Of a DNA stretch of 64,000 nucleotides, positions 1 through 64,000 are shown piece by piece (position 1 is the stretch's first letter; the number at the start of each line of letters is the position of its first letter). This DNA comes from a virus. Made by a program: the position numbers and the translations under genes. The notes under the pieces are model-generated. The model worked only from the letters and a program-made list of their open reading frames with translations, was not told where the DNA came from and made no database searches. The DNA lies in the IMG/VR virus record IMGVR_UViG_3300011116_001125, positions 11,637-75,636 of that record. One strand, 5' to 3'.

Positions 1-45
1 GACAATTTACTGATCCCAATCCGCCCCCTTCGTAAGGGTTAAAAT

Positions 46-1920
46 ATGCCTTACCAAAAACTTCAGTTTAAGCCCGGATTTATTCGTGATCTTACCGCCT
101 ATACCAACAAAGGCGGTTGGTACGATGGCAATCTTGTTCGGTTTAGATTAGGTTTTCCTCAATCAATTGGTGGGTGGATTAAGTACACAACGGCACAGTT
201 TCTTGGTACTTGCCGCGCAATTTTTCCTTGGAACACGCTTAGCGGCAAGTTTTTCAATGCTATAGGTACGAGTTTAAAATACTATGTAGAATACGGCGGG
301 GCGTTCTATGATGTAACTCCACTACGTGATACAGTGGTATTAAATAACCCATTTACTGCGACAAATGGTTCCTCTATTATCAATGTGTACGATGTTGCGC
401 ATGGTGCATTGGATAATGATTTTGTTACATTTAGTGGAGCAGCAAGTTTAGGTGGAAACATCACTGCGGCAGTTCTTAATAAACAATTTCAAATCACTTA
501 TGTTGATGTCGATAACTACAAAATCACTGTTTCTGCTACTGCCAATAGTTCGGATACAGGTCATGGTGGGGCAACCGTAACCACTGCATATCAAATCAAC
601 ACGGGCATTAACTCCGCATTGGTCGGCGGTGGTTGGGGAGCAGGCACATGGGGGCGACTTACTTGGGGCAGTGCTATCCCCGTTACGGCTAATCTTTCTT
701 TACGCCTATGGTTTCAAGATAACTTTGGTGAAATACTATTGTTTAATGTTTATAATGGTGGAATTTATCTATGGAACCCTGCAAGCTCTTCTTTAACTAC
801 ACCACCGTACACGTTTAATCGTGCAGTTACACTAGCTAGCCTTTCAACTGATGCAACTACGCCTACGCTCGCTACGCAAGTCATGGTCTCTGATCGTGAC
901 AGGCACGTTATTGCTTTTGGTGCGAATATGGGTGGCTCTACTAGCCAAGATGCGTTGCTTATTCGGTTTAGCAACCAAGAAGATTATACAACATGGACTT
1001 CTACTGCCACGAACACGGCAGGTGACTTACGCCTTGGTACAGGTAGCCGCATTATCCGTGCGCTAGAAACAAAGCGTGAGATTTTAGTATGGACAGATTC
1101 AGCACTGTATTCAATGCAGTTTGTTGGACCACCCTATACGTTTGGTATTACCCAAATTTCTTCTGCCACTACCGTTATTAGCGCAAACGCTTTTGCAGCT
1201 ATTGACGATACTGTGTATTGGATGGGTAACCAAAAATTTTACGTTTATGATGGTGCAGCTAAAGAACTTGTTTGCCCGATTAAAAACTATGTTTTCAACG
1301 GCATGAATGGCGCACAGGTTGAAAAAATAACAGTAGGTGTCAATTCTGAATTCAACGAAGTAACGTGGTTTTATCCTTCAACCAACTCTTCTGATTGCGA
1401 CCTATACGTTACTTATAATTATGCTGATCAAGCATGGACGTATGGTAGTTTGGCACGCACTGCATGGGTAGACCGTGGGCAAGAAGGCTACCCGTTAGCT
1501 GCCGGAACAGACGGATATCTGTACTATCAAGAGTATGGTTCTAACGACGGTAGTACTAGCCCCGCTTCGCCATTAAATACGTATATTGAAAGTGCCCCGT
1601 TTGATATTGGCGAAGGCAATCAAATGTCTTTTGTCAAACAGCTTATTCCAGATGTTTCGTTTGTAGACTCCACAAACTCACCTAGCCTCAGCATGACGGT
1701 AAAGGTGCAAAACTATCCTGGAAGTAACTACAGCACTGCCCAAACAACTACTTCTGCTGTTACGCAAACGGCAACTGTTCCTATTGAACAGTATACTAAC
1801 CAAGTTTCTTTGCGGCTACGGGGTAGGCAAGTCACATTTCGCGTTGAAAGCAATAAAACCGATACAAGTTGGGTATTAGGTAGCCCTCGTTTGGACATAC
1901 AACCTGATGGGCGTCGCTAA
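46..1920 (+). CDS. Tail nozzle / stabilisation protein (P22 gp10 / T7 gp12-like beta-propeller)
   Basis: 624 aa beta-rich ORF (VIAFG, LIRFS, ILVWTD, VYWMG, YVTYNY); its homolog at 59590 lies between tail fibres and ejection proteins. Confidence 0.7.
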   Translation: MPYQKLQFKPGFIRDLTAYTNKGGWYDGNLVRFRLGFPQSIGGWIKYTTAQFLGTCRAIFPWNTLSGKFFNAIGTSLKYYVEYGGAFYDVTPLRDTVVLNNPFTATNGSSIINVYDVAHGALDNDFVTFSGAASLGGNITAAVLNKQFQITYVDVDNYKITVSATANSSDTGHGGATVTTAYQINTGINSALVGGGWGAGTWGRLTWGSAIPVTANLSLRLWFQDNFGEILLFNVYNGGIYLWNPASSSLTTPPYTFNRAVTLASLSTDATTPTLATQVMVSDRDRHVIAFGANMGGSTSQDALLIRFSNQEDYTTWTSTATNTAGDLRLGTGSRIIRALETKREILVWTDSALYSMQFVGPPYTFGITQISSATTVISANAFAAIDDTVYWMGNQKFYVYDGAAKELVCPIKNYVFNGMNGAQVEKITVGVNSEFNEVTWFYPSTNSSDCDLYVTYNYADQAWTYGSLARTAWVDRGQEGYPLAAGTDGYLYYQEYGSNDGSTSPASPLNTYIESAPFDIGEGNQMSFVKQLIPDVSFVDSTNSPSLSMTVKVQNYPGSNYSTAQTTTSAVTQTATVPIEQYTNQVSLRLRGRQVTFRVESNKTDTSWVLGSPRLDIQPDGRR

Positions 1921-2216
1921 TGGATGTAAGGCTTGTTTTACCCGCCTTTCAAATAGCGCCTAAAGAATACAGCCAAGGCTATTTGAACAACTTGGTGAAT
2001 ATGCTCAACATTGCTTTTACGGCAATGCGTTCTCCTGGAGAAGGTAGGCAATCTACGTTGGTAATCACCAATATGCCTTCAGATGGGTACAATTTAGAAA
2101 CAGGAACGTTGTTTCAAATAAACGGGGTGGTATACGTTTCAACTTTAAACAGGGCGTATACTTATGGACTTTCCGCTACAGGGGCAGTAGGCACCGTAAC
2201 TGTAAGCATTGTTTAG
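1920..2216 (+). CDS. Small virion protein, hypothetical
   Basis: Coupled to the nozzle gene; ends in a GLSATGAVGTVTV repeat like that of tail fibre 55564-57480; conserved copy at 61464. Confidence 0.65.
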   Translation: MDVRLVLPAFQIAPKEYSQGYLNNLVNMLNIAFTAMRSPGEGRQSTLVITNMPSDGYNLETGTLFQINGVVYVSTLNRAYTYGLSATGAVGTVTVSIV

Positions 2217-2217
2217 C

Positions 2218-2309
2218 TTGTGTTTTCTACAATGGGACAGTATGGTGAAAGGGCCAAGTATCAGGTAGGCCCCTGCATAAAGTTCCATACAACTTAAGGG
2301 TATGCTCTT
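2218..2309 (+). promoter_or_regulatory. Sigma70-like promoter (TTGTGT-N17-TATGGT) and structured leader
   Basis: -35, -10 and leader are conserved in the diverged copy (61762-61852) while the spacer differs; CATAC-AACTTAAGG-GTATG hairpin over the RBS. Confidence 0.6.
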
Positions 2310-3776
2310 ATGCAAGGCATTGAATCACTTGTACCTGACCAAGCTGCTCCGATGGATGATAATTCTGCCATTGTTGAGCAAATAAAGGCGCAGCTTCCGC
2401 CTGAGTTGGTTAATGAACTGCAAGCCGTAATTACGCGGATTGCTAGTTTGCCCGTTGAAAATATTCAAAAGTTTTTATCTATTTTGGATTATATTGACCA
2501 AAATAGCGATAACTATGATCAAGTTGTACAGCAACTTGTACAAAGCGGCGATATTCAACAAGGTGACCTGCCCCCGCAATACGACCCTTCTTTATTTTCT
2601 TCTATTAAAGAAGTTGCTAATCTTGCACTGCAAATAAAGCAGGGGGCAGGGGCAACTCCTGAAATGCCGATGGAAATGGCTATGGGAGGCCTTGCTTCAT
2701 ACGGGCGCAACGGCGACACAATGTTGGCGCATATCAGCCCTTACGAAGCTAACATCCTACGTAGTTATGGCGGGGCAGGCACCATCAACCCACGCACAGG
2801 CTTGCGCGAATACGGTTTTGATTTCGGTAGTTTGTTTAAAAGTATCGCGCCTGTACTCGGTGCCGTTGTTGGCTCATTCTTGCCTTTTGGCAGTGTTATC
2901 GGCCCTGCTATCGGTAGTTTTGCTGCAAGTAAATTGGCGGGTAATTCTACAGAAGATGCTCTTTGGGGAGCTGCCGCTGCGGGTGGACTAGGCTATTTTG
3001 CAGGACAAACAACTGCCGCGCAACTCGGGGGCTACGGCACAGAAGGTACTTCACTTGGCTCGGCTGTTCTTAAAGGCATACAAGCTCCTGCCACACAGGG
3101 TGGGGGCATTGGTTCCTTGTTTAGTATGAACGCCCCTACTGTTCCACCACCGCAAGGTGCACCCGTTGGTGCGATGCCTACGGATGCGTCTAAAGTGTTT
3201 TCACCGCCACCAAGTGCCACAGCACCCGCAGCCGCCACAACTGGCTCTACAGCCACGGCTGGGGCCTTTGACCCGCGCACCTTTATTTCGGCTTCGCCTT
3301 CGCAACTGCAAGCAGCTAATCTTACTTCTGATCAGTTAAAACAAATTGTAGACCTTAAGGCTAACTACAAAGCCTTGGGCCTTGCTACGGGGCCAAACGA
3401 TTGGATGTCTGGGATTAGTAATTTTGTAACCCAAAATCCGTTGCCTACAGCTATGTTGCTTTCCACAATAGCTTCATTGGATAGGCCAGAAGAAGATAAT
3501 ACCCCATTGGTCACAGCAGGCCAAAAATACCGTACAGACCCTAGCAAATATAATATCCTTGCAAAAGGCGGTATGCCAGTGAGCGAAGTTGATGCGCGTG
3601 TGGGTGGGCACTTACAGGGTCCAGGAACAGGCACAAGTGACAGTATTCCAGCGCGACTTAGCGATGGTGAGTTTGTAATGACCGCAAAGGCTGTACGCGG
3701 CGCAGGTGATGGTGACCGTAAAGCGGGCGCACGCCGCATGTATCAGTTAATGCACGAATTTGAAAAAAGGGCCTGA
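2310..3776 (+). CDS. Putative internal virion / ejection protein
   Basis: 488 aa; GDTMLAHI...GGAGTINPRTGLREY motif, hydrophobic Gly/Ala segment, C-terminal GPGTGTSDSIPARLSDGEFV motif typical of phage virion proteins. Confidence 0.6.
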   Translation: MQGIESLVPDQAAPMDDNSAIVEQIKAQLPPELVNELQAVITRIASLPVENIQKFLSILDYIDQNSDNYDQVVQQLVQSGDIQQGDLPPQYDPSLFSSIKEVANLALQIKQGAGATPEMPMEMAMGGLASYGRNGDTMLAHISPYEANILRSYGGAGTINPRTGLREYGFDFGSLFKSIAPVLGAVVGSFLPFGSVIGPAIGSFAASKLAGNSTEDALWGAAAAGGLGYFAGQTTAAQLGGYGTEGTSLGSAVLKGIQAPATQGGGIGSLFSMNAPTVPPPQGAPVGAMPTDASKVFSPPPSATAPAAATTGSTATAGAFDPRTFISASPSQLQAANLTSDQLKQIVDLKANYKALGLATGPNDWMSGISNFVTQNPLPTAMLLSTIASLDRPEEDNTPLVTAGQKYRTDPSKYNILAKGGMPVSEVDARVGGHLQGPGTGTSDSIPARLSDGEFVMTAKAVRGAGDGDRKAGARRMYQLMHEFEKRA

Positions 3777-3779
3777 TAA

Positions 3780-5366
3780 ATGGCAACTACATTAACTCAA
3801 CAACAGGTGTTAATGGACCCCGAAGTGGGGCCATACCTCATTGGTTTGATGGAAAGTGCCAAGAAACAAGGCACCCTTTCTAAAGATGTTAAAATACCTG
3901 AGTACAAATTTGCGGATTTTACGCCTAAGCAGAAGCAGGCGTTTGAAATGGCCCAACAAGGTATTGGGTCATACGAACAGTTTTTTGATAAGTCAGGCAA
4001 ACTTTACGATCAAGCAGCGGCTCAATTTGCGCAACTTCCGCAGTTTGGCGGTAAAGCAGTAGAAGCCGTGACCGCAGGTAAAGCTGCCGCTGAACCCCTT
4101 ATGGGTACCGCAGCAGAAAAATATGGCGCAGTTAGCGATATTGCGGGCAAGGGTGTTTCTACTACTGCCGCAGGTGCTGAAGCTGCCCAACCATTGTTGA
4201 AAACAGCCGCTGAAACGTATGGTGGCTTGCCTTCTTACGCTAAAGAAGCGGCGGCTACTACTGCCGCAGGACGCGCTGCTGCTTTAGGTAAAACAGCAGA
4301 AGCTGCCGCAGGATACGGTAGTTTAACTGACTATGGTAGTCAAGCTCAAAGGTTAGCCGCAGCCGGAGCAGCAGGGTTTGATCCTGCTAGCACCGCCAAA
4401 TTTATGGACCCTTACCAACAACAAGTCATCCGTAATGCTATGGATGAAATGCGCCGCCAAAGCGATATCAGCCAACAGGCTGCTGCCGCGCAGGCCGTCC
4501 GCGCAGGTGCTTTTGGTGGAAGTCGTTTTGGTGTGCAACAAGCAGAATTGGCGCGTAACCTTGCGCAGGCGCAAGACCAAAAAATCGCTGAGCTTATGTC
4601 ACAAGGGTATTCGCAGGCACAAGCCACCGCGCTCACCGCTTTTGAAAATGAACAAAAGCGTAAGCAAGTGGAAGCAGGTACCGCGCTTAGTGCAGGTGAG
4701 CTAGCAGGCAAAGGTGCCAGTGGCATTGAAAGCCTTGCAGCTAAAGAGTTTGCAATGAGCGATGCAGAAGCTGCGCGCCAAGCCGCTATTGCAGATGCTG
4801 AAAAAGCAAAGGCCGCAGGCATTGCCAGTTTGGCAGGTGAAACTGCCGATATTGCCAAGGGCGTAGGCGCACAACAGCTCACTGCCGCACAGCTCGAAGG
4901 TACTGCCGCAAGCGGAATTGAAAGCCTTGCGGGTAAAGAGTTTGGCATGGGTAAAGACATCAGCAATACGCAACTTGCGGCGGGTGATCTTGCGGGCAGA
5001 AGCGCACAGGGCATAGCTAGCCTTGGTGAAACACAAGCTAATCTTGGCAAAGCCACACAGGCCGCAGGGCAGGCAGATGTCAGTTTCCTTGCTAACATTG
5101 GTGCGCAAGAACGTGCCGATCTTCAAGCAAGAGAAGATGCAAAACGTTTTCTTGAAGTGCAACAGCAAAATCAACCTTGGGATATTTTGGCTAAAGTTAG
5201 TGACATTTACAAAGGTGTTCCTAGCGGCTCTACTACAACAGGCGCTACAAGTACTCAAGCGCCAAGCACTGCTAGCCAGATTTTGGGTAATACCCTTTCT
5301 ATCTACGGTGCGTTAAACCAAGCTAATCAACCAACTACATCCGGTTATGCAGGCTACAAGCAATGA
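3780..5366 (+). CDS. Putative DNA ejection / pilot protein
   Basis: 528 aa Ala/Gln-rich helical protein with FMDPYQQQV...AGAFGGSR motif; position after the nozzle gene. Confidence 0.6.
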   Translation: MATTLTQQQVLMDPEVGPYLIGLMESAKKQGTLSKDVKIPEYKFADFTPKQKQAFEMAQQGIGSYEQFFDKSGKLYDQAAAQFAQLPQFGGKAVEAVTAGKAAAEPLMGTAAEKYGAVSDIAGKGVSTTAAGAEAAQPLLKTAAETYGGLPSYAKEAAATTAAGRAAALGKTAEAAAGYGSLTDYGSQAQRLAAAGAAGFDPASTAKFMDPYQQQVIRNAMDEMRRQSDISQQAAAAQAVRAGAFGGSRFGVQQAELARNLAQAQDQKIAELMSQGYSQAQATALTAFENEQKRKQVEAGTALSAGELAGKGASGIESLAAKEFAMSDAEAARQAAIADAEKAKAAGIASLAGETADIAKGVGAQQLTAAQLEGTAASGIESLAGKEFGMGKDISNTQLAAGDLAGRSAQGIASLGETQANLGKATQAAGQADVSFLANIGAQERADLQAREDAKRFLEVQQQNQPWDILAKVSDIYKGVPSGSTTTGATSTQAPSTASQILGNTLSIYGALNQANQPTTSGYAGYKQ

Positions 5367-7396
5367 GCAAAGTACTTCAACGCGATTTGTTTAGGGGCAA
5401 AGCTCCACGGGCACCTGCCCATGGAACAGGGATCACTGCCTATTTCATGGATGACCGTCCTGGGTTTGCTGATGGCGAACTGGTCGATTACAACAAGTTG
5501 ATGCAAGATTATCTTAGTAAGCCTGCTGCGCAAATGCCGGAAGCCCCTGCAAGTGATTTTGAAACGCTTTTCAAAAACTATAGCGCGGTTGTTGGTAAAT
5601 CGCTTGGGCCAGAACGTACGTATGATGATTTGCTAAAAGAGCGTATGCGAATTTTAGGGCCTAACGTAGATAGCGAATCTGCACGTAACTATGCTCTTAT
5701 GCAGTTGGGTAGCAAAATAGCAGCTACTCCTGGAGGGCTTGGTTTAGGTATTTCCGCCGGAATGCCAGAATACGCAGGCGTTATGAGCAAAGCAGAATCT
5801 GAGCGCCGTGCATTGGAACGTTCTGCAGGCGCTAGCGCATTGGAGGCTCTTGATAAAGATCGTGCTTTACGTCGTGGTGCCGAAACTGAAGCAGCTAAAT
5901 ACGCATTTACCGAATCTGAAGCGGCTAAAAAATCTGCTTATACTTCGGCAGTTGAAGCTGCAAAAGCAAGTGAAGAACGCAAGTTCAAAGCCCTACAAGA
6001 TCTTGCTAAGTACCAAAACGAGCAACGCGATAAATATGGCGTGCTTGGAACTGAAAGTTTTGCCTTGGAGGATCCTACCTCTCCAGGAGGCTATAAAATC
6101 ATTGGTGCGCGGCGCACACCACAGGGTTTGGTGCAAGTTGGGAATGGTCAGCCTGTTCCTCAAAACGCTATTCCTGTTGGCGATTCGTTTATTTCTGAGC
6201 TTAAAAAACAGGGCCAAGCGAAAGAAGCTACCAATATCAGTATCCAAAATCCTGACGGAACCACTTTTGGTAAGCCCATAGCGGCTATTCAAAAAGGCGA
6301 TAAATTCTACGATGCGTCTACGGGTACAGTTATCGATAGACCGTTTAGAATTATGGATAAATCCGGTACGGCGGGCAGTGGTACAAGTTCATCTTACGTT
6401 ATTCAAGATCCTAATTCTCCGTTTGGTGTGAAAGAAGTTATTGGTTTTACTGACCCAACAAGTCAACAAAACTACTACATGCAAAATGGTATTCGGTTTG
6501 ATTTTGACAGCGGCAAAGGTATCAAAGCGAGCCTTGCTGACGTACTTAAATCAGATACCAAAGATGGTGAAACTACAACTACGCCTAGCTTTGGTCCGTA
6601 TGCAGGCAAGCCGTTTACTGTTTCTTCTGAAAAACGTAACGTGCAATTTAAACCGCCTGTTCCTAGTGAAGATCCTGCTTTGCTTGGCGGAGAAGTTAAA
6701 CCTCAAGAAGGTGAAGCTCAGAAAAAAAGTGAAAAAGCTCCGATTGGCGCTATTACAGGTGAAGGCCCTGAACGGTATTTTATCAAGCCTGAGCCGTTTA
6801 AAAGCTCGCTTAGCTACTCACAACTTTCTGCACAAGATAAACAGGATTTGCGTGATTCTGTACAAGGCAGTGAGAAATTTCTAGCCAGTGCAGATGATGT
6901 TTTGAAAGCAATGCCGGAATCACTTGGGCCGCTTAGTAAAGTTAAGAGCCTTACCACCAACTACATCGGTCCGATTACGCCAAAAGCTATTGAACCTTAT
7001 GTTACCTATCTTAAAACCGAAGCGGGCAAACAGCAGTTGCGTATCATGCGCCAAACGGCTCAGTTGGCCTTTGCTAAAAACCCACGGTTCCCGCAGGGTG
7101 AACTTAAGACCATCGATGAAATGATTGAAGATCCCGATGCGTTTTTTGCTGATCCTAAAGCAGGCATGACCCGTTACTCAACTTTGGTTCGTGAAGTACG
7201 TAATTCTTTAGAACGCGATCGTGCTATGATAGAGGGTCGCGATGCAAAGGTCATTGAACGTGTTCCCACAGGCAGTGCCAATGATCCTTTCTCCTTTGAT
7301 AAAACGCCTTACTTGGTTGAGCTTAAAAACAGTGGCGTAAACCTCAAGGGCGTTTATTATAGGGATCAACAAGGTAACCTCCGTCAAATTCCCTAA
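5363..7396 (+). CDS. Putative internal virion protein
   Basis: 677 aa ORF overlapping the previous stop, within the ejection-protein block. Confidence 0.55.
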   Translation: MSKVLQRDLFRGKAPRAPAHGTGITAYFMDDRPGFADGELVDYNKLMQDYLSKPAAQMPEAPASDFETLFKNYSAVVGKSLGPERTYDDLLKERMRILGPNVDSESARNYALMQLGSKIAATPGGLGLGISAGMPEYAGVMSKAESERRALERSAGASALEALDKDRALRRGAETEAAKYAFTESEAAKKSAYTSAVEAAKASEERKFKALQDLAKYQNEQRDKYGVLGTESFALEDPTSPGGYKIIGARRTPQGLVQVGNGQPVPQNAIPVGDSFISELKKQGQAKEATNISIQNPDGTTFGKPIAAIQKGDKFYDASTGTVIDRPFRIMDKSGTAGSGTSSSYVIQDPNSPFGVKEVIGFTDPTSQQNYYMQNGIRFDFDSGKGIKASLADVLKSDTKDGETTTTPSFGPYAGKPFTVSSEKRNVQFKPPVPSEDPALLGGEVKPQEGEAQKKSEKAPIGAITGEGPERYFIKPEPFKSSLSYSQLSAQDKQDLRDSVQGSEKFLASADDVLKAMPESLGPLSKVKSLTTNYIGPITPKAIEPYVTYLKTEAGKQQLRIMRQTAQLAFAKNPRFPQGELKTIDEMIEDPDAFFADPKAGMTRYSTLVREVRNSLERDRAMIEGRDAKVIERVPTGSANDPFSFDKTPYLVELKNSGVNLKGVYYRDQQGNLRQIP

Positions 7397-7406
7397 GGGG
7401 CAGTAA

Positions 7407-10400
7407 ATGGCTAATGATGTAGATCCGTTAGGTGGCGTTTTAGTAGAAAAAGCCACTAATGAAACGCCTAATGCCTCGCAAGCAGATGTTCAACTCCCGC
7501 CTATGGAAGCAGGTGGGCCACAAATGGTTGCGCCAGAAGAAGCGTACCTTCCTGGACGTAAAGTAAGCGAAGGTGACCTTGGTTTGCAACGGGCATACTT
7601 CGGTGCATTCAATAATATGGTTTTGGCATTGCCTGATGCTGCATTGAATGCAGGGGCTTTTGCTGCTGAAAAAGCAGGATTGCTTAGTCGGACTTCAGAT
7701 AATCCACAAGAAAACCGTGACATTCTTACGCGGTTTTTTAATGCCGCTAATTACCCTGAACGCGATAGGCTATTGGGCATCTTCAGCCTTGGTAAAGGTG
7801 AACAGATAAAGCCTGAGACTATTGGAGAAAAAATTGCGGCGGGTACGGGTGAAGCCACAGTATTAGCCACTGCTTTTCCGTCTATGGCGGCAGCAGCCAC
7901 TAAAGAAGGTGCTTACCTCGCCGCTCCAATGGTAGAAGGTATCGAGCAACGTTACCTCACCCAAACAGGAACAAAGGCCCTTGGACCAATGTTTCAAAAA
8001 GCGGCGCAGGAATATGTTACTGCGTTTAAAAATGCGCCTGCTCGAGTATTGGCATCCGAAATCGCAGGTGGAGCAGCTTCAGGTGCATTGGGTACTACAG
8101 AACAAGAACTTACAGGATATCGCACAGGCTTTGGTGATCTTGCGGGCGGCATGGTTCCTGCGGTAGCTCCGGCAGTGGCTAAGTTTATTTATAAATGGAG
8201 CCCAACAAGAAACATTATTTCTTGGGGTTACCGAATGATTCCGGGTTCAGCTGGTGAGGCTAATATGCGCCGCGAAGCTGAAACTGAAATTGGTAACGAA
8301 ATGCTTAAGGCTTTTAAAGAGGCACGCAAAGCAGGCCGCCTACAAGAAGCCGAAGATATAATGAACCAATTTAGGGAAGCAGGCTACTCGCTTGAGTTAA
8401 GCCCTGCTGAAATGACGCAAGATCCTAGTTTGCGTGTTGCTCAAGAAGCTGCTCAGCGAAGTGCCGCAGGCGATAAAGCACGCGCTTTTCGTGAACGCAC
8501 CGAGGGCAATGTTTCACGGATCATTAACTATTCTAACGATGCTAATCTTGTAGATACATCTGCCCCTACTGCTGTAGTAAAGCAGTTGCAGTCATCTGCG
8601 GAAACAGAAGCCCAACTTCAACAAATTGGGTTGGAAGAGCTTAGCACTTATGGTGAAAACGTTGCTGCTCGTTTGCCAATGGCGCGTAACCGTGCAGAAG
8701 AAGGGGCTATTATCCGTAAAGCCCTTATTGATGCTAAAGAAGCAAAGAAAAAAGAGCTAGATGCGTTTGCAGATGAAATTGGCATTAACGAAGCCAATCC
8801 CGGAACTTTAATGAACCCCGTTAAGAAAATGGTTCGGGATAAGTATTTTCTTGATAACGATACTGACCGTTATTTGCCCAAGGTCATTCGTGACTTTGCA
8901 ACATCAGAAGATAACGTGATTAACTTCCAAACTTGGAAACGTTATCGCGATAAAGTTTCTGATGAACTTTCTGCGGCTATTGCTAACAAGCAATCTAGCG
9001 ATATTGTCAATTTAACCAAGTTCAAAGAAGATCTTGATCAATTCGGCAATATGTTTTACGGCACCAACAAAAATTGGAATACGTTCAAGACCCGTTACGC
9101 AGATGAATACGCTAAGCCCTTTGAGCGGGGTGTAGCCTATGAGGTTACAACGCCAAGCCCTGCTTCACGTCCAGGAGATGTTCGTTACCTAACAAGTGAT
9201 GAAGCTGTAGCCGATGCGTTTACTCGTAACGTTGAAAACGCAAAAGACTTTATGAATTTGTACCGTGATAAACCTGAAGCGGTAAATTCCATGCGCAACG
9301 TTATTTTAGATGGAGCACGTGAACGGGTTATTGGTAAATCAGGCCCTTATGAAGGTACAGTTGATCCAACTAAACTGCAAACGTTTCTTAACCAAAATCG
9401 TGAAGTATTGGATACGTTGGGTTTAAAAGATGAATTGGAAAATATTCAAAACCTTTCCAAATTGTTTGGAATGCGCTCTGCCCAACTTAAAGATAGAGCC
9501 GCAGCCATTGGTCGCGATAAAGCTAACCGTTTGTTAAACAATATTACGGACGGAACGTACTCGCCTGAAGAATTTATTGATGCGGCGATTAAAGATCCTA
9601 AAATGATGAAAACAATTACGGATCGCGCCTCACAGGCAGAAGATCCTAATTTAACAGAAGCTATTAAACGTGCTGTGTGGACGCGTGCGTTTGAAACGAA
9701 TGATATTCGTGATCCAGGAAAGTTTATGGAGTTTGCAAAAACTCATGAACGCTCATTAAGAATGGCAATGGGCGATGAGCACTATAACCGCATGATGACT
9801 ACGGCTAAGGGCATGGGTCTCGCGCTTTACGCGCAAGAAGGTTTGGATGGTATGCCTTTAGAAGCTATGAGCGGATTGGAAAAGTTTGCAAAATACACGG
9901 GTATCACTGCTGCAAGTTTAGCGAACGCCGTTGCCGCAGCAGGGCGTGGTCAGGTAAAAGAAAGTTACTTAGCTCTGGCTTTTGGCGGTAAACTTCTTAG
10001 CACGCGTCAACGTGCAGCCTACAACAAAGTTATGAGTGAAGTTCTTGTTGATAGCACTTTGGCCCGTGACCTTGCAGAACGTTCTGCAGGCGATGGTATG
10101 CCTACGCAAAAACAAGCTAACCGCATGAAGGCTTGGATGCTAAGTGTTGGTCTACAACCAGACGGCAAGCCTTACGAAGAAGAGCGGCCTGTTGAAGATG
10201 TTCCAATACCCAAGGAACTTTTCTTGCCACAAGGCGCAACTCGTACCCCTACAGGGCCTAGTGATATAAATTCACTTCCACCGTTTTTGAATGAGCCGCT
10301 TCCGCAAAAGGCTACACCGAATGTTACTGTTACATTCCCTGACTCTGACCCTAGCCCAAGTAACCCATTCAATCAGCCCGCACCTGCTGCACCAGCTCCA

Positions 10401-10487
10401 CAAGGTGGAGCAGGCAGGGTCGATTATCCATCACTGTTTCCTAATGATCCATTAGGTACAGCAATCAGCAACCGTAGTGCGCAATAA
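7407..10487 (+). CDS. Large internal virion (ejection) protein
   Basis: 1026 aa helical ORF at the end of the structural block, in the podoviral core-protein position. Confidence 0.55.
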   Translation: MANDVDPLGGVLVEKATNETPNASQADVQLPPMEAGGPQMVAPEEAYLPGRKVSEGDLGLQRAYFGAFNNMVLALPDAALNAGAFAAEKAGLLSRTSDNPQENRDILTRFFNAANYPERDRLLGIFSLGKGEQIKPETIGEKIAAGTGEATVLATAFPSMAAAATKEGAYLAAPMVEGIEQRYLTQTGTKALGPMFQKAAQEYVTAFKNAPARVLASEIAGGAASGALGTTEQELTGYRTGFGDLAGGMVPAVAPAVAKFIYKWSPTRNIISWGYRMIPGSAGEANMRREAETEIGNEMLKAFKEARKAGRLQEAEDIMNQFREAGYSLELSPAEMTQDPSLRVAQEAAQRSAAGDKARAFRERTEGNVSRIINYSNDANLVDTSAPTAVVKQLQSSAETEAQLQQIGLEELSTYGENVAARLPMARNRAEEGAIIRKALIDAKEAKKKELDAFADEIGINEANPGTLMNPVKKMVRDKYFLDNDTDRYLPKVIRDFATSEDNVINFQTWKRYRDKVSDELSAAIANKQSSDIVNLTKFKEDLDQFGNMFYGTNKNWNTFKTRYADEYAKPFERGVAYEVTTPSPASRPGDVRYLTSDEAVADAFTRNVENAKDFMNLYRDKPEAVNSMRNVILDGARERVIGKSGPYEGTVDPTKLQTFLNQNREVLDTLGLKDELENIQNLSKLFGMRSAQLKDRAAAIGRDKANRLLNNITDGTYSPEEFIDAAIKDPKMMKTITDRASQAEDPNLTEAIKRAVWTRAFETNDIRDPGKFMEFAKTHERSLRMAMGDEHYNRMMTTAKGMGLALYAQEGLDGMPLEAMSGLEKFAKYTGITAASLANAVAAAGRGQVKESYLALAFGGKLLSTRQRAAYNKVMSEVLVDSTLARDLAERSAGDGMPTQKQANRMKAWMLSVGLQPDGKPYEEERPVEDVPIPKELFLPQGATRTPTGPSDINSLPPFLNEPLPQKATPNVTVTFPDSDPSPSNPFNQPAPAAPAPQGGAGRVDYPSLFPNDPLGTAISNRSAQ

Positions 10488-10999
10488 TGAAAGATAATTT
10501 TGAACAATGCTTGGCCTTGGTGCTTAAACACGAAGGCGGTTATGTTAATAACCCAAAAGATCCAGGAGGCATGACTAACCTCGGCGTTACCAAAAAAGTT
10601 TGGGAAGAATGGGTTGGTCATACGGTAGACGAAGCAGCAATGCGAGCGTTGGGGCCAACAGATGTCGCGCCGCTCTACAAGAAAAACTACTGGGACCGTG
10701 TCCGTGGAGATGATCTACCGACAGGTGTTGACTATTCTGTGTTTGATCTTGCTGTTAATAGTGGTGTTAGCCGTGCCGTCAAGTTTTTACAGGCCGCTTG
10801 TGGTGTTGCTCAAGATGGCGCTATCGGACCAGCGACATTAGCCGCAGTTGCACAACAACACCCACGCGAACTTGCTACCGCTGTGTGTGAAAAACGGTTA
10901 GCATTTCTTCAATCATTGCCAACGTGGAATACATTTGGCAGGGGGTGGAACAAGCGTGTAGCCGAAGTAGAAGAAGCTGCTTTTAAGATGGTCGGCTAA
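10487..10999 (+). CDS. Endolysin, glycosyl hydrolase family 108 with peptidoglycan-binding domain
   Basis: HEGGYVNNPKDPGGMTNLGVT motif; FDLAVNSG; DGAIGPATL; FGRGWNKR. Confidence 0.92.
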   Translation: MKDNFEQCLALVLKHEGGYVNNPKDPGGMTNLGVTKKVWEEWVGHTVDEAAMRALGPTDVAPLYKKNYWDRVRGDDLPTGVDYSVFDLAVNSGVSRAVKFLQAACGVAQDGAIGPATLAAVAQQHPRELATAVCEKRLAFLQSLPTWNTFGRGWNKRVAEVEEAAFKMVG

Positions 11000-12435
11000 A
11001 CAATCCACTGTTTGTAATCTTCGTTCAGCACTTGCGTAGCAAGGTTAATCTTGTTGCGCAGTGCCTTTAATATTTTTTCTTCTACGGTATTTTCCGTAAT
11101 GATATCTACGTAGGTAACGTTGTTTTTCTGCCCAATGCGGTGCGCACGGTCTTCGCTTTGCAACCTTATTTCAAGGTCGTAGTTGTTACTGTAGTAGATC
11201 ACAGTTTTGGCTAGTGTCAACGTTAATCCGTAGCCGCCCGTACGGGGTTGCCCAACAAAAAACCTCAGTGGATGGGCAACGTTTTGAAAGTTTTTCACTG
11301 TTTGTTGGCGCTGCTCTACATCAGTATCACCGTAGTACAGGGCCACTGAATCATTACCGTATTCTTCTTTGAGCATCTTTTCAATTTCCAACAGATCATT
11401 GGTAAATGTAGCCCATATGATTACCTTACCATCGACTTCTTCTAACGTAGCTTTTAGCTCGTTCAGTTTATTGGTTGGAAACCGTTTTGTGGTGCCATCA
11501 TCCATACGCACAAAACCGCTACACACTTGTTGGAGCCGCAGTATTTGGGTGAGCACATTAGGGGCCGTTGCCAACTGACCTTCTAGCTCAGCCAAAGCTA
11601 GATTTTTCATTTGGGCATATATACGGGCCTGCTCATCGGTAAACTCTACCGTGCGGCGGGTATAAATTTTATCAGGTAAATCTAAACAATCTTCTTTACG
11701 CACACGGTAGCTAAACTCTTCAATCTTTTTGCTTAGCTCATCAAGGTTCTGATAGCCTACAATTTGATTAAAACTATGCGTGCCAAGCGAACGTTTAACC
11801 ATACGGGCGTATCTGCTTTGGAAAGCCCAATAGCTGTTATAGCCCAAGGCCCATGGATCAAGAAACTCGCACTGGCTGTACAGGTCCAACGGGCTTTGCG
11901 TAACGGGCGACCCTGTAGCAATACGCCGATAGATTGCCTTGGTGCCTAGTTTCACAAGGCTTTTGGTTCGTTTGGCAGTGCGGTTTTTGATTGTTGTGCT
12001 TTCATCTACTGCCATAAGCACTTTTTTCAATTTAAGAAACGTTTCTGCAAAAGTGCAACCTTTTTCGGTACTAAATGCTTCTACGTTCATAACTACCAAT
12101 TTAAGTGATTCGTCGCGCTCGAACGCTCGCTCAAGATCTTTCTTTTTCTTTTGAGTTTGCTCAGGCGACCATGTAATGATTTGCGCATCAATATGCGTGG
12201 GCAAATGCTCAGGTAATTCTTTTTGCTCCCAATTTTTATACACGCCTTTGGGAGCTACAATCAAAGCGCCTTCAATACGACCTTCATCGTAGAGCATGGC
12301 TATTGTATCAATAATGATCTTACTTTTGCCTGTTCCCATTTCTAAAAACAGGGCGTATTCGGGGCGTTCCCAACTACGTTCAAGTGCCGTTAATTGATGC
12401 GCATACGGCTGATGCTTAAATTTGTAACGTAACAT
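10996..12435 (-). CDS. SNF2-family (SF2) helicase
   Basis: EMGTGKS (motif I), VDESTTIKN, ATGSP, GGYGLTLT, QSEDRAHRIGQ. Confidence 0.92.
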   Translation of the reverse strand: MLRYKFKHQPYAHQLTALERSWERPEYALFLEMGTGKSKIIIDTIAMLYDEGRIEGALIVAPKGVYKNWEQKELPEHLPTHIDAQIITWSPEQTQKKKKDLERAFERDESLKLVVMNVEAFSTEKGCTFAETFLKLKKVLMAVDESTTIKNRTAKRTKSLVKLGTKAIYRRIATGSPVTQSPLDLYSQCEFLDPWALGYNSYWAFQSRYARMVKRSLGTHSFNQIVGYQNLDELSKKIEEFSYRVRKEDCLDLPDKIYTRRTVEFTDEQARIYAQMKNLALAELEGQLATAPNVLTQILRLQQVCSGFVRMDDGTTKRFPTNKLNELKATLEEVDGKVIIWATFTNDLLEIEKMLKEEYGNDSVALYYGDTDVEQRQQTVKNFQNVAHPLRFFVGQPRTGGYGLTLTLAKTVIYYSNNYDLEIRLQSEDRAHRIGQKNNVTYVDIITENTVEEKILKALRNKINLATQVLNEDYKQWIV

Positions 12436-12439
12436 GTAC

Positions 12440-12494
12440 CACTGCCCTTTCTTACGGCTGTGACTATATTACCACTGTTCAACCCCATGGACAA
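12440..12494 (-). promoter_or_regulatory. Promoter TTGTCC-N17-TAATAT plus AGAAAG-loop RBS hairpin for the SNF2 gene
   Basis: Minus strand reads CAC-A-GCC-GTAAGAAAG-GGC-A-GTG just before the ATG. Confidence 0.65.
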
Positions 12495-12661
12495 CTTTAC
12501 TATTAGGCGGGTTTTTCCAAGGCTATGCTACACAAACAACCTCGCACGCGTGCGCGGGGGGCGAAAAAGTGGTCAGATAGCGATATAGTCAGATATTGTA
12601 TAGTGGCGCAAAAATAAATTTGTTGTGTTCCATTTTAAAATTTGGACCTATTAAGCAAAGT
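12494..12661. other. Putative replication origin / primase site A
   Basis: 26-mer 12546-12571 matches the reverse complement of 34115-34140 at 25/26; bounded by inverted CCTAWT-like motifs; AGATA repeats. Confidence 0.45.
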
Positions 12662-12663
12662 GC

Positions 12664-12717
12664 TTGCTATCCTAGTTTCTATGGCCCATAGTAGTTGGGC
12701 ATGGGGAGAAAGCCGTG
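12664..12717 (+). promoter_or_regulatory. Promoter TTGCTA-N17-CATAGT plus AGAAAG-loop hairpin
   Basis: CATGG-GGAGAAAG-CCGTG (12700-12717), with the GTG start inside the stem. Confidence 0.65.
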
Positions 12718-13026
12718 ACCGTTTACATCACTCAAGAAGTTCGTGGGCGGGATCTTACCGATGCTTTGGGCTTTGGTGACCTAGACATACTTGTTCCTGC
12801 CAAGGAGCAAATTGCCTTATCATCAGGACCACTGGTTAAGCGTATGGAGCGAAAGTTATCCAAGTTCACAGATAATGATTTCCTTATGCTTGCAGGTGAC
12901 CCCGTTTGTATTGGGGTTGCGTGCGCACTTGCGGCAGTCAGTAACAATGGTCGTTTTAAGGTACTTAAATGGGACCGTTTGGAGCAAAGGTATTACCCGA
13001 TAAATGTCAACCTGTATCAAAAGTAG
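12715..13026 (+). CDS. Hypothetical protein
   Basis: 103 aa ORF with RBS, first gene of the replication operon. Confidence 0.7.
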   Translation: MTVYITQEVRGRDLTDALGFGDLDILVPAKEQIALSSGPLVKRMERKLSKFTDNDFLMLAGDPVCIGVACALAAVSNNGRFKVLKWDRLEQRYYPINVNLYQK

Positions 13027-13034
13027 GAGGCTGA

Positions 13035-13583
13035 ATGTTAGATTTTGAACAAACGGCTGACGAACTTAGCAAGCTAGGCGATGATGCTATAGGCCGCATT
13101 GCTAAACTGGTTAAGATGCAACTTGCCTTGGAAGCAAGGCTAGCTCAACTAGAAGAAGAGCAAAAAGATGTTGCACGTCAGTTACGTGAAATAGCTGAAG
13201 AAGAGCTGCCTTCCGCAATGGAAGAGCATGGCGTAAGCCAATTAAAAATGGGTGACGGTAGTGAAATCACTGTAAGCACGTTTTACAGTGCCTCAATACC
13301 AAAGGATGAAACTGAGCGTGCGTTCGATTGGTTGCGCGATAATAGGTTTGGTGACCTCATTAAAAATGTTGTTTCCACAACCTTTGGGCGCAACGACGAT
13401 GCTAAGGCTAAAGCACTTGTCAATACGCTGTCTGACAGTGGTTATAGCGTAAATCAGAAGCAGTGGGTTGAACCAATGACCCTCAAGGCTTTTGTTAAGG
13501 AACAAGTTGAAAAGGGGGCACCGCTTCCTATGGATTTGTTTGGTGTATATATTGGTAAAAAAGCCAAAGTAAGGAGAAAGTAA
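13035..13583 (+). CDS. Conserved phage replication-module protein
   Basis: 182 aa; coiled coil then AFDWLRDNRFGDLIK and VEPMTLKAFVKEQ, a type commonly found next to phage SSB/primase genes. Confidence 0.65.
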   Translation: MLDFEQTADELSKLGDDAIGRIAKLVKMQLALEARLAQLEEEQKDVARQLREIAEEELPSAMEEHGVSQLKMGDGSEITVSTFYSASIPKDETERAFDWLRDNRFGDLIKNVVSTTFGRNDDAKAKALVNTLSDSGYSVNQKQWVEPMTLKAFVKEQVEKGAPLPMDLFGVYIGKKAKVRRK

Positions 13584-14395
13584 TGGCTAAAACATCAGTT
13601 GCGGTTGCGGAAACCAAAAACACTGCACTTGCTACGGCAAGCGATCTATCAGGCTTTGAAGAGTTTGCAGGCTTGGGTATGCAAGAAGTTACTGCCGCAG
13701 ATATGGCAGTGCCGTTTTTGCGTATTCTGGCACAACTTAGCCCACAGGTGAATAAGCGTGATGGTGCTTATGTGCAGGGCGCAGAACCCGGAATGATCTA
13801 CAATACTGTGGCTAACGAAGTTTACAGTGGTGAAGAAGGTATTTTGGTAGTTCCTTGTTACACTAATACTCGTTTTGTTGAATGGAAGCCCCGTGAAAAG
13901 GGCGGCGGTTATGTGGCGAGCTATATGGGTACCGACCCTATTGTAAACACAACTCGCAAGGATGACCGTGGGCAGGATATCTTGCCTAATGGCAACTTGC
14001 TCAGCAAAACGGCGCAGTGGTTCGTATTGTTGTTGCACCCTGAAAACGGTGCGCAACGTTGCCTCATTACCATGAGCAGTACACAGCTTAAGAAAAGCCG
14101 TAGTTGGGTGACCACTACACGTAGCATCATGGGCAAAGGTGCAAACGGCCCGTTTGTAATGCCTATCATGTCACAGGTTTACCGCCTTAAAACTACTGAA
14201 GAGCGCAACGATAAAGGTAGTTGGTTTGGGTGGGATATCGCACGTGAACGCCAGTTGGTGTTGGAAAATCGTGACGATAGTGACCTCTACCGTATGGGTG
14301 TTGAGTTTAGCAAAAGCATTTCAGCGGGTGAAGTCAAGGTTAAAGATGAACACCCTGATATGTCCTCCGAAGATAATGGTTCTTCACCGTTTTAA
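13583..14395 (+). CDS. Putative single-stranded DNA-binding protein
   Basis: 270 aa; acidic C-terminus ending in PF; aromatic NDKGSWFGW segment; upstream of the primase. Confidence 0.55.
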   Translation: MAKTSVAVAETKNTALATASDLSGFEEFAGLGMQEVTAADMAVPFLRILAQLSPQVNKRDGAYVQGAEPGMIYNTVANEVYSGEEGILVVPCYTNTRFVEWKPREKGGGYVASYMGTDPIVNTTRKDDRGQDILPNGNLLSKTAQWFVLLLHPENGAQRCLITMSSTQLKKSRSWVTTTRSIMGKGANGPFVMPIMSQVYRLKTTEERNDKGSWFGWDIARERQLVLENRDDSDLYRMGVEFSKSISAGEVKVKDEHPDMSSEDNGSSPF

Positions 14396-14448
14396 TTTAG
14401 GTGATTGGGCGGGGGCATATAGCCTCCGCCAACCATACGGGGGTGGTA

Positions 14449-15972
14449 ATGCAAGAACATGCAAAGCAGTTTTTTGCTCTGTTCAAAGGTAATGACAGGG
14501 CACACGGAACATTTAGCGTTAACAAAAGTCGTGATGATGGCAAGAAAACGGGTATTGCTAAAATCCTACGGGAAGAAACTACGCTTGACCATTGGGTCAA
14601 TCACCTTGAGGGTGAGGTTGGCTTGGGCGTTATTCCTATTATGGACGACAACCATTGCCATTGGGGTGCTATTGATATTGATAGCTACGATTTAGATCAC
14701 AAGGCACTGTTAAAGAAACTTGGCTCACTGAACATTCCTGCGGTGGTGTGCCGTAGTAAGAGCGGCGGTGCCCATGTGTTTTTCTTCTTTGAAGAACCTA
14801 TCGATGCAGAAGATGTGCAGGGCAAGTTGAATGAAGTTGCCGCTATCACAGGATTTGCAGGTAGTGAAATTTTTCCTAAGCAAAGCAAGTTACTTGTTGA
14901 GCGTGGCGATACAGGCAACTTCCTTAACATGCCGTATTTCGGTGGGGATAACACCACCCGCTACGCTTTTGATGAAGGTGCCCAAAGCCTGAGTGTAGAA
15001 GCGTTCCTTACGCACGCCTTCACACGTAGGCTGAGCAAGGAAAAGTTTTTAGGGCTTAAGTTCAACAATAAGAAAACAGGCACCGAACTATTACCTAATG
15101 GTCCACCCTGTTTGCAACATCTATGCGCACAGGGCTTTGGTGAAGGTAGTAGGAACAATGCGCTATTTAATCTTGGTGTGTATGCCCGTATGTCAGATAG
15201 TGACCATTGGGAGCAGTTAGTTGCCAAATATAATCTAGATTACTTGAAACCACCGCTAGGCCATAATGAAGTAGGGGCCATTATCAAACAGTTGCAGAAA
15301 AAAGATTACTTCTACAAGTGCGAAGACCAACCTATATCCAGCTTCTGCAATAAAGCTGTGTGCATGACGCGCAAGTTTGGCGTTGGTCCTGGACAGTTGA
15401 ACAATGACCTTAGCAGTTTAACTAAAATAGACGGTGACCCACCTATATGGATATTGAATGTTGACGGTAGGCGCGTTGAGTTGAGTACTGAAAGTTTGGT
15501 AACGCAGAGTGCTTTCCAAAAAGAGTGCGTTGCACAAATCAATAAGTTCCCTATCACAGTTAATCAACGTGCATGGCAAACACGTATGCAATCTTTGTTA
15601 GACAACTTAACGGTTGTAGAAGTGCCGCCAGATGCTACCATTAAAGGTGAGTTTGAGGATTTGCTTGCGAGCTTTTGTTGCGACCGTGCGCGGGGTGATA
15701 CACGTGATGAGATACTACAAGGCATTGCTGTATGGGTTGATGAGCGTGTGTATTTCCAAATCAAAGACGTACGGAAACATCTGCAAGTAAACAACTTCAC
15801 GCATTACACTAGCAACAAGATAACGCTACGCTTGACTGATCTAAAAGCGGAAAAGATGTTTTGGCGTGTGAAGGGTAAGGGTATTCACGTGTGGAGTTTG
15901 CCACAAACATTCTTTGCCACGCAGATGGAAACATTGGATTTGCCACCGCTTGTGCCTAAAGATGTAATCTAA
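14449..15972 (+). CDS. Archaeo-eukaryotic-type primase with PriCT domain (likely ATG 14449)
   Basis: WGAIDID, RSKSGGAHVF, FLNMPY, GPPCL...GEGSRNNALF. Confidence 0.8.
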   Translation: MQEHAKQFFALFKGNDRAHGTFSVNKSRDDGKKTGIAKILREETTLDHWVNHLEGEVGLGVIPIMDDNHCHWGAIDIDSYDLDHKALLKKLGSLNIPAVVCRSKSGGAHVFFFFEEPIDAEDVQGKLNEVAAITGFAGSEIFPKQSKLLVERGDTGNFLNMPYFGGDNTTRYAFDEGAQSLSVEAFLTHAFTRRLSKEKFLGLKFNNKKTGTELLPNGPPCLQHLCAQGFGEGSRNNALFNLGVYARMSDSDHWEQLVAKYNLDYLKPPLGHNEVGAIIKQLQKKDYFYKCEDQPISSFCNKAVCMTRKFGVGPGQLNNDLSSLTKIDGDPPIWILNVDGRRVELSTESLVTQSAFQKECVAQINKFPITVNQRAWQTRMQSLLDNLTVVEVPPDATIKGEFEDLLASFCCDRARGDTRDEILQGIAVWVDERVYFQIKDVRKHLQVNNFTHYTSNKITLRLTDLKAEKMFWRVKGKGIHVWSLPQTFFATQMETLDLPPLVPKDVI

Positions 15973-17489
15973 TGAACATCATACTTGGTCCTCCAGGAAC
16001 TGGCAAAACAACGCGGTTACTGTCGTTGGTCGAGTATCACATTGAACAAGGCGTAGCACCAGAACGTATTGGATATTTTGCTTTTACGAAAGTTGCCGCA
16101 CGCGAAGCAATGTTGCGTGCGATGGGGCGCTTTAGGCTGAGCGAAAAGCAGTTACCGTTTTTCCAAACGCTACATAGCCTTGCGTATCATCAAATGGGTA
16201 TTACCCAAAACCAAATGATGACCAAAGATGGTTATGCCGAAGCCGCTGAGTGGTTAAAGGTCGGTGGTTTTGTGTTGAACAGTGAAAGTACCGATGGCCC
16301 ACATTTAGATTTTGGTTACGGCGATAAGTTTTTAGAAATAATAAATATCGCACGTATTCTGCGTAAGCCGCTCAAGGGTATCTACAACGCTAGCACCGTT
16401 CCGCTAAAAACTGATTGGCAACGTGTTGATTATGTGGATAGAGGGTTGCGCCACTTTAAAGAAACAATGCAGTTGTTTGATTTTACCGACCTGCTTGAGC
16501 AGTTTGTACTGCGGAAGCTAAGCCCACGGTTAGAAGTGGTATTGATAGATGAAGCCCAAGACCTCAGCCCGCTACAGTGGGAGATGGTGCGTCAGCTTAC
16601 GGTAAATGTTCCGCATGTATACATCGCAGGCGATGATGACCAAGCTATCTACCGTTGGGCAGGGGCCGATGTACAACAGTTCATTGCGTTAGAAGGCAAC
16701 GTAGAAGTGTTGGGCCAAAGTTACAGAATACCTTTGCGCCACCATGAGGTCAGCCAACGTGTTGTCAGCCGCATACCATTGCGCCGTGATAAACCGTTTG
16801 CTCCACGTGCAGAAGAAGGCACTGTGCAGTGGCACCGCCACAGCGAAGAAGTAAACTTGGACCAAGGCCAATGGCTCTTGCTTAGCCGCACGCGCAAGGG
16901 TGCAATAAGATTAGAACAAGAAGTACGTCAGCGCGGTCACCTTTATACATTTAATGCTAGCCGTAGCGTGGATCCTGAGATGTTGCAGGCTATTCGTGTG
17001 TGGGAGGCATTGCGTAGTGGGGAGCGTATGCAAGCTAAAGATGTTAGGACAGCATTTAAGTTTATGACGATGAATACGCAGGTAGCGTATGGAAATAAGA
17101 CGTTGCCTAATGTTAAGGATGATGTGTTCTTGACCATTGGTGATTTGTTAAGCAATCATGGGTTGTTGCATACGCTCCCGTGGGAAGAAGGCTTAGGTCG
17201 TATCAGTGAAGAAAATAGGCGTTACATCAAGGCTTGCTTCAAGAAAGGTGAATCGCTTGATAGCAAACCACGGATAACAATTAGCACTATTCATGCCAGT
17301 AAAGGTGCCGAGGCTGAAAATGTACTGTTGACCACTGATAGTGGTGGCAAGTTTCAAAGTATGTGGCGCAAATCAGAGTTTGATGCTGAAGATGAAACAC
17401 GGGTGTTCTATGTGGGGCTTACTCGTGCTAAGAAGGGCCTGCATCTAATCCACCCGATGTACACGTCTGGTTACCCCATACCGCATTAG
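15972..17489 (+). CDS. UvrD/Rep-family (SF1) helicase
   Basis: GPPGTGKTT, IDEAQDL, GDDDQAIYRWAGA, STIHASKGAE, FYVGLTRAK. Confidence 0.92.
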   Translation: MNIILGPPGTGKTTRLLSLVEYHIEQGVAPERIGYFAFTKVAAREAMLRAMGRFRLSEKQLPFFQTLHSLAYHQMGITQNQMMTKDGYAEAAEWLKVGGFVLNSESTDGPHLDFGYGDKFLEIINIARILRKPLKGIYNASTVPLKTDWQRVDYVDRGLRHFKETMQLFDFTDLLEQFVLRKLSPRLEVVLIDEAQDLSPLQWEMVRQLTVNVPHVYIAGDDDQAIYRWAGADVQQFIALEGNVEVLGQSYRIPLRHHEVSQRVVSRIPLRRDKPFAPRAEEGTVQWHRHSEEVNLDQGQWLLLSRTRKGAIRLEQEVRQRGHLYTFNASRSVDPEMLQAIRVWEALRSGERMQAKDVRTAFKFMTMNTQVAYGNKTLPNVKDDVFLTIGDLLSNHGLLHTLPWEEGLGRISEENRRYIKACFKKGESLDSKPRITISTIHASKGAEAENVLLTTDSGGKFQSMWRKSEFDAEDETRVFYVGLTRAKKGLHLIHPMYTSGYPIPH

Positions 17490-17543
17490 TTGTCATTTAA
17501 AACATCGCGTGGCACATTATGGTTACTGCAACGGGAGTACTAC

Positions 17544-17819
17544 ATGTCAATTGAAATAGCCTATTTTACCAAAGCGAGTTTGATCAAGGCCAACAACCTT
17601 GCCATCAAACACAACCTTAACAGGATGCTTAACCCCGATATGTTAAAGCAACTTCCTGCGGGGTACCGCTTTCCGATTAGCAGTATTGTATCGCACAATG
17701 ACCACGTTCGGGCGTGCGTTGTGTTAAGTGAAGAAGGCCAAACGGCGTGGCTTGACATGCCGTGGGAAGTATACGAAAAGCTACCACGTATTGCTGCGGA
17801 GCAGCGTACTTTACATTAA
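17544..17819 (+). CDS. Hypothetical protein (likely ATG 17544)
   Basis: GGGAG RBS; TTGTCA promoter-like box at 17490. Confidence 0.6.
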   Translation: MSIEIAYFTKASLIKANNLAIKHNLNRMLNPDMLKQLPAGYRFPISSIVSHNDHVRACVVLSEEGQTAWLDMPWEVYEKLPRIAAEQRTLH

Positions 17820-17832
17820 CCAACTAGCCAAC

Positions 17833-17850
17833 TGATAGGAGAAAGTATCA
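17833..17850 (+). promoter_or_regulatory. AGAAAG-loop RBS hairpin
   Basis: Perfect TGATA-GGAGAAAG-TATCA ending on the A of the ATG. Confidence 0.7.
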
Positions 17851-18881
17851 TGGCGCACCTTATTGAAACTATGGCTTATGCAGGCGAAGTTCCTTGGCAT
17901 GGGCTTGGCACTCAGGTTGATAGCAACATGTCACCTGAACAAATGCTTGTAGCCGCAGGCTTGGATTGGACGGTTAGCAAACGTCCTGCCTATTTTGCCG
18001 CTGAAAAGTTTGTACCTAATTTGTACGCACCCGAGCTTAACAGCAACATGATGCTTGTTGAGGATAACTTCTTTGTAGTGCGCGATACCGATAACAAGGT
18101 ACTCAGCCATGCAGGTACAGGGTACAACCCTTTCCAAAACCGCGATGTAATGTCGTTCTTTAAAAAGTTCACCGAAGCAGGTGATATGTTTATGGAAACG
18201 GCAGGTAGCCTAAAGGAAGGCCAAGAAATTTGGGGCCTTGCCAAGTTAAAAGACGGCTTCCAGCTTGCGGGTGGTGATGAGGTAAAAGGTTACCTTTTGC
18301 TCAACAATAGCCACAAGGTCGGCAAAGCTATGACTGTTATGTTCACGCCTATTCGTGTGGTATGTAACAATACGCTCACCTTGGCCCTTAACGATGCGGG
18401 GGCTAACAAGTTCCGCATTTTGCACCTGCAAATGTTTGATCAAGAAATTATGCAGGCCGCAGAGGAGGCCCTTGGCCTGAGTAGCACCCGCATGGCGCAG
18501 TTCAAAGAGCAGTCTGAGTTCCTTGCTTCCAAACGTGCCAAAACACTGGATGTTGATAACTTCATAGCCGAAATGTTCCAAAAGGATACGTTATTGGAAC
18601 GTGGCAAAGCCGCCAACCAGAACGAGTTGCCACCGTTACGCGACGAGTTCAAACGTACCGCATTGGCAGTAGCCGAGGCTTACGAAGTAAGTCCAGGAAG
18701 CACCCTTGCTTCTGCCAAGGGCACATGGTGGGGCGCACTCAATGCCGTCACCTACGTGGTTGACCACCCGCGCCGCGCAAGCAGTGAAGGCGGTAGCCTC
18801 TACAGCGCATGGTTCGGCAACGGTGCCAACGTCAAGCGCCGCGCTATGGAAAAGGCTTTGGAGTACGCGCAAGCCGCGTAA
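17850..18881 (+). CDS. DUF932-family (TIGR03299-like) phage/plasmid protein
   Basis: MAYAGEVPWHGLG, AAGLDWTV, TPIRVVCNNTL, GTWWGALNAVT. Confidence 0.85.
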   Translation: MAHLIETMAYAGEVPWHGLGTQVDSNMSPEQMLVAAGLDWTVSKRPAYFAAEKFVPNLYAPELNSNMMLVEDNFFVVRDTDNKVLSHAGTGYNPFQNRDVMSFFKKFTEAGDMFMETAGSLKEGQEIWGLAKLKDGFQLAGGDEVKGYLLLNNSHKVGKAMTVMFTPIRVVCNNTLTLALNDAGANKFRILHLQMFDQEIMQAAEEALGLSSTRMAQFKEQSEFLASKRAKTLDVDNFIAEMFQKDTLLERGKAANQNELPPLRDEFKRTALAVAEAYEVSPGSTLASAKGTWWGALNAVTYVVDHPRRASSEGGSLYSAWFGNGANVKRRAMEKALEYAQAA

Positions 18882-18889
18882 TCTAACAC

Positions 18890-18953
18890 TTGCAATGGTG
18901 GAGTCAGTGGTTAAACTGGCTCCACTACCCACCTTGCCATAGAAAGGCGCAAG
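18890..18953 (+). promoter_or_regulatory. Promoter TTGCAA-N16-TAAACT plus AGAAAG-loop hairpin
   Basis: CTTGCC-ATAGAAAG-G(C)GCAAG at 18933-18953, upstream of ATG 18956; probably drives the modification operon. Confidence 0.6.
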
Positions 18954-18955
18954 AT

Positions 18956-19528
18956 ATGTATTACGTGATTGCTGAAGGCCCCCCTGCTTCACAGGGCAAG
19001 CCTTATCACATTTTAAAGTTCAAAACGCTACGTGACATGAAAGAGTGCCCTTTGATCGACAAAGGCACCATTGTGTATAGCGAAGTTACCCAATTAGACG
19101 AGTTTTGTACAAAGGCCGAGTTGGAAGCCATTTGGCACACTCTTAACCTGAGTTCAAAGGCACCGCAGAACAAGCGCATTACCGCAGGGCTTCTGCATGA
19201 GTATGTTGTGGAAAACGCAACGGTTTGGAAACAAGGAGACACCAAAATGACTGAAGTTAAAGTTTCGGCACCTGCCGCTAAAACTGCTCCGAAAGAGAAA
19301 AAGGAAAGTGCCCGCACACGTATCCCCAAGGAAGCAAAAATCGTAGTGCTTAAGCAGTTTGAAGGTCGCGCCGGAACCACGCGTGCCGAAGCCTTAAAAA
19401 TTGCTCTTGCCGCACCAACGGTTGAAAAGGCCCTTGCCGATATGCGTGCCGCAGGATTTACAGCGGCAGTTGCCTCATCGACCATTAAGTTCGCCATTGC
19501 CGAAAAACTTATAACGGTAAAGATCTAA
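18956..19528 (+). CDS. Hypothetical protein with a basic Ala/Lys-rich C-terminal domain (likely ATG 18956)
   Basis: RBS before 18956; second in-frame RBS and ATG at 19247. Confidence 0.65.
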   Translation: MYYVIAEGPPASQGKPYHILKFKTLRDMKECPLIDKGTIVYSEVTQLDEFCTKAELEAIWHTLNLSSKAPQNKRITAGLLHEYVVENATVWKQGDTKMTEVKVSAPAAKTAPKEKKESARTRIPKEAKIVVLKQFEGRAGTTRAEALKIALAAPTVEKALADMRAAGFTAAVASSTIKFAIAEKLITVKI

Positions 19529-19529
19529 C

Positions 19530-20384
19530 ATGAACGGCGAAGGGCAGTTCTTTTATTGGATAAATGAGCGCCATTCTATCTATTTGTCTAAGGCGGCGGG
19601 TAATCCAAAACCTTGGACAAGTGATAGTATTTTCCAACAGTACAAGTTTACGAACCCTTTTAGGGAGCTAGACAAAACAACTGTATGGATGCGCGAACAT
19701 TTGACCAATCCCAACAAAAATGCCCCCATAGCCGAAACCCTGTTCAACTGTTGCGTGTTCCGCATGTTTGGCACGATGGAAATGGGCGAGGCTTTGGGTT
19801 GGATAAAGCAGTGGGATCCTGAATATGTGAAAAGTCTTGCCCGTGGTCGGTTGAGCATGGGGCTTAAAGTATTCACAGGGGCATACATTATCACTAACCA
19901 AGGGTTGAAAAACCCAAAGGAAGAGGTAGTATGCGATATGTTTCTGACCCCCGTATGGAAAGCCCGTGATCAGTTAGCCGAGTGCATTGAGCAAACAAAT
20001 AGTTTGGAAGCACTGCACAAGGAACTTGGCAAGTTTGCAGGATGGGGCGGCGGGGGCTTTATGGCCTACGAAGTAGTAACCGATCTTAACCATACTAGCG
20101 CCATGCCAGAGCCAGTTGATAGGTTTACGTGGGCCAATGCAGGTCCAGGAGCAAAGCGGGGTCTTAACCGTTTGCATGGTCGCCCCTTGGATAAAGCCAA
20201 TGGCGTAGACTGGAATAGCGAAATGCAACAGCTATTGGAGCTCGCCCCAAAATACTGTGACCCCGAAGTATTAGCTCAAGTTGTAGATATGCGCACGATA
20301 GAGCATAGCCTGTGCGAATGGGATAAGTACCAACGGGTACTACTCGGCCAAGGTAAACCACGAAGCCTGTACAAAGGAATTTAG
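19530..20384 (+). CDS. 5-hmdU DNA kinase helical domain / aGPT-pyrophosphorylase clade 1 protein
   Basis: FFYWINERHSIY...PWTSDSIFQQYKFTNPFRELD, FTGAYII, FMAYEVVTDL, AGPGAKRGL, IEHSLCEWDKY. Confidence 0.85.
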   Translation: MNGEGQFFYWINERHSIYLSKAAGNPKPWTSDSIFQQYKFTNPFRELDKTTVWMREHLTNPNKNAPIAETLFNCCVFRMFGTMEMGEALGWIKQWDPEYVKSLARGRLSMGLKVFTGAYIITNQGLKNPKEEVVCDMFLTPVWKARDQLAECIEQTNSLEALHKELGKFAGWGGGGFMAYEVVTDLNHTSAMPEPVDRFTWANAGPGAKRGLNRLHGRPLDKANGVDWNSEMQQLLELAPKYCDPEVLAQVVDMRTIEHSLCEWDKYQRVLLGQGKPRSLYKGI

Positions 20385-20385
20385 T

Positions 20386-21384
20386 ATGTCATACGTACAA
20401 GACCCACCCTACTGCATCCAAGTAGAATTAACTGAAGGATGCAACTTGGGTTGTAGCTTCTGCGGGTTGCAACACATTCGTGATAACGGTGCCAATGGCC
20501 CCGAAGATAAACACGGTAAAGCCTCCTTTATGAAGTTTTTAACCGTGGAAAATGCGGAGGTTATTGCAAGCCGTATAGCCGAAGCTAAATGGACCCCCCG
20601 TATTGAGTTTGCCATGCACGGCGAGCCAACCATGAACCCTAATTACATTGAAATTGTAGGGGTGTTCCGTAAGAATTTACCGAAAGCCAGTTTGCAGTTG
20701 ACCAGTAATGGCGGCGGGCTACTCAAAGGCCAAGGGTTCAGTAGCAATATCAACGCGCTTATGGAAGCGGGCCTGAACATACTTAGTTTAGATAACTACG
20801 ATGGCATACGTATCGTTGATAAAATTTTGCAAGGATACAATGGGCCACATCGCGTATGGAAATACCCGCAAGAAATTATGGGCAACCCTCATCGCCGCCG
20901 CAAGCCGCATGAACACGATATTGTAGTTATTCAAGATATTGAAGCCGCTACCAAAGGCAATCACAGTATACTCAGCAACCACACAGGCGGGAGCTTTCCG
21001 CTTAATGATAAAATGGCAGGGAAGCGTTGTGCAAAGCCCTTCCGTGAACTTAGCGTGCGTTGGGATGGCAACGTAGCGATGTGCTGTAACGACTGGCCCG
21101 GACGCTACAAAATCGGCAACTTGTTAGAAACAGCAATAAGTGAGCTTTGGCTAGGTGAAGCCTTCCAAGCCGCTAGACAAGCCTTGTATCATGGACAACG
21201 GACATTCACACCTTGTAAAGGTTGTGACCATGTAAGTTACCGTCCAGGATTGTTGCCTGATGCCAAGGGTAAAGAAACATTACCAAAGCCTGATGCGCAA
21301 ACGTGGGCAGTAATAGAAAAATACACAAGTGGTGAGCCTTACACTCCAAAAGTAAAAAGGCCGTGGGATGGAGTAATTAAGTGA
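20386..21384 (+). CDS. Radical SAM enzyme with SPASM/twitch domain
   Basis: CNLGCSFC motif; HGEPT; CAKPF...DGNVAMCCND...CKGC. Confidence 0.9.
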   Translation: MSYVQDPPYCIQVELTEGCNLGCSFCGLQHIRDNGANGPEDKHGKASFMKFLTVENAEVIASRIAEAKWTPRIEFAMHGEPTMNPNYIEIVGVFRKNLPKASLQLTSNGGGLLKGQGFSSNINALMEAGLNILSLDNYDGIRIVDKILQGYNGPHRVWKYPQEIMGNPHRRRKPHEHDIVVIQDIEAATKGNHSILSNHTGGSFPLNDKMAGKRCAKPFRELSVRWDGNVAMCCNDWPGRYKIGNLLETAISELWLGEAFQAARQALYHGQRTFTPCKGCDHVSYRPGLLPDAKGKETLPKPDAQTWAVIEKYTSGEPYTPKVKRPWDGVIK

Positions 21385-22343
21385 ACGTCGATCTATTTTA
21401 TCTTAGCCCTAACCCGTATGGTGGATGGGTTACCTTCACCGCGCATTTGGTTGAGGCTTTGAAAACGGTTGGTATCAAACCAAACTTGTATCGTATTAGG
21501 CCGCGCAGTGAAAAGAAACCACGGCCCTTTGGTTACGATCTGCATTACACAAACATCAGTTTGCAAGATGCTTTGCGTAGCCCGAACAAGAAGTTGATTG
21601 TAGCCGCCGCTAAAAACTTTGCGGAGGAAACTTCGGCGCTGTACTCAGCGGGTGCCGCGCTTGTAGTGCATGATCCTACCGAAATCAAAAACCTACCACC
21701 GTTAGATGGCAAGATCATTGTTATTCGGCAGATTGGTTTAACGTATCTGCCAAAAGCCGTGTTCATACGGCACCCGTATCAACGTAGGCCCGAGTATGAA
21801 ATATTCAACCGTACAACACGGGCTATCAGCACTTCGCGTATTGACTTTGACAAGCATACCGCGCTGATACTTGATGCAAATAGGTTAGTGCCCGATGAAG
21901 TTAAGTGCAGGATATATGGTTTTGAAAACCGCATCTACACACGATTTAAGATAGTACCTCATTACCCTGAATGGGAACAAAGCAAAGCGGCTTATCCCCG
22001 CAGTAAAGAAGCCGCGTTTAAGTTGCTTTCTTACGCGCAACTTGCCGTGGATATGAGCCTTATTAAAGGTGATGGCGGTGGTACTCAATACACAACACTG
22101 GAAGCATGGGATGCAGGTGCAGTTCCGGTTATCCAACGTGCGTGGCTAATGCCCAAAGATGATATGGTTGAAAACCAAAACTGTTTTGCAGTAGGTAACG
22201 CCGATGAGTTAGCCGCATTGTTATCAGACGTAGGGAATACTTCATACTTGGATAACTACCGCGAGTATGGATATAAGCAGTTGGCGCTCCACCATCCCAA
22301 GGTTATTGGTGAACGCTATAAAGCCGTTTTAGAAGCTATTTGA
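21381..22343 (+). CDS. Putative GT-B glycosyltransferase
   Basis: N-terminal YGGW; SRIDFDKH; GGTQYTTLEAWDAGAVPVI resembles the GT4 E-A-x-x-x-G-x-P-V signature. Confidence 0.6.
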   Translation: MNVDLFYLSPNPYGGWVTFTAHLVEALKTVGIKPNLYRIRPRSEKKPRPFGYDLHYTNISLQDALRSPNKKLIVAAAKNFAEETSALYSAGAALVVHDPTEIKNLPPLDGKIIVIRQIGLTYLPKAVFIRHPYQRRPEYEIFNRTTRAISTSRIDFDKHTALILDANRLVPDEVKCRIYGFENRIYTRFKIVPHYPEWEQSKAAYPRSKEAAFKLLSYAQLAVDMSLIKGDGGGTQYTTLEAWDAGAVPVIQRAWLMPKDDMVENQNCFAVGNADELAALLSDVGNTSYLDNYREYGYKQLALHHPKVIGERYKAVLEAI

Positions 22344-22360
22344 TAATAGTAGGGCATACC

Positions 22361-23350
22361 ATGTACACAATAAAGGTTAGAAACGTTTCTGAGGCCCTCT
22401 ACGTTGGTCTAGGTGCTATCAAAAGTACGGGGGCTAAAATACAAAGCCGCGCAGGTGAAACCCTTGAAATGCCTGCTCCTGTATGCACAACGTACAGTCA
22501 CCCTATGGAGCGTGTGTTGTTCTACCCGCAACGTGACGCTAACCCGTTTTTCCACTGCTTAGAAGCACTGTGGATGTTGGCAGGGCGCAACGATGTGGAG
22601 TTCCTTAAGCGTTACAACAAACGCATGGAAACATATAGCGATGGCAATGATATATTGCACGGAGCTTATGGGCACAGATGGCGTAATTGGTTTGGCATTG
22701 ACCAGTTGGATATCGCTGTAAAACGGTTGAAAAAATACCCCAACGATAGACGCACCGTCGTGCAAATGTGGGATAGTGAAAATGATTTGTATGAAGGTAA
22801 CCAGTTAAAAGATATCCCTTGTAACACGCAAATATACTTTAAGGTGCGTGAAGGGCGTTTGAACATGATGGTTACATGCCGTAGTAATGATATGATATGG
22901 GGCGCGTATGGCGCAAACGCAGTTCACTTTTCAATGTTACAAGAATACGTTGCCGCTAGAGTAGGTGTGCCCGTAGGGACGTATCACCAAGTGAGCGATA
23001 GCTTCCATGCTTATACGGACGTGCTTACTAAGTTGGATAACTTGGTTGCCGATTATGACCCCTACTATGAGTTCGATTACTTGGTGCAACCTTTGGTAAC
23101 GGATGCTGCCAAGTTTGATGAAGAACTTCGTAGGTTTTTTGATTCATCGCCACTTACACGTGTCTACCGCAATATGTTTCTTGGCAATGTAGCCGACCGT
23201 ATGCGTGCGGCCCATGCACTATGGCGCAGTGGCGATATGGACGAAGCCCTGAGTATGGCGGGTGCTATCACTGCGCCGGATTGGCGTAAGGCTTGTGTAG
23301 AATGGTTGGAACGCAGGAGAAAGAGCGATGAGCAAGACATTAGAAAATAA
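22361..23350 (+). CDS. Thymidylate synthase family, probable dUMP hydroxymethyltransferase (ATG 22361)
   Basis: GAYGHRW, DRRTVV, DIPCN (catalytic Cys), CRSNDMIWG..AN (Asn suggests dUMP), SFHAY. Confidence 0.85.
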   Translation: MYTIKVRNVSEALYVGLGAIKSTGAKIQSRAGETLEMPAPVCTTYSHPMERVLFYPQRDANPFFHCLEALWMLAGRNDVEFLKRYNKRMETYSDGNDILHGAYGHRWRNWFGIDQLDIAVKRLKKYPNDRRTVVQMWDSENDLYEGNQLKDIPCNTQIYFKVREGRLNMMVTCRSNDMIWGAYGANAVHFSMLQEYVAARVGVPVGTYHQVSDSFHAYTDVLTKLDNLVADYDPYYEFDYLVQPLVTDAAKFDEELRRFFDSSPLTRVYRNMFLGNVADRMRAAHALWRSGDMDEALSMAGAITAPDWRKACVEWLERRRKSDEQDIRK

Positions 23351-23642
23351 TTTGGCTGAGTTAGCAAAAGCCGATGTAGAAGGTTTAATGCGTGCGCAAA
23401 TCAGCTATGGCAATAGTTGGAAGCGTAGAGGTGGCGTTGGTGCGTTTATGATGTTAGCCCGTAAGTGGGACCGCATAAGCAATCAATGCAAGAAGGTTGG
23501 TTGGGATGTATTCAAAGCCATAGAAAATGACCCAAGTGATACAGGTATTTTAGATGACATACGTGACCTACGCAGATACCTTTTGTTAGTACACGAGGAA
23601 ATGCAACGTAATGGATATAAAGATCCCGGATCACTTGATTGA
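23328..23642 (+). CDS. MazG-like nucleotide-modification-associated protein
   Basis: SYGNSW...ARKWDRI...DDIRDLRRYLLL all-alpha pattern; adjacent to the TS-like gene. Confidence 0.55.
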   Translation: MSKTLENNLAELAKADVEGLMRAQISYGNSWKRRGGVGAFMMLARKWDRISNQCKKVGWDVFKAIENDPSDTGILDDIRDLRRYLLLVHEEMQRNGYKDPGSLD

Positions 23643-23740
23643 GGCCGTGTGTGAGTGTGGCAAAGAAAAGCGCACGCTCACCATGCGTAAACTAAAGAAC
23701 AAATGGCCCTTTTGTCAGTGCCGTCAAGCAATGAAAGTTT

Positions 23741-25678
23741 ATGATGAGCAACCTATGGATGAACAAGGAGTGGGTGATGCCAGAGGCATTGCCGAGCTTC
23801 TCCGACGCGGCAGAAATATCCATTGACCTTGAAACATACGACCCCCGCCTAACTACACATGGCAGTGGATGGGCACGTAAGGAAGGTGAAATTATTGGCG
23901 TTGCCGTAGCTGTTGATGGCGAGGCTATGTATGTTCCTGTGCGCCATAAAAACGGGCAGAATATTGATTGGCGACGTGTGCATTATTGGTTGAAAACAAT
24001 ATGCGGAAACCCTAACCGTGATTATGTATTTCACAACGCCATGTACGACGTTGGTTGGTTATGGTCCGAGGGTATTGAAATCAAAGGCCGCATTGTTGAT
24101 ACAATGGTTGCCGCGCCGTTAATCGATGAGAACCGTTATAGTTACTCGCTCAATGCGCTTAGTAAAGACTACTTAGGCGAAACTAAAAATGAATACCTGC
24201 TAAAAGAAGCCGCCGCTCAATTTGGCGTGAACCCAAAAGCAGGGATGCACTATCTACCCGCACAGTTCGTTGGGCCTTATGCTGAGCAAGACGCTGCCCT
24301 TACACTGAAACTATGGCAACACTTCAAAAACATTATCATTCGCGATGAGTTGCAGGATATTTTTGACCTTGAGTTGCGCGTTCTACGTGTGTGTATTGAA
24401 ATGCGTAAGAAAGGTGTGCGCGTAGATGTTGAGCGTGCCGAGCAAATAAAGCGCGATTTAGAAAAGCGTGAGCAAGCTATATTAGGTGGTTTGAAAAAGG
24501 AATATGGCGTAGCGGTCGATATCTGGGCGGCGGCGAGTATTGCCAAAGCGTTTGATGCCGTAGGCTTGGAATATGAGCGCACGGAAAAAACCAATGCGCC
24601 GAGCTTTACCAAAAACTTTCTTGCTAACCATCAACACGCACTGCCCCGAGCAGTTGTGCAAGCGCGTGAGCTCAACAAAGCACGCACTACGTTTATTGAT
24701 ACGATATTAGGCCATCAGCATAATGGGCGTATCCATGCTGAAATGCACCAGTTGCGCAGTGATGATGGCGGTACGGTTACAGGGCGATTCAGCTACAGCA
24801 ACCCGAACTTGCAACAAATTCCCGCACGTAACCAAGAAATCGGGCCACTGATACGTGGCTTGTTTTTACCCGAAGAAGGTGAGTTGTGGGGCGCGTTTGA
24901 CTACAGTAGCCAAGAACCACGCATCGTTGTTCATTATGCTTCGTTGCTTGATTTCACAGGTGCCGCAGACTTTGTTGAACAGTACGCAAAAGATGCACGC
25001 ACGGACTTCCACCAACTTGCGGCGGATATTGTTGGTGTGCCCCGCAAGAAAGCCAAAGACATCAATTTGGGTTTGTTCTATGGCATGGGGCAGAAAAAGC
25101 TAGCCGACCAGTTAGGCTTGGAGCTTGAAGATGCCAAGGAACTGTTTACCTTGTATCACAACAAAGTGCCTTTCGTGCGGCAGTTAAGTGATTACGCAAT
25201 GAACCGTGCGAATAGCAGAGGGATTATTCGTACTTTATTAGGTAGGCGTTGCCGCTTTGATATGTGGGAACCTATGAAGTACGGTTTGCACAAGCCCTTG
25301 CGTCACGCAGAAGCGTACGCGGAACATGGCCCACAGATTAAACGTGCGTTCACTTACAAAGCACTTAATCGATTAATCCAAGGCAGTGCTGCAGACCAAA
25401 CGAAGTTGGCTATGGTAACAGCGTACGAAGCTGGATACTTGCCACTGATACAAGTGCATGATGAGTTGGATTTTAGTGTGGCAAGTGAACTTGATGCAAA
25501 GCGCATCGCCGAAATAATGGAAAGCTGTGTGGGCCTTGCTGTACCGAGCGTAGTGGATGCGGAGTTCGGTCTAACATGGGGCGAAGCAAAGCAAACATTT
25601 ACCGATAAACCTTGGACCCGTGGTTTGAAGCATAACCACTCAACAATGGAAACAAACAATGATCACACAGCTGAATAG
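23741..25678 (+). CDS. polA: DNA polymerase family A with 3'-5' exonuclease domain
   Basis: SIDLET, HNAMYD, TVTGRFS..PNLQQIP, DYSSQEPR, AKDINLGLFYGMG, IQGSAAD, QVHDEL. Confidence 0.95.
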   Translation: MMSNLWMNKEWVMPEALPSFSDAAEISIDLETYDPRLTTHGSGWARKEGEIIGVAVAVDGEAMYVPVRHKNGQNIDWRRVHYWLKTICGNPNRDYVFHNAMYDVGWLWSEGIEIKGRIVDTMVAAPLIDENRYSYSLNALSKDYLGETKNEYLLKEAAAQFGVNPKAGMHYLPAQFVGPYAEQDAALTLKLWQHFKNIIIRDELQDIFDLELRVLRVCIEMRKKGVRVDVERAEQIKRDLEKREQAILGGLKKEYGVAVDIWAAASIAKAFDAVGLEYERTEKTNAPSFTKNFLANHQHALPRAVVQARELNKARTTFIDTILGHQHNGRIHAEMHQLRSDDGGTVTGRFSYSNPNLQQIPARNQEIGPLIRGLFLPEEGELWGAFDYSSQEPRIVVHYASLLDFTGAADFVEQYAKDARTDFHQLAADIVGVPRKKAKDINLGLFYGMGQKKLADQLGLELEDAKELFTLYHNKVPFVRQLSDYAMNRANSRGIIRTLLGRRCRFDMWEPMKYGLHKPLRHAEAYAEHGPQIKRAFTYKALNRLIQGSAADQTKLAMVTAYEAGYLPLIQVHDELDFSVASELDAKRIAEIMESCVGLAVPSVVDAEFGLTWGEAKQTFTDKPWTRGLKHNHSTMETNNDHTAE

Positions 25679-26183
25679 AATTTGGCATTTACGCAGGGCA
25701 GGATACATTAAGCGTTATCATACAGTGCCTACAGTTGGGGATAGTCAAACCGTGAGTGCGCATTCTTGGGGCGTTGCAACACTAATCAATGAAATATGGC
25801 CCGATGCCAGTAAGCAAGTATTACTCGCTAGTTTGTATCACGATGTTGCCGAAGTGTTGATAGGTGATACCCCTGCAACAGTGAAGTGGAAGTACGCCGA
25901 TTTTGCCGCCGCAATCGAAAAAGTAGAAAAAGAAGCGGAAGAAGAATTAGAACTGGAATTTGCGCTATCCCTGAGAGAGAAGCGCCAGTTGAAAATTGCC
26001 GATTTGTTAGAGCTGATGCTTTACGCAGGCGAACAAATAAAGATAGGAAACATGCACTTTAAAGAAGTACTGAATAACGGAAAAGAATACTTGCAAGTGA
26101 AATATGGAAATACCCCTGAGTTTAACGAAGCCTTCCCCATGTTCAACTATGCGCTAACAAGGCTTAGTCATTCTACCATGTAG
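25659..26183 (+). CDS. HD-domain 5'-deoxynucleotidase (YfbR-like)
   Basis: KRYH..QTVSAHSW, LYHDVAE..IGD.P..VK, LKIADLLE. Confidence 0.8.
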   Translation: MITQLNRIWHLRRAGYIKRYHTVPTVGDSQTVSAHSWGVATLINEIWPDASKQVLLASLYHDVAEVLIGDTPATVKWKYADFAAAIEKVEKEAEEELELEFALSLREKRQLKIADLLELMLYAGEQIKIGNMHFKEVLNNGKEYLQVKYGNTPEFNEAFPMFNYALTRLSHSTM

Positions 26184-26216
26184 GTGTTATAATTAAAGTG
26201 TTCATAGAAAGGAACA
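26165..26216 (+). promoter_or_regulatory. Promoter TAGTCA-N17-TATAAT plus AGAAAG-loop hairpin
   Basis: TGTTC-ATAGAAAG-GAACA at 26199-26216. Confidence 0.65.
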
Positions 26217-26220
26217 ACAC

Positions 26221-26682
26221 GTGAACATATTCGCCTTACACACTGATCCTGTAATTGCGGCGCAATGGCATTGCGATAAGCACGTTGTCAAAATGCCGTT
26301 AGAAACTGCTCAGATGCTTTGCACGGTGCATCACCATTACGGCTTTGATGCGCCCTATAAGCCTGCTCATGCTAACCATCCTTGTACTGTGTGGGCGGGC
26401 CAAACGATTGAAAATTACAAGTGGCTCTGGCGCTTAGGCATTGCCCTATGCGAGGAGTATACCCACCGATACAACAAAACTCATGCCTGCGAGCAAGTGT
26501 TAGCGATAGTGCGTTGCGCTCCACCTACACTCACGGCACGGGGTTACACAAAATTCGCGCAGGCCATGCCTGACGAATACAAGCACCACGATACACAAAT
26601 AGCTTATCAACAATATTATCGCGGTGCAAAATACCAGTTGGCTGTGTACACGAAACGTGAACCACCGCCGTTCATGCAATAG
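26221..26682 (+). CDS. Pyrimidine-dimer DNA glycosylase (DenV)-like protein
   Basis: MNIF.L...A..HCDKHVVKM.LE.AQML, HHPCTVW-type motif, FAQAMPD. Confidence 0.75.
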   Translation: MNIFALHTDPVIAAQWHCDKHVVKMPLETAQMLCTVHHHYGFDAPYKPAHANHPCTVWAGQTIENYKWLWRLGIALCEEYTHRYNKTHACEQVLAIVRCAPPTLTARGYTKFAQAMPDEYKHHDTQIAYQQYYRGAKYQLAVYTKREPPPFMQ

Positions 26683-26693
26683 AAAGGCATACC

Positions 26694-27191
26694 ATGCGAA
26701 AACATAAAATACCCTTTGACCGTAAACCAATGTTCCTATTGGTTGATGCTTACCGCAAAGCGGGAGGTGTTACGGAGTTAGCTGAACATCTTGAAATGAG
26801 CGATAGCGCCATATATAATTGGTTTGACGGCATTCATGCTCCTAGCTATGAAAGTATTGAGGCGTTGCGCTATTATCTGTACGGTGAGGAAGAGGCACGG
26901 CCCGCACCGAAACCTGTTAAAAAGCAAGAGTTATATGCCAAGCCTTTTGATAAACCGAACACGGTTAAAAAGGTTGTGCGTGTGGATAGGATTTTTCTTG
27001 GTGGTTCGGGCAATTTTGTTGGCTTCGGCACCGTGGAAAACTGTTCAGTGTTCATTACACCTTTATGTGTAAAGAAAATTACTGAGCACATGGGTAGTAT
27101 CTACGAAGGCGATGAGTACGAATTTGAACTCATGGTTGATATTACCAAACGCAGTGACTATATCACCCATCGTTACGTAAAACCAGTATAG
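26694..27191 (+). CDS. HTH (Cro/XRE-like) DNA-binding protein
   Basis: GGVTELAEHLEMSDSAIYNWFDG..P; RBS in ATGC-AATAGAAAG-GCAT hairpin (26674-26690). Confidence 0.65.
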   Translation: MRKHKIPFDRKPMFLLVDAYRKAGGVTELAEHLEMSDSAIYNWFDGIHAPSYESIEALRYYLYGEEEARPAPKPVKKQELYAKPFDKPNTVKKVVRVDRIFLGGSGNFVGFGTVENCSVFITPLCVKKITEHMGSIYEGDEYEFELMVDITKRSDYITHRYVKPV

Positions 27192-27205
27192 TAGGAGGAA
27201 GGACT

Positions 27206-27577
27206 ATGAACACTCGTGAAAACTTACTCAAACAAGCTAATACCGCTATCACCAACGTTGACCGTGCAGGTGGCACAGAATTATTTGTGAAAACTGCCGT
27301 TATTGCATCCGCAATGTGCGACGAAACCATTACACCCTATACGGTTTCAATTGTGCTGAGCAGTATGCAAATGGCGCTGATTTCGTGCAAACAGTTCGGG
27401 CAAGCAACTGAAGCTGATTGGGCCAATTTGGTCAAGGACATTAGCTATGCGGCTTCGTTTGCAACTAATGCACCACAAAACGTTCGTGTTTCCACCGCAG
27501 GAATGCCAAAGGTAGACTTTAACTTGGAAGACGTTGCCGTTAAAATGGCAGACCAACTTGGAGTGAATAAGGCATGA
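27206..27577 (+). CDS. Hypothetical protein (possibly degenerate DUF6378-like)
   Basis: RBS hairpin ATAGT-AGGAGGAAGG-ACTAT; weak pattern similarity only. Confidence 0.55.
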   Translation: MNTRENLLKQANTAITNVDRAGGTELFVKTAVIASAMCDETITPYTVSIVLSSMQMALISCKQFGQATEADWANLVKDISYAASFATNAPQNVRVSTAGMPKVDFNLEDVAVKMADQLGVNKA

Positions 27578-27765
27578 CCAAGGTTAAAAAAGTGAAATAC
27601 GAATTTGTAGATGTAGGTAGCCCTGCTTATCAGCGTGTGATGAAGCATGTCAGCAAAGCCCTGCGCGAAAACAAGCGCGTGGTGATGAAAATGGGAACAC
27701 GGGAAACAATTTCTAAAGCCCGTAATCCATTGGGCCATTACATCAACGTGAGTATTGAGCTTTGA
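27574..27765 (+). CDS. Small basic hypothetical protein
   Basis: ATGA overlap with the upstream stop. Confidence 0.5.
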   Translation: MTKVKKVKYEFVDVGSPAYQRVMKHVSKALRENKRVVMKMGTRETISKARNPLGHYINVSIEL

Positions 27766-27834
27766 CACCTTTAGAGGCATATGCCGCGTTAGCAGTTGTC
27801 ATGGCACTATTGGCGACTATGTTTGTTCTAATGT

Positions 27835-28074
27835 TTGTTAGAGCATACAAAACGTTTGAGAAGTAAAATGAACAGGCACGCAGATCCTTTAACCTTGGAC
27901 CATGTGATAGAGTTACGTAAGCGGATAGCCGAGTTGGAACGTCAAGTAGCTAACTTGGGTGATGCAAACGTAACGTTATGGAAAGAGAATAAAGAACTGC
28001 GTGCCGAAATTATCATGCAAACAGGAGAGCAAAATGACTGGGCAGACCTCCAAAATAGAAGATACACAGGATAA
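27835..28074 (+). CDS. Small coiled-coil hypothetical protein
   Basis: Downstream of TTGTCA-N16-TATGTT (27796-27823); start uncertain. Confidence 0.5.
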   Translation: MLEHTKRLRSKMNRHADPLTLDHVIELRKRIAELERQVANLGDANVTLWKENKELRAEIIMQTGEQNDWADLQNRRYTG

Positions 28075-28240
28075 ACGTTCGATTTATGCGCTATTTCCTG
28101 ATGAGTGTCAGCAATGTGGCAATTTCGGGCTGACCTTTACCACGAGTTCCGATTACGCAAGTGCTGTCTGTGGCGACTGTATGGTTGATTTTATTGTCAG
28201 TGCCAAAGAACAGTTGAAAAAGCAGGTGGAAAAGTAGGGC

Positions 28241-28295
28241 TTGTCTAGGGTGTATCGTGCCCTAAACTATAATTGTAACGCTCAAAGAAAGGGGC
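28241..28295 (+). promoter_or_regulatory. Promoter TTGTCT-N16-TAAACT plus AGAAAG-loop hairpin
   Basis: GCTC-AAAGAAAG-GGGC at 28280-28295. Confidence 0.65.
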
Positions 28296-28299
28296 AACC

Positions 28300-28485
28300 A
28301 TGATCAAGTTGACAAAGCCACAACGCCGAGCGCTCAAGCGTGTGTACGATAAACAGGCGATATATACCAACTACAGACAGTTTCGCAAAAGCGTGATGGG
28401 TACCATCGGCATGGATAATGCCGTCGTAGTTAATTGGGCAGGAATGTTTTTAGCTATTGAACGTGATGGGTATACGCACACATGA
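28300..28485 (+). CDS. Small hypothetical phage protein
   Basis: Own promoter and RBS; ends GMFLAIERDGYTHT. Confidence 0.65.
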   Translation: MIKLTKPQRRALKRVYDKQAIYTNYRQFRKSVMGTIGMDNAVVVNWAGMFLAIERDGYTHT

Positions 28486-28559
28486 TGTTGTTTGCAGTCG
28501 CGGTATTTATCGTTTTAGTTTACTTCCTTAGTGACTAACCAAAGGCAGGAGAAAGTGCC

Positions 28560-28820
28560 ATGAGTAATATGTTGTTAGAGTCCGCCAAAGATGCAGGGCG
28601 TAGTATGGAGTTCATTGCGGGGTATATCACTGCCCTTGAACAACGCATCCGTGCCCTTGAAAACATTATGATGCCCCTTAACGTGGATACCACCATAGTG
28701 GACAGGTTGTTGCAAATTGAACAACGTGTGGATGAGGTAGACAGAACTATTGACCAAACGGTGGATAGTTCCATTTACCATTACTTCACCAACAACAAAT
28801 TCAAGTTGGAGGCTTACTAA
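28560..28820 (+). CDS. Hypothetical coiled-coil protein
   Basis: RBS in perfect hairpin GGCA-GGAGAAAG-TGCC (28544-28559). Confidence 0.65.
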   Translation: MSNMLLESAKDAGRSMEFIAGYITALEQRIRALENIMMPLNVDTTIVDRLLQIEQRVDEVDRTIDQTVDSSIYHYFTNNKFKLEAY

Positions 28821-28822
28821 CC

Positions 28823-29110
28823 ATGAACAAAGTACTTACAGAAGTATCGGTTGTTGATGAGCCTTTGAGCAATTTTTTCCAGCCGTTTGAAAGCATCAGA
28901 ATTTTTGGAGTGGGCACTAAGGTAGTGGTACGCCGCCGCAATCCAAAGGTGCCGTACGAGAATCTATTGGGTGTTGTAGAACGTGTGAGCACCCGCAAGC
29001 TATACGTGCGTATGCTCATAACCGGAAAACTGCGTATGTTTGACAGTGAGGACTTGGAAATACTGCCCAATAAAAAACCTCCGGCAAGGAGCCAAATGCC
29101 GGAGGCTTAG
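28823..29110 (+). CDS. Hypothetical protein, possible KOW/SH3-like barrel
   Basis: GGAGG RBS; GVGTKVVV...GVVERV...YVRM...FDSEDLEIL pattern. Confidence 0.55.
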   Translation: MNKVLTEVSVVDEPLSNFFQPFESIRIFGVGTKVVVRRRNPKVPYENLLGVVERVSTRKLYVRMLITGKLRMFDSEDLEILPNKKPPARSQMPEA

Positions 29111-29437
29111 TAGGAAGGGGAGGACCACTCATGTAGGACGTAATATGTCAACCCCTTGAGCTTAACACTTTTGAGTAAGAAGGCAACATGAAAAAGAAAC
29201 GCGACCTAACCGACCGTGAGCTAAAAACTAAAGAAGAAAAAGCGCGTGAAATTGCACGTCAGCATCGCATAAGTAGTGACATGATGGTCACCAAGGGGCA
29301 ACGGCCCAAGGTCAGTTTACCAAGGTTCAGCTGGGACAAGGAGAAAGAGTGATGACTGAACTCGTTGCGTTTTTGGAAAACCATTACATCAGCCTATGGA
29401 TCTTGGCGTTTCTTTGCTCGATACACGTTGGAGTAAA

Positions 29438-29650
29438 ATGATGACTGATATCGTTGATTGGTTACGATATGTTGCTAGCGAACATAATATGTATCGTTGT
29501 GATGAAGCCGCCGACGAGATTGAGCGGCTGCGAAATGTTGTGGCATTACTGATTGAGTATGAAGAGCACGATAAAAACATCCTCAAAGGCGCGGTAATGT
29601 GGGAGGCGCTTATTGAGGCAGCACATCGCGCTTTAATGGAGAAAGAGTGA
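29438..29650 (+). CDS. Small phage protein, DIV.RLR / EAADEIERLR family
   Basis: MTDIVDWLR...CDEAADEIERLR; paralog at 29787. Confidence 0.65.
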   Translation: MMTDIVDWLRYVASEHNMYRCDEAADEIERLRNVVALLIEYEEHDKNILKGAVMWEALIEAAHRALMEKE

Positions 29651-29786
29651 TGAGTTTTCCACAATTCAATTACACGCTTGGGGAGCCAATGCCGCGACCG
29701 CCATCGATGAACAACTCGACAAAAAATAAACCGCAACGCAAAACGCAGTCAGGTGTTCCAGCGATACCGCTAAAGGAGAAAGAGTG

Positions 29787-30035
29787 ATGGACATAGTTGA
29801 GCGGTTGCGCCTTGATCGTCCGTGTATATCGGATGTTGATTGTTGCGGAGATATTTGCATCGAAGCCGCCGACGAGATTGAACGGTTGCGGGAGGCGATG
29901 GTTGAAATCGTTTATCTTATTGGTGACCGTGACCGCCGTCAAGAAGTTATGGATATTGCCAAGCCCTACGCGATTCAACAACTCGCATTAAAAGGCAATA
30001 AACCCCACGTTTATCTTTTAGATGAAGAAGCCTGA
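29787..30035 (+). CDS. Small phage protein, DIV.RLR / EAADEIERLR family
   Basis: MDIVERLR...CIEAADEIERLR. Confidence 0.65.
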   Translation: MDIVERLRLDRPCISDVDCCGDICIEAADEIERLREAMVEIVYLIGDRDRRQEVMDIAKPYAIQQLALKGNKPHVYLLDEEA

Positions 30036-30045
30036 CAAAGGCCAG

Positions 30046-30110
30046 TTGTCAATAACCTATCTGGCATTACTGTATGTGTATGGCAACTTGTAGAAAGGAG
30101 TTACGCCATG
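30046..30110 (+). promoter_or_regulatory. Promoter TTGTCA-N16-TACTGT plus AGAAAG-loop hairpin
   Basis: ATGGC-AACTT-GTAGAAAG-GAGTT-(AC)-GCCAT includes the start codon. Confidence 0.7.
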
Positions 30111-30353
30111 ACCGAACAAGAATTTGCTATTCATTACCGCGTGCTCAAGGCCCACATGGCCGATATGACTGATTGGTTTCAGGAAGAAATACGCGATGTT
30201 TTGTATTGCCTGAAGCAGGATGTGCATAAGTATCACCAAGGCGGCAAAGAGCCTGATTGGCAAGACTACGCCGATAGCATCAACGAAATTTTGCGTGAGG
30301 ATGGTATGCCTGCGTTGTTCGCAAGCGTTAACGAAGAGGTGTACGATGACTGA
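30108..30353 (+). CDS. Small acidic hypothetical protein
   Basis: Strong RBS and own promoter. Confidence 0.65.
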   Translation: MTEQEFAIHYRVLKAHMADMTDWFQEEIRDVLYCLKQDVHKYHQGGKEPDWQDYADSINEILREDGMPALFASVNEEVYDD

Positions 30354-30587
30354 GTACACATTGATGATACGTAGCCAACCCCTTATCTACGTTCCAGGAT
30401 TTTTTGCATGGGTGGAAAACGCCATCCGCACAGATATGCAGGAGGCAAAAATAAATGACTTTCTCGACGCTCTTGGAATACCTACCCATCTATGGGAAAA
30501 GGTTAAAGCAGGCAAATATGAAAAAAGCACCGAAGGTGAAGATTTGGTCTTGGTATTCAAAAACCACTCTAGCGAGGATTAAGTAAC

Positions 30588-30917
30588 ATGGACTTTGGTG
30601 AGCAGTTCGATGAACACTTTGCAAAATTGCAAATTAAGGAAATTCCGTATGGTGGTTTGACGCTACGCCCACCGATGCACTGCACGGATGGCAGTACGTT
30701 CAGCATACAGGCTTCTGCTGTGCATTACTGCTCACCAAAGAACAACACTGGCCCCTATACTCACTACGAAGTTGGATTTCCACAAGACGCCAAAGGTGAT
30801 GCTTTACAGGAGCCGTTGTTAGCTGAGTATGGTGACTACCCCGTATACGGATATGTGCCAAAAGAGGTTATTATTCAAATACTTGAAAATCACGGAGGAC
30901 TGACCAATGCCCATTGA
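30588..30917 (+). CDS. Hypothetical phage protein
   Basis: CTDGSTFSIQAS..HYCSP...YEVGFP...VYGYVP pattern. Confidence 0.65.
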   Translation: MDFGEQFDEHFAKLQIKEIPYGGLTLRPPMHCTDGSTFSIQASAVHYCSPKNNTGPYTHYEVGFPQDAKGDALQEPLLAEYGDYPVYGYVPKEVIIQILENHGGLTNAH

Positions 30918-31119
30918 AATACACCACCTACGAGCCAGTTTGCTGACCACAAATGGCTGTGAAATGCACGCTCGTTTTATGCCCAATGACCTTGAACTTT
31001 GCCTACGCGGCGACTTCAATTTTACGTGGTCTTACGGCGTAGAGGATATCGAAGAAACGATTGAGTTTTTGTTGCACATGAAAAGTTTATTGCAAACGCG
31101 CAAGCAGAAGGAGGCTTAA

Positions 31120-31413
31120 ATGGGAGCGCAGGAGTTTGTAGTATCGCGTAAAAAAGCAGGTCAAACCGCCAGTGAGGCGTTTAGTGACGCCCGTGCCGGA
31201 GCTTTGTACGATTACGGGCACCGAGGCTATACAGGCACGATAGCTGAAAAAGCAGCTTTTAAGATGTTACCAGTGGTAGAAGGCAAAACCGCTGAAGAGA
31301 GTGCTTGGCACTACTTGGATGAGGACCACCCCGCCATACGCGATAAATGGGGTCCGGCGGGATGTATTGAGGCCGAGGATAAGTACGTGTTCTTTGGGTG
31401 GGCCTCGGCGTAG
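31120..31413 (+). CDS. Hypothetical phage protein
   Basis: AAGGAGG RBS; YGHRGYTGTIAEK...DKWGPAGC...FFGWAS. Confidence 0.65.
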   Translation: MGAQEFVVSRKKAGQTASEAFSDARAGALYDYGHRGYTGTIAEKAAFKMLPVVEGKTAEESAWHYLDEDHPAIRDKWGPAGCIEAEDKYVFFGWASA

Positions 31414-31477
31414 TTGTCTTAACCTGCTCATGTTTTACTGTTAAACTATGGCTACTAGCAGAAAGGAGTGCGCCATA
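31414..31477 (+). promoter_or_regulatory. Promoter TTGTCT-N16-TACTGT plus AGAAAG-loop hairpin
   Basis: TATGGC-TACTA-GCAGAAAG-GAGTG-C-GCCATA. Confidence 0.7.
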
Positions 31478-31932
31478 TGACTATTTATCCACAGACCCAA
31501 CAAGAAGTCTTTGATACTGTTGCTACCCATCTTTTCAAGCAGGGGATGCAAAGCCGTGGTAACGATGGTTGTGCGTATCGCGCCATTGCAAACATCAACA
31601 ACCAAGAAGTTGTGCTCAAATGCGCGGTCGGTGCGCTTATACCCGACCATCTGTATACCGAAAGCATGGAAGGTGAGAGCGTCCATGGCTTGCTCAGTAG
31701 TTTTGATAAAAGCACAGATGTGCCTACCGAGGCTGAGCAAGAGCTCTACGAGTTTCTAGCCGACCATGAAGATCTGCTTACTGCTTTGCAAGAAGCTCAC
31801 GACCACAAAATGGAGCATAGTTTAGGCGTCAATGACCATAGTTTCCTTGCAACCATGTTAGCCATCGCGCACCGCTTCGGCCTTAATGAAATCGCCTTAC
31901 GTGCGGCGCATCAGGCTTATATCAAAGGGTAG
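31477..31932 (+). CDS. Hypothetical protein, paralog A (C.YR...KCAVG..IPD family)
   Basis: ATG 31477; paralogous to 31995-32432. Confidence 0.7.
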   Translation: MTIYPQTQQEVFDTVATHLFKQGMQSRGNDGCAYRAIANINNQEVVLKCAVGALIPDHLYTESMEGESVHGLLSSFDKSTDVPTEAEQELYEFLADHEDLLTALQEAHDHKMEHSLGVNDHSFLATMLAIAHRFGLNEIALRAAHQAYIKG

Positions 31933-31934
31933 GG

Positions 31935-31997
31935 TTGTCACTATTAAGTCCTACCTTACACTGTAGTTATGGCACTTGTAGAAAGGAGTTAGCCATG
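31935..31997 (+). promoter_or_regulatory. Promoter TTGTCA-N16-TACACT plus AGAAAG-loop hairpin
   Basis: ATGGC-ACTT-GTAGAAAG-GAGT-TA-GCCAT. Confidence 0.7.
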
Positions 31998-32432
31998 AAC
32001 ACACAGCAAGTATTCAACCGAGTTGTCACACATCTTTATACGCAAAAGCGTCGTAGCTATGGCGATCTGCCTGAAAGCGAAAATGTTGGTTATAACGGGT
32101 GTCTGTACCGTGGGCCAGATAACACGAAATGTGCTGTCGGCATTTTTATTCCTGACCAAAACTACACTACCGAAATGGAGGGTAAGGGTGCCACCGAGCT
32201 CTTTGAAACGTTTGGCGATAGATTGCCCAAGTACCTCGCTAACAGTGTTCCTTTGTTAGAAAGTTTGCAACAAGTTCATGACAACATGGCCGACCTTGAA
32301 GATGCGTATCACGGAACTGTGAATTATGGTGCGCGTAACCAACTTATGAGTAGTCTTTTGCATGTATGCAGAATGTACGATCTTGACGATGAAGTTGTAT
32401 GGAAACACCATCACCAAAAACAGGAGGCATGA
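31995..32432 (+). CDS. Hypothetical protein, paralog B
   Basis: ATG 31995; TQQVF..V.THL..Q, GCLYRG, KCAVG.FIPD..Y..EMEG, LQQVHD. Confidence 0.7.
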   Translation: MNTQQVFNRVVTHLYTQKRRSYGDLPESENVGYNGCLYRGPDNTKCAVGIFIPDQNYTTEMEGKGATELFETFGDRLPKYLANSVPLLESLQQVHDNMADLEDAYHGTVNYGARNQLMSSLLHVCRMYDLDDEVVWKHHHQKQEA

Positions 32433-32840
32433 ATGGGTTTAGATATGTACGCATGGTCAGTGTTGAACGTTGAAATCCCCGCCGATATGCAGGTAGACCC
32501 CACCGAAGAACAGATGGAGTTATGGCATGAGGATGGCGGTATGCAAGAAATCTGGTATTGGCGCAAACACCACGACCTCCACGGTTGGATGGAAAAGTTG
32601 TACAGAGAAAAAGGCGGCAAAGACCCTAATTTCAACTGCAACTATGTACGCCTCACCGAAGAAGACCTAAAACGGCTAGAGGAGGATTTGTTAAAGGATA
32701 AGTTGCCACCGACCAAGGGGTTCTTTTTTGGCAACAATCCGCCCAACGCCGAAAGTATCGAAGACGACAAGCGGTTCCTGCAACGGGCACGCGAAGAACT
32801 AAGCCACGGGCACGCCGTGTTCTACAGCAGTTGGTGGTAG
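32433..32840 (+). CDS. Conserved phage protein (MGLDMY...YWRKH..LHGWM...YSSWW)
   Basis: Recognisable phage hypothetical-protein pattern; GGAGG RBS. Confidence 0.7.
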   Translation: MGLDMYAWSVLNVEIPADMQVDPTEEQMELWHEDGGMQEIWYWRKHHDLHGWMEKLYREKGGKDPNFNCNYVRLTEEDLKRLEEDLLKDKLPPTKGFFFGNNPPNAESIEDDKRFLQRAREELSHGHAVFYSSWW

Positions 32841-32946
32841 GATTAAATCAGAGGCGCTCAGAGGCTTTTGTTTGTGGTGGCGGGTAGGGTACCCAAGGCC
32901 CATGGACAATGGCCTCTGAGGGGCTTTATTTTAACAGGAGGTACGC

Positions 32947-33549
32947 GTGAGTAATGGTAACGTCTTTATTGACATTTACAAAAACAATCGTTGGGAAGAC
33001 GGCGGCTCGGGTATCGGGTCGGCGGTGACGTATAGCCGTAAGTACATTGATTACGTCAAACCCCTGATAAAAGGGAAAAAGGTACTCGACCTCGGGTGCG
33101 GCGATTTTAGAATTGGTGCAGAGTTGCATGCAGAGGCCGCTGAATACGTAGCCGTAGACGTAGTGAGTGGGTTGTTCACTGTTCCTGACGAAGTAAAATT
33201 CATTGTGGCAGATTTTTCTGCGCAGGGGGTTATCGGGCAAGTGTTCATGGCCCATGGACCTTTTGATGTTGTTTTGTTGAAAGACGTGCTGATGCACTGG
33301 TCCGACGAAGAGATCAAACCCTTCGCACAGGAGCTCGCCACTCTGCCTTGGAAAACGCTACTTGTGGCGAACAAGTACAAATACGTCCGCAAGCCGGAGT
33401 ACAACGGTCGCCCACGCAACCCCAGAGCAAACAAGTATAGCATGAGTCCATTACCCTGCGACCACGAAAGCCTTGCCGCACTCCAGCTGAAACCCGTGCT
33501 CTACTACCCATCCGTATCGTGCGTACAACTCGCGCGGCAGGATAAATAG
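32947..33549 (+). CDS. Class I SAM-dependent methyltransferase
   Basis: GSGIGS, VLDLGCGDF, VAVDV, DVVLLKDVLMHW. Confidence 0.8.
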   Translation: MSNGNVFIDIYKNNRWEDGGSGIGSAVTYSRKYIDYVKPLIKGKKVLDLGCGDFRIGAELHAEAAEYVAVDVVSGLFTVPDEVKFIVADFSAQGVIGQVFMAHGPFDVVLLKDVLMHWSDEEIKPFAQELATLPWKTLLVANKYKYVRKPEYNGRPRNPRANKYSMSPLPCDHESLAALQLKPVLYYPSVSCVQLARQDK

Positions 33550-33553
33550 GGGG

Positions 33554-33618
33554 TTGTCCATTAACCATCTGGCAATACAGTGTGTGTATTGGCAAGCCAC
33601 AGAAAGGGCAGAGCAATG
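33554..33618 (+). promoter_or_regulatory. Promoter TTGTCC-N16-TACAGT plus AGAAAG-loop hairpin
   Basis: Near-copy of the 30046 promoter; GCC-ACAGAAAG-GGC at 33596-33609. Confidence 0.7.
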
Positions 33619-33900
33619 GACTTACTAGCTGACATTTGGGTTATCTACATCACGTATGCGCCATGGGTATTCATCATCGGGGCCGCCATGCTGATTACTT
33701 GGGTAACGGAGTGGTGAAATGGTTACCTATCATCGCGAAGCCGACGGTGTGTATACGGTCACCAAACACGGGGCCGTCTACGCTTGGGTGAACTACAGCC
33801 GACCACGGAAGCAATGGCGGCTTGTGACGGTTAAGGGGCGGCTGACCTTTTACCTTTCGCTAACAGGGGCAATTCAGGCCGTTGAAAGGGCCGATGTATA

Positions 33901-34197
33901 GTTTTCCTTATAGGGTCTTAATGATATTAGAGTAAGTTATTGAAAAACAATAAGATAAAATTATAGGGATGGCAAAGGACGTTTTTTGGTTTGTGTTTTA
34001 TCGTCCATTTTCCAGTATCTGAGTATCTTTGTTTAGTTTCAATGGGTTAGTCCAGTATCTATATCATATCTCATTTATCAGGTTTCATTGTCTGTTATTT
34101 AGTCAGTTTTAGTTCACTTTTTCGCCCCCCGCGCGCGCGTACCCCTCTTCTTCAAAATTTTTTTCATAACCCCTACCCCCCCCCTATTAAGAAAAGT
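33901..34197. other. Putative replication origin / primase site B
   Basis: AT-rich non-coding region; CCAGTATCT repeats; inverted copy of the 12546-12571 26-mer; CCTATTAAGAAAAGT matches 12647-12661 at 14/15. Confidence 0.45.
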
Positions 34198-34262
34198 CCG
34201 AAGCAGGGTTGTCTTTGGTCGGCGGGAGCGCCATTGTAGGCGCACATCGTCGGAGAAAGCGG

Positions 34263-34898
34263 ATGCCAAAAGGCCAATACGATCGTAAATTAGCGAAGGC
34301 TCGTCACGGTAAACCTCTTGCGGCTATGCCCTACGACCACATCGATGTTCAACGGATTAAGCCCGTAGTTAACCCTCTACATGAAAAGGGCTTGACACAA
34401 AGGCAGGAAAAGTTCTGCAAGCTCTACGCTACCGAAAACTACACGGTGAGCGAATGCGTGGTGATGGCAGGGTATAGCACCGACCAGAACGCCGTATGGT
34501 CTATGGGAAGCAAACTGCTCAACGGGCGGGACTACCCGAATGTGGTGGCCCGTATCCGTGAGCTCAAGCAGGAGATGGCGGGTAAGTACGAGGTAAACTT
34601 TGATAACCACGTAAGGAGGCTAGCGGAGATCCGAGACGCCGCTGTGGCTACGGGCAACTATGCCGCCGCTGTAACTGCTGAAAAGGCTCGAGGACAAGCT
34701 GCGGGGCTCTACGTAACGAGGCAGGAAATTCTCGTTGGCAAAATAGATCAGATGTCCAAGGAAGAGCTTATTGAAGAGATAGCCAAGCTGAACAAAGAAT
34801 ATCCCGCATTGATAGAGCTCAGCGCTAACCCCGTATTGGAACTCACTGCAAATGACGCCAGAAGCAAGGTTGTGGAACCTAGTAAAAGAAAAGACTGA
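34263..34898 (+). CDS. Terminase small subunit (likely ATG 34263)
   Basis: LTQRQEKFC..Y...AGYS HTH; NYAAAVTAEKARGQAAGLY; upstream TTGTCT-N17-CATTGT and GGAGAAAG RBS. Confidence 0.8.
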   Translation: MPKGQYDRKLAKARHGKPLAAMPYDHIDVQRIKPVVNPLHEKGLTQRQEKFCKLYATENYTVSECVVMAGYSTDQNAVWSMGSKLLNGRDYPNVVARIRELKQEMAGKYEVNFDNHVRRLAEIRDAAVATGNYAAAVTAEKARGQAAGLYVTRQEILVGKIDQMSKEELIEEIAKLNKEYPALIELSANPVLELTANDARSKVVEPSKRKD

Positions 34899-35268
34899 AC
34901 GGCTTGTTGAATGGACAAGGATTGAGGCGCGTGTTGGGGCAGGAATACCCGACTTAAACGGGGTTCTTTGCATAGATGCAAGCAAAGAGGTCTGGTTGGA
35001 GCTTAAGGTTTGCAAGACAAAACGCTTCTCAGTTAAAAACCTCTGGCGTCCTGCCCAAATTGCTTGGCAGACAAAGCGTAGCCGCAGACTAAGTAATGTT
35101 TTCAACTTGGTCAGCCATCCGTCCGGAGGGGTTTTTTATATTTATTCAGCCGCCAAACTGCAGAAATTAGTGGAGGAAGGTCCGTTGTCCGTGGTCCCAG
35201 ACCTGACGATGCACGGTAAAATTGACGTGGCGATGATGCTTGATTATATACAATCCGTGGCCGATTGA
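34852..35268 (+). CDS. PD-(D/E)XK nuclease / Holliday-junction resolvase
   Basis: TRIE...GIPDLNG...WLELK...RPAQIAW. Confidence 0.75.
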   Translation: MTPEARLWNLVKEKTERLVEWTRIEARVGAGIPDLNGVLCIDASKEVWLELKVCKTKRFSVKNLWRPAQIAWQTKRSRRLSNVFNLVSHPSGGVFYIYSAAKLQKLVEEGPLSVVPDLTMHGKIDVAMMLDYIQSVAD

Positions 35269-35273
35269 CCAAG

Positions 35274-35338
35274 AACATTCGAATAATCCGCTATCGCCTG
35301 ATGAGAAACATTCGAAAAAACCGCTATCCACTGATGAG
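35274..35338 (+). repeat. Two-copy tandem repeat, 33-bp period
   Basis: AACATTCGAATAATCCGCTATCGCCTGATGAG / AACATTCGAAAAAACCGCTATCCACTGATGAG. Confidence 0.85.
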
Positions 35339-35515
35339 TGGCTCTTCGCGCACGGTCATCGTCGCATCTTCCTCTGCTCATGTATCATGGTCCTCGTCTG
35401 ATCGGATCGTCGTCTCGTCTTACTTTTCGTCAGGTGATCTTACTCATCGGCAGGTCGTCTGACCAGGTCTCTTGAGCTATGCACCAGACGCAGGTCAGCT
35501 ATGCGTTTTTGTGGA

Positions 35516-35593
35516 TGGTCTTTTGGCTGTCTGGTCCTAGAATGGTTTCCATGGTTGAGCAATGGTGCTTCGCCATAGACCACAGAAAGGGTC
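35516..35593 (+). promoter_or_regulatory. Promoter TGGTCT-N16-TAGAAT plus AGAAAG-loop hairpin
   Basis: GACC-ACAGAAAG-GGTC at 35578-35593. Confidence 0.65.
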
Positions 35594-35599
35594 AACGTC

Positions 35600-36103
35600 A
35601 TGCTTAATACTCAAAACACAACAAAGTCCTCCAAGGGTGTCAGCCTCGCAAAGTCAGCCAAAGCGCCAGTCGTTGCCAAAGAAACTGTTCCTGTCGTGTC
35701 ACCTGCTCAGGCATTTGACCTCAGCAATGGTCACCCATTCACCAAAGCGTCGCTCGTCGCATGGTGTAATGCGAACGTCGGTGGATGGTCCATGGCGAAC
35801 TTGGACAAGGTCAAGGTCACCGTTCTGCCGACCGTGAACACTTCGGGCAATCCGGACCTCTACAAGGGTCACAAGCTCCCGTTCGGTTATGGCAAGCTCG
35901 GCGGTTCCCGAGCATTTTATCAGGACGCTCTGCTCGCCGCTCCTACGCTCGGCGCGTTCATCAAAGCGGTCGCAGGCAAGCAAAAGGGATACAACGAGTT
36001 CTCCACGCCGCACACTGTCATCGCTCTGCTCAATGGCGGGTACGGTCCGCTCTGTCGGGCAGGATACTTCGGCACCCCGTTCATCAGCCTCAGCGTCGCG
36101 TAA
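35600..36103 (+). CDS. Hypothetical protein in a stand-alone transcription unit
   Basis: 167 aa; own promoter, RBS hairpin and terminator; C-ending codons unlike the rest of the genome. Confidence 0.7.
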   Translation: MLNTQNTTKSSKGVSLAKSAKAPVVAKETVPVVSPAQAFDLSNGHPFTKASLVAWCNANVGGWSMANLDKVKVTVLPTVNTSGNPDLYKGHKLPFGYGKLGGSRAFYQDALLAAPTLGAFIKAVAGKQKGYNEFSTPHTVIALLNGGYGPLCRAGYFGTPFISLSVA

Positions 36104-36129
36104 TTACCGCATCGCACAATAAGTTCGTC

Positions 36130-36161
36130 GGCCCGTGTTGCAATGCAACACGGGTCTTTTT
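36130..36161 (+). terminator. Rho-independent terminator
   Basis: GGCCCGTGTTGC-AAT-GCAACACGGGTC-TTTTT. Confidence 0.85.
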
Positions 36162-36442
36162 GCGTCGCACCATGTTCGTCCGCGCGTCGTCCGCTGACGT
36201 TACGTAACTCTAGGTACCCTTGGTCCGCGCATCAAGATCAATCGTCCGACGAAGATCGCGACCCCCCCTTTTTAGGCCCCGCGTTTGCCACAACACCTAA
36301 AACCAGATTTTTCACAGTTCAATAGCAAAATTCAAAATTTATGACCCCCTAAATGAGAAAAGGGTCTTAAGGTACCCCGATTGCCGTATCGATATATATT
36401 TGTTAATGATCAGTGATCCATGGTTCGCGGACGAAAGGCCCC

Positions 36443-37918
36443 ATGCAGAATCTTGTAGCCCAATTACAAAATGTGCCCCGCGAAAAGTTGGTGGAGCGTC
36501 TAAAGGCTGAGCAGCGGTTGGTGAAGCTAGCGCAGCAGGATAAGGCCCGTGATAATTTTCTAGATTTTGTAAAGTTGGTTTGGCCCGGATTTATTGCGGG
36601 GCGGCACCATAAAATTGTGGCCGAGCATTTTGAGGCGATAGCAAAGGGTGAAACGCGCCGTTTGATTATCAATATGCCGCCGCGCCATACAAAGTCTGAG
36701 TTTGCGAGTTATTTGTTTCCGGCGTGGATGGTGGGCAGGCGCCCCGAGTTAAAGATTATGCAGGCTACCCATACAGCGGACCTTTCAATACGGTTCGGGC
36801 GTAAGGTGAAAACCCTTATGGAAACCGAAGAGTATCGTAATGTGTTCGGGGTAAAGTTGCGTAGTGATAGTAAGGCTGCGTATCGGTGGGAAACTGATGG
36901 TGGCGGTGAATACTATGCGGCGGGTGTGGGCGGTAGTATCGCGGGCCGTGGCGCTGATCTGTTTATCGTAGATGACCCGCATTCAGAACAAGATGCTATG
37001 AGTCCGGCGGCGTTGGAAAGTGCATGGGAATGGTACCAAGGTGGTCCGCGCCAACGTTTGCAACCCGGAGGTGCAATCGTGGTGGTTATGACTCGGTGGT
37101 CCGAGCTTGACCTTACCGCCAAGTTGCTGAAGCAAAGTGCTATGGATGCAAAGGCCGATAAGTGGGAATTGGTAGAGTTTCCTGCTATTATGCCAAGTGG
37201 CGAACCTTTGTGGCCTGAGTTTTGGAAGTTGGAAGAGCTCGAGGGTGTTAAGGCCAGTATCCAACTAAGCAAGTGGCAGGCGCAGTATATGCAAGCGCCA
37301 ACGGCTGATACGAGTAGCATCATTAAACGGGGTTGGTGGCAGCGGTGGCAAACTGAAAAAATACCCAAGCTGCAATACGTGATGCAAACATACGACACTG
37401 CTTTTCTTAAAACGCAAACGGCGGATTTTAGCGCCATACAAACGTGGGGCGTGTTTTATCCAAGCGAGGATAAAGGGCCGAACATCATATTGCTAGATGC
37501 TAAAAAGGGGCGGTGGGAATTTCCTGAGCTTAAGCGCATAGCATTGGAAGAGTATCAGTACTGGGAGCCCGAAACAGTATTGATTGAAAGTAAGGCGGCA
37601 GGTACGCCCCTAACCCAAGAGCTACGGTCCATGGGCATTCCTGTGGTTAACTTCAGCCCGAGTAGGGGTAACGATAAAATCAGTAGGGCAAATGCCGTGG
37701 CCCCGTTGTTTGAAAGCGGTATGGTCTGGGCACCCGAGGCCAGTTGGGCCGAGGAAGTGATAGAGGAATGTGCGGCCTTTCCTTTTGGCGAGCATGATGA
37801 TATGGTAGACGCCATGACTCAGGCGCTTATGCGTTTTAGGCAGGGTGGATTTATAACTCACCCCGAGGATTACCAAGATAACTACGAGGGGCCTCCCTCT
37901 AATAGGGTATACTACTAA
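36443..37918 (+). CDS. terL: Terminase large subunit
   Basis: INMPPRHTKS, IVDDPH, VVMTRW, YDTAF, IESKAAG, FPFGEHDDMVDA. Confidence 0.95.
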   Translation: MQNLVAQLQNVPREKLVERLKAEQRLVKLAQQDKARDNFLDFVKLVWPGFIAGRHHKIVAEHFEAIAKGETRRLIINMPPRHTKSEFASYLFPAWMVGRRPELKIMQATHTADLSIRFGRKVKTLMETEEYRNVFGVKLRSDSKAAYRWETDGGGEYYAAGVGGSIAGRGADLFIVDDPHSEQDAMSPAALESAWEWYQGGPRQRLQPGGAIVVVMTRWSELDLTAKLLKQSAMDAKADKWELVEFPAIMPSGEPLWPEFWKLEELEGVKASIQLSKWQAQYMQAPTADTSSIIKRGWWQRWQTEKIPKLQYVMQTYDTAFLKTQTADFSAIQTWGVFYPSEDKGPNIILLDAKKGRWEFPELKRIALEEYQYWEPETVLIESKAAGTPLTQELRSMGIPVVNFSPSRGNDKISRANAVAPLFESGMVWAPEASWAEEVIEECAAFPFGEHDDMVDAMTQALMRFRQGGFITHPEDYQDNYEGPPSNRVYY

Positions 37919-40402
37919 ATGGTCAAAAAGCCCTACAGCAACGTTGAGCGCACACAGCCCACCAATATGTTTCCCCTAGAAGGGGAAACAGATGCGGTGC
38001 CCATGTCAGGCCAACCCGTAGGCGATATTGAAGTGGCGGCGGGTCCAGGAGTAAACCCAGCGGATGCTGAACCACTGCCCGAGGATTCCAACGTAACAAT
38101 GACCGAGGATGGCGGGGCCATCGTCGATCTGAATGAAGATCAAAATGTCATGATCAGCTTGGGTTTCGGCGATAACATTGCTGAAATGCTAAGCGATACT
38201 GAGTTAGGGCATTTAAGCAGTGAGCTTAGCCAGTTAATCGAGGATGATGACGAAGGCCGTGAAGAATGGCGCGATATGTATGAAAAGGGGTTAAAGCTCC
38301 TTGGCTTAACATACGAAGAGCGCACCGAACCTTTCCAAGGGGCTACGGGTGTTACGCACCCCATTCTTAATGAGGCCGTTACACAGTTTCAGGCGCAGGC
38401 TTATAAGGAATTGCTACCTCCTGGAGGGCCAGTACGTACACGTATCTGGGGTAAGGCAACACCGGAGCTCGAGGCTAAGAGCCAACGGGTAAAGGAATTC
38501 ATGAACTTTCAGATTACGGAAGTCATGGAAGAGTATGACCCCGAATACGACCAGATGTTGTACTATACAGGGTACGGTGGCAGCACCTTTAAAAAGGTTT
38601 ACTACGATGGCTATTTGGGTCGCGCCACAAGCCCTGTGATTTTCCCTAAGGATCTTATTGTTCCTTACAATGCAAAGGATCTAATGACAGCGGAGCGTGT
38701 AACGCATGTTCTGCACATGTCAAAGAACGATTTGCGTAAGGCGCAGCTAAGCGGGTTCTACCGTGATGTTGATGTCGGTGAGCCGAGCTTAGAAGAAAAA
38801 GAAGATATCCAGCAGGAAACAAATAAAATTACGGGCGTAGAACCCGGAGCGATTAGCGATAACTACACGTTATACGAGTGCCATTGTAACTGGGAAATTC
38901 CAGGATTTGAGCACGAAGATGAAAACGGCGAGCCTACAGGGCTCAAAATGCCGTACATCATTACTATCGAACGCGATTCAGGGTTGATTCTTTCCATACG
39001 CCGTAACTACAAGGAAGATGATCCTAAGCGTCGTAAGAAACAATACTTCGTACACTACAAGTTCCTTCCGGGACTTGGGTTCTATGGTTTCGGGCTTGTA
39101 CACTTGCTCGGCAATCTTAGCCGTACAGCCACAAGTTTGCTGCGGCAGTTGGTAGATGCAGGCACCTTGGCTAACTTGCCTGCGGGGTTCAAGGCCAAGG
39201 GCCTACGTATTCAGGACATGGATAGTCCGTTACAACCCGGAGAGTGGCGCGATGTCGACGCTCCTGGAGGTAATCTGCGCGAAAACCTGTTACCCCTGCC
39301 CTATAAAGACCCCAACGCAACGCTTTTCTCACTGCTTGGGTTCGTTATCAGCTCGGCGGAAAAGTTTATTGGTACAACTGACTTAGGTTTAAGTGACAGT
39401 AACCAAGAAATTCCGGTTGGTACCACAATAGCCGTGCTTGAGCGTGGCGGCAGAGTAATGTCAGCGGTGCATAAACGGTTGCACTATGCCCAAAAGCAGG
39501 AACTTAAGCTCCTTGCTGAGGTGTTTGCAGACTATTTGCCCGAGGAATACCCCTACGATGTGGTAGGCGGTGATAAAACCATCAAGAAAAGCGACTTTGA
39601 CGAGCGTATTGACGTTGTTCCGGTAAGCGACCCGAACATCTTCAGCATGACGCAACGTATTACACTTGCCCAAGAGCAGTTGAAATTGGCTCAAGCGGAT
39701 CCGGCAAGCCATAATATGCAAGAGGCTTACCGCCGTATGTATGCCGCGCTCGGTGTGCAGGACGTTGAAAGCCTGTTACAGCCCCCGCAACAGCCGCAAC
39801 CGATGGGTCCGGCGACTGAAAATGCGCAAGCGTTGAACATCCCTAATGGTGCGCCGCAACTTCAAGCCTTTCCGGAGCAAGATCATGCAGCTCATATCGA
39901 AAGTCACGTCACTTTTGCAAAACTCCCCTTGGTACAAAGCACTCCAGCAGTTATGGCAGGCATTTTGGCGCACATTTTCCAACATGTTGGCTTCGCTGCG
40001 GAGCAAATTGTAAGAAAACAGAACCCCCAGATCGAGCAGCAAGCTCAACAAGGGCAGCAGCCTAATCCAAATCAGCAACCGCAAGGCCAACAGCAAGCCC
40101 CGTTGCCTCCTGAGCTCGTTGCTCAAGCTGCAAAGATCGAAGCTCAGCTAACAGCCCAGATTTTGCAGGATTTTGGTGGTCAGCAAGGCAGTGATGACCC
40201 GCTTGTGGCCCTCAAAGGTCGCGAATTGGATATCCGTGAGCAGGATAATGCTCGTAAAGCGGCAGAAGCGCAGCAACAGTTCCAGTTGGATACTCGTAAG
40301 CTGGAAGAAAAGCAGGCAACGGACCGTGAGCGTATTGCAACAACGCAAGATATTGCCACAATGCGCGTGCATGCTCAACTTATGAAAAACGGGTTGATGT
40401 AA
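37919..40402 (+). CDS. Portal protein (P22-like)
   Basis: 827 aa directly after TerL; HPILNEAVTQFQAQAY, FYGFGL, QPGEWRDVD. Confidence 0.88.
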   Translation: MVKKPYSNVERTQPTNMFPLEGETDAVPMSGQPVGDIEVAAGPGVNPADAEPLPEDSNVTMTEDGGAIVDLNEDQNVMISLGFGDNIAEMLSDTELGHLSSELSQLIEDDDEGREEWRDMYEKGLKLLGLTYEERTEPFQGATGVTHPILNEAVTQFQAQAYKELLPPGGPVRTRIWGKATPELEAKSQRVKEFMNFQITEVMEEYDPEYDQMLYYTGYGGSTFKKVYYDGYLGRATSPVIFPKDLIVPYNAKDLMTAERVTHVLHMSKNDLRKAQLSGFYRDVDVGEPSLEEKEDIQQETNKITGVEPGAISDNYTLYECHCNWEIPGFEHEDENGEPTGLKMPYIITIERDSGLILSIRRNYKEDDPKRRKKQYFVHYKFLPGLGFYGFGLVHLLGNLSRTATSLLRQLVDAGTLANLPAGFKAKGLRIQDMDSPLQPGEWRDVDAPGGNLRENLLPLPYKDPNATLFSLLGFVISSAEKFIGTTDLGLSDSNQEIPVGTTIAVLERGGRVMSAVHKRLHYAQKQELKLLAEVFADYLPEEYPYDVVGGDKTIKKSDFDERIDVVPVSDPNIFSMTQRITLAQEQLKLAQADPASHNMQEAYRRMYAALGVQDVESLLQPPQQPQPMGPATENAQALNIPNGAPQLQAFPEQDHAAHIESHVTFAKLPLVQSTPAVMAGILAHIFQHVGFAAEQIVRKQNPQIEQQAQQGQQPNPNQQPQGQQQAPLPPELVAQAAKIEAQLTAQILQDFGGQQGSDDPLVALKGRELDIREQDNARKAAEAQQQFQLDTRKLEEKQATDRERIATTQDIATMRVHAQLMKNGLM

Positions 40403-40403
40403 G

Positions 40404-42629
40404 ATGGTTAATCGCGGCGGCATTGGTGATTTGTTGGTAGGCCGTAAAATGGCAGGTTTGCCAACAGTGCAGGATGTGCAGACCTATGCCCAAGGCGGCG
40501 AAACTACCATTGAAATGCCGAAGTCGCTTAAAGAGTTGCAAAACTGGAATAAAACGCACCCCGACAAAAACCTCATGGATCAGATTTTTACTGACCGTAG
40601 GGTCGGTGTCGAAGGTGCTGAACCCATAGCTATGCCTGCCAATGTGGATGAGCTGACTGCTTTTATGAAAGCTAAACGTCAGGGCTACTCACACGGTGGC
40701 GAAACAAAGGCAATGGCCCATCACCTGCAAAGCATGGGGCAAGATGGGGATACAATACTGGCCCATATCAACCCAGAAGAAGCAGGTATTCTTAAAGCAC
40801 TTGGGGGGTCGGGCAAGCCTAATCCACATACAGGGTTGCCTTCTTTTGGTGTGGATAATGGCCCCGAAGCAGGAGCAACAGGTTCTTTTTCGGCTAACCG
40901 CGCTGCAGAGGCAGCTTCCGTACGCGGAGGTGATACTGTAAGTGGTGCTTCTACCTCTTTTGGTGGTGGTGGCGGTGGTGGCGGTGGCGGCGGTGGCGGT
41001 GGCGGTCGTGACGAAAGCTCGTACTCAGGGCCTATATCACGTTTTGGTACCGATGTTACCAATGCCAACATACAGGCAACACAACCTTCCACCGTTTCGC
41101 CTATGGGCAATTTTGATATCTATGGTGGCCTTGGTGGGGGCAGTAATCTTGTTTCGCCTGTACCTGCACCTAGTTTTACTTCCACTGATTTTTCAGCAGA
41201 TCCGTTTAAGGGGCCGTATGTAAGCCCTTTAATGACGGTTGCCCGTATGCAGGATAACCCTGTTTCTTCCACTTTTAATGAAAAAGCTATGGAAAGCCTT
41301 AACCCTTGGTTTCAAACCAAGGCAGCGGCGCTTCTTGATAGCATGATGGATAAGGGGTTAACTCCTTATTTTTCTTCGGGCAGCCGTACTGTTGCTCAAC
41401 AAGCAGACATTTATGCTAACCCTTCGCCTTATGGGGCGGCACCTCCTGGAATGTCAGCGCACAACTTTGGGCAGGCTTTTGATATCGGAGGCCTTACCAA
41501 CAAGCAGATGATCGACGCAGGCTTGATGGCCGAATCACAAGGCATGGGTTGGGGTGGGCGGTTTGCTACCTATGATCCGGTGCATTTTCAAGAAATGCCA
41601 AGTTCCGCTAGCCCTGCAAAATACGCGGCCTCAGTAGGGGTACCGATGTATAAAGGCGTTTCTGTTGGCGGGGTAGAAACAGCAGGTGCCACACGGCCTG
41701 AGCCATTTGATATGGGCAAGGCTATTACAGACCGCCTTTCTAGCGTGTTTACTCCAGGAGGCATTGGGTCGTTGGTTCTTGGAGCAGCCGTACCGCCTCT
41801 TGGAGCGTATGATCTAGCTGCAAATGTTGTGAATATGGCAGGGGGCACCCTGCCCACAACCTCCAATATGATCAACCAAAGTCTTGGCGTTCCTGTAGCG
41901 GAACCTGCGCAAGTACCTGTTGTTCCGCCGATGCAACCTAGCCGTCCTATAACACCAACACCTTCTACGGCAGTGGCAGACATCTATACACCTGCAAGTG
42001 GCCCGACTACACGTGGCACGTATGATGCGTTAGCCAATGTTGAATACACCTCCGGTGGTCCACCTACACGCGCAACTACGCCTGCTTCTATGCAAGTTGC
42101 TGATGCTTCCGGTAGCATTGTGCCAACACAAACTGCCCCTGCCGCACCGCAAGAACAAGGGTGGTGGGATAAGCTGTTTAACAATCCAGAAGCTGTGCAA
42201 AAGGTTTTGGAAACGGAAAATACGTACAATCCTGGATATGCCAATACTACAAGTGGCCTAACTAAAGAAGAATGGGCCAGTGAAATGCAAGTAGACCCCG
42301 ATACGGTAAAAGCTCGCATTACCACTATGAACGGCGTGCCTCAAGTAGATTGGTATACTAAAGGTCTAGATGAGGCCCTTGCTGAAATGGTAACAGGGCC
42401 GTTTAAAGCAATCGGCAGTGCTTTAGGGTTCGGCAAAGGTACGGCGGATGCAACACAAGTAACGCCTTATATTCCAACAGGCGGTATTGGTGATCATCAA
42501 ACGGCTGTAGCGCAAACTATGTTCGGCGGTTTCGAAGAAGAAATACCCCCTAAGAAAAAATCAATTTACGAAATATGGCCTACTGATGCAGAAGGTTATA
42601 CAGGGCCGTATAGCAAGTATCTCGTTTAA
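40404..42629 (+). CDS. Virion protein with M15-family peptidoglycan peptidase domain
   Basis: SGSRTVAQQ..IY, APPGMSAHNFGQAFDI, WGGRF..DPVHFQ; also the GDTILAHI...NPHTGLP motif. Confidence 0.7.
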   Translation: MVNRGGIGDLLVGRKMAGLPTVQDVQTYAQGGETTIEMPKSLKELQNWNKTHPDKNLMDQIFTDRRVGVEGAEPIAMPANVDELTAFMKAKRQGYSHGGETKAMAHHLQSMGQDGDTILAHINPEEAGILKALGGSGKPNPHTGLPSFGVDNGPEAGATGSFSANRAAEAASVRGGDTVSGASTSFGGGGGGGGGGGGGGGRDESSYSGPISRFGTDVTNANIQATQPSTVSPMGNFDIYGGLGGGSNLVSPVPAPSFTSTDFSADPFKGPYVSPLMTVARMQDNPVSSTFNEKAMESLNPWFQTKAAALLDSMMDKGLTPYFSSGSRTVAQQADIYANPSPYGAAPPGMSAHNFGQAFDIGGLTNKQMIDAGLMAESQGMGWGGRFATYDPVHFQEMPSSASPAKYAASVGVPMYKGVSVGGVETAGATRPEPFDMGKAITDRLSSVFTPGGIGSLVLGAAVPPLGAYDLAANVVNMAGGTLPTTSNMINQSLGVPVAEPAQVPVVPPMQPSRPITPTPSTAVADIYTPASGPTTRGTYDALANVEYTSGGPPTRATTPASMQVADASGSIVPTQTAPAAPQEQGWWDKLFNNPEAVQKVLETENTYNPGYANTTSGLTKEEWASEMQVDPDTVKARITTMNGVPQVDWYTKGLDEALAEMVTGPFKAIGSALGFGKGTADATQVTPYIPTGGIGDHQTAVAQTMFGGFEEEIPPKKKSIYEIWPTDAEGYTGPYSKYLV

Positions 42630-42643
42630 CAGGAGTAAAAACG

Positions 42644-42832
42644 ATGGGTTATCCTATTCCGCGCACTAAAACACAAACGCCTGCCGTTTCAACAGAGCAG
42701 GAAATTGTAAACCAAGGCAGTGTTCCATTGGCACAACCAATGTCGGCAAGCATTCCGCCTGCTCCTAAAGGTAGACAAAAGCCACGCGGCTTTGGTGCTA
42801 TGATGCGCCCACAGAGCTTTCTTGTTCGCTAA
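42644..42832 (+). CDS. Small hypothetical protein
   Basis: AGGAG RBS; ends RGFGAMMR. Confidence 0.55.
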   Translation: MGYPIPRTKTQTPAVSTEQEIVNQGSVPLAQPMSASIPPAPKGRQKPRGFGAMMRPQSFLVR

Positions 42833-42843
42833 AGAACTGTTTT

Positions 42844-43314
42844 GTGGATCCGTTTACAATTTTGGCAGGTGCCACTGCTATCTATAACGGCTTAAAATCT
42901 GCTGTAAGTGCAGGTGAGGACGTTGTAGATACAGCTCGCCGTGTTAGTAGCCTCATGTCAGAGGTTGCTAAGGTTGTACAACTTGTTTCGCTGCCACGAA
43001 AAAAGAAGTTGTTTCAGTCTACGCATGACTTTGAAGCGGAGGCTATGAAACTTTTTAGTGCCAAGGCTAAAGCAAACCAGTTGGCGCTTGATGCTAAAAA
43101 CCTGTTTATATCACAACACGGTAAAAGTGCTTGGGACTATATACAAAAGCAGGTAGCTGAAATGAAAAAAGAAGCGGCACGTCAAGCTAGACTAGAAGCT
43201 GAAGCCGCAGAAGAAGCAAGAAAAGATGCAATCTTTGTGGGTAGCATTGTTGGTGGGCTTATTTTGGCTATTGGTGTTATTGGGCTAGTGTTAGTGATTC
43301 GCGGAGCGCATTGA
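42844..43314 (+). CDS. Hypothetical protein with C-terminal transmembrane helix
   Basis: MDPFTILAGA...; coiled coil; hydrophobic tail. Confidence 0.6.
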   Translation: MDPFTILAGATAIYNGLKSAVSAGEDVVDTARRVSSLMSEVAKVVQLVSLPRKKKLFQSTHDFEAEAMKLFSAKAKANQLALDAKNLFISQHGKSAWDYIQKQVAEMKKEAARQARLEAEAAEEARKDAIFVGSIVGGLILAIGVIGLVLVIRGAH

Positions 43315-43841
43315 TGGATCTTCTTAAAACGTTTGGCCCGTTGATCGGGTCTGTTGCCCCTACTATCGCTACGGCGTTAGGTGGGCCTGTTGCAGGAATG
43401 GCAGTTAAAGCTATCTCTGGCGCTTTATTTGGGCATGAAGGTGCTACTCAAGACGATATTATGACGGCACTTGCTAACCCTACAGGGGAGCAACTTGCTG
43501 CGTTGAAAAAGATCGATGCTGATTTTGCTGTGCAAATGAAAGCATTAGATATCGATCTTGAACGTATTATGGCAGGTGACCGTGCTTCTGCGCGTGATAT
43601 GCAAAAAGAAACAAAAGATTGGATACCCCGTGCTTTAGCAGTTGGTGTTACTTTTGGGTTCTTTGGTATTTTATTCTACATGCTTATTTTCGGGCTACCC
43701 ACAACAGGTAATGAAGCAATGTTACTGATGTTGGGTGCTTTGCAAACAGCATGGACAAGTATTATAGCTTTTTTCTTTGGCGCGTCGTCTACCGATGCAG
43801 CACGGGATAAGATGCTCTATAATTCAAAGCCACTGGAGTAA
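43311..43841 (+). CDS. Putative holin (3TM, GTA-holin-like)
   Basis: APTIATALGGP, DRASAR, two to three TM helices, IIAFFFGAS. Confidence 0.65.
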   Translation: MMDLLKTFGPLIGSVAPTIATALGGPVAGMAVKAISGALFGHEGATQDDIMTALANPTGEQLAALKKIDADFAVQMKALDIDLERIMAGDRASARDMQKETKDWIPRALAVGVTFGFFGILFYMLIFGLPTTGNEAMLLMLGALQTAWTSIIAFFFGASSTDAARDKMLYNSKPLE

Positions 43842-43843
43842 GT

Positions 43844-44044
43844 ATGGACGGCTTGTACATGGTGGAAGCCATGCTTAAAATGATTCGGGAGCGGCGGCAG
43901 GTTGTCGTTGAAGCAATCACAGGGAGTTCAGTTCAGGACTTCGCCGCTTACCGCCATCTTCGTGGAAAATACGAAGTATGGAATGAAATGGAATCTGAAC
44001 TGCGCTCCCTGCTAAAAAGAATGGAAACCCTAGACGATGAGTAA
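43844..44044 (+). CDS. Small hypothetical protein
   Basis: DFAAYRHLRG motif; precedes GroES. Confidence 0.6.
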   Translation: MDGLYMVEAMLKMIRERRQVVVEAITGSSVQDFAAYRHLRGKYEVWNEMESELRSLLKRMETLDDE

Positions 44045-44507
44045 ACTCGTCCTGCCTGAGCATCTTGTAGAAAAACTGAATGCTCCTCCAAAAGAAGAAA
44101 CGTCGGCGCTAGAAAGTGCCTATGTCGCACCTGAAAAAGTAGTTCTTGATCCTAGCAAAATTGAAGCAAGCGTTCTTGAACGTATGCCACAACCTTCGGG
44201 TTGGCGGCTTTTGATCCTGCCCTACAAAGGATCAGCAAAAACTAAGGGTAACGTATTTCTTCCTGAAGAATATGTTGAACGTCAATCACTCGCTACAGTT
44301 GTGGCGTATGTGCTTGCTGTTGGCCCCGATGCCTATAAGGACCAAGCAAAATTCCCTAATGGCCCGTGGTGCAAGAAGGGTGATTGGGTAATGATTGGTC
44401 GTTATGCAGGCGCACGTTTCCGCATAGAAGGCGGCGAAGTGCGTATTATCAACGATGACGAAGTTATCGCAACAATCATTGAACCGTCAGATGTTCTGAC
44501 GCTTTGA
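44037..44507 (+). CDS. groES: Co-chaperonin GroES (Cpn10)-like
   Basis: PSGWRLLI, TKGNVFLP, VLAVGPDAY, KGDWV..GRYAG, RIINDDEVIA. Confidence 0.85.
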   Translation: MSKLVLPEHLVEKLNAPPKEETSALESAYVAPEKVVLDPSKIEASVLERMPQPSGWRLLILPYKGSAKTKGNVFLPEEYVERQSLATVVAYVLAVGPDAYKDQAKFPNGPWCKKGDWVMIGRYAGARFRIEGGEVRIINDDEVIATIIEPSDVLTL

Positions 44508-44522
44508 TGCAGGAGTAATACC

Positions 44523-45434
44523 ATGTCAGAAGAAAAAGTATCTGCACCTGAAGAAGATGTAGTAGAGGTAGAAGTTACCGACGATGGTAAAGAAACCAAA
44601 GCGGTAATTGTTGAAGCAAAGCCAGAACCCGAACCTGCAAAACCTTCATCAGAAGAAGATGAATTAGCGGGTTATAGTGAAGGCGTCAAACGGCGTATTG
44701 AAAAACTTACGTTTAAAATGCGTGAGGCTGAGCGCCGTGAGCAAGCTGCACTGGAATACGCTAAGAGTGTAAAAAGCCAAATGGATGTAGCCAATTTGCG
44801 TACTGCGCAGATTGACCTCACACTAAGCAGTGAAGCTGAAAATCGTGTTAAACTACAAGAGCAGTTAATCAAAGATCGGTTACGCACTGCTATTGACCGT
44901 GGCGATATCGATGGTCAAGTACAAGCACAACGTGATCTAGCAGAACTTGCTGTAGAAAATGATCGTGTACGGGCTAACCGCGCACGTAGCGAAGCAGCAG
45001 GCCAAGAAATTTATCGTCAGGCTGTTAACCCGCAACCGCAGGTTCAACAGGTGCAACAACCCGCACCACGTAGGCCCGACCCCAAGGCAGAAACTTGGGC
45101 AGAGAAAAATACTTGGTTTGGCGCAGATGAACCTATGACAATTACGGCCTTTAGCCACCACAAAAGCCTTGTGGAGCGTGAAGGTTTTGACCCCACCAGT
45201 GATGATTACTATGAGGAACTGGACAGACGTATGCGCAAAGATTTTCCGCATAAGTTTCAACCAAGCCGTGCCCCTTCCCAAGCTGTTGGGTCAGCACGGT
45301 CTTCAGCACGTCCAGAAAACAGCTCACGTATTCGTCTAACACCTAGCCAAGTAGCTATTGCCAAGAAACTCGGCATTAGTGTAGAACAGTATGCACGGCA
45401 GGTGAAACTCCTTGGAGAGAGCAATGATCGATAA
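44523..45434 (+). CDS. Putative capsid scaffolding protein
   Basis: Acidic N-terminus, coiled coil, C-terminal LTPSQVAIAKKLGISVEQYA; upstream of capsid genes. Confidence 0.7.
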   Translation: MSEEKVSAPEEDVVEVEVTDDGKETKAVIVEAKPEPEPAKPSSEEDELAGYSEGVKRRIEKLTFKMREAERREQAALEYAKSVKSQMDVANLRTAQIDLTLSSEAENRVKLQEQLIKDRLRTAIDRGDIDGQVQAQRDLAELAVENDRVRANRARSEAAGQEIYRQAVNPQPQVQQVQQPAPRRPDPKAETWAEKNTWFGADEPMTITAFSHHKSLVEREGFDPTSDDYYEELDRRMRKDFPHKFQPSRAPSQAVGSARSSARPENSSRIRLTPSQVAIAKKLGISVEQYARQVKLLGESNDR

Positions 45435-45882
45435 GACTTCTCGTTCTACGGGCACCCGTGCCGCCACTTCACGTGTCACTACGTGGAAACCCCCGTCCTC
45501 TTTGGACGCACCTCCCCCGCCGGAGGGTTATGTACACCGTTGGATTCGTGTAGAATCGTCTGGTGTTGATGATCGGAAAAACCTATCCGCTAGACTTCGC
45601 GAAGGATTTGAACTCGTTCGCGCCGAGGAATACCCTGACTTTGAAGCACCTACAGTCCAGGATGGTCGCCATGCTGGAGTGATTGGTGTAGGGGGCTTGG
45701 TACTCGCTCGTATTCCTGTTGAAATTGTTGCCCAACGTCGGGCTTATTACAATAAGCAAACGAGCGAACAGCTCAGTGCTGTTGATAATGACTTGATGCG
45801 GGAACAACATCCTTCAATGCCGATTATTAAACCTGAACGGCAATCTCGAGTCACTTTTGGCGGAAATCGTTCCGCCGAATAA
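45424..45882 (+). CDS. Conserved head-module hypothetical protein
   Basis: WKPPSSLDAP..P.GYVHRWIR, LREGFELV. Confidence 0.65.
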   Translation: MIDKTSRSTGTRAATSRVTTWKPPSSLDAPPPPEGYVHRWIRVESSGVDDRKNLSARLREGFELVRAEEYPDFEAPTVQDGRHAGVIGVGGLVLARIPVEIVAQRRAYYNKQTSEQLSAVDNDLMREQHPSMPIIKPERQSRVTFGGNRSAE

Positions 45883-45898
45883 CCAAAGGATCTAAGCA

Positions 45899-46516
45899 AT
45901 GGCAAACATCAATGCCGCGTTCGGACTTCGTCCGTACAACATGCTTGGAAGCGGTGCTAACACCAACGGCGATTCTGTATTCGTTATTCAATCAGCGGAT
46001 ACGGCAGGTACGTCTAGCGCGATTTATAACGGCTCGCCCGTTATTCCGCTCGCTAACGGCTTGATCGACATCGTCGGCGCAGCAGCGGGTGGTACAGTTC
46101 CGATTCTGGGCGTTTTCATTGGCTGCAATTACATTGACCTTACGGGTAAACCCCGTTGGTCGCCATATTGGCCTGGAACTGCTTCGGTTAAGGCAAACAC
46201 TGTTGCTACGGCAATGGTTGTTGCTAATCCGGATGCAGTATTCACGATCAATTGTGACGCAGCCGCAGCAGATAGCCTTATTCATGCTAACGCAAACTTC
46301 TCGACGGCAACGTCGGGCAGCACTACGTCGGGCCAGTCCTCGGCGCAGCTTGCAGTTAGCACAGCGAATACGACTAATACGCTGAATCTCCGCATCCTCG
46401 GTTTTGAAGACATTCCTAGCAGCAATGATGCTACTGTGGCAGGTCGCAACGCTATCGTGATGCTTAACAACCACTTCTACCGTTACTGTGCCAACGGCAC
46501 AGGCGCGGGCGTGTAA
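45899..46516 (+). CDS. Minor capsid / head decoration protein
   Basis: MAN..AAFGLRP, GVFIGC.Y; directly upstream of the major capsid gene. Confidence 0.6.
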   Translation: MANINAAFGLRPYNMLGSGANTNGDSVFVIQSADTAGTSSAIYNGSPVIPLANGLIDIVGAAAGGTVPILGVFIGCNYIDLTGKPRWSPYWPGTASVKANTVATAMVVANPDAVFTINCDAAAADSLIHANANFSTATSGSTTSGQSSAQLAVSTANTTNTLNLRILGFEDIPSSNDATVAGRNAIVMLNNHFYRYCANGTGAGV

Positions 46517-46531
46517 GGGGAGCATTGAACA

Positions 46532-47440
46532 ATGGCTATTACTCGTTCCCAACTACTCAAAGAACTTGAGCCCGGACTCAATTCTCTTTTTGGCATGGAG
46601 TATGATCGCTACGACAACGAGCACACTGAAATTTTCGATACCGAATCTTCAGACCGTGCTTTTGAAGAAGAAGTCATGCTTTCCGGCTTTGGTCAGGCTC
46701 CGGTCAAGGGCGAAGGTTCTGCCATCGCTTACGACACGGCAGGTGAAGCCTTCACAGCACGCTACACCCATGAAACGATCGCACTTGCGTTCGCTATCAC
46801 GGAAGAAGCTGTGGAAGACAACCTGTATGACAAGTTGTCAAGCCGCTACACCCGTGCGCTCGCACGTTCGATGTCCAACACCAAGCAGGTCAAGGCCGCA
46901 TCTGTTCTTAACAATGCGTTCTCGTCCTCTTATGTCGGCGGCGACGGCGTTTCGCTCATTAACTCTGCTCACCCGACAGTAGGTGGCGGTAACTGGTCAA
47001 ACACGCTTGCAACGCAGGCTGACCTTAACGAAACTTCGCTCGAACAGGCTTTGATTGATATCGCAGCCTTCATCGACGAACGTGGCCTTAAGGTTGCTTT
47101 GCGCGGCATGAAGTTGATCATTCCGCCTGCCTTGCAGTTTACTGCAGAGCGTATTCTCAAGTCGGAACAGCGTGTTTCAACGGCGGATAACGACATCAAC
47201 GCACTCAAGTCGGGCGGATACATGCCGCAGGGCTTTACGGTCAACCACTTCTTGACCGATCCGGATGCGTGGTTCGTTAAAACCGATGCGCCTAACGGCA
47301 TGAAACACTTTGTCCGTAGCCCAATTAAAACGGCTATGGAAGGCGAATTCGAAACAGGTAACGTGCGCTACAAGGCGCGTGAGCGTTATTCGTTCGGTTG
47401 GTCTGACCCGCGCGCCATGTATGGTTCGCAGGGCGCATAA
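46532..47440 (+). CDS. Major capsid protein
   Basis: MAITRSQLLKELEPGLN, ITEEAVEDNLY, LIIPPAL, YKARERYSFGWSDPR; followed by a terminator. Confidence 0.9.
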   Translation: MAITRSQLLKELEPGLNSLFGMEYDRYDNEHTEIFDTESSDRAFEEEVMLSGFGQAPVKGEGSAIAYDTAGEAFTARYTHETIALAFAITEEAVEDNLYDKLSSRYTRALARSMSNTKQVKAASVLNNAFSSSYVGGDGVSLINSAHPTVGGGNWSNTLATQADLNETSLEQALIDIAAFIDERGLKVALRGMKLIIPPALQFTAERILKSEQRVSTADNDINALKSGGYMPQGFTVNHFLTDPDAWFVKTDAPNGMKHFVRSPIKTAMEGEFETGNVRYKARERYSFGWSDPRAMYGSQGA

Positions 47441-47467
47441 TTACTGCTTTCGCAACGGCAGTAAAGG

Positions 47468-47495
47468 AAGAGCGGGCCTTGTGTCCGCTCTTTTT
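47468..47495 (+). terminator. Rho-independent terminator after the capsid gene
   Basis: AAGAGCGGGC-CTTGT-GTCCGCTCTT-TTT; preceded by TTACTGC...GCAGTAA hairpin (47441-47464). Confidence 0.8.
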
Positions 47496-47557
47496 CTATT
47501 GTAACGTGCATTGTTCCTGACTGCTAAGGCAGACAACCCCAACGACAGGAGACTCAC

Positions 47558-48040
47558 ATGGGGACGACAACTTTTTCCGGACCAATTAAAGCGGGTCCGA
47601 TTAAATTCACCACAGGCACTACACTTGGTCAAGATGTTGCTGACGTAGGTAATGTGGTTCTTTCACAGTCAAGCGCACTTACGCAGGCTAAGAATGGCAG
47701 CAACGCAACGGGTGTGTACAGCACGGATATTGTTATTCCGGCAGGCAGCACCATTACATCTATTCAAATTTTTGTAACGGCGGCGTGGTCGGGTGCAGCA
47801 CAAACAATCAATGTGGGCACTGATTCAACTGCAACGCAGCTTGCTGTTGCCGCAGATAACGATCTTTCCACAACGCTTGGTTTGAAAACAATCGTTCCAG
47901 GAAGTGATGCAACACGTACAGGCAAGTGGATTACAGTTGGAACAAACGATGTTCGCATTTGGACAAAGTCAACCAACACGGGCACTGGCGTAGGCGTGAT
48001 GGTTGTTAACTACATCCAAAACGGCGCAATTAGCCCCTAA
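47558..48040 (+). CDS. Virion structural protein
   Basis: MGTTTFSGPIKAG N-terminus, beta-rich. Confidence 0.6.
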   Translation: MGTTTFSGPIKAGPIKFTTGTTLGQDVADVGNVVLSQSSALTQAKNGSNATGVYSTDIVIPAGSTITSIQIFVTAAWSGAAQTINVGTDSTATQLAVAADNDLSTTLGLKTIVPGSDATRTGKWITVGTNDVRIWTKSTNTGTGVGVMVVNYIQNGAISP

Positions 48041-48056
48041 TACCTAGGAGGCTAAT

Positions 48057-48455
48057 ATGGCCGATGCGGTAACAACACAAACTATCTTCCAAGGCGATAA
48101 AACCCTTGTAATGAAGTTTACCAACATTTCAGATGGCACCGGAGAGTCCGGTGTCATCAAAGTAAACGTTGGTGCGCTTACTTCTTACCAAGGTATGCCG
48201 TGTACTGCTGTTCAAATTGACAAAGTCTATGCCATGACGCATGGTATGGAAGTTAGGCTTTATTGGGCAGCTACTACTCCGCAACTTATTATGACCATAC
48301 CCGCTAATATTATGAATACCCAAAACTATGATGAGTTTGGTGGAATTGATAATAATGCAGGGGCAGGTAAAACAGGTAATATCACTTTTACAACTGCGGA
48401 TGCTTCTTCAGGTGATATGTATACAATCATCTTAGTAATGCGTAAGCTGTATTAA
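48057..48455 (+). CDS. Virion structural protein
   Basis: MADAVTTQTI...KFTNISDGTGES. Confidence 0.6.
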   Translation: MADAVTTQTIFQGDKTLVMKFTNISDGTGESGVIKVNVGALTSYQGMPCTAVQIDKVYAMTHGMEVRLYWAATTPQLIMTIPANIMNTQNYDEFGGIDNNAGAGKTGNITFTTADASSGDMYTIILVMRKLY

Positions 48456-48466
48456 AAGAGACGATA

Positions 48467-49255
48467 ATGACTCGACCCCCTTCCTCAGTAACTAGGACTG
48501 GCGCGTATGAGCCTTTTAACTTGCAGGTAGCGCGGGGCCAAATTCCGTGGCACCAAAGTATCGTTGTTTTTGGTTATAACCCAGACGTAGATACAAGTGT
48601 TGAAACTGTTTGGCCTTACGGGGGTATTCTTTCCTTTCCCGACAATGCTTTGCGGATGTCTGTTAGTTCAGATAATACTAACGACACAGCAGCAGGGACA
48701 GGCGCTAGAACCGTTTATATTCAAGGGCTGAACGCTAATCACGATACGATCAGCGAAACAGTTTCTTTAAATGGTCAGGCTGCCGTACTTACGGCAAACT
48801 CTTATCTACACATAAATCAAGCCTACGTTGCAACCGCTGGATCATTAAACAGCGCCGCAGGTAATATTTACTTTGGAACAGACGCTTTAACTTTAGGCGT
48901 TCCAGCAACCGTTTATGATATTATTCAATACGACTATAACACCAGAGTTACTGGAAGTTATACTATTCCATCCGGCTACACCGGATACTTAGAACAGGGC
49001 TTGTTTTCTTCTGGGCAGGCTGGCGGTTCTAACGCTGTGACCGGACGTCTTATGACACGCGGTACGGATGATATTCGTAGGACAGCAGCGATTGTTACGA
49101 TAAATAATGGTGCTGCTGACTATGCGTTTGAGTATCCCGTTGTTATACCAGAAAAAACAACTATTGAGGCTCAAGCAATAGGTTCCTCTAACAACAATGC
49201 TTGCTCCAGTATGTTTATTCTTGTGCTCATAAAAAATGATGCGGGGACTGCGTGA
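48467..49255 (+). CDS. Virion structural protein
   Basis: FNLQVARGQI...FGYNPD...GTGARTV.IQGL. Confidence 0.55.
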   Translation: MTRPPSSVTRTGAYEPFNLQVARGQIPWHQSIVVFGYNPDVDTSVETVWPYGGILSFPDNALRMSVSSDNTNDTAAGTGARTVYIQGLNANHDTISETVSLNGQAAVLTANSYLHINQAYVATAGSLNSAAGNIYFGTDALTLGVPATVYDIIQYDYNTRVTGSYTIPSGYTGYLEQGLFSSGQAGGSNAVTGRLMTRGTDDIRRTAAIVTINNGAADYAFEYPVVIPEKTTIEAQAIGSSNNNACSSMFILVLIKNDAGTA

Positions 49256-49539
49256 TGGCTAAGGGCATGGGCATAAAAACTTCGGTAAAATCAGGCAATT
49301 TCCGGCCCACAAAATCAGGTGCCGGAATGACTGAAAAGGGTGTAAAAGCCTTTCGTCGTGCCAATCCTGGATCAAAGTTAAGCACCGCAGTTACAGAAAA
49401 AAGTCCTACCGGAAAGCGTGCAGCACGCAGAAAATCGTTCTGTGCGCGTTCCGCTGGGCAAATGAAAATGTTCCCTGAAGCTGCTAAAGACCCTAACAGC
49501 CGCCTCCGGCAAGCGCGTAAGCGTTGGAGGTGCAAATGA
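49252..49539 (+). CDS. Small basic protein (RRKSFCARS family)
   Basis: GMTEKG...NPGSKL...RRKSFCARSAG...KRWRC. Confidence 0.65.
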   Translation: MMAKGMGIKTSVKSGNFRPTKSGAGMTEKGVKAFRRANPGSKLSTAVTEKSPTGKRAARRKSFCARSAGQMKMFPEAAKDPNSRLRQARKRWRCK

Positions 49540-49814
49540 TATTAGATCTGCAAATGCTTTGGAATGTACTCTTAACACTCGTGTTGCTTCCACTTGCTTG
49601 GATACTTGTGTATTTGAACACACGTATTTCAGAAGCAGAGGAAAAGTCTTTGGCTACTTTTGAACGTGTTTGGAAATCAATATCCGAACACCGTGAAGAT
49701 ATTCCAAAAACCTACGTTACTAAAACTGACCTATTAAATACTCATAATCAAATTATGGGCCGTTTTGATCGGTTAGAAGAAAAAATTGATCGCATTACTG
49801 GAGTAGGCAAATGA
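49524..49814 (+). CDS. Membrane-anchored coiled-coil protein
   Basis: N-terminal TM helix; YVTK.D...FDRLEEKID. Confidence 0.55.
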   Translation: MEVQMILDLQMLWNVLLTLVLLPLAWILVYLNTRISEAEEKSLATFERVWKSISEHREDIPKTYVTKTDLLNTHNQIMGRFDRLEEKIDRITGVGK

Positions 49815-49973
49815 AAGTACGCGCTAAAAATTCCTTGCCTGTGCCACGCGGATCAAAAATGCGTACGTCTCCTTTTGGCATGAAAAAAGGTGGCGCTTTG
49901 GGTAAAACCAAGAAACCTAAAGTTGGTATAGCAATTATGATTGCTGTCGGTAAGCCTAGAAAAGGAATGCGTA

Positions 49974-50420
49974 ATGGCTAAGAAGGAAACCTCAATGGTT
50001 ATGAAAAAACGTGGTGGTGGCATGGCTACCCGTGGTATGGGCGCGGCTTATAAAAAAGGCGGTCCAATTTTAGAATACGGTGGCAAGGAAAAATATTCTT
50101 CCCGTGCTTCAATGAAAAAGCATGAGGGTAAAGAGTCTATGAGCGCTGAGGCAGGCGAAAAGGCTATGCGCGGTGGCGGTATTGCTACCCGTGGAAAAGG
50201 TATTGCCCTTGCAGGAGGTGGCATGATGCCAAAGAAACCTGCGGTAAACCCATTTGGCCCCCGTGGTGGGCGTCCTGCTCCGAAAAAACTTTACATTGGT
50301 GGTTCTCGAAGGTTTGATGAAAACACTGGTTCTTATGGAAACGGTAGACCAGCAATCGATCCTTTACCTACCCGTAGAGCAAAAGGCGGGATGGCTAAAG
50401 GTCGTAAGGGCTGCAAGTAA
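49974..50420 (+). CDS. Basic protein with repeated xxGG motifs
   Basis: KRGGG, YKKGG, MRGGG, LAGGG, RAKGG; RBS before ATG 49974. Confidence 0.6.
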   Translation: MAKKETSMVMKKRGGGMATRGMGAAYKKGGPILEYGGKEKYSSRASMKKHEGKESMSAEAGEKAMRGGGIATRGKGIALAGGGMMPKKPAVNPFGPRGGRPAPKKLYIGGSRRFDENTGSYGNGRPAIDPLPTRRAKGGMAKGRKGCK

Positions 50421-50578
50421 TGAAAAAAGAGGTTTGGGCCAAGCCACGTCCTAAAGGGTTGGGTAAGCCCAAGCCTCTTACTTCTAAGCAGAAAACTTCT
50501 GTTAAAAAAGCTGCTAAGGCTGCGGGGCGTCCTTATCCTAACCTTGTTGATAATATGCGTGCTGCGAGGAAAAAATGA
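50420..50578 (+). CDS. Small basic protein (GRPYPNLVDNM)
   Basis: Translated by eye; coupled to its neighbours. Confidence 0.55.
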   Translation: MKKEVWAKPRPKGLGKPKPLTSKQKTSVKKAAKAAGRPYPNLVDNMRAARKK

Positions 50579-50742
50579 AAAAGCCAACAAAAGCACAAGC
50601 TAAAATTCGTACTGTGCTACACGAGTTTAAGGTGGGCAAACTTCATTCGGGCAGCAAAAAAGGTCCAACTGTTAAAAACCGCCAACAGGCGATTGCTATA
50701 GCTCTTTCGCAAGCTGGTAAGTCGAAAGGCAGGAGTAAATAA
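50575..50742 (+). CDS. Small basic protein, DUF6496-like
   Basis: HEFK.GKLHSGSKKGP.VKNRQQAIAIALSQAG. Confidence 0.65.
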   Translation: MKKPTKAQAKIRTVLHEFKVGKLHSGSKKGPTVKNRQQAIAIALSQAGKSKGRSK

Positions 50743-50743
50743 A

Positions 50744-51610
50744 ATGGTAAGTCCTATGATGGGTTATGGTGGTGTGCAACCACAAAATGCTGTTAATCCT
50801 GCGCAACCATTGAATCAAGCGCAACCGCAGCAAGCTATGCCGCCTCAACAAGGGTATCCACAAACGCAGCAAAGCGCGCAAGTTCAACAGGCATACCCGC
50901 AAACGCAACAAGGGTATCCGCAAACGCAGCAAAGCGCGCAAGTTCAGCAAGCCTATACGAAACCTGCTTACCCCGCTTCTGGAATAGCTAGTGCTATAGG
51001 TGCGCCCCTACCTCCAAATATGTTTGCTTCTCCACTCCCTCCACCTCCAAATATGGTTGCTTCTCCACTTCCTCCGCCTCCTTCTGGTGCGCAAACAACG
51101 TATCAAAACGTGCTAATGAGCCCTAAATTCCAAGGGTTACCGCCGGAAGACCAGCAAAGAGTCCTGTCTTCGATTCAAATATATGCGCAACAACCTATGC
51201 AAATGCAGCAGCCATCCCCTCTGACTCTGCCTCCGCCTCCGCCTCCTTCCTTAGACGCGGTGCGTTCTGATGCGCAAACCTCGTATCAAAAAATGCTAAT
51301 GGACCCTAATTTCCAAGGGTTACCGCCGGAAGAGCAGCAAAAATTTCAATCTTCGTACCAACAGTATATGCAAAATTTGCCATCTGCCTACGCTCAAAAT
51401 CAACAGCAGTATGCACAAATGATGGCGCAACAACCCATGCAAATGCAGCAGCCAAGCACATCAAATCCTTCTGACATGGCAGCGTTACGAAGGGCACACC
51501 TTGATAATGCACGTCGTCAACAAGTAGGGATTGCAGGGCTAGGCATGGATCCTGATAGAATGCGTCGGTTAGCTAGTATCGCTAGCCTTGCAGGTGGAGT
51601 GCGCAGATGA
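50744..51610 (+). CDS. Gln/Pro-rich repetitive protein
   Basis: Internal repeats QQGYPQTQQSAQVQQAY x2, PPNMxASPLPPP x2, FQGLPPExQQ x2. Confidence 0.65.
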   Translation: MVSPMMGYGGVQPQNAVNPAQPLNQAQPQQAMPPQQGYPQTQQSAQVQQAYPQTQQGYPQTQQSAQVQQAYTKPAYPASGIASAIGAPLPPNMFASPLPPPPNMVASPLPPPPSGAQTTYQNVLMSPKFQGLPPEDQQRVLSSIQIYAQQPMQMQQPSPLTLPPPPPPSLDAVRSDAQTSYQKMLMDPNFQGLPPEEQQKFQSSYQQYMQNLPSAYAQNQQQYAQMMAQQPMQMQQPSTSNPSDMAALRRAHLDNARRQQVGIAGLGMDPDRMRRLASIASLAGGVRR

Positions 51611-51963
51611 AAAAAGCCGTAAAACGCCGTAAGTATGCAGATGGGGGCAATGTGCAGGATCCTGCTACGCCCCCTATCGGAACCACAGATCTTTCCGGTG
51701 CAGCAACACAAAGCCAAGCACAAACTTCTTCTGACACTGGTCCTGGTCCAGGACAAGTTTCTCCGTATTATTCGCCTTCTGATTATGGTACACCTACGGG
51801 AGCGATGGATACGCAGAAAAGAAATTTGTATACGCAAGACCGTATGACAGGCCAAGGTTCATCAACTGAGGGCTATGCAAAAGGTGGCATGGTCAACAAA
51901 CGGGGTAAAGTTCGTGGTTGTGGTGTGGCTAAACGTGGGCTCACAAAAGGCAAGGTGTACTGA
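51607..51963 (+). CDS. Small xxGG-motif protein
   Basis: YADGG, YAKGG, RGCGVAKRGLTKG tail. Confidence 0.6.
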   Translation: MKKAVKRRKYADGGNVQDPATPPIGTTDLSGAATQSQAQTSSDTGPGPGQVSPYYSPSDYGTPTGAMDTQKRNLYTQDRMTGQGSSTEGYAKGGMVNKRGKVRGCGVAKRGLTKGKVY

Positions 51964-51965
51964 AC

Positions 51966-52244
51966 ATGCTTAAGCGTAAAAAGAAACCTATTTCTCCGCC
52001 ACCACCTGAGTACGATACCCCTTCTGGTGAAGAGCAGTACAAGAAAACTCTGGAAGAAAACAGAAAGCAGCTGGGAGAACCTAAAACAGCTGACGAAGTT
52101 ACTCCAGAAGAGGAAAAAACTTTACGTGAAACCATGCGTAAGCAGGTGGAAGAAAGCAACTATAAACGCGGCGGCATGGTCAAAAGCAAAGCCCGTGGTT
52201 GTGGCATTGCAGTGCGCGGTTTAACCAAAGGCAGGATGTATTGA
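51966..52244 (+). CDS. Small xxGG-motif protein
   Basis: YKRGG, RGCGIAVRGLTKG tail. Confidence 0.6.
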   Translation: MLKRKKKPISPPPPEYDTPSGEEQYKKTLEENRKQLGEPKTADEVTPEEEKTLRETMRKQVEESNYKRGGMVKSKARGCGIAVRGLTKGRMY

Positions 52245-52245
52245 C

Positions 52246-52518
52246 ATGACAAAAGGTTCTGCTTCACCTACAGGGTTAATGAATATTGGTATGTGGGAAG
52301 ATTCCCCTGCTGATATTCGTGGTGATACCGCTATTAAAAAGCGTATGGGCAAGCAGGGCATGTCAAAAGAAGCCTATGAAAGTTCTGCTGAAGATATCAA
52401 GCACGATATTCAAAAATCTTCAAAAGGTATCGGTATGAAGCGCGGTGGTGCGGTGTACATGCCTTCTGAAGCTAAAGGTAAAAGCCGTAAGTACACGGCT
52501 TCTTGCAAAATTTGTTAA
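52246..52518 (+). CDS. Small xxGG-motif protein
   Basis: MKRGG motif. Confidence 0.55.
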   Translation: MTKGSASPTGLMNIGMWEDSPADIRGDTAIKKRMGKQGMSKEAYESSAEDIKHDIQKSSKGIGMKRGGAVYMPSEAKGKSRKYTASCKIC

Positions 52519-52536
52519 GTTTTAAAGGAGGTTTTA

Positions 52537-52971
52537 ATGCGTAAAGTTGCACCTAAAGGTAGAAAAAAGTACGCAGAAGGCGGCACAACAGCTACAACAA
52601 CCACGACTGCTCCAGCATATACGCGTGCGTTGAAAGGTACCCGTATTCCTGAAAAGAATACCTCTGCCATGGAACGTTTTAATGAAGAACGAACAAAAGA
52701 TATGGCTAAACTAACAAATCGTTTAGCAAGGCCGCAAGTTCAAGAAAACGCAAATCGGGTTGCAAAACTCACGGGTATTCAAACATTTTTGAAAAATAAC
52801 CCGATGGCTAATTATGCCGATGCACGCCGTGCTTATAATTTTTCTATGGGCAAAGGTCCGCGTGGTCCGGCACAAGCAACAACGCAGCAAACCACCGCAA
52901 TGAAAAAAGGTGGTGTTGCCAAAAAACCTGCTGTTAAAAAGAGCATGGGACGGGCTAAAGGTCGCGCATAA
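52537..52971 (+). CDS. Basic xxGG-motif protein
   Basis: GGAGG RBS; YAEGG, MKKGG. Confidence 0.6.
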   Translation: MRKVAPKGRKKYAEGGTTATTTTTAPAYTRALKGTRIPEKNTSAMERFNEERTKDMAKLTNRLARPQVQENANRVAKLTGIQTFLKNNPMANYADARRAYNFSMGKGPRGPAQATTQQTTAMKKGGVAKKPAVKKSMGRAKGRA

Positions 52972-53657
52972 TGACCACTTCAGGCACAAAAACATTTGAG
53001 CTCGACGTAGCCGAGTATATTGAAGAAGCGTTTGAACGTTGCGGTATCGAAGTACGCACCGGATACGATCAACGCACGGCACGCCGTAGCTTAAATCTTT
53101 TGTTGGCTGAATGGGCAAATCGTGGCCTTAATCAATGGACAATTAAGCAACAAAGCGTAACAATGACAGTGGGTGTAAATGAATACCCATTGGAAGCCTA
53201 CGACATTGACGTTTTGGATGCTGTTTGCCGTTTTGCTCAAGGTATTGGTTCACAAAATCAGCAAGATTTAACGGTCGACCGTATCAGCCGTGAAGTGTAT
53301 CTGGATATTCCTGCTAAATTGAGGCAGGCACGTCCGGTGCAATATTTTGTTGATAGGCAAATAACGCCTATCATTAAAGTATGGCCTACACCCGACCAAA
53401 CTTATTATTTGATTATCAATAAACTTGTTCGGTTGGATGATGTAAACAGTTCTACCAATACGTTACAGCTTCCATTTAGGTTTTATCCCTGTTTAGCGGC
53501 GGGGTTAGCCTACTATCTTTCTTTGAAAAAAGCGCCTGAACGTACTCAAATGTTGAAGGCTATTTACGAAGAAGAGTTTGATAAAGCTGCTGCCGAAGAT
53601 CGTGATCGTGCTTCTTTGATGCTTACCCCCATGAGAAACTATTATGGTGTGGTGTAA
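52971..53657 (+). CDS. Head-tail connector / adaptor protein
   Basis: IEEAFERCG, ARRSLNLL, VWPTPD, AGLAYYL. Confidence 0.65.
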   Translation: MTTSGTKTFELDVAEYIEEAFERCGIEVRTGYDQRTARRSLNLLLAEWANRGLNQWTIKQQSVTMTVGVNEYPLEAYDIDVLDAVCRFAQGIGSQNQQDLTVDRISREVYLDIPAKLRQARPVQYFVDRQITPIIKVWPTPDQTYYLIINKLVRLDDVNSSTNTLQLPFRFYPCLAAGLAYYLSLKKAPERTQMLKAIYEEEFDKAAAEDRDRASLMLTPMRNYYGVV

Positions 53658-53659
53658 GT

Positions 53660-53965
53660 ATGACCAAGTTTGCAAACGGCACGCAATCTAAAGCCATCTG
53701 CGACAGATGCGGGTTTAAATACTATTATTTACAGCTGAAAAAAGAGTGGACAGGGTTTAGAACCTGCATGGAATGCTGGGAGCCTAAGCACCCGCAGCTT
53801 GACCCTATTTACCCACCTACTGAACCACAGGCTTTGTATCAACCCCGCCCTGATGTTATTATTGACTACGCTGCTCCGGTGGCTGATCAAGTGTTTCCGT
53901 TTTTGCCAATTAGCTTGTTACAGGGTATTACTCAGGTGGGTATAGTAACTGTGGAGATAACATAA
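53660..53965 (+). CDS. Zn-ribbon structural-module protein
   Basis: CDRCGF...CMECWEPKHPQ. Confidence 0.6.
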   Translation: MTKFANGTQSKAICDRCGFKYYYLQLKKEWTGFRTCMECWEPKHPQLDPIYPPTEPQALYQPRPDVIIDYAAPVADQVFPFLPISLLQGITQVGIVTVEIT

Positions 53966-54603
53966 TGGGTTGGACCTATGCCACTCTTACTACTGCCATT
54001 AAGGACTTTGTTCAGTCTACTGAAACGACGTTCACTAATAATTTGAATGTGTTTATTCAAAATGCAGAAGAACGCATTTTTTATTCTGTTAGCTTAGAAT
54101 ATTTTCGCAAAAACCAAACGGGTACGCTTAGCTCAGGCAATCAATATCTTGCAAAGCCTTCCGATTTTATGTCGTCGTATGCTTTATCGGTTACCGTTGG
54201 TGGTGAAAAAATATTCCTTTTGAATAAAGATGTGGAGTATTTGCAAACATACGACCCTACAGGGGCAACTGGTGCGCCGAAATACTACGGGTATTTTGAC
54301 ATCAATAACTTCATTATTGCCCCTGTTCCGGATAATAATTACGCCGTTGAAATTCATTATTATTACCGCCCAGAAAGTATTGTTGTGCAAACAAGCGGCA
54401 CATGGATAGGTAATAATGCCCAACAAGCGCTCCTTTACGGCAGCTTGGTTGAAGCATATACTTTTCTTAAAGGCGAACCCGATTTGTTAAACTTGTATAA
54501 CCAACGGTTTGTAGAATCGCTTACTCGCCTGAAAAACTTCGGTGAAGGGCTCGAAAACATCGACGCCTACCGTGATGGTCTTGTTAGAGTTAAGGCTAAC
54601 TAA
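53965..54603 (+). CDS. Tail tubular / adaptor protein
   Basis: FIQNAEERI, G.PKYY, APVPD..Y, ALLYGSLVEA. Confidence 0.65.
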   Translation: MGWTYATLTTAIKDFVQSTETTFTNNLNVFIQNAEERIFYSVSLEYFRKNQTGTLSSGNQYLAKPSDFMSSYALSVTVGGEKIFLLNKDVEYLQTYDPTGATGAPKYYGYFDINNFIIAPVPDNNYAVEIHYYYRPESIVVQTSGTWIGNNAQQALLYGSLVEAYTFLKGEPDLLNLYNQRFVESLTRLKNFGEGLENIDAYRDGLVRVKAN

Positions 54604-54893
54604 TGTTTGTACAAGCACTGAATACTGGCGATTTTAAAGTTGAAGTGGTTACCTCTAGTAATGGAGGGCACCCACCGGAATTTTGGGCAAACCGTGCGGC
54701 TGATCATATTGTAAGTGTCGCAGAAACTACTCATCCTGCTATCCGTGAACAGGCTTTAGCCTTTCGCGATCAAGTAGAATACATTATACTGCGCCACATG
54801 AAGCAGGCAATTTCGTGTGATAGAACTACGGTCGGCTCTTATTTAGAAGAAGCAGGCCACCCTAAATTAGCTGAACTTGTAAGGAGGCCGTAA
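54603..54893 (+). CDS. Hypothetical protein
   Basis: Coupled ORF in the tail module. Confidence 0.6.
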   Translation: MFVQALNTGDFKVEVVTSSNGGHPPEFWANRAADHIVSVAETTHPAIREQALAFRDQVEYIILRHMKQAISCDRTTVGSYLEEAGHPKLAELVRRP

Positions 54894-55351
54894 TGGCGTT
54901 TACTGGTAACTACATGACAACGTCGTTCAAGCTCGACCTCTTGAACGGTAAGCAAGCAATCGGTACAACAGTTGCCCGTGCTACTACGGCAGCAGATACT
55001 TATAAGATTGCACTGTATACTTCGTCAGCTACGCTTGATGCTTCTACCACAGCATACAGCTCAACTAACGAAATTACGAACACAGCAGGTTCTGCCTATA
55101 CGGCGGGTGGGCAAACACTCACGGGCGCAACCACAACTTCATCGGGCACAACTGCATTTGCCGATTTTGCTGATGCTTCGTGGTCTTCGGCATCGTTCAC
55201 CGCACGCGGCGCTTTGATCTATAACTCAACGCAGTCAAACAGTTCTGTCGTTGTTTTGGACTTTGGCTCCGATAAAACGGCTTCTGCAGGTACATTTACG
55301 GTTGTTTTCCCAACCGCTGACGCATCGAATGCTATCATTCGCATCGCCTAA
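54893..55351 (+). CDS. Tail structural protein
   Basis: YKIALYTS, YTAGG..L, ARGALIYN, VLDFGSDK. Confidence 0.65.
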   Translation: MAFTGNYMTTSFKLDLLNGKQAIGTTVARATTAADTYKIALYTSSATLDASTTAYSSTNEITNTAGSAYTAGGQTLTGATTTSSGTTAFADFADASWSSASFTARGALIYNSTQSNSSVVVLDFGSDKTASAGTFTVVFPTADASNAIIRIA

Positions 55352-55380
55352 TAATAACTTATGGGATGTGAAATGATCAG

Positions 55381-55563
55381 ATGGAAGCTGCGGTTGTTGA
55401 TCTAACCACCAACATTGTCATAAACAAAATCGTTGCCGATGCCGCGACTGACCTCGCGCCTGATGGAACATGCCTTGTCGATGTTCCAGAAGGCACGGTT
55501 TACGATATAGGTTGGTTATGGGACGGCGTGAACTTTATTCCTCCTGTAGAGGGGGGAATATAA
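55381..55563 (+). CDS. Small tail-fibre-associated protein
   Basis: VINKIVAD...DIGWLWDGVNF.PP pattern. Confidence 0.55.
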   Translation: MEAAVVDLTTNIVINKIVADAATDLAPDGTCLVDVPEGTVYDIGWLWDGVNFIPPVEGGI

Positions 55564-57480
55564 GTGGCAACGAAAACCGTACTCCTAACCTCAGGTACAA
55601 CTTGGACTGTACCGTCTGATTTGGACACGACAGTTAACGTAACCGTTATTGGCATTGGCGGCGGCGGTGGTGGCGGCAGAAATACCAATGGTAATAATCC
55701 GGGTGCAGGTGGTGGCGGAGGCGGTGGTTGGTCAACTTCATCAATTAGTTTGTCTGGCGTTTCATCAGCTTTTTATTCAATAGGATCAGCTGGAACTGGA
55801 GCAACAGCAAGTGCTACAAGCGGGACCGCTGGTGGACAGACTTGGTTCAATAAAGCCGCAAATTCTGCGCCAGCATCTTCTACAAATGGTGTTGTTGCCA
55901 ATGGTGGCGGAGGCGGGGCTACAAACAGAACCGGAGGCACCGCAGGCTCAACAACTGGCGCAATCGGAACAACAACCAATGCGGGTGGCGCAGGTGGGAC
56001 TGCAGCCACTAACAATCAAAGCGGCGGCGGTGGCGGTGGTTCTGCGGGTAGCAGTCTTGGTGCAGGCACGGCAGGCGGCGCATCAGGCGCACAGAACGCC
56101 ACAGGTGGTGGTGGCGGCGGTGGTACGGGTGGTGCGGGCACTGCATCTGCTGCTACCAAACCAAGCGCGGGTGGCAATGGCGGTCTAAGTTATTCCGGTG
56201 GCGCAGGTGGAACAGGCGGGGCATCTTCAACCACTGCCGCCGCAGCAGGCGCTGGTAATGCTGGTTCAAACGGTGCGGGTGGCGGTGGTGGCGGTGGCAA
56301 CAGCAACGGTAGCAGCGGCTCAAGTGGTGCAGGTGGTGCAGGTGGTGCAGGCACTGAATACACAATCTCCGCAGGCGGGACGGCTGGCTCTGGTGGTGGC
56401 GGCGGTGGCAGCGGCGGAAATGCAAGTTCTAGTCTACCGGCTGCTGGCGCAACTGCGGGTAATTATGGCGGTGGCGGCGGTGGCGGCGGTGGCGCTGGCA
56501 ACGCTGGTGCAGCAGGTGGCAATGGCGGCAATGGCGCACAAGGTGCCATCATTATCACCTATACTGTCGCAACTTTAGTTTCCGTAACGGGGTTATCAGC
56601 AACAGGATCTGTTGGCACAGTAACAGTTACGCAAACTGCCAATGTCAGCCCAACGGGTGTATCAGCCACAGGCCAAGTTGGCACAGTAACAGTTACGGGT
56701 GCGGCTAATGTAACGACTACGGGCGTATCGGCTACCGGTGAAGTTGGCACAGTATCGGTCACGGGCACAGCCAATGTCAGCCCAACGGGTGTATCAGCCA
56801 CAGGCCAAGTTGGCACAGTAACAATTACGCAAACAGCTAATGTCAGCCTAACTGGCGTGTCAGCCACGGGTTATGTTGGTGACGCAACTGCTCAAACAAG
56901 CGTTGACGTCAGCCTAACTGGCGTGTCAGCCACGGGTTATGTTGGCGATGTAACTGCCATAGGTGGAGCCAATGCCGTTGTTACTGGCGTATCAGCCACA
57001 GGATATGTGGGCCAAGTAACGATTGACCTAGTAACAAAAACTATTGTTAATGTAGACGGTGTCAGTGCAACAGGCGCGGCTGGAACCGTTAGTGTCTCTT
57101 TATCGATTGACGTTCCTGTCACAGGAGTTAGTGGTACTGGTGCGGTTGGTTCAGTAGATATCTACCTTTCACCAAATGTTTCTGTAACAGGTGTCAGTGC
57201 GACAGGAGAAGTTGGTTCTGTAGAAATTCTCCCGGAGACAAATGTCCCTGTCACAGGCGTCTATGGAACGGGGCAGGTTGGAACAGTTTCGTTTATTTTG
57301 TCGCCTAACGCTTATGTTACAGGTGTACAGGCTATTGGATATGTCGGGCAAGTGCTTGTTTGGGGTGATATTGTGCCTTCGCAAACACCTTCGTGGACTA
57401 ACATTGCGCCCTCTGGTGATCCAAGTTATAGTGCAATCAACCCTTCGCAAAACCCCAACTGGGTTCAAATACCCGTATAA
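55564..57480 (+). CDS. Glycine-rich tail fibre / spike protein
   Basis: TSGTTWTVP, IGGGGGGG, long Gly-rich tract, then ~20-aa VTGVSATG.VG repeats. Confidence 0.75.
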   Translation: MATKTVLLTSGTTWTVPSDLDTTVNVTVIGIGGGGGGGRNTNGNNPGAGGGGGGGWSTSSISLSGVSSAFYSIGSAGTGATASATSGTAGGQTWFNKAANSAPASSTNGVVANGGGGGATNRTGGTAGSTTGAIGTTTNAGGAGGTAATNNQSGGGGGGSAGSSLGAGTAGGASGAQNATGGGGGGGTGGAGTASAATKPSAGGNGGLSYSGGAGGTGGASSTTAAAAGAGNAGSNGAGGGGGGGNSNGSSGSSGAGGAGGAGTEYTISAGGTAGSGGGGGGSGGNASSSLPAAGATAGNYGGGGGGGGGAGNAGAAGGNGGNGAQGAIIITYTVATLVSVTGLSATGSVGTVTVTQTANVSPTGVSATGQVGTVTVTGAANVTTTGVSATGEVGTVSVTGTANVSPTGVSATGQVGTVTITQTANVSLTGVSATGYVGDATAQTSVDVSLTGVSATGYVGDVTAIGGANAVVTGVSATGYVGQVTIDLVTKTIVNVDGVSATGAAGTVSVSLSIDVPVTGVSGTGAVGSVDIYLSPNVSVTGVSATGEVGSVEILPETNVPVTGVYGTGQVGTVSFILSPNAYVTGVQAIGYVGQVLVWGDIVPSQTPSWTNIAPSGDPSYSAINPSQNPNWVQIPV

Positions 57481-57489
57481 AGGTGAGTC

Positions 57490-59580
57490 ATGGCGACTAC
57501 GTATTCAAGCAATCTCAAATTGAGTTTAATGGCTACTGGTGAGCAATCTGGTACATGGGGCGACGTCACCAATACAAACTTGGGCACTCTTCTTGAGCAA
57601 GCTGTCGCAGGGTATACTACGCAAGCCCTTTCTGGCGCGGGGCCTACGGCACTTACAATTCCCGATGGCGCAACGGGTACTGGACGCTATTATGTTATTG
57701 AGTTTACTGGTTCACCTACGGCAGGGCACCAAGTTACTGTTCCGGCTGTCCAAAAGCCCTATATTTTCTACAATAATACGAACATAGCCATCACCGTTAA
57801 AGTCAGTGGTCAAACGGGCGTTACAATCGCGGTTGGTAAAAAAGCCATCGTTTACAATAACGGCACTGATATTATTGAAGTAGCAAATGCTCCTGTAACA
57901 GAAGCAGGCACACAAACACTCACCAATAAAACACTTACAAGCCCTATTCTTACGGCACCTGTACTTGGTACGCCTGCATCGGGCACGCTTACCAATGCAA
58001 CGGGTTTGCCTATCAGCACGGGTGTTTCTGGCCTTGGCACAAACGTAGCTACGTTTTTGGCAACGCCTTCTAGTGCAAATCTTGCTGCAACAGTAACAGA
58101 TGAAACAGGCAGCGGTGCTTTGGTTTTTGCCACTTCGCCTTCACTTACTACGCCTGCTCTTTCTGGTGAAACATTTAGCACTTCTGCTACGGTTACAGCA
58201 GGTACGAATGCACAGGGTCAAGGCGCTTTAACAAGCGACTACAGCGTTATTACTACAGCGTCCAGTAATCCATCTGGAGTTACACTACCTACGGCAACTG
58301 CAGGGCGCAGAATAGTTGTTGTCAATAAAGGCGCTAACGCAGTTAACATTTACCCTGCTTCTGGTGCAGCTATAGATGCTTTGACAGCAAACGCAGCAAT
58401 TTCTTTGCCTGTTGCGGGGGTAATGAGTTTTAATGCTGCTTCTTCTACACAATGGTATTCATCTTATAATTTGTACACAAGTTCCACTGCGGCAAACGTT
58501 TCAAGCGTTGGGTTGACCGCACCTGCTTTATTTACGGTTTCAGGATCACCTGTAACAAGCAGTGGTACATTAGCCCTTACTTATTCTGGTACAGCATTGC
58601 CTGTTGCTAACGGAGGTACCGGACTAACTTCGGTTGGGGCAAGTGGAAACGTTCTTACTTCAAATGGAACGTCGTGGGTTTCTTCTGCACCATCTGGCGG
58701 TGGCGGTACAGTTTCAAGTGTTGGCCTTAGCGCACCTTCGTTATTTACCGTAACAAATTCACCTGTAACAACTACGGGCACATTGACTCTTGCTTACACT
58801 AGTGGTCAAGCACTGCCCGTGGCTAATGGTGGAACAGGTGCCGTAAGCTATACAAACGGTCAATTATTGATTGGCAATACGACTGGTAACACACTTACTA
58901 AATCTACACTTACTGCTGGAAGTGGTGTCAGCATTACAAATGGTGCAGGGTCCATTACCGTAGGTATGTCAGGTAGCTATACGGGTACGTTTACCGCAAG
59001 CACTGGTTTGACGGCTACAACTGGTGATGTAAAATCAACGGCGGGTAAAGTTATTGCGGGAAATAACGGTCATTATCTCAATAGTGGCGGCACAGGTACA
59101 GCTACGACAAGACTTTGGCAGGTTTCAGCGACCGCTGCGGGTGATGCAACAGATACATCAATTTATTGGGATAACTCGGCAGCAAAATACTTTTTCAATC
59201 CATCGGGGGTGAACGGTTGTTTAACCCTCACATCCACTCAGTTTGATTGTAACATCACGCCAAGAGCAAATCAAACATCATGGACTTTGATTTCTGATAT
59301 TACGAAAAAGAAAGATATTAGTCCAGTGACTGATTCTGTTCAGCGTGTGATGGCGTTGAAACCAGTTAATTTTACATGGATTGAAACAGAAAAACGTGAC
59401 TCTGGTTTTATTGCCCAAGAGTTTGAAACTGTTTACCCCACAAACGTGCAAACGACGGAAGATGGTAAAAAGGCAATTGCACTAAACATGAATATTTATG
59501 CGGATCTTGTATCTACGATACAGACACTGCAAAACAAGGTTACTGAGCTAGAGGCACGGTTAGCGGCAAACAATATGTGA
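57490..59580 (+). CDS. Tail fibre with C-terminal intramolecular chaperone (peptidase S74-like)
   Basis: TQTLTNKTLT, LPVANGGTG repeats; SDITKKKDI...LKPVNFTW...SGFIAQE...coiled coil. Confidence 0.8.
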   Translation: MATTYSSNLKLSLMATGEQSGTWGDVTNTNLGTLLEQAVAGYTTQALSGAGPTALTIPDGATGTGRYYVIEFTGSPTAGHQVTVPAVQKPYIFYNNTNIAITVKVSGQTGVTIAVGKKAIVYNNGTDIIEVANAPVTEAGTQTLTNKTLTSPILTAPVLGTPASGTLTNATGLPISTGVSGLGTNVATFLATPSSANLAATVTDETGSGALVFATSPSLTTPALSGETFSTSATVTAGTNAQGQGALTSDYSVITTASSNPSGVTLPTATAGRRIVVVNKGANAVNIYPASGAAIDALTANAAISLPVAGVMSFNAASSTQWYSSYNLYTSSTAANVSSVGLTAPALFTVSGSPVTSSGTLALTYSGTALPVANGGTGLTSVGASGNVLTSNGTSWVSSAPSGGGGTVSSVGLSAPSLFTVTNSPVTTTGTLTLAYTSGQALPVANGGTGAVSYTNGQLLIGNTTGNTLTKSTLTAGSGVSITNGAGSITVGMSGSYTGTFTASTGLTATTGDVKSTAGKVIAGNNGHYLNSGGTGTATTRLWQVSATAAGDATDTSIYWDNSAAKYFFNPSGVNGCLTLTSTQFDCNITPRANQTSWTLISDITKKKDISPVTDSVQRVMALKPVNFTWIETEKRDSGFIAQEFETVYPTNVQTTEDGKKAIALNMNIYADLVSTIQTLQNKVTELEARLAANNM

Positions 59581-59589
59581 GTTGATTAT

Positions 59590-61464
59590 ATGCCCCTACA
59601 AAAACTCCAATTTAAACCCGGATTTATCCGTGATTTAACGGCCTATACCAACAAAGGCGGTTGGTATGATGGTAACCTTGTGCGGTTTAGATTAGGGTTT
59701 CCACAATCTATTGGCGGGTGGGTCAAGTATTCGGCCAATACATTTTTGGGTATATGCCGAGCAATTTTCCCATGGAACACGCTCAGTGGTAAATTTTTTA
59801 ATGCCGTAGGAACAAGTTTAAAATACTACGTAGAATACGGTGGCGGTTATTATGATATTACTCCCCTGCGCGATACTGTAGTAATCAGTAATCCTTTTAC
59901 AGCCACCAACGGTTCTAACATCGTTAATGTGTTTGATCTTGCGCACGGTGCGTTAGAAGGTGATTTTGTTACTTTTAGTGGGGCAGTAAGTTTAGGTGGA
60001 AACATCACTGCTGCCGTGTTGAATAAAGAATTTGAAATAACGTATGTAGATACTGATAATTATAAAATTACTGTTTCTGCTACTGCCAATGCTTCAGATA
60101 CAGGAAATGGCGGCACAACTGTAACGGCTAGATATCAAATCAACACAGGCGTGAATACAGCCGTCACGGGCGGTGGTTGGGGTGCAGGTACGTGGGGGCG
60201 TCTTACATGGGGTAGTGCGGTTCCTGTTACAGCTAACACAGCATTAAGGCTTTGGTTCCAAGATAATTTTGGCGAAGTATTATTGTTCAATGTGAACAAC
60301 GGCGGAATTTACGTGTGGAACCCCGCAAGTTCTTCGCTTACCACACCGCCGTACACGTTTAACCGTGCAGTGACACTAGCTAGCCTTTCAACCGATGCAA
60401 CAACACCTACACTAGCTACGCAAGTGATGGTTTCAGACCGCGATAGGCATGTTATTGCTTTTGGCGCAAACATGGGTTCTACCTCTAGCCAAGATGCGTT
60501 GCTTATTCGGTTTAGTAGCCAAGAAGATTATGCCACGTGGACGCCTACTGCAACTAACACCGCAGGTGATTTGCGGCTTGGTACAGGTAGCCGTATTATT
60601 CGTGCGTTAGAAACAAAACGTGAAATTCTAGTGTGGACAGATTCTGCATTGTATTCAATGCAGTTTGTAGGACCGCCGTATACATTTGGTATCACACAAA
60701 TTTCATCTTCCACTACTATTATTAGCGCCAATGCTTTTGCCGCTATTGATGATCTTGTGTTTTGGATGGGCAACCAAAAATTCTACATGTATGATGGCTC
60801 AGCACGTGAGCTTGTTTGCCCTATTAAAAACTACGTGTTCAACAATATGAATGCTTCGCAGGTTGAAAAAATCACAGTAGGGGTTAATTCCGAATTCAAC
60901 GAAATCATCTGGTTTTATCCTTCCGCAAATTCTACCGAATGTAACCTATACGTTACGTATAATTACGTAGACCAAGCATGGACGTACGGTACATTGGCCC
61001 GCACCGCATGGGTGGATCGTGGGCAAGAAGGTTATCCAGTAGCAGCGGGCACAGATGGGTATTTGTATTATCAAGAATACGGTACTAACGATGGCAGCAC
61101 TGCACCTGCTTCGCCATTAAATACGTATATTGAAAGCGCCCCGTTTGAGTTAGGCGAAGGCAACCAAATGTCCTTTGTCAAGCAGTTGATTCCTGACGTG
61201 ACTTTTGTAGATTCTACAAACTCCCCTAGTTTGAACATGACATTAAAAGTTCAAAACTATCCGGGAGGTAACTACAGCACCGCCCAAACAACGTCCTCTG
61301 CTATTACGCAAACAGCAACTATTCCCGTAGAGCAGTATACCAACCAAGTATCGGTAAGGTTACGTGGCAGGCAGGTTACGTTCAGAGTGGAAAGCAATAA
61401 AACCGATACAGGTTGGGTATTGGGTAGCCCCCGTTTAGACATACAACCGGATGGACGCCGCTAA
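59590..61464 (+). CDS. Tail nozzle / stabilisation protein (variant copy)
   Basis: 624 aa, collinear homolog of 46-1920. Confidence 0.7.
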   Translation: MPLQKLQFKPGFIRDLTAYTNKGGWYDGNLVRFRLGFPQSIGGWVKYSANTFLGICRAIFPWNTLSGKFFNAVGTSLKYYVEYGGGYYDITPLRDTVVISNPFTATNGSNIVNVFDLAHGALEGDFVTFSGAVSLGGNITAAVLNKEFEITYVDTDNYKITVSATANASDTGNGGTTVTARYQINTGVNTAVTGGGWGAGTWGRLTWGSAVPVTANTALRLWFQDNFGEVLLFNVNNGGIYVWNPASSSLTTPPYTFNRAVTLASLSTDATTPTLATQVMVSDRDRHVIAFGANMGSTSSQDALLIRFSSQEDYATWTPTATNTAGDLRLGTGSRIIRALETKREILVWTDSALYSMQFVGPPYTFGITQISSSTTIISANAFAAIDDLVFWMGNQKFYMYDGSARELVCPIKNYVFNNMNASQVEKITVGVNSEFNEIIWFYPSANSTECNLYVTYNYVDQAWTYGTLARTAWVDRGQEGYPVAAGTDGYLYYQEYGTNDGSTAPASPLNTYIESAPFELGEGNQMSFVKQLIPDVTFVDSTNSPSLNMTLKVQNYPGGNYSTAQTTSSAITQTATIPVEQYTNQVSVRLRGRQVTFRVESNKTDTGWVLGSPRLDIQPDGRR

Positions 61465-61760
61465 TGGATGTACGTCTTGTACTACCTTCTTTTCAAGTAG
61501 CGCCTAAAGAATACAGCCAAAGCTATTTGAATAATCTTGTCAATATGATAAACGTGGCCTTTACGGCGATGCGTTCTCCCGGAGAAGGCAGGCAATCTAC
61601 TATTGTCATTACCAATATGCCAACTAGCGGTTACGGATTAGAACCCGGAACATTGTTTCAAGTGAATGGGGTGGTTTATATCACACGATTAAACGCCCCT
61701 TATGTTGAAGGTGTTTCTGCAACTGGAAGAGTCGGAGCGGTTACCGTCACTACAGTTTGA
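61464..61760 (+). CDS. Small virion protein (variant copy)
   Basis: Homolog of 1920-2216. Confidence 0.65.
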   Translation: MDVRLVLPSFQVAPKEYSQSYLNNLVNMINVAFTAMRSPGEGRQSTIVITNMPTSGYGLEPGTLFQVNGVVYITRLNAPYVEGVSATGRVGAVTVTTV

Positions 61761-61852
61761 CTTGTGTTTTATGCGTTGGGACGGTATGGTGGTTTGCCAA
61801 ATATCAGGTAGGCCCCTGCATAAAGTCCCATACAACTTAAGGGTATGCTCTT

Positions 61853-63355
61853 ATGCAAGGTATTGAATCACTTGTTCCTGATCAAGCTGCTCCAATGGGC
61901 GATAATTCCGCCATTGTTGAGCAAATAAAGGCTCAACTTCCGCCTGAATTGGTCAATGAACTGCAGGCCGTGATCACACGGATCGCAAGTTTGCCTGTTG
62001 AAAATATTCAGAAGTTTTTATCTATTTTGGATTATATTGACCAAAATAAAGATAATTACGATCAAGTTGTGCAACAACTTATGCAAAGCGGTGAAGTTCA
62101 GCAGGGGGACTTGCCCGCACAATACGACCCTTCGTTGTTTTCTTCTATCAAGGAAATCGCCAATCTTGCCCTACAAATTAAGCAGGGCGCGGGCAATGCT
62201 CCTACAGAAGCACCTCCACAATCATCACCTGAAATGCCTCCTATGGAAATGGCAGTAGGTGGGCTAGCCTCGTATGGGCGTAGGGGCGACACAATGTTGG
62301 CGCATATCAGTCCGTATGAAGCACGCATTTTGCGCAGCTATGGTGGTTCAGGAACAATCAACCCGCGTACGGGTTTACGTGAATACGGGTTTGATTTCGG
62401 TAGTTTGTTTAAAAGTATCGCACCTGTACTTGGTGCGGTAGTCGGTTCGTTTCTACCTTTTGGTAGCGTTATCGGCCCTGCAATCGGTAGTTTTGCTGCA
62501 AGTAAGCTAGCGGGTAATTCAACCGAAGACGCACTCTGGGGGGCTGCGGCTGCGGGTGGGCTAGGGTACTTTGCAGGCCAAACGACCGCCGCACAGCTTG
62601 GCGGCTACGGCTCTGAAGGCACTTCGCTTGGGTCTGCACTTTTTAAGGGTATTCAAGCGCCTGCTGAACAAGGCGGGGGCATTGGCTCTTTGTTTAGCAT
62701 GAGCGCACCAACTGTTCCGCCGCCGCAAGTGGCAACTACGGGTGCCATGCCTACTGACGCAAGCAAAGTATTTTCGCCACCGCCTCAAACTTCGGCGGCA
62801 ACCACGGCAGCGACTACAGCAGCTTCGCCTGCGGCTACGGGTGCATTTGATGCGCGTAACTTTATTTCAGCTACGCCGCAACAACTCCAAGCGGCTAATT
62901 TGACTTCAGATCAGCTTAAACAAATTGTAGACCTTAAAGCCAACTATAAAGCCTTGGGGCTTTCTGCAGGGCCGAATGATTGGATGTCTGGGGTTAGCAA
63001 TTTCGTTACGCAAAACCCACTGCCCACGGCTCTTCTGCTTTCGTCACTGGCTTCTTTGGATAAGCCTGAAAGTAATACGACGCCAGTGGTTACCGCAGGC
63101 CAAAGATACCGCGAAAACCCAAGCAAGTATAATATTCTTGCAAAGGGCGGTATGCCCGTAACCGAAGTTGATGCGCGTGTAGGTGGGCATTTGCAGGGTC
63201 CAGGAACAGGCACAAGCGATAGCATTCCAGCACGTTTAAGTGACGGTGAATTTGTAATGACAGCAAAAGCTGTTCGTGGTGCAGGTGAAGGCGACCGTAA
63301 AGCAGGGGCACGCCGCATGTACGAGCTAATGCACCAATTTGAAAAGAGGGCCTAA
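61853..63355 (+). CDS. Putative internal virion protein (variant copy)
   Basis: 500 aa homolog of 2310-3776 with insertions in low-complexity linkers. Confidence 0.6.
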   Translation: MQGIESLVPDQAAPMGDNSAIVEQIKAQLPPELVNELQAVITRIASLPVENIQKFLSILDYIDQNKDNYDQVVQQLMQSGEVQQGDLPAQYDPSLFSSIKEIANLALQIKQGAGNAPTEAPPQSSPEMPPMEMAVGGLASYGRRGDTMLAHISPYEARILRSYGGSGTINPRTGLREYGFDFGSLFKSIAPVLGAVVGSFLPFGSVIGPAIGSFAASKLAGNSTEDALWGAAAAGGLGYFAGQTTAAQLGGYGSEGTSLGSALFKGIQAPAEQGGGIGSLFSMSAPTVPPPQVATTGAMPTDASKVFSPPPQTSAATTAATTAASPAATGAFDARNFISATPQQLQAANLTSDQLKQIVDLKANYKALGLSAGPNDWMSGVSNFVTQNPLPTALLLSSLASLDKPESNTTPVVTAGQRYRENPSKYNILAKGGMPVTEVDARVGGHLQGPGTGTSDSIPARLSDGEFVMTAKAVRGAGEGDRKAGARRMYELMHQFEKRA

Positions 63356-63358
63356 TCA

Positions 63359-64000
63359 ATGGCTGAGACCACCTTAACCCAACAACAAACCTTGATGGAC
63401 CCAGAAATTGGGCCGTACCTCATTGGTTTGATGGAAAGTGCCAAACAGCAAGGTACCCTTTCTAAAGATGCAGTTATTCCTGAATACAAGTTTGCTGATT
63501 TTACGCCTGAGCAAAAACAGGCGTTTCAAATGGCGCAACAAGGTATTGGGTCATATCAACAGTTTTTTGATAAGTCCGGTGCGCTGTATGGCGATGCGGC
63601 AAAACAATTTGCGGCGCTTCCTAAATTTGGGACAGAAGCCGTAAAATCTGTATCTGATGCAAAAGCTGCCGCTGAGCCTTACATGGGTACTGCCGCAGAA
63701 AAATACGGCAAAGTAAGCGATATCGCTGGGCAGGGTATTGCTACCACAAAAGCGGGTGCCGAAGCTGCCAAGCCCTTGTTAAGCACGGCAGAAGGTTCGT
63801 ACCTTACACTGCCTACTTACGCTAAAGAAGCCGCAGCCACAACTGCTGCAGGTCGCGAAGCTGCATTAGGCAAAACAGGCCAAGCCGCTAAAGGTTATGA
63901 AAGCCTTACTGGTTACGCCGATACCGCACAACGTTTAGCGGCGGCAGGGGCACAAGGTTTTGACACTGCTAGCACCGCCAAGTTTATGGACCCTTACCCA
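63359..64000 (+). CDS. Putative ejection / pilot protein (variant copy, truncated by window end)
   Basis: MAETTLTQQQTLMDPEIGPYL homologous to the 3780 ORF. Confidence 0.65.
   Translation, partial: MAETTLTQQQTLMDPEIGPYLIGLMESAKQQGTLSKDAVIPEYKFADFTPEQKQAFQMAQQGIGSYQQFFDKSGALYGDAAKQFAALPKFGTEAVKSVSDAKAAAEPYMGTAAEKYGKVSDIAGQGIATTKAGAEAAKPLLSTAEGSYLTLPTYAKEAAATTAAGREAALGKTGQAAKGYESLTGYADTAQRLAAAGAQGFDTASTAKFMDPYP

What the first reader, a model, noticed from the sequence alone, without database searches (positions are those of the whole stretch)
74..63580. CCGG and CCWGG survive almost only next to T (TCCGG/CCGGA, TCCWGGA): footprint of sequence-specific T hypermodification
Seen in sequence (manual scan, not exhaustive): of roughly 80 CCGG occurrences I read, all but two are TCCGG or CCGGA, which is the same motif on opposite strands. 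The exceptions are ACCGGC near 56436 and ACCGGT near 56734. CCWGG is mostly TCCWGGA (e.g. near 1716, 2033, 3620, 5728, 6083, 7550, 9170, 9713, 10561, 15388, 15993, 18692, 21243, 30393). A few have a T/A flank on one side only, and GACCAGGTC at 35461 has its TC on the outer side. By chance only about half of CCGG and under a tenth of CCWGG would be so flanked. Inference: host CCGG/CCNGG/CCWGG restriction enzymes (HpaII/ScrFI/EcoRII-like specificities), or C5-methylases with deamination loss, have purged these sites except where a bulky modified T in TC/TCC blocks the enzyme. This predicts the target context of the phage's own modification pathway from genome composition alone.
Basis: partly seen in the sequence, partly recalled or inferred. 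Interest (0 to 1): 0.85.

Follow-up and report, generated by a model that had tools for sequence, protein, structure and literature searches.

The report
T-flank shield of restriction sites
In this uncultured freshwater phage, short restriction-type sites (CCGG, CCWGG and others) survive almost only when a T sits directly in front of them. This is best explained by a bulky modification of T in the T-C context that shields the neighbouring site, so the phage's modification motif can be read from its genome sequence alone.

Summary
In the window, 79 of 81 CCGG carry a 5' T or a 3' A, and 27 of 31 CCWGG are TCCWGGA. Against codon-preserving shuffles of the genome, unflanked CCGG is 4 observed vs 138 expected and unflanked CCWGG 1 vs 54. 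TCCWGGA is 8-fold enriched (30 vs 3.6).

The enrichment comes from Pro-Gly dipeptides, which always encode CCNGG. All 43 preceding codons that can end in T do so, and 47 of 55 use the rare GGA.

The window encodes a thymidine-hypermodification cassette: 5-hmdU DNA kinase, radical-SAM, a GT-B glycosyltransferase and a dUMP-hydroxymethylase-like protein.

The footprint recurs in 62 of 64 informative loci of the same kinase clade. It is absent from the two closest relatives that lack the kinase. It switches from T-C to T-G junctions in phages with a different kinase clade (G004, YuA, Pam3). In SH-Ab 15599, shown experimentally to be modified at TG and more weakly at TC, TG-containing palindromes are spared and unflanked CCGG is purged.

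Modification and the restricting enzymes are inferred, not shown. An earlier first-reader note on this genome proposed a similar TC reading.

The parts
74..63580 (.). Genome-wide footprint: CCGG and CCWGG are kept almost only with T at -1 (or A at +1 on the other strand). 81 CCGG (79 flanked) and 31 CCWGG (27 TCCWGGA).
1716..1722 (+). Example TCCTGGA in the frame NNT-CCT-GGA (Pro-Gly). 29 of the 30 copies in the record share this frame.
19530..20384 (+). 5-hmdU DNA kinase (5-HMUDK). It is the only modification enzyme shared by all footprint-bearing genomes besides the hydroxymethylase, so it is the inferred determinant of the TC context.
   Evidence: PF18723 E=1.7e-49; presence/absence; tree
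20386..21384 (+). Radical SAM / SPASM enzyme of the cassette. Shared with G002 and G005 only.
21381..22343 (+). GT-B fold glycosyltransferase. No Pfam or PHROG hit. The model is confident. Probable donor of a bulky sugar moiety.
   Evidence: pLDDT 89.2, pTM 0.88; Foldseek SenB E=3.5e-11, also HepE, PimA, MshA and T4 alpha-glucosyltransferase; ~500 homologs
22340..23350 (+). Thymidylate-synthase homolog, probably a dUMP hydroxymethylase.
   Evidence: PF00303; phrog_5131 1e-111; 44-47% identical to YuA gp17, PhiJL001 gp24 and Pam3 gp52
23328..23642 (+). Small protein with a weak Pyr_excise-like match. Conserved only in cluster-bearing relatives and Pam3.
23741..25678 (+). Family A DNA polymerase with 3'-5' exonuclease, adjacent to the cassette.
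25659..26183 (+). HD-domain YfbR-like 5'-deoxynucleotidase. Candidate for clearing the dT nucleotide pool.
26221..26682 (+). Pyr_excise (T4 endonuclease V-like) domain protein. Present in G001-G003, absent from cluster-less relatives.
   Evidence: PF03013 27.2 bits
56437..56440 (.). Unflanked CCGG exception (ACCGGC), inside the 638-aa gene at 55564-57480.
56735..56738 (.). Unflanked CCGG exception (ACCGGT), in the same gene.
35463..35467 (.). The only CCWGG in the window with no T at -1 on either strand (GACCAGGTC). It has TC steps on the 3' side of both strands and lies in the TC-rich island.

Best explanation
The phage replaces thymidine with 5-hydroxymethyl-dU during replication. It then hypermodifies a sequence-defined subset, namely T followed by C. 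The 5-hmdU DNA kinase chooses this subset. A glycosyltransferase and a radical-SAM enzyme then elaborate it into a bulky major-groove adduct.

Sequence-specific nucleases met in its hosts select against their target sites. Sites that contain or touch a modified T are shielded and can stay. Sites with no T in a TC context cannot be shielded from inside. This applies to the T-free CCGG, and to CCWGG, whose only T is in a TG context. Such sites are purged unless a T sits directly 5' of the first C.

One shielded strand is enough for the CCGG-type enzyme. In this genome the CCWGG-type enzyme needs both strands shielded. Where the protein sequence forces the core (Pro-Gly = CCN GGN), the two adjacent wobble positions are fixed as T and A.

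Shown here: the composition footprint, its codon-level selection, the gene content, the comparative association, and the TC/TG switch.

Inferred: that T at TC is modified in this phage, the chemistry of the adduct, that the kinase sets the context, and that host restriction enzymes are the agent.
For: (a) Counts against codon-preserving shuffles: unflanked CCGG 4/138, unflanked CCWGG 1/54, TCCWGGA 30/3.6. The non-redundant unit gives the same.

(b) Of 55 Pro-Gly dipeptides, the preceding codon ends in T in 43 of the 43 cases where that is possible. GGA is used in 47/55, against 12% of Gly codons overall. After E/K/Q/W, 11/12 use CCC-GGA.

(c) Between two 78-91% identical copies of 16 kb, the protective wobble bases are conserved 40/44, against 68.5% for other T/A wobbles (p=8e-4). 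All 4 changes coincide with loss of the core.

(d) The cassette: PF18723 kinase, rSAM/SPASM, GT-B glycosyltransferase, TS-like hydroxymethylase.

(e) The same footprint is seen in G001-G003. It is also seen pooled over 68 further loci of the kinase clade: CCWGG none 35/521, both 273/90; CCGG none 119/670; Pro-Gly T3 84% vs 44% background.

(f) The kinase-less relatives HTVC023P and DSL-LC04 show nothing.

(g) Survivors of depleted palindromes are T-flanked only for C-starting words in G000-G003 (p = 9e-20, 2e-16, 5e-9, 0.011). They are T-flanked only for G-starting words in G004, Pam3 and YuA (3e-5, 3e-11, 2e-15). A- or T-starting words almost never show it.

(h) In SH-Ab 15599, TG-containing hexamers are untouched (313/313). 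The paper found its modification mainly at TG and to a lesser extent at TC. Its unflanked CCGG is 1/37.5, and the paper found an HpaII homolog among A. baumannii proteins (PMC13458397).

(i) Literature: a TG/TC preference was inferred for M6, ViI and phiW-14. phiW-14 DNA resists several T-free sites, and a role for a flanking T was suggested (PMC6449724).

(j) No DNA methyltransferase is encoded.

(k) The downstream enzymes differ among G000-G003 (three glycosyltransferase families, rSAM present or absent) while the footprint is shared. This points to the kinase.
Against: There is no direct chemistry. The phage is uncultured, and public runs hold it only as assembled contigs.

The host and its restriction enzymes are unknown.

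T-flanked CCGCGG and CGGCCG are also absent (0 vs ~15 each). The shield is therefore enzyme-dependent, which is an auxiliary assumption.

Summed O/E of TC-containing hexamers is not near 1 (0.63). In the closest relatives L003/L004 the TC class is more depleted than the TG class. The hexamer-class argument is therefore weaker than the flank test.

The CCWGG purge is nearly universal in the clade (62/64 loci). That is more uniform than one might expect from varied hosts.

No aGPT-Pplase-type transferase was recognised in the cassette.
Confidence: 0.75

Rival explanations
1. A phage-intrinsic agent rather than host restriction. A phage-encoded nuclease or a step of the modification pathway damages unshielded CC(N)GG sites. 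Every phage with this cassette must then purge them, whatever its host.
For: The unflanked-CCWGG purge is almost universal in the kinase clade (62 of 64 loci). Kinase-less relatives purge nothing. Two Pyr_excise-like proteins of unknown role travel with the cassette.
Against: One phage (L075/L076) has the kinase at 59% identity but shows no purge. Other purged words differ strongly between genomes, as expected for host repertoires. No nuclease gene is shared by all footprint-bearing genomes, G005 included. SH-Ab 15599 shows the CCGG footprint, and the paper found an HpaII homolog among A. baumannii proteins.
Confidence: 0.1
2. The restricting enzymes themselves have longer specificities that exclude a T flank (for example VCCGGB). 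Base modification plays no part.
For: Degenerate specificities such as RCCGGY, RGCGCY and YGGCCR exist. They probably contribute to some flank patterns at GCGC and GGCC.
Against: RCCGGY plus any known CCSGG enzyme cannot reproduce the pattern, because CCCGGA and TCCGGG are kept. The same T rule holds for many unrelated cores in one genome. It tracks the kinase and flips to TG with the kinase clade. It is absent from kinase-less relatives.
Confidence: 0.05
3. The protecting base is the A opposite the flank T, for example an adenine methylation or another adenine modification at GGA.
For: The composition cannot tell which member of the T:A pair matters.
Against: No N6/N4, C5 or Dam-type methyltransferase is encoded. 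A complete 5-hmdU pathway is encoded. The footprint co-occurs with the kinase.
Confidence: 0.03
4. Codon-pair or translational bias, or a mutational bias such as deamination of methylated C.
For: Most TCCWGGA copies share one reading frame.
Against: That frame is explained by Pro-Gly. TCCGG/CCGGA occur in several frames. Relatives with similar proteins but no kinase lack the bias. The deamination products CCAG/CTGG are depleted.
Confidence: 0.02

Closest known systems
Thymidine hypermodification via 5-hmdU DNA kinase (phages M6/YuA, ViI, phiW-14, SP10, PaMx11; Lee et al. 2018 PMC5889632 and 2021 PMC8989533)
   Same: A 5-HMUDK kinase, a TS-like dUMP hydroxymethylase, the phage's own DNA polymerase and a deoxynucleotidase in one cassette. 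Post-replicative, partial, sequence-dependent modification that blocks restriction enzymes.
   Different: No recognisable aGPT-Pplase. The kinase is instead paired with a GT-B glycosyltransferase and a SPASM radical-SAM enzyme, and with other glycosyltransferase families in sister phages. The inferred context is TC only. By the same composition test, YuA, Pam3 and G004 read as TG.
TG-preferring dapT modification of Acinetobacter phage SH-Ab 15599 (PMC13458397) and the 'TS' preference inferred from digests of M6, ViI and phiW-14 (PMC6449724)
   Same: Dinucleotide-level context specificity, attributed to the kinase. Protection of host-relevant sites. The idea that a T outside the site could protect it is mentioned for phiW-14.
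   Different: Those contexts came from restriction digests. Neither paper, as far as I read them, reports a composition footprint, codon-level selection on flanks, or a TC-only clade. In 15599 CCWGG is protected from inside through its TG. Here it must be protected from outside.
Restriction-site (palindrome) avoidance in phage genomes (established knowledge, not searched here in detail)
   Same: Strong under-representation of 4-6 bp palindromes relative to a codon-aware null.
   Different: Avoidance here depends on the neighbouring base. It is complemented by positive selection for a protective flank, and it reaches the protein level: Pro-Gly O/E is 0.54.

Membership tests
5-HMUDK-dependent thymidine hypermodification system | 5-hmdU DNA kinase gene | tested here: met
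   PF18723 E=1.7e-49, 169 bits against a cut-off of 25. 33-37% identical to the homologs in YuA and PhiJL001.
5-HMUDK-dependent thymidine hypermodification system | dUMP hydroxymethylase (thymidylate synthase homolog) supplying 5-hmdUMP | tested here: inconclusive
   A homolog is present: PF00303, phrog_5131 1e-111. It is 47% identical to YuA gp17, annotated as a putative hydroxymethyltransferase, and 27% identical to the SH-Ab 15599 gene annotated as deoxyuridylate hydroxymethyltransferase. Hydroxymethylase versus methylase activity cannot be decided from these data.
5-HMUDK-dependent thymidine hypermodification system | Transferase displacing the (pyro)phosphate (aGPT-Pplase 1/2/3) | tested here: not met
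   No Pfam or PHROG match of that kind among the cassette proteins. The unassigned 320-aa protein folds as a GT-B glycosyltransferase. The 212-aa protein at 18890-19528 remains unassigned.
5-HMUDK-dependent thymidine hypermodification system | Phage-encoded DNA polymerase and nucleotide-pool enzymes next to the cassette | tested here: met
   Pol A at 23741-25678 and an HD/YfbR-like deoxynucleotidase at 25659-26183.
5-HMUDK-dependent thymidine hypermodification system | Hypermodified thymidine present in virion DNA | not testable with these tools
   The phage is uncultured. Public runs are held as contigs only.
5-HMUDK-dependent thymidine hypermodification system | Modification confined to a dinucleotide context (TG/TC in the literature) | tested here: inconclusive
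   Indirect only. The flank exemption is confined to T-C junctions. The same test fits the digest-derived context of SH-Ab 15599.
Restriction-site avoidance | Under-representation of short palindromes against a codon-preserving null | tested here: met
   All 8 T-free hexamer palindromes together are 15 vs 123.5. 19 hexamers have O/E < 0.2.
Restriction-site avoidance | Avoided words match the restriction enzymes of the host | not testable with these tools
   The host is unknown. For the cultured SH-Ab 15599, the paper found EcoRII and HpaII homologs among A. baumannii proteins.

The most novel reading that the evidence does not exclude
The kinase clade of this phage is a strictly TC-specific 5-hmdU DNA kinase. 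It is coupled to interchangeable glycosyltransferases and makes a previously undescribed glycosylated thymidine derivative. The clade has at least 149 viral contigs from fresh and marine waters. More generally, the dinucleotide context of any thymidine-hypermodifying phage can be decoded from its genome alone by asking which T-N junction rescues purged restriction sites.
Probability: 0.5. Interest if true: 0.8.

Novelty: new variant of a known kind. Interest (0 to 1): 0.72.

Why it matters
Thymidine hypermodifications are hard to map. Sequencing platforms do not call them, and the only contexts known so far come from panels of restriction digests on a few cultured phages.

This footprint gives a sequence-only read-out of the modified context. 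It fits the one phage whose context was mapped in detail by digests, and it separates TC-type from TG-type kinases. It can be applied to hundreds of uncultured phages.

It also gives genomic evidence that a modified base can protect a neighbouring site that contains no modifiable base. That explains why T-free sites resist cleavage in phiW-14 DNA. It shows how base modification and site avoidance divide the labour of anti-restriction, down to the loss of Pro-Gly dipeptides from proteins.

It yields simple bench predictions for the kinase and for digests of native DNA.

Tried and rejected
- Megablast of the cassette against GenBank phages found nothing.
- Summed O/E of TC-class against TG-class hexamers is noisy. 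It is contradicted in L003/L004. I kept it only as a weak supporting line and rely on the flank test.
- I looked for an 'economy' rule in which the modified dinucleotide is depleted. TC is low in G000 and its nearest relatives (0.73-0.80), but TG is not low in TG-type phages. No rule emerges.
- A search for a nuclease gene shared by all footprint-bearing genomes found none.
- I considered combinations of known degenerate specificities (RCCGGY plus CCSGG) and rejected them, because CCCGGA and TCCGGG are kept.
- Phage-encoded methyltransferases: none found.
- Public reads: 20 runs from at least 10 studies hold part of the DNA, but only as contigs. Read laying was therefore not used.
I fetched whole records instead.


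Full report
WHAT THE WINDOW IS. The window is bases 11637-75636 of a 75,636-bp IMG/VR virus record, 47.4% G+C, with nearly all genes on the + strand. The record's first 16 kb is a 78-91% identical copy of its last 17.6 kb. The real genome is therefore about 58 kb, like its relatives. By gene content it belongs with Pelagibacter phage HTVC023P and lake phage DSL-LC04: structural and replication proteins are 30-80% identical and the replication module is syntenic. Pieces of it occur in freshwater, estuary and sediment metagenomes from at least 10 studies.

THE OBSERVATION. It is exact. The window has 81 CCGG, and 79 carry a 5' T or a 3' A. It has 31 CCWGG, and 27 are TCCWGGA. Against 300 shuffles that keep every protein sequence and the codon usage, the whole-record counts are as follows. 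Unflanked CCGG is 4 vs 137.5 +- 10. Singly flanked CCGG is 86 vs 72, and doubly flanked 11 vs 13.5. Unflanked CCWGG is 1 vs 54, singly flanked 4 vs 33, and doubly flanked 30 vs 3.6 +- 1.7. The non-redundant 58 kb gives 2 vs 102 for unflanked CCGG and 26 vs 2.9 for TCCWGGA. Only position -1 is biased. In a scan of all cores and all four flank bases, T in front of CCGG and CCWGG is the strongest flank effect in the genome.

WHY TCCWGGA IS ENRICHED. Of the 30 copies, 29 lie in the frame NNT-CCW-GGA. Pro-Gly is CCN GGN, so it always creates CCNGG. The core cannot be removed without changing the protein, and only the two neighbouring wobble positions are free. Among the 55 Pro-Gly dipeptides, the preceding codon ends in T in all 43 cases where its amino acid allows it. 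The Gly codon is GGA in 47 cases, although GGA is the rarest Gly codon (12%). After Glu, Lys, Gln or Trp, which cannot end in T, 11 of 12 use CCC-GGA, which puts an A behind the embedded CCGG. Pro-Gly itself is depleted: O/E is 0.54, against 0.85-1.03 in genomes without the purge. The two diverged copies of the terminal 16 kb give an evolutionary replicate. Protective wobble bases are conserved in 40 of 44 cases, against 68.5% for other T/A wobble positions (p = 8e-4). In all four cases where they differ, the other copy has also lost the core. This is selection on DNA, not codon-pair bias.

WHAT IS ENCODED NEXT DOOR. Window 19530-23350 encodes four enzymes. The first is a 5-hmdU DNA kinase (PF18723, E = 1.7e-49). 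The second is a radical-SAM/SPASM enzyme. The third is a 320-aa protein with no family hit that folds confidently (pLDDT 89) as a GT-B glycosyltransferase; its best structural matches are SenB, HepE, PimA and MshA, and T4 alpha-glucosyltransferase is also among the matches. The fourth is a thymidylate-synthase homolog, 44-47% identical to the putative dUMP hydroxymethylases of YuA, PhiJL001 and Pam3. A family A polymerase, an HD deoxynucleotidase and two Pyr_excise-like proteins follow. No DNA methyltransferase is encoded. No aGPT-Pplase was recognised. This is a variant of the known kinase-dependent pathway rather than a copy of it.

RELATIVES WITH AND WITHOUT THE CASSETTE. Four complete or near-complete relatives whose kinase is 42-60% identical (G001, G002, G003, G005) show the same exemption with variations. 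Unflanked CCWGG is 3/46, 0/18.5, 0/20.6 and 9/78 respectively. TCCWGGA is enriched in G001-G003. G003 has purged CCGG in every context (1 vs 59). G005 tolerates a single flank. In 68 further loci of the same kinase clade (1.25 Mb), unflanked CCWGG is 35 vs 521 and TCCWGGA 273 vs 90. Unflanked CCGG is 119 vs 670. The Pro-Gly wobble is T in 84% of cases (background 44%), and GGA is used in 85% (background 20%). Of 64 informative loci, 62 show the CCWGG purge. HTVC023P and DSL-LC04 have no kinase by profile search and no cassette between helicase and polymerase. They show no depletion, no flank bias and no Pro-Gly bias. The only genes shared by all footprint-bearing genomes and missing from these two are the kinase and the TS homolog. 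The enzymes between them differ: GT-B plus rSAM in G000 and G005, a GT4/GT1-type transferase in G001 and G003, and a TET-associated glycosyltransferase plus rSAM in G002. The shared step that could set the context is therefore the kinase.

THE CONTEXT IS TC, AND IT FLIPS WITH THE KINASE CLADE. I took all palindromes that are depleted in a genome and asked whether the survivors are T-flanked, split by the first base of the word. In G000-G003 the exemption is confined to C-starting words (p = 9e-20, 2e-16, 5e-9 and 0.011). G-, A- and T-starting words show essentially nothing; the only exceptions are weak ones (G001 A-start p = 0.003, G004 T-start p = 0.03). It holds when every CCGG-containing word is left out. 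In G004, Pam3 and YuA it is confined to G-starting words (3e-5, 3e-11, 2e-15). PhiJL001, G005 and SH-Ab 15599 show both. The two controls show none. In G004, unflanked GCGC is 17/87 against 161/83 for singly flanked. GGNCC is 1/67 unflanked. CCWGG is not avoided at all. The kinase tree separates the TC group from the group holding G004, Pam3, SH-Ab 15599 and PhiJL001, although several branches are long. A non-palindromic word, CCAGC, behaves the same way in G000: VCCAGC is 27/129 and TCCAGC 24/34.

AGREEMENT WITH EXPERIMENT. Digests showed that the modification of SH-Ab 15599 sits mainly at TG and less at TC. They also showed that CCWGG is fully resistant to BstNI, because its central T is in a TG step (PMC13458397). 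In that genome TG-containing hexamers are untouched (313 vs 313, none purged). TC-containing and other hexamers are purged. This also explains why TC-type phages, and not TG-type ones, must purge or flank CCWGG. The same genome has unflanked CCGG at 1 vs 37.5 and doubly flanked at 7 vs 9. The paper found an HpaII homolog among A. baumannii proteins but did not test that enzyme or discuss CCGG. Flodman et al. inferred a TG/TC preference for M6, ViI and phiW-14. They found phiW-14 DNA resistant to the T-free sites of ApaI, NaeI, NgoMIV, NotI and PspOMI, and suggested that a flanking T might contribute (PMC6449724). In the library searched I found no paper describing the composition footprint.

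WHO DOES THE SELECTING. The other purged words differ between genomes. G003 has lost all GC-only tetramers. G001 and G002 have lost every GCWGC. G004 has lost TTAA and GGWCC. One phage of the clade has the kinase but no purge (L075/L076). This fits changing host nuclease repertoires. The near-universal CCWGG purge in the clade leaves some room for a phage-intrinsic agent, which I rate at about 10%.

LIMITS. Nothing here shows the modified base, its chemistry or the restricting enzymes. T-flanked CCGCGG and CGGCCG are also absent, so shielding must depend on the enzyme. The class-sum argument on TC versus TG hexamers is weak.

VERDICT. The system is a new variant of a known kind: a TC-specific, glycosyltransferase-linked thymidine hypermodification. 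It comes with a new, transferable way to read modification context from sequence. An earlier first-reader note on this genome (e1-6098826) proposed a similar TC reading. I tested that reading independently.

Noticed in passing
window 46356-64000, against G000 1-16052 (of which window 44-4416): The record's two ends are diverged copies of each other: six blocks at 78-91% identity. The true genome is about 58 kb. The record looks like an over-extended assembly of a circularly permuted genome from two strains.
   Followed up: partly
window ~35100-36400: A TC-rich, strand-asymmetric island: 102 TC per kb against a genome mean of 39 +- 12, and only 35 GA per kb. It holds the only CCWGG with no T at -1 on either strand.
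   Followed up: partly
whole window: TC/GA is the most under-represented dinucleotide (rho* 0.73). TCTC/GAGA and GAGAC/GTCTC are strongly depleted (16 vs 69.5 for GAGAC). TG-type phages show no matching TG depletion.
   Followed up: partly
whole window: The non-palindromic word CCAGC/GCTGG is depleted unless T-flanked (VCCAGC 27/129, TCCAGC 24/34). CCTGC is enriched (334 vs 180). No matching enzyme was identified.
   Followed up: partly
window 21381-22343; L020:2058-3350; L026:1624-2940; L022:14407-15192: Sister phages carry glycosyltransferases of three different families at the same place next to the kinase: a compact GT-B, a GT4/GT1-type GT-B, and a TET-associated GT. This suggests glycosylated thymidine derivatives.
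   Followed up: partly
G001-G004 (loci L019-L031): Gly-Pro, which always creates GGNCC, is depleted at the protein level (O/E 0.45-0.60) in the genomes that purge GGNCC. This parallels the Pro-Gly/CCNGG case.
   Followed up: partly
G003 (L025-L027); G001 and G002; G004: Extreme purges elsewhere. G003: CGCG 0/42, GCGC 0/58, CCGG 1/58. G001 and G002: GCWGC 0/135 and 0/86. G004: TTAA 6/196 and GGWCC 1/72.
   Followed up: no
L041+L042 (Acinetobacter phage SH-Ab 15599, MH517022, first 100 kb): A cultured, experimentally modified phage shows the same CCGG footprint (unflanked 1/37.5). The paper describing it does not mention this.
   Followed up: partly
window 23328-23642 and 26221-26682: Two proteins with Pyr_excise (T4 endonuclease V-like) similarity are conserved only in cassette-bearing relatives. 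Their role is unknown.
   Followed up: no

Follow-up and report, generated by a model that had tools for sequence, protein, structure and literature searches.

A small conserved RNA hairpin at the ribosome-binding sites of early and middle genes in an uncultured aquatic phage and its relatives

The early and middle genes of an uncultured aquatic phage begin with a recurrent short hairpin, raising the question of whether it serves a dedicated factor or the ribosome itself. To address this, we analyzed a 64,000-nucleotide stretch of the phage DNA (positions 11,637 to 75,636 of IMG/VR record IMGVR_UViG_3300011116_001125; hereafter the window) along with 80 related IMG/VR loci whose DNA polymerases are at least 67% identical. 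The records carrying this DNA come from metagenomes labelled aquatic, freshwater, estuary or sediment. The initial annotation interpreted the hairpin as a translational operator bound by a protein or nuclease, an interpretation that is partly supported: the hairpin is real and undescribed, and a built-in structured leader for ribosome docking is more likely than a protein-operated switch.

Architecture of the hairpin and its occurrences in the window

The hairpin heads early and middle genes of this phage and about 80 relatives. Its 8-nt loop, RYAGAAAG, exposes the ribosome-binding sequence AGAAAG, while the stems vary between sites; the consensus across hairpins is C-R-Y-AGAAAG-GAG. In the common class B the Shine-Dalgarno core (GGAG or GGA) is the 3' arm of the stem, whereas class A, which is less frequent, has the GGAG inside the loop and the start codon inside the 3' arm. 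Signs of action at the RNA level include G-U pairs, which make up about 17% of paired cells, and the confinement of motif matches to the gene strand, with the minus-strand helicase gene having its copy on the minus strand.

All the sites catalogued in the initial annotation occur at the positions given there (on the plus strand unless stated otherwise). Class A is represented by CATGG-GGAGAAAG-CCGTG (12700-12717; GTG start at 12715 within the 3' arm), TGATA-GGAGAAAG-TATCA (17833-17850; overlapping the ATG at 17850; model R1 score 18.7 bits, E 0.006) and GGCA-GGAGAAAG-TGCC (28544-28559; adjoining the ATG at 28560). The orthologues of the 17833 site have class B hairpins with different stems. 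The hairpin at 12700 heads the first rightward early gene (Pam3_gp32-like), and its orthologue in the relative L203 has the stem ACGG/CCGT. Class B includes TGTTC-ATAGAAAG-GAACA (26199-26216; GTG start at 26221; R1 23.7 bits, E 1e-4), GCTC-AAAGAAAG-GGGC (28280-28295; start at 28300; R1 12.6 bits), which has a TATAAT 6 nt upstream (28268-28273), and GACC-ACAGAAAG-GGTC (35578-35593; start at 35600; R1 14.8 bits), in which loop bases 1-2 are AC, GC or GT among relatives with the stem preserved. All six of these hairpins have an exact 8-nt loop and 4 bp or more in the stem.

Four leaders are two-tiered. In the one at 30080-30109 (-10.2 kcal/mol; R1 24.8 bits, E 4e-5) a lower stem, ATGGC/GCCAT, joins the 5' end to the start codon (30108), and an upper stem, AACTT/GAGTT, encloses GTAGAAAG (30085-30102; exact 8-nt loop). 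The leader ATGGC-ACTT-[GTAGAAAG]-GAGT-TA-GCCAT (31969-31996; -10.4 kcal/mol, z -3.2; R1 15.4 bits) has an exact 8-nt-loop core at 31974-31989 and a partly paired ATG at 31995; the entire cassette that contains it (31924-32419) is absent from other strains. ATGGC-TACT-[AGCAGAAAGG]-AGTG-C-GCCAT (31448-31476; -9.1 kcal/mol; R1 9.8 bits) has a core at 31453-31470 with a 10-nt loop, the start being either ATG 31477 or GTG 31468. Finally, ATTG...CAAT surrounds GCC-ACAGAAAG-GGC (33588-33617; -9.3 kcal/mol), with a 3-bp core (33596-33609) and a lower stem that extends to the ATG at 33616.

The remaining sites depart from the norm to varying degrees. ATGC-AATAGAAAG-GCAT (26674-26690; start at 26694) has a 9-nt loop, and its minimum-energy fold favours an alternative structure. 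CTTGC-C...G-C-GCAAG (18933-18953; start at 18956) is bulged (5 bp, bulge, 1 bp) around the loop ATAGAAAG, and its orthologues have TTTCC/GGAGA stems. The minus-strand helicase leader (12440-12462, core 12444-12458; start codon at 12435) pairs GCC/GGC (3 bp) around the 9-nt loop GTAAGAAAG above a lower CAC/GUG stem. Of the three weaker variants proposed earlier, two form hairpins, albeit weak ones: a 3-bp CGC/GCG stem with the 10-nt loop AGGAGAAAGA (23312-23327; start at 23328), where the relative L004 has CGT/ACG, a compensatory change of C-G to U-A; and TATAGT-AGGAGGAAGG-ACTATG (27187-27208, listed at 27188), with 5-6 bp and a 10-nt loop, which covers the ATG at 27206 and has AGGAGAAAGA, and likewise GGAGAAAG, as its loop only in relatives L003 and L004. 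The third, placed at 34245, does not fold in this manner: the small terminase subunit has a GGAGAAAG ribosome site (34250-34265; start at 34263) with no convincing octaloop hairpin. Ribosome sites without a hairpin also include a further GGAGAAAG (13573-13585, AGAAAG site 13575; start at 13583) and three copies of GGAGAAAGAGTGATG at 29338-29354, 29638-29652 and 29775-29789 (AGAAAG sites 29342, 29640 and 29777).

Covariation and register

At 8 of the 18 plus-strand AGAAAG ribosome sites in the window, 4 bp or more close a loop of exactly 8 nt, against a mean of 1.1 and a maximum of 6 in 20,000 arm-swap permutations (P<5e-5) and 0.39 with random arms. Among the 80 related loci, 357 of 1300 AGAAAG sites show this exact register, compared with 19-90 stems for other registers, and a model built from the relatives alone retrieves the best window sites. 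In a sample of 148 RBS-associated AGAAAG sites, chosen regardless of stems, 60.9% of cells pair versus 44.1 +/- 1.4% after shuffling (0/500), with a covariation score of 0.46 versus 0.21; slid controls reach at most 47% pairing. These results bear out the proposal that the motif belongs to the RNA, has covarying stems and is linked to ribosome-binding sites.

Taken one by one, the hairpins are of low stability (-2 to -10.5 kcal/mol; z-scores +0.4 to -3.2). A loose search for any 6-12-nt loop found hairpins equally often at late (17/42) and early (22/42) ribosome sites; what sets the motif apart is solely its particular register and loop.

Distribution among genes and relatives

AGAAAG was found at none of the late-gene ribosome sites in the window, and each of five complete relatives has 8-10 matches to the model, all of them within the early/middle region of about 20 kb, in agreement with the restriction first noted in the window. 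The motif was not found in HTVC023P, HTVC027P, 023Pt_psg01 or DSL-LC04. It is restricted to one subclade, whose members additionally share a distinctive set of conserved early genes; the conserved genes specific to the clade encode DNA-modification enzymes. Orthologous genes swap between classes A and B and yet retain a hairpin whose loop contains AGAAAG. Loop bases 1-2 are mixed inside single genomes, indicating that there is no lineage-specific loop code.

Promoter and operon context

Across the clade, 214 of 235 hairpins are intergenic and cluster directly downstream of sigma-70-like promoters, with -10-like hexamers enriched 5-16 nt upstream (155 vs 39). The frequency of hairpins rises from 17% at tight gene junctions to 44-63% at gaps of at least 40 nt, and orthologues of gene 26221 that lie within operons have neither hairpin nor AGAAAG. 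Hairpin presence thus tracks promoter-proximal context rather than gene identity. The early/late contrast follows from the organization of early genes in many short promoter-led units and the tight packing of late genes.

In the window, the pattern GTTGTC-N16-17-TAnnnT has six matches against 1.5 expected, five of which immediately precede hairpin leaders. These predicted promoters are GTTGTCC-N17-TAATAT (12466-12495, minus strand), a pattern match just upstream of the helicase hairpin; GTTGTCA-N16-TACTGT (30045-30073; predicted +1 at 30080); GTTGTCT-N16-TACTGT (31413-31441; predicted +1 at 31448); (G)TTGTCA-16-TACACT (31934-31962; predicted +1 at 31969); and GTTGTCC-N16-TACAGT (33553-33581; predicted +1 at 33588). 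A predicted sigma-70-type promoter with a TG element, TAGTCA-17-TATAAT (26165-26193; 10/12 matches), ends 5 nt before the hairpin at 26199. Each of the four two-tier leaders forms a hairpin that starts at the predicted +1 and ends in AUG, such that the whole 5'UTR would be folded. In the clade, 64 of 206 extended hairpins extend into the start codon, and the spacing between the -10 hexamer and the stem varies widely (4-17 nt).

The loop as part of an extended Shine-Dalgarno sequence

The sequence (U)AGAAAGGAG is complementary to a CCUCCUUUCU(A)-type 16S 3' tail (PMC5427494), at canonical spacing to the start codon; the same paper lists UAGAAAGGAG and AGAAAGG among the Shine-Dalgarno motifs that are specific to the Bacillus-type tail GAUCACCUCCUUUCU(A). 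In 100 of 150 unique hairpins AGAAAG ends 8-10 nt from the start codon, which places the implied GGAG 5-7 nt from it. The computed rRNA duplex energies are -4.1 (AGAAAG), -7.2 (AGAAAGG) and -11.9 kcal/mol (AGAAAGGAG), compared with hairpin energies mostly between -4 and -10 kcal/mol. AGAAAG is a general feature of ribosome sites, with or without a hairpin: in the clade, the structure is missing from about half of the 369 AGAAAGG ribosome sites and from 83% of the 54 GGAGAAAG ones, and the U bias before AGAAAG is also seen at sites without a hairpin. Given a host 16S tail of this presumed type, the loop would in large measure be accounted for by the outer portion of an extended Shine-Dalgarno sequence.

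Two features exceed this account. Pairing with rRNA does not account for the purine found at loop position 1 in 99% of hairpins. In class A loops, moreover, AAAG following GGAG cannot pair with the tail simultaneously with GGAG and is nonetheless enriched, occurring in 8 of 21 GGAGNNNN loops (about 5-6 independent cases) versus 4.8% of GGAG sites overall. The earlier contention that AAAG after GGAG goes beyond Shine-Dalgarno needs therefore retains some force. The loop size is constant at 8 in both classes and looks like a recognised unit.

Functional interpretation

We favour, at roughly even likelihood, a cis-acting structured leader that displays the outer half of the extended Shine-Dalgarno sequence in its loop. 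Each short transcription unit would begin at a sigma-70-like promoter, and the RNA would fold at its start or a few bases on into a 4-6 bp stem with the RYAGAAAG loop, presenting (U)AGAAAG, which is complementary to the final 6-7 bases of a CCUCCUUUCU(A)-type 16S rRNA. In several leaders a lower stem would additionally pair the first mRNA bases with the start codon. The 30S subunit may first bind the loop as the sole open part, after which pairing would invade the weak stem, whose -4 to -6 kcal/mol compares with about -12 kcal/mol for the full 9-bp rRNA duplex, and open the start codon. Prior to docking, the folded leader probably protects the short 5'UTR from 5'-end-dependent decay, and it probably also sets the initiation rate. 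The wide range of -10-to-stem distances indicates that many hairpins are not strictly 5'-terminal, which weakens the protective component of this reading. A dedicated trans-acting factor would be unnecessary. This reading leaves unexplained why the Shine-Dalgarno sequence is folded in this subclade alone.

The operator envisaged by the initial annotation, in which a phage or host RNA-binding protein, nuclease or small RNA would recognise the octaloop and stem and switch 8-10 early/middle transcription units together, seems doubtful to us. It would accommodate the constant size and near-invariance of the loop in either register with respect to the start codon, the position-1 purine, the class A AAAG enrichment, the retention of the AGAAAG hairpin through class swaps and the confinement to a subclade with its own early genes. 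However, the stem is absent at half of the AGAAAG ribosome sites, and presence follows promoter context rather than gene identity. No candidate binding factor was found among the early proteins, which have no visible RNA-binding domain, the clade-specific ones being DNA-modification enzymes; RegA/RegB profiles had no match, though the controls likewise matched nowhere; and a search of the genome for hairpin RNAs with CUUUCU in the loop gave nothing convincing.

Somewhat less probable still is a primarily stabilising role, whereby a 5'-proximal stem-loop with a very strong Shine-Dalgarno sequence keeps out 5'-end-dependent RNases and the loop sequence is important solely as Shine-Dalgarno. The placement directly after promoter-like sequences and the two-tier leaders closed from the predicted +1 speak for it, as does GAAAGGAG, which we take to be similar to STAB-SD. 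Across the clade, however, many hairpins lie 3-9 nt from the predicted start, beyond the tolerance of classic 5' stabilisers. Moreover, the stems are weak, and the fixed 8-nt loop and the split of the Shine-Dalgarno sequence between loop and stem are left unaccounted for.

We regard as very unlikely a condition-sensing leader, in which weak stems masking the Shine-Dalgarno core or AUG would melt with temperature (an RNA thermometer) or another physical cue, conceivably tuning early-gene translation in cold aquatic hosts. The borderline stability of the stems at 37 C (-4 to -6 kcal/mol), the presence of the core or start codon in the stem and the aquatic-to-sediment metagenome labels are consistent with it, but the loop toehold would admit ribosomes at any temperature. 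Most improbable is a transcription- or DNA-level element (a nut/boxB-like antitermination hairpin, a palindromic protein-binding site or a promoter part): despite the proximity to promoters and the boxB-like combination of short stems and purine-rich loops at early transcript starts, it is disfavoured by the fixed start-codon distance (8-10 nt), the 8-10 copies per genome, the G-U pairs, which are mismatches on the opposite strand, the freely varying stems, which leave no common DNA-binding site, and a loop of 8 nt rather than a GNRA-like pentaloop.

Comparison with known systems

The motif has no match in Rfam, and our literature search found no description of it, in line with the initial annotation, which did not recognise it. 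As an operator it would resemble those of T4 RegA/RegB, the MS2 coat protein and T4 gp43, and as a stabiliser the ompA and aprE 5' hairpins or the cryIIIA STAB-SD. The relative DSL-LC04 has purine-rich ribosome sites of the same kind, including AGAAAGGAGAAAG, but no hairpins whatever. Among described elements, the nearest analogue is the start-associated sequence of Cluster K mycobacteriophages, for which a role as possible factor sites has likewise been suggested (PMC3203893), a parallel that counts towards the operator.

Genome organization and relatives

The virion and packaging genes of this phage lie at 36.4–64 kb and 1–11 kb of the window, followed by a helicase gene on the minus strand (10996–12435) and, on the plus strand, an early/middle region (12.7–36.3 kb) that codes for a primase, a helicase, a thymidine-hypermodification cluster, DNA polymerase A and many small proteins. 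The source record, of which the window represents bases 11637–75636, is 75.6 kb long. Because its bases 1–16052 match 57992–75634 at 78–91% identity, i.e., the same structural-gene block is present twice (window 1–4416 and 59588–63998), the record looks like a ~58-kb genome with a second-strain copy of its structural end, arising from a chimeric or concatemer assembly; CheckV rates it 100% complete despite the doubled block.

The polymerase is 50–56% identical to those of the Pelagibacter phages HTVC023P and HTVC027P, phage 023Pt_psg01 and the freshwater phage DSL-LC04, and HTVC023P-type phages are reported to be the most abundant pelagiphage group (PMC12753301). A megablast search with the 26–36 kb part of the window returned zero matches among GenBank phages. 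Host assignment through genome bins was discarded, as the binned contigs pointed to contradictory taxa, a mis-binning typical of phage contigs; the matches to SAR11 single-cell genomes are hairpin-less relatives. The thymidine-hypermodification cluster (18956–26682) encodes a 5-hmdU DNA kinase helical domain (PF18723), a radical SAM/SPASM protein, a thymidylate-synthase-like enzyme, an HD 5'-deoxynucleotidase, two Pyr_excise-like proteins and a DUF1599-like protein. The hairpin-bearing clade described below keeps this gene set, which is missing from the hairpin-less relatives examined.

An octaloop hairpin at early and middle ribosome sites

The window contains 46 copies of the hexamer AGAAAG (30.7 ± 6.1 in shuffled sequence), about 19 of which stand 1–11 nt before real start codons, all within 12.4–35.6 kb. 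The initial annotation had described it as part of a hairpin recurring at early and middle genes and lacking from the late ones inspected; all the sequences it listed are found in the window, and AGAAAG is indeed present at none of the late-gene ribosome sites there. At 8 of 18 plus-strand sites, AGAAAG forms the end of an 8-nt loop that is closed by 4 bp or more, compared with a mean of 1.1 and a maximum of 6 upon swapping the 5' arms among sites (20,000 trials), and 0.39 with random genomic arms. Five more sites form variants, in which the loop has 9 or 10 nt, the stem is bulged, or 3 bp stand on a lower stem, and no stem is seen at the AGAAAG sites 13575, 29342, 29640 and 29777. Individually the hairpins are weak (-2 to -10.5 kcal/mol), with mostly non-significant z-scores. 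The proposed difference in hairpin frequency between early and late genes depends on the definition used: a loose search (stem of at least 4 bp, loop of 6–12 nt near the start) found early and late genes alike and was rejected, whereas the exact register separates them. The signal is the exact register together with the loop.

Covariation and distribution across the clade

An alignment of polymerases led us to 80 IMG/VR loci, all at least 67% identical and with a G+C content of 36–55%. In nearly every one of these, the gene strand carries 3–9 hairpins and the opposite strand hardly any. The 8-nt register with a stem of at least 4 bp is seen at 357 of 1300 plus-strand AGAAAG sites, as opposed to 19–90 for other registers. 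In an unbiased census of all octaloop hairpins with at least 5 bp, the loops GTAGAAAG (26), ATAGAAAG (19), GCAGAAAG (12), ACAGAAAG (7) and GGAGAAAG (5) were top or tied for top. The 150 unique hairpins have stems of 4–9 bp with very diverse sequences, a purine and then a pyrimidine as the first two loop bases, and mostly C-G or U-G as the closing pair.

The covariation that had been read from the differing stems of the window was borne out by 148 distinct RBS-associated AGAAAG sites sampled regardless of their stems: 60.9% of the cells of a six-pair helix are paired, versus 44.1 ± 1.4% in shuffled alignments (0 of 500), with a covariation score of 0.46 versus 0.21; slid controls reach at most 47% paired and a score of 0.245. 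At the level of single leaders, the orthologues of gene 17850 (genes are named by their start-codon coordinates) keep the hairpin with the stems ACTC/GAGT, TTTT/GAAA, ATCTT/GAGAT and TGATA/TATCA; the hairpin at 23312 shows a compensatory change in close relatives and that at 28280 a change from G-U to A-U, and the stem at 26199 is degraded in one relative (L004). A covariance model built from relatives only and then run on the window matched 30083–30104 (24.8 bits, E 4e-5), 26197–26218 (23.7 bits) and 17831–17852 (18.7 bits), with weaker matches at 31974, 35575 and 28277. In five relatives that are 94–100% complete, all 8–10 hits per genome fall on the gene strand in one ~20-kb segment around the polymerase, the remaining 35–40 kb being without hits.

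The motif is missing from DSL-LC04, 023Pt_psg01, HTVC023P and HTVC027P, and near-absent from contigs whose polymerase is at most 65% identical. More than 118 contigs of IMG/VR contain the exact 14-mer CTCGTAGAAAGGAG, a count for which a rough estimate gives chance matches of about the same order at this collection size, and hence only multi-hit contigs are informative: 21 of the 24 loci with at least three hairpins come from the same clade. A single such hairpin in a phage of another type, with a primase-polymerase (L088), lies 17 nt from the start codon and was judged a chance match. Rfam gave no match at E≤1 over 12000–37000, though very short hairpins are hard to detect in this way, and papers on HTVC023P-type phages mention neither promoters nor hairpins. 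Together, these observations identify a real start-associated RNA hairpin family, undescribed as far as the searched databases and literature show. A large clade of uncultured aquatic phages related to the HTVC023P type carries it, with ~150 distinct hairpins and 8–10 copies in each genome. It looks like an uncatalogued and well-supported RNA motif.

The loop as a probable part of an extended Shine-Dalgarno sequence

In the common form of the motif (class B), the order is stem-RY-AGAAAG-GAG, with the Shine-Dalgarno core in the 3' arm. AGAAAG ends 8–10 nt before the start in 100 of the 150 unique hairpins, which puts (U)AGAAAGGAG where an extended Shine-Dalgarno sequence should be. This string, made up of the loop and the 3' arm, is the perfect complement of the CCUCCUUUCU(A) type of 16S tail, a type that the host may share, and exactly that of the Bacillus-type tail GAUCACCUCCUUUCU(A), for which extended Shine-Dalgarno motifs of the UAGAAAGGAGG type are documented (PMC5427494). 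The computed rRNA duplex energy goes from -4.1 kcal/mol for AGAAAG to -11.9 kcal/mol for AGAAAGGAG. The rarer class A, represented in the window at 12700, 17833 and 28544, has GGAG inside the loop, 6–8 nt from a start codon located in or beside the 3' arm. In both classes the spacing (AGAAAG 8–10 nt, class A GGAG 6–8 nt) is canonical for an extended Shine-Dalgarno sequence.

AGAAAG by itself is a general ribosome-site feature of these phages. The hairpin accompanies 49% of 369 unique AGAAAGG sites and 17% of 54 GGAGAAAG sites; a U is favoured before AGAAAG even where there is no hairpin, and DSL-LC04 combines AGAAAGGAGAAAG-like ribosome sites with zero hairpins. An ordinary extended Shine-Dalgarno sequence, unlike the motif, has no conserved hairpin register around it. 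Several early genes of DSL-LC04 have their own common string, ACATACAGGAGAAAG or TAATA(C/T)AGGAGAAAG, directly before the start codon; this repeated leader (e.g., 23100–23118, 26850–26867 and 31280–31296) is different from the motif and forms no hairpin.

Predicted promoters, leaders and gene cassettes

The great majority of the hairpins (214/235) are intergenic, and TATAAT-like hexamers occur 5–16 nt upstream of them in 155 cases, versus 39 at control positions. Hairpins are present at 17% of tight gene junctions and at 44–63% of gaps of at least 40 nt, and where the orthologues of gene 26221 are fused into an operon, neither AGAAAG nor the hairpin is found. Within the window, GTTGTC-N16-17-TAnnnT has six matches where 1.5 are expected, five of them directly before hairpin leaders. 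A sixth promoter-like copy (27795–27823, GTTGTC-N16-18-TAnnnT) precedes the small gene 27868, which has neither AGAAAG nor a hairpin. A promoter, TAGTCA-17-TATAAT, is predicted upstream of 26199 and a -10 element, TATAAT, upstream of 28280.

The transcripts predicted for the AGAAAG sites 30092, 31460, 31980 and 33601 have as their +1 the A of AUGGC or AUUGG, a stretch paired with GCCAU or CAAU at the start codon. The four ~30-nt 5'UTRs thus modelled appear to be one two-tier hairpin, in which an upper octaloop stem sits on a lower stem and the octaloop alone is open. Across the clade, 64 of the 206 extended hairpins run into the start codon. The predicted +1 falls at the hairpin base in 4–7 window leaders, and the distance from the -10 element to the stem is 4–17 nt in the clade. 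No RNA dataset is listed as carrying this sequence; four runs labelled RNA-Seq are probably DNA, are available as contigs and gave no molecule starts. A switch of the T4 lysozyme/soc type, with the promoter inside the hairpin, was rejected for the window because every promoter predicted there precedes the entire hairpin.

In the early region, short units each headed by a promoter follow one another, and some are cassettes that vary between strains; the late genes are packed without leaders, and it is this difference that accounts for the early/late contrast of the motif. The paralogous neighbours 31477–31932 and 31995–32432 (both phrog_17693) each have their own promoter-hairpin leader, and the cassette 31924–32419 is missing exactly in other strains, with 8 other bases instead. 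The ribosome-site string GGAGAAAGAGTGATG has three copies (29338–29354, 29638–29652 and 29775–29789), and four metagenome runs show clusters of contig ends and loose ends at ~29354 and 29790–29793, where the depth exceeds that nearby by a factor of 5–15. This fits with the repeats marking junctions of swapped small-gene cassettes.

A proposed self-contained ribosome-docking leader and its alternatives

We favour, at about even odds, the explanation that the hairpin is a cis-acting structured leader for self-contained ribosome docking. The 16S 3' end would dock on the loop first and then invade the weak stem, freeing the Shine-Dalgarno core and the AUG; before docking, the folded leader would probably protect the short 5'UTR and tune initiation. 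The leader design would then run from the promoter through a hairpin that splits an extended Shine-Dalgarno sequence between loop and stem to the AUG. As the four two-tier 5'UTRs are apparently closed but for the loop, loop-first docking of the 16S end is directly testable. The motif predicts a CCUCCUUUCU-type 16S tail in the hosts, and as a practical aid it marks, in genomes that are unannotated, where the early/middle transcription units lie and which start codons are the true ones.

The initial annotation had instead proposed a translational regulon, with the hairpin as an operator bound by a phage or host RNA-binding protein or nuclease. In this reading, the RYAGAAAG octaloop would be a true operator on 8–10 promoter-proximal leaders per genome, through which an unrecognised phage-encoded (or host) factor turns translation of the entire early/middle programme off or on. 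The motif, its covariation and its early/middle placement all stand, and such an operator would fit with a loop size that is constant in both classes, a purine as the first loop base and the enrichment of AAAG in class A loops (8/21 versus 4.8% of all GGAG sites). However, no binding factor was found, and no RNA-binding domain was seen in the early proteins; RegA (PF01818) and RegB (PF10715) profiles scored nothing in the 75.6-kb record, but nothing in the control genomes either, so that this search says little; and the conserved genes specific to the clade encode DNA-modification enzymes. For two small proteins of that clade, 17544 and 23328, neither the protein atlas nor PHROG gave an RNA-binding lead. 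A small RNA with a CUUUCU loop was not found either: as anti-Shine-Dalgarno partners there were just two plus-strand candidates, both inside coding sequence and unconvincing. These hairpins, at 12138 and 22026 (-18 and -15 kcal/mol), have loops complementary to that of the motif, and one is antisense to the helicase gene. On balance, the operator is less likely than the self-contained docking leader, and we put it at around one chance in five. If true, it would be a structured-operator regulon without known counterpart in a globally abundant uncultured aquatic phage clade, and it might help to solve the puzzle that start-associated sequences have posed for 15 years.

Less likely readings are a pure stabiliser, which is a little less probable still than the operator, and a physical sensor, which we regard as quite improbable. 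An element acting at the DNA or antitermination level is the least credible, given the G-U pairs (~17% of paired cells), the strand specificity, the free variation among stem sequences and the constant spacing from the start codon.

Comparison with known systems

The analogy to lambda boxB suggested in the initial annotation does not hold, since the motif has an 8-nt loop (7–10 in variants) at a fixed distance from the start codon, in contrast to a 5-bp stem with a GNRA-like pentaloop that has no tie to a start codon. The T4 gene 43 translational operator, a 5-bp stem with an 8-nt loop beside the Shine-Dalgarno sequence that is bound by DNA polymerase, is a hairpin of the same size at the ribosome site of a replication-period phage gene. 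However, it is a single autoregulatory site with another loop sequence, whereas the motif has many copies per genome; moreover, the leader of polymerase gene 23741 has no AGAAAG hairpin and does not qualify as a gp43-type autoregulatory operator. In T4 RegA/RegB regulation, many early mRNAs share a ribosome-site signal (GGAG for RegB) and are shut off together, but, unlike the motif, these targets need no conserved hairpin. The 5'-terminal stabilisers (ompA, aprE) and STAB-SD (cryIIIA) have a stem-loop and/or a strong Shine-Dalgarno sequence near the mRNA 5' end, and the motif likewise places a stem-loop at or near the predicted 5' end with a strong Shine-Dalgarno sequence, GAAAGGAGG, close by; in a 5'-terminal stabiliser, the stem begins within about 0–4 nt of the transcript end. 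STAB-SD does not serve initiation, whereas the Shine-Dalgarno sequence of the motif starts the gene, and its loop register is conserved. The PeSL (promoter-early stem-loop) cassettes of T4-type phages are similarly repeated promoter-plus-hairpin modules before small swappable early genes (cf. the cassette 31924–32419); their stem-loop, a terminator upstream of the promoter, is outside the ribosome site, whereas the hairpin of the motif is part of it. Thus, the motif resembles the T4 gene 43 operator in size, the stabilisers and STAB-SD in placement and PeSL in genomic logic. It appears to have the full defining features of none of these, nor does it have those of the start-associated sequence (SAS) of Cluster K mycobacteriophages.

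The SAS is nonetheless the closest described system. It is a 13-mer, GGGATAGGAGCCC, with 11–19 copies per genome in the non-structural half only; it precedes start codons by 3–7 bp and has the Shine-Dalgarno core within it (Pope et al. 2011, PMC3203893), and its function was still without a test in 2025 (PMC12699233). Like the motif, it is short, present in many copies, confined to non-structural genes, placed before unrelated genes and inclusive of the Shine-Dalgarno core, and its symmetric outer bases (GGG...CCC) could close a loop around the Shine-Dalgarno sequence as in the motif. The phage lineage and hosts differ, and a search upstream of start codons for GGGATAGGAGCCC, allowing up to 2 mismatches, gave 0 matches in the window, which places the motif outside the SAS family. 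Further, the SAS is a fixed 13-mer, whereas in the motif the loop alone is fixed and the stems covary, a direct argument for RNA pairing. The motif is thus the same kind of thing as the SAS with the addition of covarying stems, and these are the first clear evidence, at the level of RNA, for a motif of the start-associated kind described in mycobacteriophages.
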